DNA of 64,000 nucleotides. Origin: Lingula anatina. Its lineage: Eukaryota; Animalia; Brachiopoda. A model generated the notes under the pieces. That model worked only from the letters and a program-made list of their open reading frames with translations, searched no databases and had not been told where the DNA came from. The first letter of the stretch is position 1. Each line of letters opens with the position of its first letter. The stretch is taken from positions 7,688,001-7,752,000 of the forward strand of contig CM120640.1 of assembly GCA_051362555.1 (NCBI GenBank). The letters are read 5' to 3'. Made by a program: the position numbers and the translations under genes. Below are positions 1 through 64,000 of this stretch, piece by piece.

Positions 1-159
1 TTTATCAGACTAGAACGCGTGGCGATAAAATGTGTCGCTAGATCTTGTAAACACTCAGCGAAATGCACCTTATGACTATATTCATTGTGTCGTCACTTAA
101 TTGCATTATCGGTTTCATGAACTGACGATAGTAATTGCAGTTAAAAAGGTAGAGGAAAT

Positions 160-1450
160 CATATGTGCAACACTGGAAACACATTTCAAGGAAAACCGAT
201 AGGCCTGTTGTCATGAAACTCACTGAAGTAATCAATCTTACTAAAACGCAGGTCAAGTTAAAAAATCAGCATGATTGGGCCACTATTTTAGTAGTTATGC
301 TGTTTTTTTTCACTTTTCAGCATATATGCAACACTGTAAACACAGTTTAAGAAAAACAGATAGGCCAATTGACATTAAACTCACAGGAGTGGTCAATCTT
401 GCTAAAACGCAGGTGGAGTTCGAAAATCAGCATAATTGGGCCATTAGAAGTTATGCTGTTTTTTTCACATTTCCTCAGATTCAATTCTTAGGCATGTTAA
501 CAGTCTCATTATTGAACTAATAAGAAACGTAAAAGTGTTTGTTTGACATTTCCTGCATCTTTACCACATTGTTAGTTGATTTTGTAAAAATGATAGTAAA
601 CTTAAGCTTGTTATCATGTATTGTGTAACAAAGTTTCAAAAATGGAAATAAACTCATATCATTCCAGTTTGTCAGATTCAATCATTCACTATGTTCAGAA
701 TCCCAGAATGGAGGAAATTGGACATTTAACACTGTTGTATTGATATTTTTCCCATCTCATCAATTTTCTTAGTTGATCATATAAAAATGGCAGTAAGCTG
801 TTAATTTGGTTTTATGTTAAAAATTGTTAAATATGGGAAAAAACATTTCAGAACAGTGCTGTCTTGTTTACAATTTGGCATTTTCAAGGTGTGACTTTGA
901 AGTTCCATGGGCCTGAAGACCTTTGCTAGTCACATTTTCTGAATACCCATGATACTAATATTTTATTATTAAAAATTGATGTCATTATGCTGTTAAACAT
1001 TATGTAATATTGCATCAAAATTTGAAGAAACCTCTATTTTGGGCACTGCTCCCATGATGACCATTAAAGGAAAACCATGTCACTTACTGTCCTCAAACTT
1101 ACGGGAAAGAAACATGAGTCTAAAATACAGCAAATACAGTAAGCAATGCAGTCTGTTTGGTCAATTTTTTCTGGCAGTTTAACAGTTTTCTTGTGAAAAT
1201 TTAATATTTCACATATTGCATTATTGGCATTTTCAAGGTGTGACTTAGAACCTCCATGGGCTAGAAGACCCATGCTAGTCACATTTTCTGAAAATCCATG
1301 ATACGTATATTTTATCATTAAAAATCGATGGTCATCATGCCATTAAGCATTATATTATATTGCATCAAAATAGAAGAAAACACAATTTTGGGTGCTGCTG
1401 CCATGATGACCATTATGGGAAAACCATTTTACTTATGATTGTCAAATTTT

Positions 1451-1483
<33 letters not shown>

Positions 1484-2050
1484 AACACAGGACTAAAATG
1501 CAGCCCGAGTTGGAAAAGTAGTCTAATTGGCTTCTTTTTCTGAAGTTATACATTTTAGTGAAATATTCATTTTTATCGTGTTGGCATATTCATTGTGGGA
1601 CTCAGAGCTCCCATGGACATGAAGCCGAATGGTAATCAAATTTTCTACATGTCCATGCTATTTATAGCCAATAAAAAATTGATGATAGTTATTCTGTAAT
1701 TTATTATATTATGTAATGTTACATCAACAAAAATGCGCTGCTACTACAAACATTATGAAAAGAAAACTGTGTTACTTATTATTATTTTTAACTTACAAGT
1801 ATGATTTTTAGGATTGGCATGCAGTTCAAATTAGAAAGCCAGCTCAATTGGGTTATCATTTATTATTGAATTTATGCAATTTTGTGTGAAATTTTCATTT
1901 TTCTCATTCTGGCATTTTCAAAGTGTGAACTCTCATGGTCCTGAAGCCTTATGCTTGTTACACATTTTACTTACATTGGTATTACCTGTTGAGAATAAAA
2001 AATTGCAGGTAAGCATAATGTACTTTGGCATCAGAATTGACAGTAGCCTA
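160..2050. repeat. Degenerate interspersed/tandem repeats, probably the interior of an old DNA transposon
   Basis: ~160 bp duplicate (165-330 vs 325-480) and ~350 bp related units (870-1110, 1220-1450, weaker at 1580 and 1910). Confidence 0.55.
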
Positions 2051-4019
2051 TTTTGTGCATTGTTATTGTCTGCTTTTTGTCTGTACATTTGACAGCTTTG
2101 CTGCCTTGTTTAAATACAGATTACAACATGCTGTACAATGACCGAGTCGTAAAAGGAAACTTCTTTGTCTTAAAATCAATTCATTTCGAATTTAAAAGAA
2201 GCAGTTTTTTCGGGAGGCGTGGGAGGGGGGAGACATAGTTCACGTCTGGTGATTCATTAAAGCCGAGTGGTGTTTCACTATCAAATATGTAAAACATATG
2301 TCATAAGAACACTATAATTAATTTTTGTTACAATCTGCAACATTTGTAAATTTATATAGCAGGGCGATGTTAACGCCAAAGGTAAATAGTAACTAATACC
2401 GTAATCCTTCTTGTCCATTTATTTCAATCGTATCAAAACGTTTGATACACAATGCTCATAAATGTCATAGTTTTTTCGATTTTTTGAAACCATATTTGTA
2501 CAGAGTGGGTAAGCATGAGTTAAGCAACAACCAGTATGAAAGACAACTGTCCTTTTAGGTGAGGCAAGACACCCTCTTCACACTGATTATAACCTTAAGA
2601 CCCCATTTCCAGAGATTAGATCGATCTACTTTAGATCGACCTAACTCCCTGGGGGTTCACGCTAAATGGCTGTCAGCCGAGCGGAGACGAAAGTTAATTA
2701 CAAGACAATGTAGGCGAGCAAGTGGAGTAATTACATTACACAATCAAAAGGAAATTAGTTTAGAAAGCTTACTTAGATCGGGTCAGCCCTTTTCTTGTTC
2801 GAAAGAGAGAGATAGATATCGCGACGCGGCCTTCGTGTGTTCGTGTAAACGTGTGAAAGACAGGCAACGGAGTTGAATCGCTGTTGATATTGTTTGTAAT
2901 CAATACTGAAGTAAACCCCCTTCGCCTACATGTAAATGTGTTAGCTTGCCTCATGTTCACTATAAACCAGTCATCCAGACTTGCTTTGATTTGGTGTTAA
3001 CCTGACACTGGTTTTAAAAGAACAAATATAGGTATGTTGGAAGGATTAAATCACCGACTTCGTTATATTTTAACTAAATTTGGTCATTTACACAGTAACA
3101 CAGATGACATTTATAAGTTGTCTGTCGTTTAGCACGCATTACAGTGAGAGTAGCCAACAGTGACGCTGATCAAACTTACGCTTTAATAAATAATCAGCAC
3201 AAGGCACCCTAGGTTCTAGATTCCGGTATTGCCAGCTCGATCTTGATTTCATTTATAACCTTTAGTAGCAATACCAGGCTCTAGCGAACAGCGGCAACTC
3301 GGGGGCGTTCTTCTTCAAAATTCTGCCTGGTGCGCTTCCATATTTGGAAGTCACACGTCACAGCTGTGTCCGCGTGATATATTTGGAAGTCATAAGTCTC
3401 GTACGTCACAGGTTTGCCCGCCTGGAGCTGCCTTTCCCGCCTTGCGCTGAAGTCTCGTGCAGCCGAGACAAGAAGCAATTAAAGTGCCTGACGCGGAGTT
3501 AGAAGTTTGAATTGAAAATATCTTGCAGTCGAAGGTCAGTGCCACAATACAAGCATCATTCTGCTGTAAAAACTTATTTTCGTGTAGCCATTGCGCAGCC
3601 CTTATAGTGGTATCGGGCATACAGTGTAGCTGTCAAATTTGGCACACGGCAAGCATATGTATTGTGCAAGTGTATATCTCAGGCCTAAATGTTCTTTGAT
3701 AAGCAAAAAATACAAAAACATTGGATATATCTTTTCTTTCAGAAGAATATTATTTATTTTTTCTCTTTACATCTTAAATACAGCAAAAAAAATTAAATAA
3801 AGCAGAATTAAATTTGTTTTACGTTTTATTTTGGTCTGATGACATTCAACTGCAGATTCACTGCGGAGCAGTTCTATTTAATTGACGATAACCTAGCTTG
3901 GCCGCTGGTCTTCAGTGCTAGTAAAAGCGACTCCACCACAAGGTATATTTTGCAAGCTAGCTTTTACGTTGCTCTGACACTCAGGGTACCAATATGGCAA
4001 GATACAGGCAATTATCTAA

Positions 4020-5402
4020 CGGTTATATATAGGTGCAAGTTATTAACCTGAAGAGGCGGAATATAAGCAATGTCAGAATATCGATACAATTGAATTGTTC
4101 AGTCAGAACCGAGCAGAGGGTCTGGTCTCGGTATAGAAACACTGGATCAAGAGACAAATTGCCTCTGATGGGTCGTTCAAGAAAAACTACTGGTCGTGAA
4201 GACCGACGACTAATTTTGATGTCCAGGTTGTCAAAGTCCGACATTGCTTGTCAGTTGACAACACAGTGGAACAATTTCACATTATAAGAATGTGTCTGTG
4301 AAAATTGCTAGGCGTCGGTTACATGCTCATATAGTGTACAGCAGGGTAGCAAGACTGAAACCTCTTATAACGTTACAAAACAGGCAACGTAGAGTGAACT
4401 AGGGTCAACAGGATCTGGAACTGGACAGTCCATGACAATTTGTCCTAAATATTTTTTCTGATGAGTGTCGCTTTGGTCTGACCTCTGATGACAGACGTGC
4501 ACGATGCTGGCGAACTGCTGGTAAAGCATTTGAACCAAAAGCACTGAATTTTTGAACCCGGAGCAGCATATTCATCATGGAGCAGCTGCATCAGCATCCA
4601 TAGCGTGGGAGAATTGATAGTGGTTGATGGAAACATGAATCACTAGAAACATATCGATGTTTTGGAGTCAGGCCTGCCACCATCTATTACTAACATTTTT
4701 GGTGACAAGAATTATTCATTTGTTCACCAGGATGACAATGCTCCTTGTCACAGGCCCAGGGCAGTTGATTAGTTTGACCAACAGGACATTCGCAGGGTGA
4801 TGTGGCCTGCCCAGAGTCCGGATGCAAACATAATAGAAAATGTGTGGAATGATATGTCAAAACTTTTGACAAATGTCCGTCTAACCAGCAGAGAAACTCT
4901 GTTATATTCAGTGTTTCATGTTTGGGCCAGCATAAGCCCTGAACGCATCAGACAATTATATGAATCCTTGCCTCGTAGACTGGCACCTATTATTAGGTCA
5001 CGTGGCTATGCCACTAAGTGCTAATTTTATAATATAATATAATATAATATAATATAATATAATAATAATAATTTATTTGCTAAAATCGCAACCTAAAGGT
5101 TGAAGTTTTACAATGTGTCTTAAATAATAAAATCATAAGGTATTTTAAAATTAACAAAAAATTATAAACTAAAAGACCAAAGCTTTAAAACAAGACTTAT
5201 TAGACAGTTTGAAGCAGTAATTTACATAATTTTGGACTTGAAACTGCATTTTTTGGTAGAATGTTTATTTTGTTCTCATTTTGTGTTTTTTGTGAAATTT
5301 GATGTTAATAAAATGATACCAGCAACATATCATTCTACATTCATTTAGCTCCCCCATAGTATTGGTTCAGTAGGGGGTGACACTTCTATTGTCCAGTGTG
5401 TG
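4020..5402 (+). mobile_element. Degenerate Tc1/mariner element (5' end not resolved)
   Basis: GRSRKTTGREDR, FSDE, QDDNAPCH and WPAQSPDANIIENVW, with stops and frameshifts. 3' terminus ggtgacacttctattgtccagtgtgtg followed by TA. Confidence 0.88.
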
Positions 5403-8400
5403 TATATAAATTATCATGTGGTTGATGGCTGAAATGATTTGATCAGCTCTTACCATCTATTGGGCAAGTTTATTGACACAAAGTAGTCTGATTTTGAGTG
5501 AAAGGGAACTAGTTTTCAAATATAGAGGGTGATTTTGCATTTCTATACAATTATATTTAAGTATTATAAAAATGAAATTATATATTCAGTTGAAATTAGT
5601 GGGTAAATTGATTTTTCCAAAACGTCGATATAATTTTACCTCTCTAGCAGTTTGAAGCTGAGTAATGGCATATACATATAAATGTTTTATTCCATTTATT
5701 CATATAGATAAACACCATCTAAATATGGACAAGTTTTTCCATGAAGGCAGTGTAGAAAGGGCATATTTGATTGTAATTAACTGCACAAATTTTAGAATTA
5801 TTTGTTTGTTGCACTGTCATGGCCATTTGTGGCCACGGTGAATTTTTGGATTAGCCAAGTAAATATATTTGGCCGAAAATCTTTTGAAAATTAATGGCCA
5901 GTGAAATCTTAATGAACAGAAATGATTTATATTTAGATAATAGCCTAATAGGTTAATTCAGTTTATCAGAAAGAGCAAAAGAGGCATTTTGAAACGAAAA
6001 TGTAAAACATATTCGGTCAGCACAGCAATATGTATAAACGATGTTTTGTGATGGCCACCATGAATTTCAGGTTTTATTACACTGAAAAAAGAGGATAAAG
6101 GAGTAACAATCACTGTAAACAGTAATTATGCAATTTTTTTCATATTAGCATATCCATAAACCTAACATTTTTCAATTTCAATGCTGCTTTCAAAGTTTAC
6201 AAAAAGCTACTTTCAGTAATAAGAAGAAAATCAACATTAATCTATCGCCATCTTGGATATGCTTCCATTTTGGCAATTTAACTATGATTATTTTTTCAAA
6301 TAATTTTATTGATAACTGAGATCCAAGTCTAATTTTTTATAAAAAGTTTACAATACATCGAGTTCATATATTTGAAATACATGGCAATTTAAAGGTCTCA
6401 GAAATTATAATTCTAAAACCCCTGTGTTACTATGGCAACAGCTGAATCTGTCACACATATCAACATGGCAAACAAACAGAATATTTGAACTTAGGGCCTA
6501 AGCTGTCAGAAAATCATAGTAAATAAAAATTGCTAAAAGGGCTGAGCTAGCTTGAGTTTATTAAATTTTATTTTGTATTGGAATAATGTATTATATCATT
6601 TCATGTGTAAGCAAATTGGTGGCCATTTTGAATTTTGAAAGTTATAATGCAATCTGAATTAACACAATTTATAGGTCCATAATCAGTAGACCCAACAGTA
6701 ATAAAGAATGTAATTTGGGGTGATTAATGTGGCATCTTTTCAGTTAGGACAGCCGTATGTGAAAAACGTGTTTTGTGGCAGCCACCTTGATTTTCAGGAT
6801 TTTAAGTCAAAATTAAAAGGTTACTTCTTCAACAAGCACTTTAGACTGACAGCAGAGGCTTTTTGCCATTATGGAACATCACAACACATGCCCCATTGGC
6901 CATAGAATCCACTTGTCTGAAATTAAATTTCCCAAAAAAGCTTTCATTTGCCCACCCCTACTTACAGCTTTTAATATGCGGGGCAGACGCTTAAGCCGGC
7001 TAAGCTGACAGTAATCTAGTGAGACACCCCACAAAGATAGATCGATCTAAAATCTATGGGAATGGGGTCTAAGTGTTAATTGTCTGTGCTGAGGATGCCA
7101 TTATGACGCGACGATTAAGAGGCCTCAGATTTAGAGAGCATGCATACGATCTTACTTACGCGCAATACCAATATTCTTCCTTTTATTCAGCAACCTCAAA
7201 TAAGGAAGGCATACTGGGATGAGCTAATATGATAAAGCGCCACTATCTCAACAGTCAGTAATAACCATTGTCAAGAAACAATCTATCTGCACAGCAGCAG
7301 ATTAATGTCCTTTACAGAGACTACAGGTTGTTTTTATTAAATATTCACACATTTTTCTGTTGCCGGGGACTTCAAAATTCACAAGCATTATCGGTTACCT
7401 CACGCAGTCTTTGTTTATACAGTAGTTTGTAATTCTCCATAATACGTTGTGTACAGTCTATAGAAATAAAGTCGTATTGTGTGTTTACCCTCTTCCAGGG
7501 TCGACGTTATTATTGTGGACATTTCGTGCTGATCAATCAGAGGTAGAGGGTAATTATGTGCTGGCATGGAGGCTGCACTGGGAGCATTGGGTGCATACAA
7601 TATTAAGTTATCAATGCAATGTACCTATCATGTATTCAGTCGTTATATCATTTTAAACAGATACATGCATTTTATATCAAAGTTTGAGTCTAATGCAATT
7701 TGACATTTGGAGATTTATTTGATAATTTCCGGATTTTACAAACATCATTAGTTTCCACTACTGCCAATAGGAAGTGGCGAAGTTAATTCAGGTGCAACCA
7801 AAACCTCCGCTAACGAAATGTACAACAGAATGTAAAATCTACAAGGAATTCGGATTGTTTAAATCGGCACCTTAAATTTGTCACTGAGTCGGATAACTCC
7901 AAAATATAGGGGTGTGGATGGTGGTGGGTGGGGTACCACCTGGTATCAGGGGCTTCTAAAATAGTATACAAAAGTAACAGACTACTAGCGCACCCTATAG
8001 TTACTTTCGTCTGCACAATGATACTGTCTTCCCATCTGGTATACTATTTGTCTTGGAAGCGGGACCGTATGTCTATCTTAACTTGTCTTTTTAAGGTAAT
8101 GAAGACTGCCTCCATTTAAATGGAGGGAGGTGAAAGAAAATGGGTAGTTGTCCCCTCTTCCCTTCCCCAGCTCGCAGATTCCCAACTAAAAAGGAGAAGG
8201 AATTTCTGCCGAATTTGGAGCAGTAGCTAGGACTGAAAATGGCCAGACACACTGGTAAGCGCCTACAGGAGACATAGGTCGCATTCAGAAAAGCGGACTA
8301 ACAGATCAGAGGAGGACCAAATGTAGCAACCCACTTAAAGCTTGTCGCTTTATTCCTGATTAGACACTGAATAGATTCCCGTCGGGGGTTGCGCAACAAG

Positions 8401-9774
8401 CATTCAAGTGGGTAGTTGCCCCAATCCATATGCTGAAACCAACATTCTGTTGCCAATGGCTTCACCGTTACCCTGGCACAGGGAGCTTTCGGGGAGCTTC
8501 ATCTTGCTCTTGAAAGGATGCCCCGGGGATGCAGTTGACATTTAACTTTTATAACCAGTGCAAAAAAAAAAACTTTCTTCTTTTAATATACTTGAAATTC
8601 ACCCCACTATCGATCGTTGCAATGAAAATGTTATTGAGATAAAAAATTCGAAGCCCAGAAATTCTTGTCTACATGTACTTTACCTGGAGCATAAGAGCCT
8701 TAAATCTGTTTTCCCAAAATAACAAGAGAGAAAGAGGGGGGAGAAGTGGGGGGTGAAGTGGTCTTACAATATGAAGTTTTTGCAAATCTCAGATCTTTCA
8801 TTCATAAGCCGTGCCAAAAATAATTTTGTTCGGATTCAAAACGGACAACTATTTTGTAGAATTTCAAAGCCCCAGAACCTTTTCAAAGTATCAAGGCAGT
8901 GTCGGGATGGAGAGTGAAAAGAACCTTATACTATACAGGTGCCATATCTAATTTTTAATTACGCTTATTCAGAGTTCAAAAGCCGAATTGCCTCTGGGGA
9001 CTGGGAACTTTTTTCTACATTATATTTCACAACTCCATTTCTTTTAATTTTTTACTTTTACATCCCAATAAGAAAGCTCCATTTTTATCTCCGAAATCAA
9101 ATCTGCACATAAATGGACAAACAATACGAGATATTATAAATTTGCTATCGCATGTGGATATGTTTATTACTATGTTTTTCAAAATCAACAGATTGAGACA
9201 TTGCTGAGGCTGGTCAACAATAATAATTTTTAGTGTAAAAATGTATGATGCAGTGATTATGAATATAAATTATAATTAAATAAAGGTGTTTTGAAGAAGT
9301 CAGCATGCACTGAAAATCGGACACATTGGAATTACGTATGGTAACATGAGATAAAGAAGTAGTACATATATGCAAACATGATAACCGAATGGCCAGTAAT
9401 AAGCAAAATGGAAATACTGATTGAATAACTTTGTAATAGTGTATTATTGTAAACATATAGCACCTTTAAGTTAAATTTGTAACTGAAATCCACGTTTACA
9501 TGCAATACATTTGTGTCGCCTATGTATTTGTCAAACAATACCTATTCGTACGATTGTTTGAAATTTCGTATTATTGTCTTTAAAACAAGTCAAAATATAA
9601 TAACCTGAAATTTATAATTGCTAGCATGAAGCGCAATATATGGAACGACTATGTTTGTTCTGTTTCTTTTCATAAACGAAATTGGCATATTATCTTACTT
9701 CAAATTTGAATAAAGCAGCAAAGTAAGATTTTAATTATCTTAATTCAAACTTGACGACTGATTGGAATCATAAT

Positions 9775-10826
9775 TTAATCCCTGTTGGCTGGCAAGTAAG
9801 AAAAATCCGGCAGATCACGTGTCTGAAAACGGAACGGTTCGGTAAGTGTTGAATGAACACGTGGTACCTGCTTCAAGCGCCCTGCGTCGCTTTTCATCAT
9901 GGTGTTCACGTGCTGAAAAAGTCTATAAATGCTAAGCTCTTTCGTCATTTCGCTGACCAGATGTTTGGTGAAATAACTCAAGGATGTGCGGTCGCCAGCA
10001 GAAGAGAGGGTATCGTCCGCGCATGAATACATCTTAACAAATCCATACCCCTGGTGGGACTCATTTAAGCGACGGAAGTCTCTTCCGTCCTGTTCGCTGC
10101 TGGTCTCGACGCTCGGAGTTGCGGCGCGACTTCCGAAAGTACTCTGAGTACTGTTTTCTACCTCGTCGTCACAATCTTCCACTTGTGCACCACGTGTCCC
10201 GGTCTCGGCTATTGGTGTACCACTGGGGTTCACGCTTCCAGCAGCGCATGGGGGACATGAAGTGGACGACATCTTCGGTATTGTACTAGATTCTGGTGCG
10301 TCTTCAAAAACATCATCATCATCCAGATTACCGAGCGAAAGGTCCTCCACGGCCTTCCTGAAATTTTCTGAAACTCGGTCATGGAACTGACCTGTTCCTC
10401 TGCAGGCATCGATGATAGAAATCTTCACCCTAGCCCCAGTCTTCATCATCAGCGTTTCAATTTCGCGAATATTTATGTATGAACTCGTCGTGGTTGCTTC
10501 CTCCCAGTGCCGGCGGTCATCGCTGTCGGGAACTATGAAGTGGAAACCTTTCTCGGCTGTTCCATGCCCAGAGAAGTAGAACAGCACAACTTGATCTTTC
10601 TCTGTCGGAATATTCTTTAAGGCTGAAATGATCTGCTCTTTGGTTGCGTTCTTCAATATGCACACCTCGAACGGAAAGCGAAGACTTTTGAGTTTCCGTG
10701 TCATGGCGTCGGCGTCGTTGGCACAGCATATGAGTTTGTTCCGTGTATCGGGGTCGCTGACGTAAGTGTTTCCCACAACAATGGCCGTCCTGTCCTTGAC
10801 GTGACTATAAGGAGGTGAGCGGAGAC
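9775..10826 (-). CDS. Terminal exon of copy A: caspase-hemoglobinase-fold peptidase C14 domain
   Basis: AIVVGNTY...NDADAM...NATKEQI...FYFSGHG (catalytic His)...IIDACRG (catalytic Cys), acidic linker, then a p10-like region YSCADD...FTKHL...QVP. Acceptor tttgtctctAG at 10828-10827. The TTG start in the ORF track is intronic. Confidence 0.92.
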
Positions 10827-13800
10827 CTAGAGACAAAATAAATACGGATACATGTTACCAGTATTTTTCACTTTATACCATTTTTTAATTTCGGCAATTT
10901 CCTGTCGATACTGCAAATTCACACTTTACAACCAGTTCTATTACCTGAATCGGTATGCAGGCGGGCTTTGCAATCATAGCAACTCCCCCCTCTCTCTCAA
11001 TTCAGTTGTCTCGGAACAGGTCCATCAGTGGAATCAATGCAATAGTGCTGTCACTTTCTCTCTCACAAATCGGTATACTTTACTTCTGAATTACATATTA
11101 TCAATTTTTTAATGGTTTTCGTATTTTTACCTGTAGGAATGGTAAACTGCCCACCAATTTTCTCCCAAAACACAACGGCGTCCTTCTTGGTCGACTTATA
11201 TTCTCTGTGGAGAAAGATATGTTTTGCTATGTTTTTACTGTGAGATAGCCAACAACATTAAGAACAGAAATAAGTAATAACCATCCTGGTTGCCGATACT
11301 GAAAAAAATTGTCATAATTACTTCACTCCCCTTAATTTTGAAGATTACAACAGACCATGGCTGAAATTCACGGACTACAACCCCAATAGCATTTAATATG
11401 GTAAAGAAATCGGTACATACCGCCCTATGGTTTCTTGACAGTTTGAGCAGTACACTGGACAAAACTCTGTATAATCCTTAAACCACCCATCCACTGCCTA
11501 TTAAGAAAATATATTTTTATCAGCAAAACATAAGCATTGCTTTTAAAATATATATCATATGTAATTCATCACCTTTCATGGAACTAAAAAACTTAATGCG
11601 TGAACATAAATATATTTGTTGTGGGTTCGCAGACACGTGACGTTTATGTGCGAACTGTTCAGTAAGGTCTGAGTAGTGTTAATATCATGTGACTGGTCAC
11701 TTGAGTAGTGTTATCAAATAGAAGGTGATGAGGAAAAGTAGATTTTAGAGTTAGGTCATTCGAAGGCTCTTTCGCATTCCGTGAAGATGGCAGAGAATGA
11801 TCAAACTGATTCGGGTCCACGCCCCGAGGACCCAGAAAGACAAGAAGGTTGGAAAACCGTGAAAGAGTATCAAATTTCCGACTTTGCTGACGATTCTGGA
11901 GATGAAAGAAAGATCAGAGCAGCGGAAAACAGGGCTCTTCGTCAATCGCGTAAAAACAACTACCGTTTTTCTCCATATGCCACTCCCACCGCAGCCGCAG
12001 GTGCCCCTTTTTCTACCAACAGAGCAATGGCTTCCTCGCCGTACCCAGGGCCTTTTCCTTCAGCCGCAGTCAGCTCAGCAGGCCAGTTGAATCCCAGTCT
12101 AGGGCCCAGATTTCCCACTTTTTCGTCACAGCCTTTTCGTAGGATCCGCAAACCGATGCCGTCCGACATCTGCTTCCTCTGTTTGCAGCCGGGACACTGG
12201 AGATCAAGCTGCCCCAACGCCCAAGTTAGACCAGAACCAGAGAACCAACGCAATTGAAAATGTAAAAGATAAGTATTTTCTGAAAGATCCAGAAACTTTT
12301 GAATGCTTGACAGACTTACATTTGCGCCAACATATAGAACATTTAAAAAAACTTGATCGTAATTTCTCAAAGACAGACGGCATTAAAGGAAGTCTTCGTG
12401 CCCATATGCAATTTTGGAAAGACATGAACACTTATTCTGACATTCTCAGAATCATAGAGAACGGTTACGATATTCCGTTTATATCCAATCCTCCATCCAT
12501 GTTTATGCAAAATAACAGATCAGCTATAAAAAAACGCACATTTTGTCAAAAATACAATTAAAGAATTGTTGAATACAGGTTGTATTGTTCAAGTGCCTTT
12601 TAGACCTTTTATTGTTAGTCCTCTAAGCGTTGCTGAAAACAGAGAAAAGAAGAGATTAATTTTGGATTTAAGTCAATTGAACAATCATATTAAAAAAGAT
12701 AAAGTTAAGTTCGAAGACTGGAAAGCGAGTATAGATTACTTTGAAAAAGATTGCTTAATGATTAAATTTGATCTTAAATCAGGTTACCATCATATCGATA
12801 TTTCACATAGATTTCAATCTTTCTTGGGATTTTCCTGGGATTATCATTTCTACTGTTATACCGTTCTGCCTTTCGGTCTTTCCTCTGCTCCTTATATTTT
12901 CACTAAATGGTTGAGGCCGTTAGTCAAGTATTGGAGAGAAAAAAGCATTAAGATAGTTTTATATCTAGATGACGGGATAGTCTTTTCAAAAAATTTACAT
13001 GAGTGTCAGAGAGATTCCTCGTTAGTGAGAAATTCTCTTATTCAAGCGGGTTTTTTAATCAATGAAGAAAAATCAAAACTTTCACCTGTTAATAGTTTAG
13101 AATGGCTCGGTATTATTTGGGATGCCCCATCTTTTGCTCTGTCAATACCAGAAAGGCGAAATCAAAATACTTCAATAGCAATAAAAAAAATTATTTCTAA
13201 GTTCAATTCTTTTACAGCAAGGGAGTTGGCCAGCGTCGTAGGAAAAATCATTTCCATGTCTCCTGTTCTGGGCAACATCTGCAGAATCAATACTAGATAT
13301 TGTTCTATGGCAGTAGTCAATCGATCTTCCTGGGATATCCCTTTAACCGAAGTGGACAAATGTCCCATTCTAAACGAGCTCAAATTTTGGCTTCAAAACA
13401 TTCGTTCTCACAATAACAGATCGCTTTTAAAGTCCGTCAAAAAAGAAATTATTATTTTTTCGGACGCCAGTAACGTAGGGGCGGGCGCCTTTACAGTCGA
13501 AATAGAAAACAAAATTTTTCACCAAAATTGGACTGCTCAAGAAGCTATCATGAGTTCAACGTGGAGAGAGTTAAAAGCAGTAGATCTGGCTATTATGTCT
13601 TTTGGGCATCACATAGCAAATTCTCATGTCAAATGGTTTTCGGATAATCAAAATTGCGTTAAGATTGTACAAACTGGAAGTATGAAAAAATCTTTGCAAG
13701 ATTTATCCTTCAGTATTTTTAAGACTTGCATTAATTTCGGAATTTCCATTGATATTAGCTGCCGATTACTTGAGCAAAATTATCGATTTTGACGATTGGG

Positions 13801-16800
13801 GGGTTTCGCCGGAGTTTTTTGAATTCATACAAAAGCTTTTCGGTCCCTTTACAGTAGTACAGTAGGTTCGCTAACTCACAAAACACAAAACTCAAACGGT
13901 TCAATTCAAAATTTTGGAACCCAGGCTCCAAAATGTAGGCGTTTTGTGCAAGTAGTAGAAATGGATTATATTATTTTCGAATCAGCGGATCTAAAATAAA
14001 CGCGCAATATATTCGTATTTATAGCCTGTTTGACTGCATTTAAACTAAGACGCAAGTGAAGATAATGTGTGTTTGATTGACGGGGCTGGTTTAGAGATGA
14101 GCTGCATACCTTGTTGGTATTTATACCTAGGCTTTCACAAGCTATATTATCCCATATCATTCGGATAATGTTCAAGTGATGTTTTGCTACTGGATGACAA
14201 CTTACATGTAGCATCCCAATTGTATTGCTTTAGGAGCGTACAGTGAAGGGAATATCATGAAATCCCAGTGATCTGACCAAAGTAAATTTGAGGGACTAAT
14301 GGTAGAGGAAAGATCCAGTAAAACTACGTAGTATAAGTATGCATACCAATGCAATTTACTGTTACACAACGCCGTTCTCCCTTGGGCAAAATTAAAGGCT
14401 AACATCCCCGTTTCAATTTACCACTTCAAGGGAAAGATTCAGAACAGCGCCAAAACTAATTAGAGCTTTTAAGCAGATTGTTGGAAGATTGTGTTAATTC
14501 GTTACATCTAAGCTTTGTCAGGGATTAATTTTTGGTTGGGGTTATGGTTTATGTTTAGTTTAGTTTAGTTTACTTCACTGTAACATATGCATCCACTTGT
14601 GTGGATGAAAATGACAATATGAATACAATTTATGTGTCGATTATAATTGGAATGCCTTTGATAATTTTATAACCAAGACGTATGGAATAAAATACTGTAA
14701 TTTTCTATGTTTTATAATTATGTGTGAGGACTCGCACCAGACACGGGCATTTAATTTTGGTTGGTCCTTACGGGCTTGCATTCGACCGGCGGCAGAGTTG
14801 TGAATCAATCTACAGTATATTATTTTCAGTTTATATAAAAGTTACCTAAGTCCCGCATAACGCTATCTAAAAAATTGGTCACTTTATGACCTTTTAAAGC
14901 ACCGCTACAGATGTAGACACTCCAACCCAATTAAGTTCGATGTGAGAAAACTTTCCAACAAAAAGTGACATATAAAAACGTTATGCAAAACGTGAGCGGT
15001 TGGGATAAGTTAATTTACGCTCTCATTTTTCATATGAAAAAAAAATGAATATTTATTACAAGAGTTCAGGGTGGGAAGGGGGCATAAGGGCATAGCAACT
15101 AAATTATGTTATGAAATAACGATTTGAAATTTAAAAAAAGTCAAGTTGAACCTTTCTACTGATATACTTTATCATGGTTCGGTTAAGAAGATATATACCC
15201 CCCTGCCCACACTTATTTCAACCTGTAAGATTGGAAAGTCGGTAGTCTGGCTCGGGCAATAAAATCTTACTATCTCCACTTCTGGTTTCAATCAAGCGCG
15301 TTCAGAGCTTCAGAGCTTAGGACAAACATATTGCTCCTCGGGCCAGGAAATCTGGAGAGGGGGAGTAGAGGAACATGTCTTCTCAATATGGAAATCTATA
15401 TATTTTTGGTAATTTCCTTTGTAACATTTACGAACACTGTAAAATACACTTTCTCAAATTAATATAATGTTCACACATTTCTGTAAATATCCTGAATTGA
15501 AATACTAATTTTAAATGTCAGATTTATGACGAGGGAGAGAGAGGTCAAGACATTCTGTAAATGTCCCGAACTAGGGGAGAGTGTTATAAACTAAACACAT
15601 CTTGGCAATAACCCGTAGCCAGTTAGACTGCTGAGTGGTCAACATTATTGTTTATATTTTTATTAATATCAAACAATTTTACTGTTTGCAGGTATACCTG
15701 TTTGGAACCTGTACTCTGCGCCATATAATAGCAATGGTGCAAAGTAGTGATATTGTAAAATCCTGCAATAAAATTTTCTTCAAATATTAAATTTTATTAA
15801 ATGGTTGAATACAACATTAGTAATAGAACAGTAATAGAATTCAGTATAATGATACTGAATTGTTGTAAAGACATATAGGAAGCAGGGTTACCATATATGC
15901 TCTGAAGAGAGAGGGAAATTTCTCGAGTTTGTTCACTGTCCTGTGAAGCCATATTTTGTAGCCTGAGATGCCGTATCCGTTACTTCGTGACCTGAAGCAC
16001 GTCTGGGCGCTCTTTTCATCTTTCAATTCTTCCACATTAATCAAGATACGGAGTATCAATTACAAGTGCCCGGGGAGGGGGGGGGGGGGGAAGAGGGAGC
16101 ATGAAGGGAATAAATAACTATAAGTAGTATCCTTGCGACACAAGGTTACTCTCCATTTTTTATCTTTCCATTTATGCTGTGAAATAATAGTCAGGTAGTC
16201 CGTTGATCTTGCGAATCAACCAAATGACCGTTAGTTGAGTTGCTTAACTGCAAGTAATTAATCTCCTCCCCTCCCCCGAAAGTCATACTGGCAGGTTTCC
16301 AAATGAAGACTATACCGCAGAAAAAGTTTGGGGCCCAAAAGAGAGTCAGCCAAGGACACGTTTGGGGAACACGTTAGAACACGTCATGATGGACATTTAC
16401 AGGTGTAGGACCAGAACAGAGCCTCTGGTAAACAGTTAAGAACCAAGGGACCGAACTTGATTTGAGGACCAGAAGAGAGGCTTTACAATTGTCTGTATTT
16501 TGGCCTTTTCTTTTTCAGAGAAGCGAATCCCATACGTTCATCAAAGATATATTTGAATTTAAAGACGCTTCACATATTTATATACAGGGCAACAACAAAC
16601 ATTCTATTTTTAATTCAAATTTCAAATCTGCAGTCCTTGTTGTAAAATTAGACGCTTCTTCTTACTAAATCTGAAGAATGTATATTTGTGTCTAAACATG
16701 TATAAATAATGTGAGAAATAAAACTAGTATACAGGGCTTTATATTCGAAATTACGGATTTGTTTTAGTAAACAATGATTCGGACGCTTTTGCACATCGCA

Positions 16801-17614
16801 TTATAAGTCAAGTTTATAATAAAATTAGATTCTTAAGAATAAATCAATAAATAAATCAAAATAAAAAAAATAAATAAAGATACATGCATATTAATTCATA
16901 CGTAGTAAAAAAAAAATTTCATCAAAAATATATATTTAACGGTACGTTGATTGAAGTGAGGAGTAGAGTAAGTCATTCGTAAATTAAGTCGAACTAATTT
17001 CAGAGACAGAGAGAGAAAGTGAATAGAGAGAGAGAAAGAGAGAGAGAGAGACAGAGAGAAAACGAGAGAGAGATCGTTCAGTTGATAGATTAATTGTGAT
17101 CATTATGCATTGCAGTTGAAGAAGGCCTGGTGCATAAAATTAAATCGACAAACAGAATTAATAATAATAACAATAATTATAATAGAAATTAGATCTATAA
17201 TTAATTAATTATAATAATTATAATAGAAAATAGATCTAATTTAAAGAAAGAGCGAAAGAAAAAATTTTATCAAATAAGTCGTTCGCATTCATTATGCATT
17301 GCAGTTGAAGAAGGCCTGGTGCATACAATTAAATCGACAAACAGAAAAACAATAATAATAATAATAATAAATTTATTTTTAGAATTTTTTCTTTGCTTAT
17401 CAAAACTCATATGCTTTGCATAATTACATTCTGTTGCTTGTTATGCTGAGTTGAGGAAGTCCTAGTACAACAAGTTAAGTCGATCTAATTCAAAGAAAAA
17501 AAATCGTTTGCATTCAATATGCATTGCAGTTGAGGAAGGCCTGGTGCATATAATTAAATCGACAAACAGATATATTTAAAAAAAATCCAAATAAGTGAAT
17601 TATATTTTATATTT

Positions 17615-17689
<75 letters not shown>

Positions 17690-20600
17690 TATCTGTTGCT
17701 TAATGCATGAAGTTTTAGTCCTCATAAATTAAGTTAAAGTCGATCTAATTTGAAGAATGCGTAAGAGATTTTAAGGAAAATAACTGAAACGTTGAAATAT
17801 ATGTCACAGCAATTTGAACTCGGAAGAAGAGAAAATTTTAGTAGAAAATGAATGAAAGAATGAAATTAAGACGAAGCGATAAAGAAAGAGAGAGTGAAGA
17901 GTTTACGAGTGAAAGAGAATTCTTGTGAAAAGGAACTTTTATCGGAGAAGACGATTTCAGTTATGATAAATATAACAGAGTACGAGAGAGTAATAAAATT
18001 ATTAAAGGGTTTTTGATCTGTGTAGAATAGAGAGAGAAAGAGAATGAAAGTATGACGAAGCGATTAAGAAAGAGAGAGTAAAAAAAATAATTTACGAGTG
18101 AAAGAAAATTCTTGTGAGAAGTAATCTTTATCGGAGAAGACGATTCAGTTATGATTAATATAACAGAGTGCGGGAGAGTAATAAAATTATTAAAGGGTTT
18201 TTGATCTGTGTAGAATAGAGAGAGAAAGAGAATGAAAGTATGACGAAGCGATTAAGAAAGAGAGAGTAAAAAAAAATAATTTACGAGTGAAAGAAAATTC
18301 TTGTGAGAAGTAATCTTTATCGGAGAAGACGATTCAGTTATGATTAATATAACAGAGTGCGGGAGAGTAATAAAATTATTAAAGGGTTTTTGATCTGTGT
18401 AGAATAGAGAGAGAAAGAGAATGAAAGTATGACGAAGCGATTAAGAAAGAGAGAGTAAAAAAAATAATAAATAAATAAATTTAAAAAAAAATTACCAGCG
18501 AAAGAAAATTCTTGTGAGAAGTAATCTTTATCGGAGAAGACGATTCAGTTGTTTAATATAACAGAGTGCGAGAGAGTAATAAAATTATTAAAGGGTTTTT
18601 TAGATCTGTGTCGAATAAACTTTTTTGATCTAGTGATTATAGAAGTTTTTAATCTATTTTAGAAATAGTTGGGCTGAATTATATATATTATTGTATTTTT
18701 TTTATAATAATATATTCATACTGATAATCATAAAAAATATAAAAATAAGTAAATAGTGAATCATTAAGTCAAGCTTTTAGATAAGTAAAAGAAGAATAGA
18801 CAGATTAAAAAGAAGCTATACATAGATTTTTATTTCCGGTGTTTTTATACGTTTTTCAGATATTTTTTCTATCGGAAGATGGAAAGATCAACCATCAGAA
18901 CAAGACGAAGTCTTAAAAGAACTCGAAAAATCTTTACAGGAATACTGCTTAAAGTCAAAATCAAATAACACTGTTTCAAATTATAAATATGCATTCAATA
19001 AATTTAGTTCTTGGTGCAATAGCTTCAGCTCAAAACTTTCATCCTTACCAGCTTCAGAAAAGCACGTGTCCATGTATTTTATTTATTTAGCCAAATCTGG
19101 AAATTCGGCAGCAACCCTTAACGGAGCTTTTTACGCTATTAAATGGGCTCATAACTTAGCCGGCTTCTCAGATCCTACCGATTCCTTCCTTACGAAAAGC
19201 GTTAAAGAAGGAACTTTTAGAGAAGTCTCTATCACAGCAACGAAAAAAGAACCTATTTTACCAGAACATTTATCTATGTTAATAGATAAGTACGCAAACG
19301 AGCATTCCAACTTGGCAGATCTTCGTATTGCCTGTATGTGCGTATTAGGATATGCAGGTTTCCTTCGATTCTCCGAATTGTCAAACATTAGGAGCAAAGA
19401 CATTACGTTCTTTAATGATCACATGAACATTCATATAGAAAGAAGCAAAAGTGATGTATACAAAGCAGGGGCGGACATATGTATAGCAAAAACCTCTTCA
19501 AAGACATGCCCTGTAGCTCTTTTAAATAGGTACTTAAATTTAGCCGAAATTAAAGAAAATTCCGACATATTTATTTTCCAATCTGTGTATTTTTCCAAAA
19601 AAGAAAAGGTTTATAAGTTAAGAAAAGGAAACAATCCTTTATCATCCGGAAGAGCCAGAGAAATAATTTTGTCAGCTTTCCAGAGTATTGGATTGGATAA
19701 AAATAAATTCGGTTTACATAGTTTAAGATCAGGCGGGGCAACCGCAGCGGCAAATAGCGGAGTGCAAGAACGATTATTTAAGAAACACGGAAGATGGAAA
19801 TCGGAAAACGCTAAAGACGGTTATATAAAAGAGAACTTGAAAGAAAAGATGGTAGTTTGGCAATCAATCGGATTATAATAAACTTGTTTTTCGAAACTGT
19901 TAGTTGGATTGAATGTGTTTTCAGAAGGAATTATATATATTTAAAAAAAAAGATAATTAAATAAATAAATAAATAAATATTCACATTTTATTTTGACATA
20001 TCATTCCGTTTGCATAGAATACAAGGATACACTCTTCTTTCTTTATCATCGAAATGAGCGCTTCCATACCTAACACTGTGTCTGTGTTTATACTATAAAT
20101 ATTTTATGTTCGTTTGAGTGTAACGAATTAGAACATAAATATATTTGTTGTGGGTACGCAGACACGTGACGTTTATGTGCGAACTGTTCAGTAAGGTCTA
20201 AGTAGTGTTAATATCATGTGACTGGTCACTTGAGTAGTGTTATCAAATAGAAGGTGATGAGGAAAAGTAGATTTTAGAGTTAGGTCATTCGAAGGCTCTT
20301 TCGCATTCCGTGAAGATGGCAGAGAATATATATAATTCCCTCCCACCCTCCCAATTTGAAGGAGTTTTACTTTATAAATTAAAAAAAAAGTGTGTTAAGC
20401 TTGTTTGTTTGAATAAATATATTTAATAAATAAATACGAGATATAATAAGTAAAGATTAGAAAGAATAGAGAAATTAGTTTTAGTCTTAGTTCAAGCTTT
20501 TCAGTGTTATACTTATTTCATAACAGAACGTTTTAATTTTTTAGCTCGGATCCTGGTACGGCAGAAGACAAAGCAAGATGGAGTTAAAAAAAAAAAAAAA

Positions 20601-23475
20601 CTCAAGAACTGATCATTATCATTATTATTTTATTACACTTTTAAAAGACTTGTTTTACATATATTTGTTTTAAACACTTTGTTCAAAGTTTGGTTCGTTA
20701 AAATAATAATAATAATAGCAAGGATATAATTATGGTTTTCAATGTTCACCAACGACTGAATTTATGGCAATTCAAACGGAAATAAAGCACACGGAACGAA
20801 ATGAGCGCTTCCATACCTAACACTGTGTCTGTGTTTATACTATAAATATTTTATGTTCGTTTGAGTGTAACGAATTAGAACATAAGTATAAATATTCACT
20901 CGGTCCCTCAATGTTCGGTGTCAAGGTATCTCCAACTCCATCCCACTTTTATTAAACCGTTTCAGTGACTTACAAAAAAAAAAATGTTTGATAAATGCGC
21001 AGTGGTGGCAAAATGCACATTACGCTTTTCTTATTTGCAAAATGCAGCTTTACTATAAGTGCTGCGTTTTCCTGATTTTGCAACCAACCGCGCTTTGCAA
21101 CAAGGGTTATCTACCCGAGAGGGCAAAAGAGTACATTTCTAATCTCGCCACCTTTTATTTGTCAAGTCTTTATGGGAAAGTCATTGTTTGATTTTGTTGT
21201 TTTAATTCATTGACTTCGGTGTGGTTTCTTATAATTACCTTTAAAGGATCTCCTCTGTTTCCCATCAACTTATCACCTGTTACGGTTAGAATCTTCCTTA
21301 GGGTACCTGAAAATACGTAAACGTTTTATGTGAGGACCCAACACGATGTACACGATGTCACGCCTTACACAGCGACTTTTTCCGTTCATTCAAAACAAAG
21401 ATAGGATTCCAAGATATTAAAATAAAACACAATGTTCACCTCATGTAGTTAGCTTTCTACTGGGACTGAGACTCGACTAAATTGTCTACTTTCTCAGCCC
21501 CCCCCCCCCCCAATCACCTTCTCATCTACAGTTTTTCTAAATGGTTTCGCATTAAAAACATTATGTCATAGCTATTGATAAAAATATATCTGGCATTATC
21601 CATGGTCTTCTTTTCGTTTTTAATCGTAACGTTTTAATGTCACATTTACACACTAACCGTGTTCATCCTTAAGGAGTGGAACACGGAATCCAAACACTCT
21701 ACCAACAATTGCACTCTCCTTGTAGACTACCTTGGATGAAACTGGATCCTTGGGAACGATATCTTCCAGTTGGAATAAATTGTTTCTACAGGACTCACAC
21801 CACAACCATGCTGTTGTGGCAAAAATAAATGTATAAATTATTAAATAAATAAATAATGTGAATTTCGTCACGTACTTAATTTACAATGTACTTTATATTC
21901 TCAACCTGGTGTTATTCTTTAAATACAATAAATATGATTTTAACATGTTGATACAATAGTGAAAATAAGAATTAGATCAAAATAATAGTTATTCATATTG
22001 CCATGATAAAAGTAAACAAACGGTTTATATTAGTAAAGAGGTAGTAAAAGTAGTTTCCATCCTATATGTACCTTTCAGGTGAGGTCCATGTAGTTCCTTG
22101 ACAAGCAAGCCGTAGAAATGACGGCCACCATTTTGGAAGCGCCTGGAATTCAAAGTGTTTCTTTCTACCTCTGTAGCATTACGATACAATGATTTGATAT
22201 CATAAGTAAAGCTGTTATATAACGTTTTCATCAGGGCATACACCTTAACAATTTCATGACTCGGACATTATGTTATATTATGTAGATGCTCTTTTCACGG
22301 GAGTGGGGTGCGTTCGCCTTTTCCACTGGAAAAAAGGAGTAGAATCTGGTGTCCCATTATTTATATCAATATAGAGTATATAAAAGAACTAACATACCAA
22401 CCAACGAGCCGCTTGCACCAGTCCCGGGGGCATCTGCATTCAACTGCCGTAAAACCAACAAACCAATCACTCTTTACCTGTAAAAATACATATGCCGATG
22501 ATGATATTGTTCAATATCTTATGCCCATAAACTTTTGCCAAAGAGTGCTGTGGTTAAAAATTTATCGAAAGCACGTTGTAAATATTTCATATTGCACACA
22601 CTAAGGATGCCAGGTTGTATTTAAATATATATATTGCTTCTCTAATGAAAATACCCAAACCTACTTTATTTTTCTTGCGGTACTCAGTGTCAGCATCTTC
22701 AACAGTTAGGAATACGTGGTAATCATCTACAATGAAATGAAATGAAATGATACACGATACCACTTCCAAAAAATGTTGAAATGACGACGTGCTCAATCAA
22801 AGACAAGAAAAAAAAAAACACTCGCCTTCATTACAGAAATGTAAATGAATTGTTATATGGTATTTTAATCCATATCGCCCGGAAAATAGACAACAGTGTT
22901 GTAACAGCTAACGGTTTCGATAATATACAACTAGATGTTTTCTGCTGGGTAGCCAACGAACGTCCCAACATACTATTCAAATGCATTCAATAACTTTCCA
23001 CTTGGAATGCACTTCGAAAGGCCGACCACAAGAGTGGGTAAAATATTTGAAATGCACTCGGATTTTTTTGATGCTCTTTGAATGTCCAGGAATGCACAAA
23101 GAATTGTCTTTCCTACGGCATTCTTGCTCATTCTGCCTCTAGTGTGACGGGGGTATTATAGCGCAGGTAACAAAGGACTCGAGGCCCTGATTTGAATCAA
23201 GGGGGGCTATAAAAAAAACTACCCTGAAAAATGGGCAACATTTACTAGAAATTAAAGGAACATGTGACGTTTCCTGTTCTTCATTTCCTGAGTTTAAAGT
23301 ACATAACACGAAAAAATAATGAAACCAATTTAATACCCTAGTCTCACTGGAGGCAGAATGAGCTACACACACTGGACAATAGAAGTGTCACCCCTACTGA
23401 ACCAATTCTTTTGGGGAGATAAATGACTGTGGAATGATATGCTCTTGGTATCATTTTATTAACATCATATTTCAC

Positions 23476-23517
<42 letters not shown>

Positions 23518-26500
23518 GAGTATAATATACATTCTACCAAGATATGCAGTTTCAAGTCCAAAATTAGGACTTAGTGGCATAGCCACGTGACCTAATAATA
23601 GCTGCCAGTTTGCGAGGCAAGGATTCATATAATTGTCTGATGCGTTCACGGCTTATGCTGGCCCAAGCATGAAACACTGAATCTAACAGAGTTTGTCTGC
23701 TGGTTGGACGGGCATTTGTCAAAAGTTTTGACATATCATTCCACACATTTTCTATTATGTTTGTATCCGGACTCTGGACAGGCCACATCACCCTGCGAAT
23801 GTCCTGTTGGTCAAACCAATCATCAACTGCTCTGGGTATGTGACAAAGAGCACTGTCATCCTGGTAAACAAATTGATAATTCCTGTCACCAAGGATGTTA
23901 GTAATAGATATCGATATATTTCTGGTGATTCATGTGTCCATCAACCACTACCAATTCACCCACACCATGGATGCTGATGCAGTCCCTCACCATGATGGAT
24001 ATGCTGCTCCGATAACAATTATTGAATGGCCATGGCATTTGAATAGTATTCTAACTGCACTATGACTGCATTCTAAATATTCTCACGGCATTCCGACTGT
24101 AACTGCCCGCGATATTTTTATTTATTTATTTTTATTTTTATTTGAGTTTGTTCTTTGTTTACTTATTATTCATGCGAAGTACATTTTCCGTTCTTTCTCT
24201 TTTGTCCTTCCTTGTTTTCTCTCTCTTTCTCTCTCTCTACAAATTATAACGTTACAGGCCACCGCACTTACGTAACCGCACCGTCACATGCCTGTACCAC
24301 ACCCTGCACTGAACAGTTTTCATTTCACAGCATATATAAGGCTTCCTCTGTATTTCTTTTTGCTCACTTCACTTTCGTACACAGAACGACACAGGGAATC
24401 TAACGACACTATCTAACGACACCATTTTAGCTCACCCAGTCGGAGAAAAGGGTAACTATTTCAACGATAACGTAAACTTCTCTGGCTTTGGGTATTCCAA
24501 CGTTTCTATCTATCCTTTTGATGATTCATGTTGATTCACCGTATAGACCTTGATAAAAATAAAAGTATATATATTGATGCACCTTGAAAGAGCTACATTA
24601 TAGTTGTTAAATACAATTCGAGCTTTCGGCCCCTGGGCCTTCTTCGGGGATTATTTAACAACTATAATGTAGATCTTTCAAGGTGCATCAATATATATAC
24701 TTTTATCTATCCTTTCATAACGATATTAGCACACTTGGTCGGGGATAAGGCAAATTATTTCAACGCTAACGTAAACTTCTCCAGCTTTGGGTCTTTGCAA
24801 CCTTTTCGTCTATCCTTTTTCTTACACTTTCGTATGTACTTCGTGTAAATTTGTAATCAATTTTAAGTTATTTTGTATTTTACTTTGTTTTCAGCATTTC
24901 TTTATTTTTCCCACACCCTTTATGTGATATGTTGGTATACAGGTCAGCAGGTTTTGTTTCTAGGTTGTAGGTTTGACCCGCCAATGGATGTCACTGGGGA
25001 GGTATGCTTACTCATTGGTATACTGTGGTATATGTATATGTCATGCTGTTTATTACCAGATTTACAAAATGTTTGTTATTAGAGAGCTTTCGCACCTGCA
25101 CGTTTAGGCGAACGACTACGTTTAGGTCATCATAATTTGCTGTCTAGTGACGTGTACACATACGGTTAGAGAGAACATTATCCGCAGCTAGATTGCTACC
25201 CGTCAATGAAAAACGGTTTGACAAATCAGCATAATTTCATGAAATGAAGCCTTTCAAAGTTGACCGTTTCTCTACTAAAATCGTATTGGACATTTTATTT
25301 TTGCAATATATGTGAAACATTTTGTCTCTGTTATTTGTGTGTATGTTTTTGTTACTATTGAAATATAGGTTATACCCGTAAAAAGGGCATTTTCCACTGA
25401 CCACAAGGTAGTCAGAACTGGCCTTCCGCACGCGTGACGGATTGTATTATAAGACTGTTAGGTCATCATCTTGTGAGCAGTTTTTACGAGTACACATGCC
25501 TTTATAAGTGGTCTATAGACTAGCCGTCTGCACTTGACGCGTAACAAGCAGGATATCCGTCAGGTAAGTGCCGTTTAGTAAGACAGTACTAGTAGCTCGA
25601 TTTTCTCCATAGTTGACAGGAGACATATCCCCTGACTTTTAATGCAAATTTTATGAAGCCTTGTTTCGAAAGTCACACGGCGTCCTGTTTTGTGTATTTG
25701 AATGAATCTGTACTCTGAAATTTTGGGATGAGAAATATTGATTAATATTAATTATATTAGTAACAAAACTGACGCTGCATTAATTGGTGACTCTGTTTTT
25801 TTAGCTTAAAATTGCGACAACATGCCGCCAACTAAGAAGCGCCGAACTGATTCATCAGCAGATTACGTCAGTTACCTGAAAGACAAGTTGGCCTTCGAGA
25901 AAGAACGCTTTGAATTAGAAAACAAAGAGCGAGAAAATAAAATTGGAAAAGACAAACACATGATGGAGATGGTTATATATATATGTCTTTGGTTAAAAAG
26001 AAAAACTGAATTGACATACTAGGCTCTTGCTGCCTACAACATACACATGGGATGGGTCTTTGTTAAATCTTTGTTTTTCTTCAAGATTTCATTTCAATAA
26101 AGTTTGCTTTCTGTATGAATTTTAGATTTTACTCTTTAATTTTTCATACGCACAATTTACACGTGTACAGTTCATGCTAAATAGTTCTCCAAGGTGGGAG
26201 GATCTAGTTGAAAGTGCCGACTGGTCTGATTGCCATACACACAGGTATGGCAGTTAACCAGAAGACCACCTACCAAGTAGTACTTAGCTACAGGAGACAA
26301 CAGAACTTTTAAATTCTTTCGAAAGCCCAGGAAGGCAAAGTTTCGCAATAAGTTTCCGAACTCCCACTCGACGCATTCCCGGACAGATGACATTCTCCTA
26401 TTGAATTCTTCTTCTTCGGCACTCAAATTTGCTCCTCTGAAGGGACTCAACAGATACCTTCTAATGGGTTAAGCCGGATCTCCACAAATTGCGTATGGTA

Positions 26501-29500
26501 GACCATTCCTATCAGTAAGCTCTCTAGCTTCCATTTGTTCCATCAGTCCACTCAAACGAAGCAGTGCACAATCATGCCTTCGCCCTTCTAGAGTACCATG
26601 GCCCATAGGAGCCTACGCGTGCGTCTTTTAGACGCCCCTTTTAATGCGAAAACGACAAGGCCTATGCCGAGTTCGTCTTTTACTACAGAGCTTTGAGAGC
26701 CGAAAATGGCATGGCTGTCTCTTTCGCCACTTACTGAACTCCAGAGATGCGAGATTGACACGACCCATGTCGCGTTTGTCTCTCAAAAGACACTGTTATA
26801 AAACATGAATAGGCATAACGTGTGATTTTCGCAGCTGAATAAGTAGACCCTTATAAACGAAGTTGACGTAACTTGAGAGTCATGTCGCTTTCAACTTTTA
26901 CAAACCTCGAACAAAATCTATCTCCACACAGACGCGCGCGACATGTAGGCCTACTATTGGACATGGGTCAGTTGAAAGCGACATTAACCTAAATGGCTCA
27001 TGTTACTTTCAGCCAATTAATTTGAAACAGAAGGATCGTCTTAAAACCCTTTATATTTGAATCCTTGAAAATGAAAATATGAGGCCATATAATTATTACA
27101 AGCAATTAGCCACACTGTTATCTAGATAGCACTAAATTATGATGGGATTCAAATGAAAAAAATGTTTTGGGACAGCACAACACTGTTTCAAATTAATTGG
27201 ATTTGACATATAAGAGTTGGCTGAAAGTAACATGAGCCCTTTAGGTTAATAGGGTTTCAACTGACCCATGTCCCATAGTACATGTCGCGCGCGTCTGTGT
27301 GGAGATAGATTTTGTTGGAGGTTTGTAAGAGTTGAAAGCGACATGACTCTCAAGTTACGTCAACTTCGTTTATAAGGGTCTACTTATTCAGCTGCGAAAA
27401 TCACACGTTATGCCTATTTCATGTTTTATAACAGTGTCTTTTGAGAGACGAACGCGACATGGGTCGTGTCAATCTCGCATCTGTGGAGTTCAGTAAGTGG
27501 CGAAAGAGACACAGCCATGTCATTTTCGGCTCTCAAAGCTCTGTAGTAAAAGACGAACTCGGCATAGGCCTTGTCGTTTTCGCATGTAAAGGGGCGTCTA
27601 AAAGACGCACGCGTAGGCTCCTATGGGCCATGGTACTAGAGGACCATAAATATGCGCAATCAACCCGCTAGGTATCACCACTGATTGAAATTTCAATGCG
27701 TGAATGCGCTTGTGTCCATTGTAACATACACGTTGATTGCGTGTTGGCCTGCTTATAGGACGAACCGTGCCATCCACAAAACCTATGCAGTTCTGCAGCG
27801 GCGCACCCTTCTCATGTATTTTATCAGCATAAATTTGAAGTTGTGCAGGACCCAACCACGGATTATCCAGTGTATCCAAACGATGATGATGACTGTCATA
27901 GAGTAGACCAACAGTGTGATTGATGATCACGGATAAGGTCGATGCAGGTCGACCAAAAAATCTTTCCAAATCACTCAGTCGATTTGGGTGCGAAAATCTC
28001 TTTAAAACCATACATTAGGCATCAAGTCCGCTGCACCTGCATCTGTTACTTACAGTTATCATATCAGGAAGTCCTAATAACGTTACCAAGCGATATACAT
28101 CTTCCTTTTCAAAGCGAAAGTCGTTAGTAAGGGTACCCAAATTAAAACTTGGCCATTCAGGGTCATAGGTTATCAGCCTTTTCTGAGGTCTATCGCGAAG
28201 GAGAGCGTATATCAACTCCTCATCATCGCCTTGAACTGCCATTTGCAGGAGGTCCATGCTGAAGCGTGTGTAGTTTTAGTAATAGATAGACCCCGAGTCA
28301 GCGAGGGTTATGTGGCATACACGAGTGCGTAGCACGAGTGGATGTCACATAACCCCCGCTGACGAGGGGTCTATCTTATTTTGACCACGGTCCATAAACA
28401 GGTTATAACGCATTCATGCGAGACGTGCGGTTATGCGAGTTACACCACGTCCGAGTCTTTTGTTCTTCACTTGCACCGTGGTCTAAAGTGTGTTTACCCC
28501 TGTGATGTTTATCATGCCTATTCGTTCATCACCCGCGTGCAGCAAAAATTACCTAACCTGTCCAATGGCGTATGACATCATTTAACGTCTCTGCTTACAG
28601 CACGGGAAACATGTATCAGCCTACTATACAATTCGACTATCCGTAAAGGCTAACCGGGTCTTTCTGCGAAATCACGAAAAAATAAACGTTGGTCACTTTA
28701 CGGTTACGGATAGCTAAATGTAGTCGGTCGCCTAAACGTGCAGTTGCGAAAGCTCTCTATTGCTATTACACCACTACATGCGACCGGATGACCTTGTGGT
28801 TAAAGTGTCCGCCTCCGGAGCGGGAAGACGTGGGTTCGAACTCTTCCGGGGACATATTAGTCCTTAATAAACGGAACCTGCTGTCTCGCCGCTTGTTACT
28901 GTTGTTCTTGTGTCTTTTTTTTTTTTCATTATGTGCCAAGGAGTCAAATATTCCTTTTAAAATATGGGGCCATGGTGACTCTTTTATAGAGATAAATCAA
29001 GGGATGGAGTCAATTGTGGAGTCAATTGTGAATGGAATCAATTGTGACCCTCCTGTGGGATCTGGGATGGCGTTACTCCATCGCGCGGAGTCAACTTGAC
29101 TCTAATTGGGAGTTATTTTAGGCACCACTGCTGGACACCAAGTTTGAAGTCACTTGGACTCCGATTTTATTCACGGTGGACAAGAATTTAGTTCAATTTG
29201 AAATTTCTTCCCGAATGTAGTACGATTTTTAAATTTAGTCATTCCGGCTGGTTCTGCTTGATTCCTGCTGATTCCGAAAAAGTGTGACGGGGGCTTAAGC
29301 GATGACAAATTTTACGGTTGCGTTTTCCTGCAATTATGAGATCATAAATTAGGCCCTATTGGTTTGTTTTTTTTTTTATATGTCGTTTGTCTCAATATCT
29401 GACGAGGTGGAAATCAGTTTGCCTTCCACCTGGTCAACCACTCACTTTTTGGATCCTTAAAACAGTGAACTTGCGTATGATCTCTTTCCTTGAAAAGATG

Positions 29501-32500
29501 AATGTCTTCCGACCCGTGAAATCCAGATCCAATAGACACGTGATCTCTCAAGTTTACGATGCTGTTCCTCCATGACACTCTGTGTTGACATCGGCGGCAT
29601 TTTAGGTACAACTCTGGGTTTAAGAGCATTGAATTTGAGAGCATAAAATAAATGAATAGAATTCACATATTTACATGAGGTTGATGAAAGACCTCTTTAC
29701 GCTACACTACAGTACATTTCTGGCACTTAATCTCTTAAAGGGTGAAGTGAGTCAATTAGAAAGTAAAATGTACCAGATAAAAACAAGCTTATTGTTACGT
29801 TTACATAGTGATAGCTTTCAAACTAGTGAAAAATCCAATATACTTGGCACTTAATCACTAAAAGAATGAGGTGAGTCAATAAAAAGGTAAGATATGTCAG
29901 ATAAAAACCAGCTTAATGTGACAGCTTTCAAACTAGTGGATTATCCGTGGGGTGTTATTGAAGATAATACTTCCCTTGTCAACAACGAGCTGCAAAGTGA
30001 AAGTGGATAAAGACGTCTTTTTTAAGGTAGCTCCTAAACATAAAATATTTCTTAACAGTATAGTACCTTCTTGGTGCTTTCCGTCCAGCTTTTCAAGCAC
30101 GAGACCGTAAAACGTTGGGAGGTTGGATGACTCGTCTTTTGGCATGTAGACACTGTGAAAATGATTAAAAAATACATAAAACGTGAAGATTCTCCATCTC
30201 TTCGTGGGAACGTTTCTCATATTAAAGTTACAATTGTCTTCATTTACAAGAGATCTTTTTGTAAAATACTAGAAAAAGAGCGTTCATGTCTACTTCTCAT
30301 CAGGTAAATTTTAATTGCAGGAAGTATCATCTGTTCCATATACAGGGTTACTACTTAATATGGAATATTATTTTTTGGCAAGTAAATTTTCTACAAAATA
30401 TTTATTTTCTCTTTAAATCCAAAACCTAGGTGTCACTCCATGTGTAGCCAGGTGTGTTACCTAATTACCACACAACTCTCGAAACAATTGATGCATGCAG
30501 TTGCATGTTCTGTGGTCAGAAATGTGACCGGTGGTCTTTTTGGCAATTTCTGCCCTTGTATAAAAACGCATGGGTTTGGCCAGTCTTTGGAGTGTATTTA
30601 GAGAAGCAACAAAGGGATCGCTCTGAAACTTGACAGGTACTTTAGAGAAGATATGGTTCGACAGCTAAGCAACGCAGCTTACTAGGGGATCCCTGCTCTC
30701 AGAGAAAATGGCCAGAAACGGATAGCAATTGCTAGGCAATGCAACATATATCAGGAACTGTTAGTAAAGTCCTCCAAAGAAATGCTACAACAGGGCACCT
30801 ACTCCAATACCTCGACCAGGGTGTCTGCGTATCACACCAAGAAGACAGGATCGCCTTCTCCTTAGAGTGCGCCATGCTGGTCGTACAAAGACAACCAGTG
30901 TCCTCAGAAAAGAGTCGCAGAATGTCATTCAAACGCCCGTTTCAAGGTCCCTCGTGAACAAGAGATAACTGCAAGCCGGTTATTTTGCACGAAGACCAGT
31001 AGGGAAACCACTGTTAACAGCAGGTCATGTACAGCGACGTCTGAAATGGGCTGGGGACCACGTGCGTTTGCAGCCGAAACACTGGAATCACGTCGTTTTC
31101 GGTGATGAGGCCAGATATAAGGGTCAAAGGGTCATTGCCGCCAGACTGGTTGCACACTTAGAGAAAAACAATCTTATAGAGCTAATGCAATCTGCATACA
31201 AGGCCAGACACAGTACTGAGTCAGCTCTACTTAGGATTAAAAGTGATCTTTTATGTGGAGTGGATAAACATTCAGTGGTTCTTTTAGTCCTGTTGGACCT
31301 ATTGGCAGCTTTTGACACTGTTAATCATGGACTACTAGATTTTATTGGTATTAAGGAATCTGCTCTTAGTCTTTTACGTTCTTATTTTACAGGCCGGTCA
31401 CAGCAGGTTATGATAAAAGGCATATTATCAAATGTTTCAGAAATAGCTTTCGGTGTGCCACAACGCAGTGTTCTAGGACCTCTTGTTTTTTGCATGTATA
31501 CCTTACCAATTGGGGCCATACTAAGACATCATAAGATTGGCTATCATATTTATGCTGATGACACACAGATTTTTACTTGTTGCAATCTAGAAAATCCAAA
31601 AGAATCTATTGATATATTGTCTAAATGTATTGACGATCTTCGCAGGTGGCTGATTAGTAATAAGTTGAAAATTAACGATGGAAAGTCTGAACTTTTGGTA
31701 ATAAGTCAGCCACATAATCGTATGATAGCACAACAAATTCAGCTCAAAATTGGATCAAGCATTATTAAGCGAAAAACCTATGCAAAAAATCTTGGTGTAT
31801 TTTGTATGAACAAACATATTGCCAGTGTATGCAGGACAGCGGTTTTTAACATTAGGAACATAAGTGCAATTCGCAATCAGTTGTCTGACTCTGCTGCAGC
31901 CACAGTCATAAATTGTTCAGTTACATCTCGATTAGATTACTGCAACTCCATTTTATACGGTTGTCCAAAGAAACAAATTGCCAGACTGCAGCGCATTCAA
32001 AATATTTCGGCCAGATTATTAACTCGGACATCCACAAGCATACACATCTCCCCAGTTTTAGAAAGTTTACACTGGCTACCTCTACAAGCCAGAATTTTAT
32101 TCAGATTTTTAGTTTTTACTCACGATGCTTTTTATGGATTGGCACCGATCTACATCAATTAATTGTTAGTCACTATGTTCCACTGCGAAATCTGCGGTCT
32201 GTAGACCAATTGCTACTCAACCCAGTAAAAATGCGATTAAAATCCTACGGTTATATATCTTTTAAAGCTGCAGGTCCAAAGGAATGGAATCTATTACCGC
32301 TGGAAATCCGAGCAATTAAGTCTACCAAACATTTTAAAAAAGAACTCAAAACATACCTTTTTAGGAAATATTTTGATTAACTCTTAATTGGTTTTATAAA
32401 TCTTGTATTAATTGCATTTAATTGTATGGCTGTTTTACCTAGATTTTATTTATGATATTTTATGTAGTATTATTTATGATATTTAATGTAAAGTCTACTG

Positions 32501-35115
32501 AACATTTTAAATGGATTTTAGACTTAAAATAAATTTATTATTATTATCATATGGAGTTTTTAGTGCTCAGGGCCGAATCCCTGTCCGCCGACGTGTACGA
32601 GAGGCATAAAACAATGATTATGTACTGCCTAGGGTGCAAGCAAGGGGTGGTAACGTCTCTGTTTGGGGAGCATTTCTTGCCGGTGCCCAGAACCAGTTAA
32701 TTTTTCTAGGAGGCAACCTCAACCAGAATTCCTATAGAGACATTCTACAACAAACAATGCTACGATTTGTAAGAGTCACCTTCAGGAACAACTTTGGGTA
32801 CCAAGACGACTGCGCAACTCCACATCCAGCTCGCAGAATCACTGTTTTTCTCCGAAACCAATGGGTTCAGCAACTGTCCTGGCCTGCAGACTCCCCAGAT
32901 ATGAACCCAATTGAAAATCTGTGGGCGGAAGAAACTCGCAGAATTAATAGCTATGGTCATCGGTCGGTAAATAGTGATGAACTGCGATAGGCAAATATCA
33001 CTGCGTGGAATGATGTCCCACCCAAACTTTAAAAAACTTGTCACAGGGTATGCCATGTGGGATGTGGGCGCTGCAATCGGCTGCTGGAGGTCATACCCCC
33101 TACTGATGACTTTTCATGATTTACTGTAGTGAGTTCTTTGAATGTGTAACATATTACAGTCCGGAGGCATTTTTTAAATATCTTAGCTGAAAATTAATAC
33201 TGACATCAAACTGTTGATATGGTTTTCTGGGGGTGTTCTTTTCTTTTGAATAACATCTTATGTCAGATTTGACATTATTGACCAAAATATCTCACAATGG
33301 AAGACTGGATATTATTATCACTCAATGACATACTTTTATGATGAATCAAACCAAAAAAAAATTTAATCAGCACTCAACAATAACAATGATAAAAAATCTT
33401 CCATATTAAGTAGTAACCCTGTACAGTAGGCTAACAGAATATCTTATTTGAGATGTGCGATGAACAGTTTTCCATTATTTAGATATTTACCTCCCAACTT
33501 GCTTTTTGCAGAATTTGCAGTAACATTTTGACCTGACGTAATGCTGAAACCACATCAGTTTGGTCCGCGTCTGTAAAAGTCGTTATCGTTTATACTATTC
33601 AGGGCCGTAGCCTGAGCAAAATGCCAGGGGGGGGCAGTAAGCGGACACGAGGGGGCGAAGCCCCTGAGGGGGGAGGGTGTGGGAGGGGATGTCCCCCTCC
33701 CACGATTGTTGAATGATTGTCTAGTGGCCATGAGTGCATTTTCTCACAGAATTGATACCAACTTTGCAATTAATTTTTTTTACCTTTGCGATTATTATTA
33801 TTTTTTTTTTTTTGCACCTCAAATCCCAGGGGGGGGGGGGCAGCTGCCCCCCCTGCCCCCCCCGGAGGCTACGGCCCTGCTATTATAATCATGGTAATTT
33901 AGAATAGCCGCACAGACAACAATAACATCTTCGACAAATCAGTTGCTTTAATAATATAAACCAAGATAACATACAACATTGGTCAAAAAGGTTCCCCACC
34001 ACCAGTTTCATGTGCTTTTCGGCTGTTTACTAAAATAGACCAACATAAGATATGAGGTGTTAAATGGCTGATCCAGGTTCTGATTGATAATGAGTCATCC
34101 TGACTCTGAGCCCTCTTTATAAGCGGTATTTTCAAATATTTCAGGGGAGGGGGAGTGGATTGGGTGGCCCTTTTTCTTGATAACCGATCTAATATTTAGT
34201 GTTACCTTTCTTTCCTGGTATACACGTACATCGCAGTTTTTCTTGACAAACACTATATCTCGCTTGCACTCTAAAAAGAAAAGTGGATCAATAAAAAGTA
34301 TAATGTACCAGATAAAAGCAAGGCTACGCCTACATAGTGATAGTTTAAAAAACAGTGTCAGAGTGGTGTTACTGACGTTAATATGTGACATATTTACACC
34401 AAAGTGCCAAATATGTTTTAAATGATGACGTATAAACACGTACATATTTATGGATTGCCTAAAGTATCTTTTTTAATTTTCCCTTTCGATTAGCTCTCTA
34501 TCAGTTTTACTGGCCTTGAATATGTTTACATAATTTCCCACTTAATCGCCCCCACTACAAACACCATCCCACGCAAGCTGAGATATAAAAAATGAGATAA
34601 GAGCGCACGTACAAGATTTGAAAATACTACTTACTGTCGTCTGGGTCGTAAAAAGTTTTGACGGGCAAACAATACACGTGAACGTCTGTCAAACATATTT
34701 CCACATCCCTCCCCTCTTCCTGCTCGGGCTCTAGAGTCACTCCCTCAGCCTTGAGGTCAGCGACAGAAATGACATCAAGGGTTTTGGCCAGGGTCGACCC
34801 GCACTTGTGGCAATTTAGGTGGACCTCTGAGAAATAGAAACCCGTTAATATGGTATTTTAACGAATCGATAAATTGCGTTGGATATAAAGTTTGAAGCAG
34901 AGAGAGAGAGAGCGAGAGAGAGAGAGAGCAAACCACCACAGATCAGCGACTGATCCAGACCGCCTCTCCCCTCGAACAATACCTTTTCCTTCCGGGTGGA
35001 AGCTGGAACGAGAAGGCGAGCTAATTGATGTAGTGCGTCGAACTACTTCGCTTTCTTGATTTTGTCCACTGTCGTCACAAGATACGTCTAACGGTCTTGC
35101 TTTGTCTGTGGCCAT
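9775..35115 (-). CDS. Copy A: 14-exon gene, 3x CULT/Yippee-like Zn domains + peptidase C14 (paracaspase-like) domain, ~786 aa
   Basis: Exons (minus strand): 35115-34983, 34826-34635, 34270-34206, 33570-33491, 30152-30067, 29613-29446, 22726-22665, 22477-22398, 22142-22072, 21810-21658, 21306-21239, 11497-11421, 11204-11131, 10826-9775. All introns are GT-AG with compatible phases. Total 2361 nt, open frame. Every exon has a counterpart in copy B. Motifs: LKCRRC...FKDPKNDYHVFLTV...SDWFVGFTAVECRCPRDWCKRLVGWRF...FYGL; FYFSGHG; IIDACR. The exon 1 donor (GTATTG) is the least certain boundary. Confidence 0.85.
11787..12257 (+). CDS. DIRS gag-like ORF with CCHC knuckle, probably internally deleted
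   Basis: GWKTVKEY...ADDSGDERKIRAAENRA motif typical of DIRS ORF1; CFLCLQPGHWRSSC zinc knuckle. Confidence 0.75.
   Translation: MAENDQTDSGPRPEDPERQEGWKTVKEYQISDFADDSGDERKIRAAENRALRQSRKNNYRFSPYATPTAAAGAPFSTNRAMASSPYPGPFPSAAVSSAGQLNPSLGPRFPTFSSQPFRRIRKPMPSDICFLCLQPGHWRSSCPNAQVRPEPENQRN
12307..13935 (+). pseudogene. DIRS reverse transcriptase/RNase H, frameshifted and interrupted
   Basis: RLILDL, FDLKSGYHH, LPFGLSSAP, YLDD, FSDAS, STWREL. Frameshifts near 12530-12565 and 13760-13790. The C-terminal remnant resumes at ~16485-16668 (FWPFLF...YIQGNN). Confidence 0.88.
17617..17686. repeat. (TA)n microsatellite
   Basis: Read directly from the sequence. Confidence 0.95.
17865..18620 (+). repeat. 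~185-189 bp tandem repeat, ~4 copies, inside the DIRS element
   Basis: Units start gacgaagcgat at ~17870, 18054, 18242 and 18431. Confidence 0.9.
18860..19878 (+). CDS. DIRS tyrosine recombinase
   Basis: Frame is open from the acceptor ttttcAG at 18858-18859. Catalytic residues appear intact: LRFSE (R), KSD (K), HSLR, HGRW, GY. Confidence 0.9.
23366..24012 (-). mobile_element. 3' fragment of the same Tc1 family
   Basis: WPVQSPDTNIIENVW...SRGYATK. Same terminus as 5375-5402 in reverse orientation. Contains a (CA)n tract. Confidence 0.88.
25081..28758 (-). mobile_element. PIF/Harbinger-superfamily DNA transposon, disrupted
   Basis: ~45 bp TIRs agagagctttcgca.ctgcacgtttaggcga with ATT TSD. 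DDE_Tnp_4/HARBI1-like transposase in pieces at 28257-27641 and 26592-26172 (CIGFVDGT, YNGHKRIHALKFQ, GPLEGRRHD, SSVRECVEWEFG). Convergent charged ORF remnant at 25822-26022 fits the accessory gene. Confidence 0.9.
26593..27636. mobile_element. Palindromic MITE inserted in the Harbinger transposase
   Basis: Long inverted arms gtaccatggcccataggagcc... with 4-bp TSD TAGA. Removing it restores YGPLEGRRHD. Confidence 0.92.
28780..28895 (+). mobile_element. tRNA-derived SINE 5' fragment
   Basis: A-box-like gtggttaa and B box ggttcgaac, with no complete cloverleaf acceptor stem. Confidence 0.65.
30343..33421 (+). mobile_element. Full-length degenerate Tc1 element in intron 4 of copy A
   Basis: TIR cagggttactacttaatatggaa with TA TSD. 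Motifs VVFGDEARY, VWGAF, YQDDCATPH, WPADSPDMNPIENLW. Empty site ccataTAca in copy B near 58600. Confidence 0.92.
31098..32548 (+). mobile_element. 5'-truncated L2/CR1-group LINE nested in the Tc1 transposase
   Basis: QSAYKARHSTESAL, LDLLAAFDTV, GVPQRSVLGP, YADDTQI, SRLDYCNS, LHWLP, WNLLP, and an aataaa plus (TTA)n tail. Confidence 0.92.
33600..33879. mobile_element. GC-rich MITE with CAGGGCCGT termini and 5-bp TSD (CTATT)
   Basis: TIR cagggccgtagcct / aggctacggccctg. Same family as 58044-58459. Confidence 0.85.
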
Positions 35116-36522
35116 GTTGCTGGCTCTCCGTGTCGTCAAGACTGAGTCTAAAAATCAGATCACATGCAGTGACTTCCAATATCAACAGAGCTATTTTTGT
35201 TTTGGTTACTCGAAAGCATCGCGTATTGCGATATCACTACTGACATAGAGACTACATGGTATTATATGGGGCGCGTATGGGAGAGTTATGGAATCGAGAC
35301 TCTAGCGCTCGGCCGCAATGCGCAATGCTTTCGGGCTCCGTATCTCGAAAGGTTCGCTATGTTGCTCACGTGCGTTAGTGTCTCGATTCCATAACCGATT
35401 CTATTTCGAGACACAGGACCATGGAATCGAGACACTTGCGCACGTGCGCAACATAGCGAACCTTTCGAGATACGGAGCCCAGGTGTAACTAGGTCGCCAG
35501 TTTCCGTGAGGGCGCGCTGAATAATGCGGTTCAAGCACGTTCGGCTGTCACCATGATTGGATAGTAAACGATTGTCGTAATATCACTAAATGATTTTAAA
35601 AACGGGTGCATAAACTTGAAAACCACCTAGAACAACTTAAGACTGCCACATTAATCCAATACAATGCAAAAATAAACTATAACAAGTGGTTAAAGCCTTC
35701 AAGCCGAATGTCGTAAAGTCCCCATATACCTCCATAGAGACAATAAAATAGACTAAGCTTGTGAAACAAGATTCCACAAATTTAAACATAATAATCTAAA
35801 TAAAATAATGCCGGGCATCGGAGCGCTTACCGCAAATGCTGCAGGCTACGTCATCCCGTCGATCGTTTGTAAATTCCGTGCATGGCATACGCACAATCAA
35901 ACCGTAAATCCAAATTCCCGCTTTGACGCTCGAGTCGGTCCTTTCCACAATCCTATTCAGGAGGTGACGTAACCGCAGAGGTCGCATTACAAATACCTGT
36001 CTAATGGAAGGGTTCCTTTTTCGTAAGCCCGGTGTAATGGGAGGTTGGAGAGGAACAACTCGAGCGTCAAAGAGGGAATTTGGAATCGCACGAATATTGT
36101 CCAGAAATTCACTACGAATTTTTGAAATCGAGAGTTCGTGGCCAAAATTTTGAACAGCTCAAAATTTTTGCCACGAATTCCCGATTGATCAAGAATTGCA
36201 AGAACTGACTACGATTATATACGAATCTGTTAAGAACTTCACGAACTGATTACGATTCAACCTCGAATCCTGAAATTTGTCAATTCATGGCAATTCGTGG
36301 AATTCGTGGTCTGTGTGAAATAGGGGCATAAGAGGGTAATTAAATTCCGTGCGTGATCGGCTGACAGCAATTTAGCGTGAACCCCCAGGGAGTTAGGTCG
36401 ATCTAGTTGGATCGATCTAAATCTCTGGGAATGCAGTCTAAGAGGCCTCAGATTTAGAGAGCATGCAGACGATCTTACTTACGCACAATACCAATATTCT
36501 TCCTTTAATTCAGCAACCTCAA

Positions 36523-37292
36523 TAAAGGGTACCGGAGAAGATCAGCATTGGTCAGAATTGTGCCGGAAGTGACGAGTAGTGGTGTAAGACGTAAAGCTGA
36601 GTGGTCATTTTTAGCTGGTGATGAATGGGAATGAAGACGTGGGCTTGGAGAAAAAACAGTTATTCTAACAACACGGTAAGATTACATTTTATCTTTATGC
36701 ATTTGGGGCAGAGAATACTTGTAGAAGCAATAGGCACATGATATGAAAACGTGTCACGAAACTTGAAGGTGCAAAATCATGTTAATTTGCAGACAACTTG
36801 TTTTGAAATACATGCTGCCTAAAACATCAAGACCCTAAAACATCATTATAATTGTAGCACATACCATAAAACACCCAAAATACTTAGATATGGACATATT
36901 AGATTATATAAATGTCAAAATTCTAAATGACAACGATTTATAGCCTCCCGGGAATTCCTTTCCCTTTACGCTCTTTGTCGCGCTGGCGGTCGATGCAGCA
37001 TGTATTTTAAAACAAGTTGTCTGCAAATTAACCACGATTTTGCACCTTCAGGTTCCGTGGCACGTTTTCATATCATGTGCCTATTATTTCTACAAGTATT
37101 CTCTGCCCAAAATGCGTAAAGAAGAAATGTCATCTTGCCATGTTGTTTGAAAAACTGCTTTTTTCTCCGAGTCCATGTCTTCTCTCCCGTTCACCTCCAG
37201 TTAAAAGTGACCACTCAGCTTTACGTCTTACACCACTACACGTCACTTCCGGCACAATTCTGACCAATGCTGATCTTCTCCGGTACCCTTTA
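36523..37292. mobile_element. Foldback MITE (taaaggg...cccttta), copy-B-specific
   Basis: ~290 bp inverted arms. Absent from the equivalent position near 7200. Same family as 42251-43777. Confidence 0.88.
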
Positions 37293-39896
37293 TAAAGGAA
37301 GGCATACTGGGATGAGCTATGATATAGAGCGCCACTATTTCAACAGTCAGTAATAAATCATTGTCAATAAACAATCTAGATACACAACAGCAAACTAATG
37401 TCCTTTACAGAGACTACAGGTTGTTTTCATTAAATATCCACACATTTGTCTCTTGCCGGGGACTTCAAAATTCACAAGCATTATCGGTTACCTCACGTAG
37501 CCTTTGTTTTTACAGTAGTTTGTAATTCTCCATAATACGTTGTTTACAGTCTATAGAGATAAAGTCGTATTGTGTGTTTACCCTCTACCAGGGTCGCAGT
37601 TATTATTGTGGACATTTCTTGCTGATCGATCAGAGGTAGAGGGTAATTCAGTGCTGGCATGGAGGCTGCATTGGGAGCATTGGGTGCATACAATATTAAG
37701 TTATCAATGCAATGTGCCTATCGTGTATTCAGTCGTTACATCGTTTTAAACAGATACATGCATTTTATATCAAAATTTGAGTTTAATGCAATTTGACATT
37801 TGGAGATTTATTTGATAATTTCAGGATATTAGAAACATCATTAGTTTCCACTACTGCCAATAGGCTTATGCGGCGAGGCGAATTCAGGTGCAACAAAAAC
37901 CTCCGCTAACAAAATGTACAACCGAATGTAAAATCTACAAGGAATTCGGATTGTTTAAATCGGCACCTTAAATTTGTCACTGAGTCGGACAACTCCAAAA
38001 GTTGAAGGGTTGTGGATGGTGGTGGGTGGGGTGCCGCCTGATATCAGGGGCTTCTAAAATAGTATACAAATTAACAGACTACTAATGCACCCTGTGGTTT
38101 GTTTCGTCTGCACAGTGATACTGTCTTCCTATCTGGTATACCTATTTGTCTTGGAGGCGGGACCGTATGTCTATCTTAACTTGTCTTTTTAAGGTCATGA
38201 AGACTGCCTCCATTTAAATGGAAGGAAGTGAAAAAAATGGGTAGGGGTCCCCTCTTCCTTTCTCCAGCTCGCAGACTCCAACTAACAAGGAGAAGGAATT
38301 TCTGCATAATTTGGAGAAGTAGATAGGAGTGCGATTTGCCAGGCATACTGGTAAGCTCCTGCAGGAGCCATAGGTCGCATTCAGAACAGCGGACAAACAG
38401 ATCAGAGGATCATACACAGCGACTCACTAAAAACTTGTCACTTAATTCCTGATTAGACACTGAATAGATTCCCGTCGGTGGTTGCGCAACAAGCATTCAA
38501 GTGGGTAGTTGCCCCAATCCATATGCTGAAACCAACATTCTGTTGCCAATGGCTTCACCGTTACTCTGGCACAGAGAGCTTTCGGGGAGCTTCATCTTGC
38601 TCTTGAAAGGATGCCCCGGAGATGCAGTTAACATTTAACTTTTATAACCAGTGCAAAAAATTTTCTTCTTTACATATGCTTGAAATTCACCCCACTATCG
38701 AACGTTGCAATGAAAATGTTATTGAGATAAAAAATTCGTAGCCCAGAAATTCTTGTACTTTACCTGGAGCATAAGAGCCTTAAATTTGTTTTCCCAAAAT
38801 AACAAGAGAGAAAGAGGGGGGAGAAGTTGGGGGTGAAGTGGTCTTACAATTGAAGTTTTTGCAAATCTCTCGCCATCATTCATAAGCCGTGCCAAAAATA
38901 ATTTTGTTCGGAAAACTATTGTAGAATTTCAAAGCCCCAGAACCATTTCAAAGTAACAAGGCAGCGTTGGGATGAAGAGTGAAAAAAACCTTATACTATA
39001 CAGGTGCCATGTACTTGCTCTCGCACTTTATGATATCTGGTTTAATTAGGCTTATTCAGAGTTCAAAAGCCGAATTGCCTCTGGGGACTGGGAACTTTTT
39101 TTCTGCATTATATTTCAAAACTCCATTTCTTTTAATTTTTTACTTTTACATCCCAATGAGAAAGCTCCATTTTTATCTCCGAAATCAAATCTGCACATAA
39201 ATGGACAAACAAAACGAGATATTATAAAGTTGCTATCGCACGTGGATATGTTTATTACTATGTTTTTCAAAATCAACAGATTGAGACATTGCTGAGGCTG
39301 GTCAACATAATATATAAAAATAATTTAGTGTTAAAATGTATGATGCAGTGATTATGAATATAATTAAATAAAGGTATTTTCAAGAAGTCAACATGCACTG
39401 AAAATCGGATACACTGGAATTACGTATGGTCTGCTACACTGAGATAAAGAAGTAGTACATATATGAAAATATGCAAAATAACCGAATGACCAGAAATCAG
39501 CAAAATGAATTGAATAATTGAATAACTTTGAAATAGTATATTATTGTAAACTTATAGCACCTTTAAGTTGAATTTGTGTCACTGAAATCCACGTTTACAT
39601 GCAATACATTTATGTGTCGCCTATGTATTTGTCAAACAATTCCTATTCGTATGATTGTTTGAAATTTTGGATTATTGTCTTTAAAACGTGTCAAATTATA
39701 TAATATCCTAAAATGTATAATTGCTAGCATGAAGCGTAATATATGGAACGACTATATTTGTTCTGTATCTTTTCAAAAATTATACCTTATATTTGTATTG
39801 GTATATTATCTTACTTCATATTTGAATAAAGCAGCAAATTAAGATTTTGATTATCTAGCTATCAATATCAAGCTTGACGACTGATGGTATCATAAC

Positions 39897-40867
39897 TTAA
39901 TCCCTGTTGGCTGGCAAGTGAGAAAAATCCGGCAGATCACGAGTCTGAAAACGGAACGGTTCGGTAAGTGTTGAATGAACACGTGGTACTTGCTTCAAGC
40001 GCCCTGCGTCGCTTTTCATCAAGGTGTTCACGTGCTGAAAAAGCCTATAAATGCTAAGCTCTTTCGTCATTTCGCTGACCAGATGTTTGGTGAAATTGCT
40101 CAAGGATGTTCGGTCGCCGGCAGAAGAGAGGGTATCGTCCGCGCATGAATACATCTTAACAAACCCATACCCCTGGTGGGACTCATTTAAGCGACGGAAA
40201 TCTCTCCCATTCTCATCGCTGCTGGGCTCGACGCTCGTAGTTGCGGCGCGATTTTCGTCAGTACTCTGAGTACTGTTTTCCTCTTCGTCGTCACGTTCTT
40301 CCACTTGTGTACAACTTGCTTCTTCAAAGACACCATCATCATCATCATCCAGATAACTGCGTGAAAGATCGTCCACGGCCTTCCTACACTCTTCTGAAAC
40401 TTGGTCGTGGAACTGACCTGTTCCTCTGCAGGCATCGATGATAGAAATCTTCACCCTTGCCCCAGTCTTCATCAACAGCGTTTCAATTTGGCGAATATTT
40501 ATGTATGAACTCGTCGTGGTTGAACTCGTCGTGGTTGCTTCCTCCCAGTGCCGGCGGTCATCGCTGTCGGGAACTATGAAGTGAAACCCTTTCTCGGCTG
40601 ATCCATGCCCAGAGAAGTAGAACAGCACAACTTGGTCTTTCTCTGTCGGAATATTCTCTAAAGCTGAAATGATCTGATCTTTGGTTGCGTTCTTCAATGT
40701 GCGCACCTCGAAGGGAAGGCGAAGACTTTTTAGTTCTCTTTCCATGGCGTCGGCGTCGTTGGCACAGCACATGAGTTTGTTCCGCGTATCGGGGTCGCTG
40801 ACGTAAGTGTTTCCCACAATAATGGCCTTCCTGTCACTGACGTTACTATAAGGAAGAGAGCGGAGAC
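39897..40867 (-). CDS. Terminal exon of copy B: peptidase C14 domain
   Basis: Same SGHG and DACR dyad as copy A. Acceptor tgtttccAG at 40869-40868. Linker has a 34-codon deletion relative to A. Confidence 0.92.
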
Positions 40868-43800
40868 CTGGAAACAATAAATATGGTGCTGTCACTTTCG
40901 CTCTCACAAATCTGTATATTTCAGTTATGACTTGTATATTATCATTGCTTCACATCCGTATTTATATTTGTAATGGTTTTTATATTTTACCTGTAGGAAT
41001 GGTAAACTGTCCACCAATTTTCTCCCAAAACACAACGGCAAGTGTGTCGCCGCCCTTCTTGGTCGCCTTATATTCCCTGTGAAAAAAAAAGATTTTGTTT
41101 TGCTTAGTTTTCACTATAAAATAGCCAACTAGTAATAAAATAGCAAACTAGTATTAGAAATAAGTGATAACCGTCTTGGTTGTCGATACTGAAAAAATGT
41201 CACAATTCCTTCACTTTCACTTCATTTTGAAGGATACATCAAAAAGTGGCTGAAATACACGGAATAAAGACCGAATCGCATTTAACATGTTAAAGACAAA
41301 TGGTACATACCGCCCTATGATTTCTTCACAGGTTGAGCAGCATACTGGACAAAACTCTTTATAATCCTTAAACCAGCCATCCCCTGCCTATTGAGAAAAT
41401 CCATTTTTATCAGTAAAAACATAAGCGCAAATATCGATATTAATATACACCATACTCGGTGTCAAGGTCCCTCCATCCCCATCACACTTATAACTCTTTA
41501 ATACTTCAAATAGTCTGTGACTTGGATGTTAAATAACTGGTTAAAAATGCACAGTGGTGGTAAAATGCGTATTACTTTTTGCTTATTTGCAAAATGCAGC
41601 TCTACTGCATTTTCATGATTTTGCAACCAACCACGTTTTGCACGCGGGAAAAAGAGTAATTTTCTCTCCGTCATCTTTTCTTGGCACCTTTTGTTTGTCA
41701 AGTCTTTATGGAAACGTCATCGTTTGGTTTTGTTGTTTGAATTCATTGACTTCGATGTGGTTTCTTATAATTACCTTTACAGGGTCCCCTCTGTTTCCCA
41801 TCAACTTATCACCTGTTACGGTTAGAATCTTTCTTAGGATACCTGGAAATAGACGTTTTATTTGAGGGCCCAACACGGTATACACCATATCATGTCACAC
41901 CTAACAAAGCAGCCTTTTACGCTCATTCAAAACAAAGATGGGATTCCAAAATTTACCCAACGCGCAACACAATGTTCACCGTATACAATTATCTTTCCAC
42001 TGGAACTGAGACTCAACTTCTCAGTATCCCCCCCACCCTATAACCTTCACATTTTCACTTTTTCTAAAACGGTTTATGTTTATGAGTGCTATCAACTCAA
42101 GACTCCATGTGCTTGCCAAACTAACTTTATTCCAGATATCACTACGCAGAGTGATTAGGTTGTAGTGTGCGTTAGGGTTATAGGTATATGTATATACGCA
42201 TAACAAAGTAGTTCTATTTACATCTCCCCTTTTCTAGAAAGCTATAACAATAAAGGGAACCGGAGAAGATCAGCATTGGTCAGAATTGTGCCGGAAGTGA
42301 CGTGCAGTGGTGTTAGAAACGAAGCTGAGTGGTCATTTTAACATAGAGGTGAACGGCAGTGAAGACGGGTTGTCGGAGGTAAAAGAAGTTTTCTAAACAA
42401 CATGGTAAGATAACTCTCTTTTTTTACGCATTTTGGGCAGAGAAAACTTGTAGAAATAATAAATGCATGATATGAAAACGTGACACGGAACTTGAAGGTG
42501 CAAAATCGTGCTTAATTTGCGGTCAACTTGTTTAGAAATAAATGCTGCGTCCACCGCCAGCGCGACAAAAAGCGTAAAGGGGAAATAATTCCCGGGAGTC
42601 TATAAATCGTTGTCATGTGGGAATTTGGCATTAATATAATCCGATATGTCCATATCTAAGTATTTTGGGGTGTTTTATGGTATGGGCTGCAATTACAACG
42701 ATGTTTTAGAGGTCTTGAAGGACCTTGTGGAAACCAGGAAGTAGTTCGTAACTAACAAGTGGAATGTACCGATCTCCGACTGCTGTGCACAGCTGTATCT
42801 TTTTTTCAATATATTGACGAATTTTTAGATCTTTATATGTCCATCTGGCATGAAATTTCACACACATGATCACACTGATATACCTTTTACACTGGGGAAG
42901 GCGCTAATCAGAAACAAATGCCAAGACAAAGGTGACATTCTGACAGCCTCTTATCTGAGTTAAAAATCACTGACAAAAGAGACTGGCAATCAATTTCCTC
43001 AGGCTGGCAATCATTAGCCTATAGAAATTGGTCATGTTACATCTTATCTACCTGTGAGAATCGTTTTACCAACTGAGTATTGTATAATAATGTCAATTAT
43101 TAGTACTTTGAGCTAGTCTTAATTACCTGTCAGCTCACCTGAATTCTCTTTTTGTCTTTTTGGGAAGATCTTGTCAGTGAAATGTTTTATTTGTCCTGTG
43201 ACAAAAATTCGTCAATATATTGAAAAAAAGATACAGCTGTGCACAGCAGTCGGAGATCGGTACACTTCACTTGTTAGTTACGAACTACTTCCTGGTTTTC
43301 ACAAGGTCCTTCAAGAACTCTAATACATCGTTGTAATTGCAGCCCATACCATAAAACACCCAAAAATACTTAGATATGGACATATCGGATTATATTAATG
43401 CCAAATTTCCACATGGCGACGATTTACAGACTCCCGGGAATTATTTCCCCTTTACGCTTTTTGTCGCGCTGGCGGTCGACGCAGCATTTATTTCTAAACA
43501 AGTTGACCGCAAATTAAGCACGATTTTGCACCTTCAAGTTCCGTGTCACGTTTTCATATCACGCATTTATTATTTCTACAAGTTTTCTCTGCCCAAAATG
43601 CGTAAAAAAGAGAGTTATCTTACCATGTTGTTTAGAAAACTTCTTTTTCCTCCGACAACCCGTCTTCACTGCCGTTCACCTCTATGTTAAAATGACCACT
43701 CAGCTTCGTTTCTAACACCACTGCACGTCACTTCCGGCACAATTCTGACCAATGCTGATCTTCTCCGGTTCCCTTTATTAAATTACTGGACTGCTGTAAC

Positions 43801-46800
43801 TGTAGCTCAGTATTGCTAGCTCTAGATAGTCCCTTGATTTTGGCACTGTAACTTTTTACTGATTGTATTTCTAATGAATAACTTTGAGTGTTTTAAGTAA
43901 AGTCAATAATGAACAATCAACATTAACATCAAAGTCAAACAATCAACATTAACATCAAAGTCAACATTTTTTTTAATGTTCAATGAAAGAAAAGTCTCTG
44001 TCCTCCTGAATGAATTTGATCTGACATTAATTAACTGTGACAAATAAACGAACAGTCTCTGAATGATTGCAAACTTTGCAATGTTAACAGTCTCTTATAT
44101 TCACAGTCTTTAGTGTACTCTCAACAGTCTCTGAATTCACTTTCAACAGTCTAACTTTAGTGTATTCTCAACAGTCTCTGAATTCACTTTCAACAGTTTG
44201 TCAATTACAGTCTGTCTGATCCTTTCCTTTCCCAGAAAGTAAAGTAAAAAGAATGTCACTGAAAATATTGCATAACTTAGTGCTTTCCTGCACTGGCACT
44301 CTGAAATAACAATACATAACAAACACAAATGAATGTCAGTCCTCATGTATGGTTTATTCCTCTATCAGTCTTTTGGGTGGTCTTATAACTCTCCCACTTC
44401 TCGTAATTTTCGCACTGTCCTGATTATCTGGTTTCATATCCCCTGAATCTGGTGATAATTTGTGCTGGTCTGGCATTTTCAGGATGTGTCTTCTGTTCCT
44501 GCGAAGTTCACTGCCATCATCACACTGGACATTGTAGGATCTCGGGGCAGTTTCCTTGGTGATTATCCCTGGTTTGTTGTAACCTGTTTTGCTTTCCAGC
44601 ATGACTCTGTCACCTGGTTGCAATGCTGGGAGTGGTTTAGCTGTCTTGTCATATGTGTTTTTCTGCTGTAATCTCCTTTCTGAAAGGCGGTGTGTAATTA
44701 TCTCTGGGTCAAGTATTTTCTGAGCTAGTAATGATTCATTTATAGGTATGTCACTTTTGGTGCGACGTGCCATCATCCTCTGGGCCGCTGATCCAAGCAC
44801 TGGATCTCTTGGTACATTTCTGCTATTTAGCAGGTTTAAATAAGGGTCACTGCCTTCACGTGCACTTTTCTCTAGAAGCGCTTTTGCTGCCTGTACTGCT
44901 CTTTCTGCCAATCCATTACTAGACGGAAAATGGGGGCTACTGGTTACATGGTTGAACTTCCAAGCTTGGCTGAATTCCTTGAATTCTCTGGCACTGAATT
45001 GTGGACCATTGTCAAAAATGAGGATATCTGGAATGCCAAATCTTGCAAAATGCGACTTAAGTTTTTTTATAACTGTTGCACTGGCTGTACTGTTCCCTAG
45101 GGTATTGACTTCATACCAGCTAGTGTACGAGTCTACTGCTACCATGTAGTTTACACCTCTCCACTCGAATAAATCTGTAGCCACAATAGACCATGGTCTG
45201 GTCGGTACTGGGTAAGACATAAGTGGTTCTTTCTGCTGGTGCTTTTTCATAGACAGGCACACGGTACAGTTTTCTACAATACTGTCAATGTCTTTCATCA
45301 TGCTGGGCCAATACATTATGTCTTTAGCCCTCGACTTTGTTGCTTGACAGCCTGCGTGTCCTCTGTGTGCTTTCAATGCATATTCATGCTGTAAAGTTGC
45401 TGGCACGATGATCCGGCTTCCTTTCAGCACTACACCTTGATCAACTATGATCTCATCTCGGAATGCGAAATATTGTCTCAAATCTGGGTCACAGTTCTTT
45501 TCACTTTTAGGCCATCCCTCATGAACTGTACTGCATACTTTCTTCAGTATAGGGTCCTTGGCTGTGGCTGCTTTTAGCTCTTCCATCCTGTAGTCTGCGA
45601 CAGGTATTATGGACAGAACTTCCACGTCACTGCTCTCAGATTCATCCTTGCTTTCATTCAAGTATGCCCTTGACAGTGTATCAGCAACCAACAAATCTTT
45701 CCCTTTCTTGTATACCAGTCTGATGCGGTATGGTTGCAGCTGTAGTAGCATTCGTTGCAGTCTTGCTGGGGCACTTGCTAGTGGCTTTTTCCATATGGAG
45801 ATCAGTGGTTGGTGGTCAGTTTCAATGGTTATGTCCTTGCCATATATATAATCTCGGAATTTGGCGCATGCAAAAACTACTGCGAGAAGTTCCTTCTCAA
45901 TTTGGGCATAGCGTTTCTCTGCGTCTGACATTGCTCTGGATGCATATGCCACTGGTTTCCCATTCTGTAGACATGCAGCTCCTAAGCCTGCTTGTGAAGC
46001 ATCACAGGTCAGCGTGACTTCCTTGGAAACATCATAGTATGCTAAACAGGAATCCTGACTTATCTCCTGCTTGATTGCTTCTAAGGCTGTGTCATGTGCA
46101 TGGTTCCAAACAAATAAGTTATCTTTGCGTAGAAGTTCATTAAGTGGTGCGCACTTCTCACTAAGCTGTGGAATGAACTTGGACAGGTACTTGGTCATAC
46201 CTAGAAAACGTAACAACTCTGTCTTGTCTCTGGGTTTGGGCATCTCCTGGATTGCTCTGACCTTCTCTGGGTCTGGTTTGAGACCATCAGCTGTGAATGT
46301 GTGTCCCACATAGTTCACACTGGTCATCTTGTATCTGCACTTGGATGCGTTGAGTTTTATGTTGATTTCTTTCAACTTCTGAAGAACTGCTCTCAAATTT
46401 TTGTCGTGTTCCTCTTCTGTCGCGCCTGACACTAGGATGTCATCCATTATGATTTTACATGGCAGCCCGTTCATCAAGTTTTCTATTGCTTGCTGGTATA
46501 CTTCTGATGCTGAGCTGATTCCCATTGGCAGTCGTAGGTATCTGTAGCGACTGAATGGTGTACCAAATGTGGTCAGGTAAGAAGATTCTTCTTCTAATGG
46601 AATGCAGTAAAAGGCCTGCTTGGCATCTAAAACAGTGAAGTAATGCACATTGGGCATATCACTTATGATTTCATCCACGGTTCTCATGGGGTACCTGGGA
46701 CGCTTGATTGCCTTGTTAAGGTCACCTGGATCAATGCATATCCTTATTGTGTCCGTGTTTTTCTTCGTGGTTACCACCATTGCTGAAACCCAATCTGTAG

Positions 46801-49800
46801 GTTTGGTCACCTTGGCTATGATTCCTTGGCTTTCCATTCTTCTTAGTTCCTGCTTGACCTTGTCTTTAACAGCAACAGGTAGCTTGCGTACTGGCCTGAC
46901 TACTGGGGTCACTTGGGAGTCAACTGTAATCTTGTACTTCACAGGTAGTTGTCCCAACCTTTGGTCAAAAATATCTGGGAATTCTGCAAACATGTCTGGT
47001 GTGGTGCTCACGCTGTACACACTTTCTCCCAGTTGTAACAGCTTCAGCCTCATACAGTCTGGTAGTCCTAATAATGTCTGGACATTGGCATCAATGACAT
47101 TGAATTTAATGTCATGTGTTTCACCTCTAAGTTCACAGGATAAAATGGCACTTCCCACTGGAGTTATGGCATCTCCAGTAAAGCCAATAAGTTTCATTTT
47201 GTCTGCTGTGTTGATGCTTTCTCTGTCTCGAAGCATATCAAACGTTGCTAGGCTCATTACATTGCATTTAGCTCCTGTGTCAACTTTGACTTCTGTGCTC
47301 ACATCATGGACTAGAAACTTTACATGTAAGTCTTTCTTTGCTGCGTGTGGGCTATGCACTGAGTCAATTACAAGTAAATCTGCTTCAGTGTCACTGCAAG
47401 AGTCAGTGTTAACTTCTCTAATGACCTTGAGTGTACGGGGTGATTTACTTTTCTGTGACTGGCTTCTACATGCAACTTGGAAATGATTGAGCTTACCGCA
47501 CTTGTGGCAACTTTTACCATAAGCTGGGCACTTTCCTTTGGCGTGACTACTGCTACAGTTTCTGCATTTGGCCGTCTCACTTGCTTGTGATCTGCCATGG
47601 CTAAAAGCCTGTCGTGGCTTCTGTGCCTTCTTTTTGTTGACTAGATGCACTGTCACTGGATTCTGCTGTTGCATTTGCTTGGCGTCGACCTCGGAGCACT
47701 CGTGAATTTGACAAATGTGCACCGCTTTTGTAAGTGTGAGGTTATTCTCTCTCAACAACACCTTTCTGGTATTCTCATGTTTTATACCGATGACTATTCT
47801 GTCTCGTAACATGTCTTCCTCAAGGTTACCATAGTTGCAGCTTTTGATTTTGTGTTTCAGGTCAGCTAAAAATGACTGAAATCGCTCGCCATCTTGTTGC
47901 GCGCGTAAATTAAATCTGTATCGTTCAAGTATAACGTTGGTTCTGGGATTACAAATCTCACTGAACTTGGCCTTTAAAATGTCTGGATCTTCTTTGTCTT
48001 CATCGTCATTGAATGTAAATGATTCAAATTTTTCGATAGCATCGCTACCGGCGAGATTTAATAGCATGTACGCTTTCTGCTTTGGCGTTTTCTCGCTATA
48101 GCAAGCTCCAACATATATATCGTACTCACGCACGAAAGTTTTCCAGTTCTGTTCTACGTTTCCTTCGAATGACAAAGGAGTAGGTTTTCTGAGTCCTTCC
48201 GCCATAATTTATAATGCTTTTTCAGTCAGCGGGTTTCCTACAAACAGGTAAATCATCCCGATTCTGACACCATGTTTATGAGTGCTATCAACTCAAGACT
48301 CCATGTGCTTGCCAAACTAACTTTATTCCAGATATCACTACGCAGAGTGATTAGGTTGTAGTGTGCGTTAGGGTTATAGGTATATGTATATACGCATAAC
48401 AAAGTAGTTCTATTTACAGTTTAGCATTTTAAAAATTATGTCATAGCTATCGAGTGAAGTATTTCTGGCATTACCCATGGTCTTCTTTTCGTTTTTAACC
48501 GAAACATTTTAATGTCACATTTTAAACACTAACCGTGTTCATCCTTTAGGACTGGAACGCGGACTCCAAACACTCGACCAATAATTGTACTCTCCTTGTA
48601 GACTATCTTGGATGACACTGGATCCTTGGGAACGATATCTTCCAGTTGGAATAAATGGTTCCTACAGGACTGACACCACAACCATCCTGTTGGGGCAAAA
48701 TAAATTATATATTAGTGGGCGAAGGCCTTCATCAGACTGATGTGAGTAAATGTTGACACTCACTGATCGCTAGGTGGTATAGCGCTCATTAGTGGGAAAA
48801 TTTATGTCACCATGTAATGAACTCTAACGACTTAGTGGATAAAGTGAAGGATATCATTCTGGGACTACAGGAAGCCCTAGTATCGTATGATGTGAGTGCA
48901 CTATTCACTAGTGTAGGCCTACCGACTTACACCGACATACACTGACACGATGAAGATAGGCTATAGTGAAGAGGTTAGTGTCAAGTTATCTCTGAAGCTC
49001 AGGGTGTGGGCAGTCCAATCAGTCTTATTGTGGCCAGTCTGTATATGGAGTACTTTGAGGATCCCGCAATGGGATCTATGTCCAATCCTCCACGTCTTTG
49101 TTTGAGATATGTAGACGACACGTTCACCATCTGCCACAGAATCCACATAACTACTATCACTGACTTTATCGACAGTCAAGACCGTAACATCAAGTTCACT
49201 AGAGAGCTGGAGGAAAACAATTCCATTGGTATTTGGGGTAGTAAATACTTTAAAACACAGGTGCAACACGATCGTGACAAATGAGGAAGACAAGACACTG
49301 GAGAACAAGACACTAAATGAGGCTCTCATGACGTGTGGTTACCCACCCTGGGCTTTAAAGACAAAACCTCGCCAAGACCAACCGTGAGCCAACAGATACA
49401 GACAGGAAAAACAGTTAGTGATTCTCCCTTATTGTAAAGGAATTTCAGAGAAAGTGTGCAGGATCTACAAAAAGCACAGTGTCAACACAGCCTTTAGGCC
49501 CCAGTACAAACACATTGAAACAATTGTAACATGATGTTAACATCTAGTTAGTAGGCTTGTTAAGGGGTCAAACGCTGCATTTTATAGTACAAATGTCTAA
49601 CTTGGCATAAATGTTCCTTGGGCCAAAAGAAATTTTTTTATCCAAAGAGACGCGCTCTATCCATGCATAAATTAGCATAAATTATGAAAATTAGGTGCCA
49701 AAATATATAATATTTCATATTCCCATTAATTTTTGACCTAGAAACATGTATAGATTATCAAACCTGACTAAATTAGGGACAAGGAACCCATTTTTGATCA

Positions 49801-52800
49801 TTTGGAAGCAATTGTTGGCCAATTTGTGCCTCAAATCCAAGATGGCCGCCACCCGCCATTTTGAAAGTGGACATAATTTTGCTGTTTTATGTTGAATTTT
49901 GAAGCGTTTGGTCTATATATACTTGATATATATATCGATTCCTACTATTTTGGGGTGCAAAAGTCATTTTTGATATTGTTTTGGTGATAGTAGGTGATTT
50001 GAAGGGACAAAGAGGGTGTTTTAAGTGCCTACCAAGATATGTGAGAACGTTGCAAAACCATGGATATTAATAACCCGTATTCAAATATATCTCAATGCAA
50101 TTTTTTATTATATACCATCGCTATTGGACTATATTATGAGCAAAAAAACACATTTTTACCATTATTGAGGCCATTGGTGGCCCTTTTATCCCTCAACTCC
50201 AAGATGGCCGCCAAAAACATTTTGAAAATTCTTTTGGCCCAAGGAACATTTATGCCAAGTTAGAAATTTGTACTACAAAATGCAGCGTTTAGCCATTTTT
50301 TGGTCCTTAACAAGCCTACTAAGTGGCACTGAAGGACAAAACCCCTTGAGAACAACGTTGTGTGACAATATAATACGATATCAACTGTCATGACTGTAAT
50401 TCTTTTTACATTGGTGAGACAGGTAGACAGTTGAAGACCAGGGTGAGTGAACACAGAAAATCAGCGACTGTAGGCAATACCAGCTCTGCCATTTCTGAAC
50501 ATGTAATAGAGACCGGACACAGTATCGACTGGAATTCAACCAAGATCCTTGAATCTGAGTCAACTGACACCCCGCGTAACATAAAGCGATCAACATCAGC
50601 CGTCACAAGCCAAGCATGAATAGGGACCGGGGGGGGGGGGGGGGGGTCGATCTTCCTGACAATTATAAGAGGGTCTTGGCCGCTATACCACCTAGCGGTC
50701 AGTGCGTGTCAACATCTACTCACATCAGTCTGATGAAGGCCTTCGCCCAGGTTGGCCGTAAGCTAACGGTACGAAAATATTTCGGCTTGTGTTTGATAAT
50801 TTTTACTTATGAGGTAGTAAAAGTAGTTTCCACCTTACCTTTCAGGTGGGGTCCATGTAGTTCCTTGACAAGCAAGCCGTAGAAATGACGGTCAACATTT
50901 TGGAAGCGCCTGAAATTCAAAGTGTTTCCGATCTATATATATAAAGAAATAAAGCCGTTGCAACGTTTTTATGAGGGCAAACACCTGAACAGTTTCACGG
51001 GTAGCGCATCATGTTATGTTATGAAGGCTGTAGGTGCTCTTATCGGGGGTGGGTGGTGGGGAGGGGGGGGGTTCCACTGGAAAAAAGGAGTAGAATCCGG
51101 TGTCCCATTCTTTGTCTTAATATAGAATATATAAAAGAACAAACATACCAACCAACGAGCCGCTGGCACCAGTCCCGGGGGCATCTGCACTCAGCTGCCG
51201 TAAGACCAACAAACCAATCACTCTTTACCTGTAAAAATACACATACTGATGATAATGTTGTTCAAAGAGTGGCGAGGTTACAAATATATCTAATCCATGT
51301 TGTACATTTTATATATTTCATACATTATAAGGATGCCCAGTTGTTAATTAAATATATAAAACGGTCCTCTAAGGAATTCACCCAAACCTACTTTATTTTT
51401 CTTGCGGCAGTCAATGTCAACATCTTCTACAGTTAGGAAAACGTGGTAATCATCTACAAGGAACACAAATGATAAATGATACCACTTCCAAAAAAGTAAA
51501 AATGACGAGGTGTTCCAGAAAAGACAAGAAAAAAATCAAAGACTCTCAAAGATCAATTTGATAAATTAAAAATGGGTAAAAATTAATTTCAAGGCTGCTT
51601 AGTTCATGGGGCAAACTTTGAAACCGGTTTTGTTACTCCAACTCAATCCTAGTTGGCTCTACAAGGTCAAATGTGTCTAACTGTGCCAACTAGCCCCGGT
51701 CTCCCCTAGATTACCCTCAGGAACCTTAAACTCTACCAGAAGCAGTTTAGTCCATAAGGTCTGGACCGAAAAATCTTTCAGAAATTTACATGCTATTCCC
51801 TTTTTTGCGATTGTTAAAGTTTTTGAGTGTTATATATCCCAAATGTCCCAAAGTATTTACTTTTGGGTCCGCTAACTTAGAGAAGGTAGAACAGCCTGAG
51901 TAAGCCGACCCGCTTGAATACTTCCCCACGTGTCTACTAACGGATAAGACTACAAGCTTTTTAGTGGGTCGCCATATTTGATCCTCGGACAAGTTAATCC
52001 ACTTTTCTGAATGCGGCCTTATCCCCCCCCCCCCCCCCCCGTTCCATACCACTTACTTTTTTCATCCTTGAAACTGTGAACTTGCGTATGGACTTTTTCC
52101 TCGAAAAGATGAATGTCTTCCGACCCGTGAAATCCAGTTCCAAAAGACACGTGCTCTCTCAAATTTATTATGTTGCTCCTCCATGACACTCTGTGTTGAC
52201 ATCGGCGGCATTTTAGGTACAACTCTTTGAGAGCATTGCAAATGAATAAATAAATAATTGAATAAAATACACAAAGATAATGTTGATAAAATATGAACCA
52301 TTTTATGACATACATGTAATAGTGTCAAGATATCGAAGTGTTATGTTTTCTATAATACAACATACGTGTATATTAAAGATAGTGGCAAAGTCCATGTGTT
52401 AAAAATTTATGTACGAATTTACAATAAAACTAGAAAATCCAAAATGCATCTAGACGGCAAAATAAAAAGTTCATATTGATTTTCTTTGAATGAAAATCAA
52501 TGTTTCTTATCTTTAGTCTAAAAAACATTACCATACTGTGCATGCATATCAGAACAACACAAGTGCATTAAAACATATTTTCTCGGTTTTCTTTAGCGAC
52601 CTACCTTTGACCAATAATAAACAATTCATAGCACTCTCCTGCTAAACTAGATACTTTTTTCCGTATCCTCAATCCACCCTACAAGTTTTTAATTTTCAAT
52701 ATTTTCATTTTAAAATTTAAAAAATCGTTATGTGATGACTTTTAGCAATGTCGTTCAAATAAATTAGTTTGGCAATATATACATGTATCTGTATATATTA

Positions 52801-55800
52801 ATTTTTCGGTGTTTACAGTAAACTTTCAAACTCTGTCAAATAAAATTCCAACAAAATTTCGGCCCTATATTTGAATACCCTCTACCAGGGCGAGTGATAG
52901 ATTTTTTTACAGATATTCACAGATATGTCTCTAGCTAGATAGATGGTCATTTAGGGCTGAACTCACCCTGTTGAGGAATCCCATGTGGAAACAATTATCT
53001 CTGCGCGCGCGCCAAAGGCTTTGTACTTGCTCTTGCTCACAACGATGTGATAACTGCTCATTACGCAACCAGTCTAAGGCTTTTTATCTGTCACAGAAGA
53101 GCAAGTGATTGAAGTCAGAGTAATTAACTGTCTCGATTGCTGTCACGCAGACTAAGACCCCATTTCCAGAGATTAGATCGATCTACTTTAGATCGACCTA
53201 ACTCCCTGGGGGTTCACGCTAAATAGCTGTCAGCCGGGCGGACACGAAAGTTAATTACCCCCTTACAGCTTGTAGTAGGCGGGACGGACATTTAAGCCAG
53301 ATTATCTGACATTAATCTAGTGAGACTCCCCGCGGGGATAGATCGATCTAAAAGCTCTGGGAATACAGCCTTAGACTGGACCTGCTAAGTGGCAGTGCCT
53401 GAGCAGTTATGCAAACAATTATCAGCCATGTAATCAGCCTTGAGGTTCCTCAACAGGGTGAGTTCAGCCCTAAATCACCATCTATCTAGCTAGAGACATG
53501 TGAATATCTGTAAAAAATCTATCACTCGCTCTGGTAGAGGGTAGTATTTGAATGGGCTTGAAATTTTATAAAAACGTCTAAATTGATTTTGCTGCCCTTG
53601 TAACACGGGCTACTCATCTACATGGAAATTCAAGAACTTTTATGGTATTCTTTCGAGAATCTGCTCCCACCCCCAATTTCCATCAATTTCAGTCAGTATT
53701 TAATAGATCGTAAACAATAGGCCTATGGTTAAAACACCAGTTCTAGGTTTTTCACAGACTTGAAATCCTCATACTTCTAGGTCATTGAATGACTAAAAAA
53801 TAAAATTTGCATCTCACGATCCCAACTCAGTATAGAACTTGGTAGCCTCTTAATCTCCAATTTTGATCATATATTTTGGGCTAAATATGGTATCAGGGAT
53901 TTGTTTGACTGAACCATCATTTTAACAATCTGTTATAGTGAAGGAAAGACAACAGTCTGGAGAGCTTTCGAACGCTTTTTCACCGACTTTTCATAAAATT
54001 TCATAAAAAGTTTTACTCTATTTATCCATACTGATCATGCGTTTACTTGTTTTCTTTCCATTGTTTTTGCGTGATTACAAGGAATTTTCCATTCTCATGT
54101 TGCAAACCACCGTACAACATTTCCTTATTAGGTAATTTCTAGAAGACTTGTTTTCAATTTAAAATATTTAAATATTATTTGAATTACTCATGCTAGGACC
54201 ATATCCATCCTTAGTTTGCATGTGTTTCACACGTGTTAGAAATCTATTGAGAAATTAACCAATCAGATCTAACTATGTATAACTTTGACAAGTTCCATCT
54301 TTTCCTACCACCAAAACAATTTCTACACTCGATGACTCTTAAATAAATTTAACTTACATTCAATATTTCCCTATCCTTTTACTTGTTTGGTTCCGTTGTA
54401 ATTATTATCTGCGATTCGTGAAAGTGAGTCATTTGCTTTACAACAAATCATTTCTTTATGTTTGGCAACGGTTTTATAAACGCTTTTTAACCTCACAGTT
54501 TGCCCTTTTCGTTCTTATTGCAACCTCACAAAATTTGTTTATACATTTATACAGCTTGTATGTCTTATGGCTACATTTTAAGAGAATATAACAGGGTCAA
54601 ATACAAAGCGAAGTTTGTGGAATAGAACGAGTACCTCGTAAGGCGTCAAGGATATTACAAATACGTCTAAAACTCGATCTTTTGGATTTTTATATGTTAG
54701 AAATAATCAATATTGGATCTTATACTGAATTAAGTTTAAAAAATGTACATTAGGACGAGTTTTTCTACCTGTCCTGACTGGTATGCGTGGCAGCCTGTAG
54801 GCTCCGCCTCCGTTGTCAAGCACCGTTACTATGGGGGCGTCCACGCACGACGGGTGGCATTGTCCTCTGCTTGCACCTCAAATAATTTGCTTTTTGTTTG
54901 CTCGCGCTTCCTTAGACACTTACAAGACAGTGCACAGACTCCTATGCATAATTAGGAGTCTGTATATGCATAATTATAATTAATCAAGTCAGTGAAACAA
55001 GAGTAGGTAGGCCTACTCAGCTGTCAATCATTTCTCAGGGAAGAGCGGCTTTCTTGGGGCGAATAAGTTTGCGTACAAAAGTAAGATTTTCTGACATCTA
55101 GACAAACACCCCAATTTTAACATGTAATGGTGTATAGATCTCCCCGATCAATTAGATGATGACAGGTAAGGTGGAAGTGCAATTAATTTGCTAAATTAGC
55201 CCAATTACCTGCGTCAAATGGATTACAAGCGATTTCTCTGCTTTGAAGATGATTAACATAGTCTAGACTTCAACCACCATATCTCATTATTTAACTGTCA
55301 GATTGACATGAAATTTGATGTGGCTGTGTTTCAGTATAATTTCTAGTCAACTGTACCTTGAATTTTTGATTGACCATTTATTTTTGAAGTTATTAATACT
55401 GAAAATGGACGGTCCATATATATTTCGTGAAATTCACGTTTTATCGAAATAAAATCAAAAGTAAAAATAATAAGAGAAAATCCAGAATCAGTTTACTGGT
55501 TTTTGTGCTAACCTTTCTGCCATTTTTTGCTAGTGGTTACAAAATGTTGAATTTGACCAAAAATTTAAAACGTTCTCTGGGAAGCTGTAATTTTGCAACG
55601 TGATAGCTACACCATCACAGTTAATCATTTCATAAAAAAGGAAACAGCAGATGGCCTTGTTAAGACACACAGGAGAGTTGAACAGCTATACCCACCAAAT
55701 CCAAGACACTCTACACTGGGAGATATATTTGGCACAAACTAATGGAGGTCTAATGGAATGTTTTCAGTTTTAGTTTAAATCATAAGGGGTGTTGTCTCAA

Positions 55801-57070
55801 TGCTTTAAAACTGGTTTTGAAGAATTCAATCCACATGCGCTCTACCAAAGCATCCACTCTTGGGATTCTGAAAAAAATCATACAAGGAATCCGTTTACTC
55901 TGATAACGAACAATAGGGAACCTAAGATTACAAATAGTTTATTGCTTATTCAAACAAAGTACAGTGCATTATGAGTGGCAAACACTCATTACTGGGACAC
56001 ATTTTCTTCACCCATATTCGGTGCTTCATTGTACATGTGTCTCTCTAATGCTAGTGTTGCGAGAAATCCATTGCCGTTTTTTCAGGCGGTTAAATTTTAA
56101 ACGCACTGAACACAGTGTAGCATCTTAATTTAAGACAAAACTAAAAAATGCCATCCAATATCGATGATTGAGTTTTCGAGAACAAGAGAACATGAATAAG
56201 GTGTCACCGCGTTACCATGGGACACTGACGAAAACGAAAGTTCAGACAAAGTCACGTCCCTACTAATCGAATGGTAAGAATCAATCAATACATATATAGA
56301 GGTCTATGTTGAAACAATTGAAGAAAAATGAAACGAAACTCAGTACTGCTCACCTTCATACAAAGAAGATCTCTATAAACAGTCCTGTGTCGGTTAAATC
56401 GAGGGAATTACACCTGTGCCCTGCATCCGATCTCGACAGCGGCGCTGCATTACATGTTATTAGAATGGGACACGCGCCAGTTTACCAGTTTGAGCTGGCT
56501 TTTCAGTGTGCAAAAAGAAGCCATTCGTGTGTGAGACGTCATCAGTCAGTGAGTATGGAAGCAGGTCAGTATGCAGATCGCTATCGATGTATAATTTTCA
56601 CGCGGCATTTAAAACTGATATTAGCATGGACTTTTATGGAGTTTTAATACGGAGAGATAGGATTAGATTAATTTTTCATTGGGCTGGGACACGGCATGTA
56701 ACGTTAGTTACGGTAATTTTGTGATCATTTTTCAGTGACTTCAAATAAATTTTTATTTAAATAACCATTTGCACATTCTGTTTATTATATCGCCTTGTAG
56801 TAGGTGTTTTTCCTGCTTCAATAATCCATTCAAAACCTAAACAAACTATTCCTAAAAAGAGGTAGGGTCGGAATTCCACAAAAATGGACGCCATTTTTAC
56901 GGTAATTTCGATATATTTTCTGCTTTTCTCTTATTTTTCTTTTATAACAGCACCGTCCTTGCTCATGCAGCTTCTTTGATTTGTTATTGAGACATACACA
57001 ACGACGTCTTGAGAATTTGGTCGGCTATCTAAATTTAGATTACATTCTTGTTATGCCATCCCCCCCTCCT

Positions 57071-57103
<33 letters not shown>

Positions 57104-59383
57104 CAGTGCACCACTAGCAAAGAATGACAACTTTACAACTTTAGATAGCTCTTTCAATCGTATTTATAGGGCTTCTTGCTTAAAAGAAAACCTTGATTAA
57201 AAAATGACAATTATAGTCCCAAAACGCTGATATTACGTCACTCGTGTTACACTGCGACTACAAGCTTTGGAAAATTGTTTTGTTTGGTAGACTATCCTTT
57301 AGTTTTATTAAAATAGGAAATTAAATTAGCTGCATTAATTTTGGACTTTTTCATTAATATCCTTGACGCCTTAACAGTGTAGTACATTTATGGCACTTAA
57401 TCTCTATAGGATGAAGTGAGTAAATATAAAGGTAGGCCTAAAATGTATCAGAAAAAATCAAGATTATTGTAACGCTTTACATAGTGATAGCTTTCACACC
57501 AGTGAAAAAAATCCAATATTCATGGCACTTAATCACTAAAAGGATGAAGTGAGTCAATTAAAAAAGGTATAATGTACCAGATAAAAACAAGCTTCATTTA
57601 CGTTTACATAATGATAGCTTCGAACTAGTGGTAAAAACCCAATATACCCGTGTAGTGTGGTGTTATCGAAGTTAAAGGTGCCCTTGTCAACAGAGAGTTG
57701 CAAAGCAAAAGTGGAAAAATACGTTTTTAAAGGTACACGTAACTCTTAAATATTAAATATCTTTAACAGTATAGTACCTTTCTGGTGCTTTCCGTCCAGC
57801 TTTTCAAGCATGAGACCGTAAAACGTTGGGAGGTTGAATGACTCGTCTTTTGGCTTGTAGAAACTGTGAAATTGATTGAAAAACATAAAACATGAAGAAT
57901 TTCTATCTCTTTGTGGGAACATTTCTCATATATTTGAACAATTAAACGCTTTGGTTATAAATAAATAAATAAGATAAGATGTCACCAATCCCTATTCATC
58001 ATTTAAATCTTTATCTATTTCATAGTTTTGAGTTAACAGATACCAGGGCCGTGGCCTGAGCAAAATGCCAGGGGGGCAGTAAGCGGACACGAGGGGGCAA
58101 AGCCCCCGAGGGGGGGTGGGAGGGGGACATTTTTAAAAACTGTATGTATAATACTGCATTCTGGTGCATATTAACTGCATGTTATTTATTGCTCAATCAG
58201 AAGTCAGAAATTGTGGGTTCATTTTGCCATAAGTACAGTCATTTTTTCAACACAACACGCCAATTAAATTTTTTTGGCATGAACTGAGTTGGCTAAAAAC
58301 AGTACAACTTTGTAAACAGATTGTTGAATGATTGTCTGGTGGCCACAGAATTGATACCAACTTTGCAATTTTTTTTTTTACCTTTGCGATTATTTTTTTT
58401 GCACCTCAAATCCCAGGGGGGGCAGCTGCCCCCCTGCCCCCCCGGAGGCTACGGCCCTGGATACACTGTGTCTACAGAAAGTTTTCTTTTACAATTGTCT
58501 TCATTTACAAGCGATCTACTTGTAGAATATTAGAAAAAGGGCGTTCACGTCTACTTCTCACTAGTTAAATTTTAATTTCAAGAAGTATTAGAACTGTTCC
58601 ATATACAATAAGTCTAACAAAGTATCTAATTTGAGATGTTCGATGAACAGTTTTCCGCCGTTTTAGATATTTACCTCCCAACTTGCGTTTTGCATTTGCA
58701 ACAGTAGCATTTCGACCTGACGTAATGCTGGAACCACATCAGTTTGGTCCGCGTCTGTAAAAGTTGTTATCGTTGATACGTCCACTATCATGGGAATTTA
58801 GAATAGACGCACAGACAACAATTACATCATCACGATATACTGTAATTCTAGAGAATGGCAAATAAAATATACATAAACGATTTTAGTTTCTTTTTATAAC
58901 CAAATCAGTTGCTAGAATAATATAGACCAAGATAACATATAGTATGGGGTGTGAAATGGCTTATCCATGCAGGTTCCGCTTGATAATGACAGAGTCATCC
59001 TAACCCCATTTTTCAAGTGGAAAAAATAGATTCTGAGCCCTCCTAAGTACGTTTTTTAAAGTGATATTATCCAATTTTCCGGGATTTTTGGGGGCGAGGG
59101 GAGGGGGAGTGGATTGGGTGGCACTTCTTTCTTGATTTATCCAATCTAATATTTAGCTTTACCTTTTTTTCCATGTGTACGTTGCAGTTTTCCTTTACGC
59201 ACACAATATCGCGCTTGCACCCTAAAAAGAAAAGTGGGTCAGAAACAAACAAACAAAAAATAATATACCAGATAAAAGCAAGGCTACGCTTATACAGGGA
59301 TAACAAAACCAGTTGCCAGCGACGGTTTACCTAAGCCCCCTCCTTTTTTATGAACTCTTCCGAAGCAGAACGATTTTTACCTG

Positions 59384-59424
<41 letters not shown>

Positions 59425-61024
59425 CTGGGCAGTTTTACTGCTCAGTCTACTCTTCCACAGTAGCGTCTACGGGTCCAGCAGCGGCACGATGTACCGTCCC
59501 TCGGCTCAGCAGTACCTCGTCTCAGCAGCCCACGGCATGATCTACCGTTCCTCGATACTATTTACCGGTCACGGTTCAACGACGACAGCAGCAGCAGCAC
59601 GATCTACCGTTCCTCGGCTCAGCAGTACCTAGTCTCAGCAGCCCACAGCACGATCTACCATTCGTCGGCTCAGAAGTACCTAGTCTCAGCAGCCAAAGGA
59701 TCACGACCCGACAGCGACACGATCTACCAGCCCACAGCTCAGTGACAACATCAATTTTCCATTTATATCTCTTTATTCAACATTTGTGTACAGTTGTTTT
59801 TTCACGTCACATTAAAATTATCATTTATTTCATTTTTGCTCTTGTTGTTTTTGATCTTCGATAACATGCTCAACACCAGTAGGCCCCTATTAGTGGTGCT
59901 ATTGACGTAAATGGTCCTCTTGCAAACAGAGAGATGCAAAGCGAAAGCAGAAAAATACATCTGTTTTTTTCCCCCGAAAAGCTGCCACGACCTTGAACGT
60001 TACAAAATCTCTTAGATTGACTCTTATACATGTATAACATGTGGCATATTTACACCAAGGTGGTAAGCATATTTTAAATGGTGGCACGTGCATTTTTATG
60101 AACTTGCCTAAGGTGTCTTTTTAAATTTTCCTTTTTCTATCGTATCAATTTTACTGGCCACGAATACGTTTACATAATTCCCTACTCAATCACCCCCACT
60201 ACAAACATCGTCTAGTAATGCTTATCCTATGAAGTGGTAATATACTATGAAGTCTATCATGAAGTAGTAATTCTTATCCTATGAAGTGGTAATATACCAT
60301 GAAGTATCTTAACACACGTATCTTAACTTGAGATATAGGTTACAGATCACGAAAAAGTTTTTTAAACATTACTTACTTTCGTCTGGGTCGTAGAAGGTTT
60401 TCACGGGCAAACAATACACGTGAACGTCTGTCAAACATATTTCCACATCCCTCCCCTGTTCCTGCTCGTACTCGAGGGCCACGCCCTCAGCCCGGAGATC
60501 ATCCACAGAAATGACAACACGGGTTTTGGTTAGGGTCGCCTTGCATTTGTGGCACTTAAGGTGGAACTCTGTGAAACAGAAAACTCGTTGATATGGCATG
60601 TGTTTTAGCGAATATCGATAAATTTTGGAGCATAGTGGAAAGAGAGAAAGATAAGAGAGAGAGAGAGAGACCAAACCACCACAGATCAGCGACTGATCCA
60701 GACCGCCTGTGTGGACCTCTGAGACAGACAGAGAAAGCTCGTTGATATGGCATGTGCTTTAGCGAATATCGATAAATTGTGTTGGATATAAAGTTTGGAG
60801 CATAGTGGAGAGAGAGAGAGAGAGAGACCAAGCAACCACTGATCAGTGACTGATCTAAACCGCCTGTTCCCTCGAACAATACCTTGTCCTTCCGGGTGGT
60901 AGCTGGCACGAGATGACGAGCTTGATGATGTAGGGCGTCGATTATATAACATTTCTTCGTTTTCCTGGTTTTGTCCACTGTCGACAGAAGATGCGTCTAA
61001 CGGTCTTGCTTTCGCTGCGTCCAT
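39897..61024 (-). CDS. Copy B: 14-exon paralog, 3x CULT/Yippee-like domains + peptidase C14 domain, ~764 aa
   Basis: Exons (minus strand): 61024-60883, 60568-60377, 59221-59163, 58754-58675, 57863-57778, 52224-52057, 51453-51392, 51228-51149, 50909-50839, 48686-48534, 41842-41775, 41387-41311, 41076-40991, 40867-39897. All introns are GT-AG. Total 2295 nt, open frame. Exon length differences from copy A are all multiples of 3. Confidence 0.85.
42251..43777. mobile_element. Foldback element with ~570 bp arms inside the Gypsy 3' UTR
   Basis: 42251-~42825 is the reverse complement of ~43203-43777. Same termini as 36523-37292. Confidence 0.9.
44354..48205 (-). CDS. Gypsy gag-pol polyprotein, 1283 aa, single ORF
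   Basis: Two zinc knuckles (CRNCSSSHAKGKC, CHKCGKLNHFQVAC), protease VDTGA, RT LPMG/IMDD, RNase H CDAS/EKELLA/TDHQPL, integrase HHCC plus D-D-E (TDLF, DNGPQF, NGLAE). Confidence 0.97.
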   Translation of the reverse strand: MAEGLRKPTPLSFEGNVEQNWKTFVREYDIYVGACYSEKTPKQKAYMLLNLAGSDAIEKFESFTFNDDEDKEDPDILKAKFSEICNPRTNVILERYRFNLRAQQDGERFQSFLADLKHKIKSCNYGNLEEDMLRDRIVIGIKHENTRKVLLRENNLTLTKAVHICQIHECSEVDAKQMQQQNPVTVHLVNKKKAQKPRQAFSHGRSQASETAKCRNCSSSHAKGKCPAYGKSCHKCGKLNHFQVACRSQSQKSKSPRTLKVIREVNTDSCSDTEADLLVIDSVHSPHAAKKDLHVKFLVHDVSTEVKVDTGAKCNVMSLATFDMLRDRESINTADKMKLIGFTGDAITPVGSAILSCELRGETHDIKFNVIDANVQTLLGLPDCMRLKLLQLGESVYSVSTTPDMFAEFPDIFDQRLGQLPVKYKITVDSQVTPVVRPVRKLPVAVKDKVKQELRRMESQGIIAKVTKPTDWVSAMVVTTKKNTDTIRICIDPGDLNKAIKRPRYPMRTVDEIISDMPNVHYFTVLDAKQAFYCIPLEEESSYLTTFGTPFSRYRYLRLPMGISSASEVYQQAIENLMNGLPCKIIMDDILVSGATEEEHDKNLRAVLQKLKEINIKLNASKCRYKMTSVNYVGHTFTADGLKPDPEKVRAIQEMPKPRDKTELLRFLGMTKYLSKFIPQLSEKCAPLNELLRKDNLFVWNHAHDTALEAIKQEISQDSCLAYYDVSKEVTLTCDASQAGLGAACLQNGKPVAYASRAMSDAEKRYAQIEKELLAVVFACAKFRDYIYGKDITIETDHQPLISIWKKPLASAPARLQRMLLQLQPYRIRLVYKKGKDLLVADTLSRAYLNESKDESESSDVEVLSIIPVADYRMEELKAATAKDPILKKVCSTVHEGWPKSEKNCDPDLRQYFAFRDEIIVDQGVVLKGSRIIVPATLQHEYALKAHRGHAGCQATKSRAKDIMYWPSMMKDIDSIVENCTVCLSMKKHQQKEPLMSYPVPTRPWSIVATDLFEWRGVNYMVAVDSYTSWYEVNTLGNSTASATVIKKLKSHFARFGIPDILIFDNGPQFSAREFKEFSQAWKFNHVTSSPHFPSSNGLAERAVQAAKALLEKSAREGSDPYLNLLNSRNVPRDPVLGSAAQRMMARRTKSDIPINESLLAQKILDPEIITHRLSERRLQQKNTYDKTAKPLPALQPGDRVMLESKTGYNKPGIITKETAPRSYNVQCDDGSELRRNRRHILKMPDQHKLSPDSGDMKPDNQDSAKITRSGRVIRPPKRLIEE
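48716..50790 (+). mobile_element. Degenerate Penelope-like retroelement in intron 9 of copy B
   Basis: RT motifs SYDVSALFTSV, GSPISLIVASLYMEYFE and RYVDDTF. GIY-YIG motif YIGETGRQLKTRVSEH...SAISEH. An inverted partial pseudo-LTR at 48716-48784 mirrors 50681-50748. Confidence 0.88.
49551..50319. mobile_element. MITE nested in the Penelope element
   Basis: TIR gtaggcttgttaagg...aaacgctgcatttt, mirrored at 50235-50319; TA flanks. Confidence 0.8.
52878..53541. mobile_element. TA-flanked MITE with ~100 bp TIRs containing a nested ~220 bp element (53153-53373)
   Basis: ccctctaccag...ctcaccctgttgaggaa mirrored at 53445-53541. The nested element matches 2597-2701, 6955-7072 and 36335-36441. Confidence 0.82.
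54642..57370. mobile_element. Non-autonomous TIR element (Kolobok-like, (T)TAA flanks)
   Basis: TIR ggcgtcaaggatatta / taatatccttgacgcc flanked by GTAA and TTAA. No coding remnant recognised. Superfamily assignment is tentative. Confidence 0.6.
58044..58459. mobile_element. Same MITE family, 5-bp TSD (GATAC)
   Basis: Same termini and internal sequence as 33600-33879; longer internal version. Confidence 0.85.
59465..59745 (+). repeat. Degenerate ~55 bp minisatellite in intron 2 of copy B
   Basis: Repeated cagcagc...cacgatctaccgttcctcggctcagcagtacct units following a (TA)n tract. Confidence 0.8.
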
Positions 61025-62454
61025 GTTGCCGGCTCCAGATCTCCGCGTCGTCTAGACTGAGCCTGAAAATCAGATCACATGCAGCGACTTTCAATATCAA
61101 TATTATATAGCTATTTTTGTTTTGATCACGTATACACCAGGTTTAACTAGGTCGCCAGTTTCCATGAGGGCAAGCTGAATGATGCGGTTCAAGCTACGCA
61201 GAATTTTTTGTCTACAGTTTGTACTAATTATGAAGATTTATTTAATTGTTGTATATAGTCAGTTTTGTAGGAAGTAAATGCAGCAAACAGAGGAGGATGT
61301 GCCTTTTCTTTATTCTGAATTCGTAAAATTTGAAAATGCCCTACATGTGAAATCATATGGTGTTGGTGTTTGCATTAATGTCCACAAGAACACATGCGTT
61401 TACATGAAGGCCCTACCACATTTTATATAATAATTCATGATAATTTTTGTATGTTTCCAACGAGACTTTCGGTATAGAATTAATTCCATCACTTAGGTGG
61501 ACTTTAGTATAGAATAGCAGATTCAAATTGTAATGGTAATAAAAGATTGATTGGATTATGTAAACAGCGTATAAACGCTCCGTAGTCTACCGGTCTCAAT
61601 ATGTTCACCGAATAGCGGACAGTAATAATATACGTCTCTCATCATCGGATTAATGGGCAACAAGATGGGTGAGGGATAACAAAAATATAATAATAAATAA
61701 TAATAATAATATTTCCAAAAATCTCGGACAAGTTGAAAGCCTTATTAAGCCCTTATTCTACAATACCAATACAGGAGGCCTACGTACGTTAAACTTTAAG
61801 TTTATTTCGTGTCGGAAAGAATGAAAGTAGCCTACAAACGTCATTTTAGCAGAATAGGCTAGTAGGCCTACCTGGAGGGCTTGTAGCTAATCGCTCACAC
61901 ACGCCAGCCTACCAGTTCATGGCATTAAGGGGGGGGGGGGGTCTATTCGTTTTGCATAGGCCTATTTTGTCTTGCTGCCCTCTGCCGACTTTACAAATTC
62001 TATTTAAAAGTCTGTCCTTAACCTATTCTCTTTGACGACATTTCCTGCTACTAGCTAATCAATCCAGTAGCCCCGCGGCAGCACCTCTTAGAGTTAGGGT
62101 CAGTTTAATATGCAGATGAGAAGCTGAAAATCTGACATCTAATAGCCTTCTCACAACCTACACTTTTCAATGTTCTTTTAAACTATAAAATATATATTTT
62201 TTAATTGGACTAAAGAATCTCTCTAAATAAATAACTCATTTTCAATTGCTACATCGGTGAATATTTTTGTCCAAGACGCAACCATAATACTGTAATATTT
62301 TTGAAACAAGAATGAACCATTCAATCATTATTCTAATAGGTTTTTCGCGTTGATGATACAATGCACCAATTACGTTTTAAGGATCATAATTAAAATCCAT
62401 TAATGATATTTGTAACAATTTTGACCAATTTTAACTTCACCTCTTGCATGAGCC

Positions 62455-62472
62455 TATTCCCGCCATTTTGAG
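62455..62472 (+). promoter_or_regulatory. E2F/YY1-like motif upstream of SSRP1
   Basis: ttcccgccattttg ~70 bp upstream of the ATG. Overlapping TTCCCGCC (E2F-like) and CGCCATTTT (YY1-like) sites suit a housekeeping/S-phase gene. Confidence 0.4.
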
Positions 62473-62533
62473 AGGCGAATGTTTTTCACGAAGCAGTAAC
62501 ATAGAAGTACGGTATATAGTCGAATATCTGGAA

Positions 62534-64000
62534 ATGAGTGATGTTCTGGAATATCCCGATGCTCTTCAGGAGGTTCGGGGGGCTATGGTAAGTTAAGTTG
62601 TTTACAAGGTGGTTTTTATATTCGTAATTTACGAGAAGGCCGGCAAGGATCATTTCGAGTCGCATGCTGCACTACTACTAGTAATACTAGTAACTGCATG
62701 CACATTGTTCGTGTAACGTTACATGTTCACGTTTGCCCCGACCAACATTTTAGTAAAACATTGGTTTGTAGTGTTTGAATTAAAAATTAAGAAGCGATCT
62801 TTTTTTACGACACATCATGTATTTGGATGAATGTTGTAGCTACTCAAATCAGTTTCAGTTCATGTACTTTAATTTGGTTTAAGAATGCATGACGACTTTT
62901 GATGTAACTCAATGCTTCAGCCAGGACCAGGGAATTCACTGATTTTAGGAGTCCATATGTTAACCCTGACTCATACTTGGTACAATGCTGGAAATACAGT
63001 CTTGTAAACACCACCTCAGTTCATTGACATTTAATTTATTTTATGTTCCATATGATAACTCTTTCCAGAACCCTGGACGCTTAAAACTACAGAGCAACTT
63101 GGTCATTTTCAAGAATATCAAAACTGGTCGTGTAGAGCAGTTTCCGTCCAGTGAAGTAGTCAAGGCCCAGTGGTTGTGCAGAGCCAGAGGTTACTGCCTG
63201 AAACTCAGACTTGAAAATGGATCCATACATAGATTTGATGGCTTCAAAGAGTCGGTATGCACGATTAAAGTGATTTTGAAAAAGGGGGTGGTACACTTGC
63301 CGTTCGACTAGCCAAGCAGTGCAGTGTTAAATACTTTAAGAGTCACTCCCCTAATATAGACCTTTTTTTCATTTTCATTCGTTAGTATCTTTCTGTGCCA
63401 AACTTGGAAAAGTAGCTGAAAATTTTTGCTTTTACTCATAAAACATTTTTTGTATTGTATTGTATTGTTGGTTTGACTCTGTGAGTGCCTAGTTATGTAA
63501 TGTTGATAAGAATTGTGCTGTCTTTACATCAGTTGGATTGAAATAATATAAATGAATCCGTTTATTTTATGTAGAAAGTGTTATCCATATCATTATCGGA
63601 TATTGCACACAATTTTTTTCATTTCATATTCAGGACTTTGAAAAGCTAGCACCATTCCTAAGTAAATATTATCAGAAAGATCTGGAAAAAGTAGACCTGT
63701 CAGTGAGAGGCTGGAATTATGGTGTTGCAGACTTCGTAGGTAGGTTTTGAGTGCTGGTATTGCAGTGGCTTCAGTCTGTTCTTTTGCTGCATGTTTGCCA
63801 TGTTTTTGTCAGCATGCATTTTCAAAACAAATTATTCCTCCAGTCTGTCTTTTATCAATGCTGCGGAGGCTGTTATCTCATAGAGTCAAAACTCTATGTA
63901 GTAAGATATACATCAAGGTGATTTATTTTTTGCTTTATTTCTTTTTAGGGAACTCCTTACATTTTAGCGTTCATGACAAATTGGCATTTGAGATTCCCTT
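62534..64000 (+). CDS. SSRP1: FACT complex subunit SSRP1, 5' exons (runs off the window)
   Basis: Exons 62534-62587, 63069-63254, 63634-63739, 63949->64000 splice to MSDVLEYPDALQEVRGAMNPGRLKLQSNLVIFKNIKTGRVEQF...HRFDGFKESDFEKL...DLSVRGWNYGVADFVGNSLHFSVHDKLAFEIP. This matches the SSRP1/Pob3 N-terminal PH domain. Confidence 0.95.

Follow-up and report, generated by a model that had tools for sequence, protein, structure and literature searches.

Within a 64,000-nt window of the Lingula anatina genome (contig CM120640.1), which is the whole stretch of DNA analyzed here, we identified a gene (gene A) whose predicted product consists of three tandem zinc beta-tent repeats of the cereblon CULT type followed by a C14 protease encoded by a single exon. 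The reading that we favor, tentatively, is that fusions of tandem CULT domains with a C14 protease act as cytosolic one-component sensor-proteases, which would cleave after Arg or Lys upon engagement of a CULT ligand; a form with two CULT domains would be ancestral, and the pockets of the form with three would have been remodeled.

Gene structure, transcripts and relatives

Splice reconstruction confirmed the 14-exon, 786-aa gene model proposed in the initial annotation, with GT-AG borders at all 13 introns (Table 1). Each repeat is encoded by four exons, in which the start phases 1,1,0,2 recur. A crude hydropathy scan of the leader revealed neither a signal peptide nor a membrane helix.

Table 1. 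Location of gene A, its parts and neighboring features in the window
Feature	Position	Strand	Remarks
Gene A	35115-9775	-	14 exons; 2361 nt = 786 aa + stop
Gene A, exons 1-7	35115-34983, 34826-34635, 34270-34206, 33570-33491, 30152-30067, 29613-29446, 22726-22665	-	
Gene A, exons 8-14	22477-22398, 22142-22072, 21810-21658, 21306-21239, 11497-11421, 11204-11131, 10826-9775	-	
Exon 1	34983..35115	-	Start codon and 44-aa polar leader
CULT-like repeat 1	30067..34826	-	aa 46-186; exons 2-5; cage W137/R143/S157
CULT-like repeat 2	22072..29613	-	aa 187-313; exons 6-9; cage W267/A273/W289
CULT-like repeat 3	11131..21810	-	aa 314-437; exons 10-13; most diverged; cage W391/F398/R412 (F398 after one-residue insertion)
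Exon 14, Peptidase_C14	9775..10826	-	Intronless; His524, Cys578; acidic S1 Asp474, Asp576
Tyrosine-recombinase retrotransposon	11602..20890	+	Split direct repeats; inside intron 11 of gene A
Gene B	39897..61024	-	Tandem copy, intact; 764 aa in 14 exons; phases same as gene A

Transcripts were sought in four runs of raw RNA reads carrying the same species label. The predicted joining of exon 13 to the protease exon was found in 26 reads from three of the runs. The initial annotation had called for all 13 junctions in RNA; among the matches listed, at least seven of the 13 occurred as joints (5/6, 6/7, 7/8, 8/9, 10/11, 12/13 and 13/14), 11/12 occurred as a loose end only, and none represented junctions 1/2 to 4/5 or 9/10 (a further 27 joint and 21 between-letter rows lie beyond those listed). 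Transcripts of the protease exon were present in all four runs, and the gene family is expressed in Lingula. The reads derive from related alleles or copies: only two of 214 were at least 99% identical to gene A, and they therefore document splicing of the family, not of gene A itself across its 9.7-kb intron 11.

Gene B, overlooked in the initial annotation (as was the cage-intact paralog described below), shares 72-96% identity with gene A, depending on the exon. Between the two genes, dN/dS was 0.46 overall; for the repeats it came to 0.44, and for the C-terminal protease half to 0.11. Being below 1 in every folded region, it gives no sign of an arms race in this one pair. The copy number in this assembly was counted within the window.

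Four RefSeq entries of Lingula belong to the same family: (i) LOC106151618, with three CULT domains and the protease, at a locus other than gene A, (ii) LOC106163281 (P0006), a divergent paralog with two CULT domains and the protease, encoded elsewhere in the genome, and (iii) LOC106166805 and LOC106168625, models lacking the protease, the former of which stops in intron 11. These entries carry automatic annotation only (Pfam Yippee-Mis18 and C14), with no function assigned. P0006 aligned with gene A at 31% over 405 aa, covering both the CULT and the protease parts; it matched solved CULT domains (E 5e-14), and its protease grouped with those of the window (FastTree support 0.95).

The protease

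Exon 14 matched Pfam PF00656 with an E-value of 2.9e-31 (109 bits; cut-off 21.4). The His-Cys dyad is intact, which upholds the paracaspase-like C14 assignment of the initial annotation, and the enzyme is predicted to be catalytically competent. Its two halves are separated by a Ser/Thr- and acid-rich insert of approx. 110 aa. With a profile built from the protease and its relatives, the best solved match was MALT1 (E 3.5e-35, against 3e-13 for caspases). When compared with the acidic S1 anchors of the MALT1 type (excerpt of PMC4626109), two of the three are kept (at the D365 and D462 positions), and the third, at the E500 position, is Ala; an Asp or Glu occupies this position in 166 of 186 rows. 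Cleavage after Arg or Lys is therefore likely from the residues present. The basic S1 pocket and the QACxG motif that go with the Asp specificity of a caspase (C14A) are absent, and Asp474, Asp576 and the motif DACRG are found instead.

The DxCR motif is shared by gene A, MALT1 and the type 1 and type 2 paracaspases, and is common to many prokaryotic homologs (excerpt of PMC5756287). Type 1 paracaspases are defined with death and Ig domains (excerpt of PMC5978004), none of which were detected in Pfam scans of the Lingula family proteins. A type 2 paracaspase is a lone protease domain, whereas in gene A 437 aa precede the protease; the Ala at the E500 position and the 110-aa insert are further differences from MALT1 and the paracaspases. 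The long linker joining a p20-like half to a p10-like half and the basic P1 preference, predicted for gene A, are shared with type II metacaspases, but gene A has DxCR in place of DxCH and large N-terminal domains, and the match is weak (metacaspase-9, E 0.7). The excerpt of PMC5756287 reports type II metacaspases solely from the green lineage.

The sequences closest to the protease were environmental proteins without names, and not MALT1 orthologs by name; the FastTree phylogeny has no named paracaspase or metacaspase among its sequences. A bacterial origin was considered: most of the top protease matches have partner domains of prokaryotic type, but the nearest neighbors in this tree are unnamed, and a ubiquitin domain is present on one of them. 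Metazoan C14 enzymes are activated by dimerisation (excerpt of PMC5756287), and the prediction of a homodimer of the exon 14 protease scored 0.55, against 0.59 for the control.

The CULT repeats and possible modes of action

All of the repeat motifs quoted in the initial annotation are present in gene A. Repeats 1, 2 and 3 scored 25.3, 35.1 and 14.4 bits against the CULT profile, values that no shuffled sequence equaled (1000 shuffles for each repeat; best scores 9.1, 9.9 and 8.2, respectively). The hhalign probabilities against CULT were 90.5, 97.0 and 25.4%, and the first ESM Atlas matches of repeats 1 and 2 of P0001 were CULT clusters (0.90 and 0.87). Repeat 3, which is weak when taken alone, is tied to CULT through the alignment with P0006. 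Judged from these sequence comparisons, all three repeats are of CULT ancestry, as initially proposed, and not of the Yippee or RIG-I type. The Pfam label Yippee/Mis18 was dropped: gene A reached 47.7 bits on the CULT profile, compared with the 26-32 bits that P0001, P0003 and P0004 scored with the Pfam model.

Modeling as a beta-tent succeeded for repeat 2, the one repeat covered; this model (pLDDT 78.7), steered by a CULT alignment, found only cereblon structures as best matches (4v2y: Z 16.4, rmsd 2.0 over 100 residues). A single-sequence AlphaFold2 model of P0001 had a pLDDT of 30.8. The same fold occurs in Yippee/Mis18, MsrB and the RIG-I C-terminal domain (Z 11.0, 9.9, 9.6 and 8.1), which are clearly further than CULT from the gene A repeats by sequence; the likeness to RIG-I put forward earlier is thus distant (Z 8.1 against 16.4, in the CULT-steered model).

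With the CULT family (human CRBN, Magnetospirillum MsCI4) gene A shares the predicted Zn beta-tent, the first cage Trp and two cysteine pairs in all three repeats (predicted structural zinc; in repeat 2, the second pair reads CxxxxC), and the FYGL end of repeats 1 and 2. It differs in that the domain occurs three times in tandem, some 20 residues are inserted behind the first hairpin, the cage is incomplete and a protease is fused on; NPxG, a LON domain and a signal peptide are lacking. As regards the LON domain and DDB1-binding connector of cereblon, Pfam scans of P0001-P0006 revealed no LON, and the 786 aa of gene A are otherwise accounted for.

The tri-Trp cage (W380, W386, W400) is complete in none of the three gene A repeats, which have W/R/S, W/A/W and W/F/R; A273 of repeat 2 is the equivalent of the inactivating W386A. 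NPxG at the hairpin tip, which 114 of 117 bacterial CULT domains possess, and the equivalent of H397 are also missing from all three. The cereblon-like ligand binding initially attributed to the repeats is therefore not supported and, because W386A and H397Y abolish cereblon function (excerpt of PMC12824623), binding in gene A may be lost and not merely changed. LOC106163281 has a W/W/W cage in both repeats; the fusion therefore likely started out as a genuine binder of the cereblon type, coupled to a protease.

According to the sensor-protease reading, this older form, with two CULT domains and complete cages, would likely bind cereblon-type ligands (cyclic imides, uracil). In the window subfamily, the first CULT module was likely duplicated to give three, and each pocket was remodeled differently, so that the ligands are probably not thalidomide-like. 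On the model of MALT1 and initiator caspases, clustering driven by the ligand would activate the protease, perhaps followed by cleavage within the long insert. The gene structure, the splicing of the family, the domain homology and the catalytic and cage residues are documented here; we infer ligand binding, its coupling to activity and the P1 preference, and a role in defense or cell death is a guess. It is conceivable, though rather improbable, that the two-CULT form senses cyclic-imide ends or uracil and responds with ubiquitin-free Arg/Lys proteolysis, the three-CULT copies being a diversifying array retuned to new, possibly microbial, ligands.

The binding of C-terminal cyclic imides by the tri-Trp pocket of cereblon (excerpt of PMC12824623), both cages of P0006 and the protease-exon transcripts in every run would also suit a CULT array that recruits substrates for a quality-control protease, holding damaged proteins with cyclic-imide ends and offering them to the active site, without signaling or ubiquitin. 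We regard this as unlikely: the gene A cages are incomplete, and a protease with a housekeeping role should have a broader distribution, yet the searches described below found the fusion in Lingula alone. We give equally little credence to repeats that have lost small-ligand binding and act as a prodomain for oligomerisation or autoinhibition, like the Yippee-like domain through which Mis18 oligomerises (excerpt of PMC4818781). The Zn cysteines and core residues do stay where the cage, NPxG and H397 equivalents have eroded, but of the four pocket aromatics each repeat retains two or three, and the repeats are nearer to CULT than to Yippee/Mis18 by the bit scores given above.

Intron 11 is 9741 nt long in gene A, against 387 nt in gene B, which lacks the retrotransposon. 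The layout of this element we take to be Ngaro/PAT-like, and it is oriented antisense to gene A. Its terminal repeats are 99% identical, which marks the insertion as recent. P0004 (LOC106166805) agrees with gene A in 384 of 386 residues over exons 1-11, and its tail matches intron 11 at 22 of 22; by these matches, P0004 is the gene A locus read through into intron 11, with the model ending there. Most doubtful of all is that, in a family otherwise real, the element has disabled or truncated gene A, so that a CULT array without the protease is made, perhaps as a decoy: the P0004 tail, the recent insertion and the exon 11/12 reads (28 of 30 letters match gene B, 27 of 30 gene A) fit this, but exons 12-14 are intact with canonical splice sites, reads with an exon 13 of gene A length join exon 12 in two of the four runs, and the element is antisense to the gene.

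Distribution and significance

The fusion seems confined to one brachiopod lineage. Word-indexed protein searches, which miss distant relatives, found it only in Lingula (2 of 3177, 2 of 1925 and 2 of 16 candidates); the exhaustive protein search used the protease, not the CULT repeats, as the query. None of 117 candidates was confirmed in a metagenome scan with P0006, viral contigs yielded distant C14 relatives only (CULT was absent from all 80 loci retained), and 120 bacterial CULT loci were all without a C14 match over a distance of at most 400 bases. The architectures named in an excerpt of PMC4287342 are LON-CULT, stand-alone and secreted CULT, oomycete CULT with a carbohydrate-binding domain, and kinetoplastid CULT with an unknown region. 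The literature searched contained no published description of a CULT-C14 fusion. To this extent the initial annotation was right that no protein with three CULT domains and C14 had been described; RefSeq, however, lists this architecture at another locus as uncharacterised, so that the gene was not "hidden".

What CULT domains bind naturally, and what they do independently of a ligase, matters practically, since degrader drugs rely mainly on cereblon. A CULT-protease fusion has an enzymatic read-out built into one protein, which may permit ligand screening by cleavage, and the cage-intact paralog and the three remodeled repeats form a natural series that shows to what extent a pocket may be retuned. 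The weight of these points is limited by the seemingly single lineage and by a function predicted from sequence. Bilaterians are reported typically to have one MALT1-type gene (excerpt of PMC5978004); in this bilaterian, the CULT repeats would add a third type to the N-terminal modules of paracaspase-like enzymes.

Structure of gene A and of its tandem copy

Splicing by coordinates of the 14 minus-strand exons placed by the initial annotation generated one ORF, which confirms that gene placement: spliced gene A comprises 2361 nt and encodes 786 aa, with a single stop at the end, and all 13 of its introns are GT-AG. The repeats are encoded by separate exon sets (2–5, 6–9 and 10–13) with starting phases 1,1,0,2 in each, and these common phases point to the spread of a four-exon module by tandem duplication. 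The protease is encoded wholly by exon 14 (Pfam PF00656, E 2.9e-31), and the intronless state of this exon fits a recent arrival of the protease, although it is no proof of it.

Comparison of gene A with its tandem copy, gene B (a single pair, simple counting), gave dN/dS values of 0.46 overall and 0.36, 0.70 and 0.37 for repeats 1, 2 and 3, respectively; within the protease, the C-terminal half gave 0.11. Intron 11 is 9741 nt long in gene A versus 387 nt in gene B, because of the recent insertion of a tyrosine-recombinase retrotransposon, in which the RT and the recombinase lie approx. 5 kb apart, separated by an AT-rich, repeat-bearing spacer.

Features of the two gene copies and their surroundings (positions in the window)
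Feature	Position	Strand	Remarks
Gene A	35115-9775	-	14 exons
Gene B	61024-39897	-	second copy, upstream of gene A; intact, 764 aa, phases as in gene A
A/B duplication past the stop codon	8005-10187 and 38102-40309		reaches ~1.8 kb past the stop; 89% identity
Further A/B common stretch	near 7426-7653 and 37519-37746
Tandem duplication, 154 bp	60578-60867	-	inside gene B intron 1
POB3/SSRP1 N-terminal PH domain exon	62970-63308	+	head to head with gene B; likely part of a neighbouring FACT-subunit gene
Tyrosine-recombinase retrotransposon	11602-20890	+	within gene A intron 11
Its zinc-knuckle ORF	11742-12254	+
Its RT/RNase H	12530-13789	+
Its recombinase	18826-19875	+
Its repeats	A1 11602-11798, B1 20050-20143, A2 20131-20327, B2 20797-20890		99% identity
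LTR retrotransposon gag-pol ORF	44357-48208	-	gene B intron 10; unbroken, 1284 aa (RT, RNase H, integrase)
DDE transposase fragments and LINE-like RT	26175-28275 (-), 30969-32159 (+), 32610-32987 (+), 23567-23929 (-)		gene A introns 4 and 6

Origin of the repeats

The repeats carry the Pfam label Yippee-Mis18 (E 2e-7 on P0001, a Lingula family protein). This label was rejected in favour of CULT, from which the repeats of gene A derive; of the CULT/Yippee-like identity proposed initially, the CULT ancestry was retained and the Yippee identity was not. Bacterial CULT domains were collected by a motif-pattern search (120 loci, 117 usable), a biased set, as the cage residues are prescribed by the pattern itself; despite this bias, the profile built from these 117 domains and repeat 2 is CULT-specific (MsCI4 of Magnetospirillum, E 1e-33; cereblon, 1e-21; YPEL5, 0.005). 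The 117-domain profile scored 25.3, 35.1 and 14.4 bits on repeats 1, 2 and 3 of gene A, values reached by none of 1000 shuffles of each repeat, and hhalign gave 90.5, 97.0 and 25.4%. The top ESM Atlas clusters for repeats 1 and 2 of P0001 were CULT (0.90 and 0.87), which we treat as leads only. Repeat 2 of P0004 (RefSeq LOC106166805), folded with the bacterial alignment (pLDDT 78.7; a model steered by that alignment and not independent of it), best matched cereblon domains (Z 16.4, 15.8 and 14.7), followed by Mis18 (11.0), YPEL5 (9.9), MsrB (9.6) and RIG-I (8.1). The strict CULT motif occurs in an estimated 600 or so stretches of the prokaryote genome collection, and the ORFs seen at bacterial loci L001–L120 were short (122–238 aa from stop to stop within the DNA examined).

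An exhaustive search with the protease returned 5001 matches at E <=0.001. The best match beyond the subfamily's own representative (104 bits; the next, 76 bits) was P0006, Lingula LOC106163281, a protein of 554 aa in which two CULT domains (60.5 and 71.1 bits on the CULT profile; MsCI4 match, E 5e-14) with all three cage tryptophans occur together with a C14 domain that has a short linker. In a FastTree phylogeny that combined 16 repeats from Lingula with 39 domains drawn from the 117 bacterial ones, and that contained neither animal cereblon nor secreted CULT, repeats 1 and 2 clustered with the first CULT domain of P0006 (support 0.86), and repeat 3, a long branch, was assigned by position only. 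The simplest history suggested by these sequences would be a CULTx2-C14 protein whose first module was later duplicated and whose cages then eroded.

Expression and splicing

Six of nine raw-read RNA runs bearing the same species label were used. Four of them yielded 71, 16, 114 and 13 reads aligning to window 9400-11800, with 10, 0, 13 and 3 reads, respectively, spanning the exon 13/14 junction. The predicted splicing of exon 13 to the protease exon is therefore borne out for the family in three of these four runs; with only 2 of the 214 reads >=99% identical to gene A, the fusion is proven at the level of the family and not for the gene A copy itself. A stranded run placed the transcription signal over this region on the minus strand. 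Junction 12/13 had the length of gene A in two runs and a longer exon 13 in others, and a loose read end at exon 12, represented by 5 reads of a single run, fits the end of exon 11 in both copies (27/30 letters in A, 28/30 in B). Among the joints listed for window 21000-35400, junctions 5/6, 8/9 and 10/11 were present, 6/7 and 7/8 appeared with letters between, and 1/2 to 4/5 and 9/10 did not figure in the part of the list displayed. Within intron 6 of gene A, approx. 50 bases (window 28786-28840) attracted 6000–9000 reads in each of two runs from a single study. Every one of these reads continues into other sequence; the segment is a piece of some highly abundant transcript whose gene lies elsewhere.

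Ligand pocket, protease and possible function

The hallmarks of CULT are a cage of three tryptophans and the motif NPxG (PMC4287342; PMC4449219). The equivalents of cereblon W380/W386/W400 in gene A are W/R/S in repeat 1, W/A/W in repeat 2 and W/F/R in repeat 3 (the F following a one-residue insertion), and both NPxG and the H397 equivalent are missing from all three. Given these losses, and since W386A as well as H397Y is described in another report as abolishing cereblon function (PMC12824623), thalidomide-type binding by these repeats is unlikely. A rival reading of the protein, in which the CULT repeats form a ligand-free prodomain, we consider improbable.

The catalytic residues His524 and Cys578 of gene A are intact. 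Of the MALT1 anchors for P1 Arg (D365, D462 and E500, according to PMC4626109), the first two are present and the third is Ala, at a position occupied by Asp or Glu in 166 of 186 aligned domains. The solved structure that a 65-sequence profile ranked top was MALT1 (E 3.5e-35), with caspases at 3e-13. A FastTree of 186 domains, rooted at the midpoint and leaving out P0002, P0004, P0005, four cluster members and partial domains, placed the five Lingula domains in one cluster (support 0.95), which joined four unnamed environmental proteins (0.97). The 20 matches checked by name comprised the Lingula paralog, one rotifer and one bacterium, the rest bearing names that gave no information. Among the closest tree neighbours, the environmental proteins P0151, P0019 and P0113, the C14 domain follows ubiquitin-like and weak ZZ domains in P0151 and fibronectin III in P0019, a hint that modular C14 fusions form a wider family among microbial eukaryotes. 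Tests of the family on pocket, protease and architecture ruled out a cereblon, caspase or MALT1 ortholog. That the protein is a protease whose CULT repeats recruit substrates seems to us doubtful.

The protease exon matches Lingula LOC106151618 (uncharacterised; isoforms of 793, 789 and 657 aa; layout as in gene A), which resembles gene B in exons 1–5 and gene A in exons 11–13, a mosaic that may reflect gene conversion or a chimera of assembly and annotation. LOC106166805 shares 384 of 386 residues with gene A before it runs into intron 11; it is thus the RefSeq model of the gene A locus, without the protease. The possibility that gene A is a truncated copy is the least probable of those considered here.

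The CULT profile matched 6 of 172 proteins compared, all from Lingula, to which the fusion is apparently confined. Nothing linking Lingula and cereblon was found in the open-access literature searched; the one paper found on Lingula anatina and metacaspase does not concern the CULT-C14 protein in its text passages, and neither the family accessions nor the terms CULT and Yippee turned up in its supplementary files (12 of 13 covered). The term 'CULT domain' is absent from the open-access papers checked for it. With coverage confined to open-access papers, a description elsewhere in print may exist. The CULT-C14 fusion is a real, expressed fusion of domains, and the open-access literature searched holds no published description of it.

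The most likely of the readings considered, though it may well prove wrong, is that the CULT-C14 protein acts as a one-component sensor-protease; the substrate-recruiting protease, the ligand-free prodomain and the truncated copy are its rivals. Such logic is common to initiator caspases, MALT1 and prokaryotic sensor-caspase fusions; CULT as the sensor in a fusion of this kind is new.
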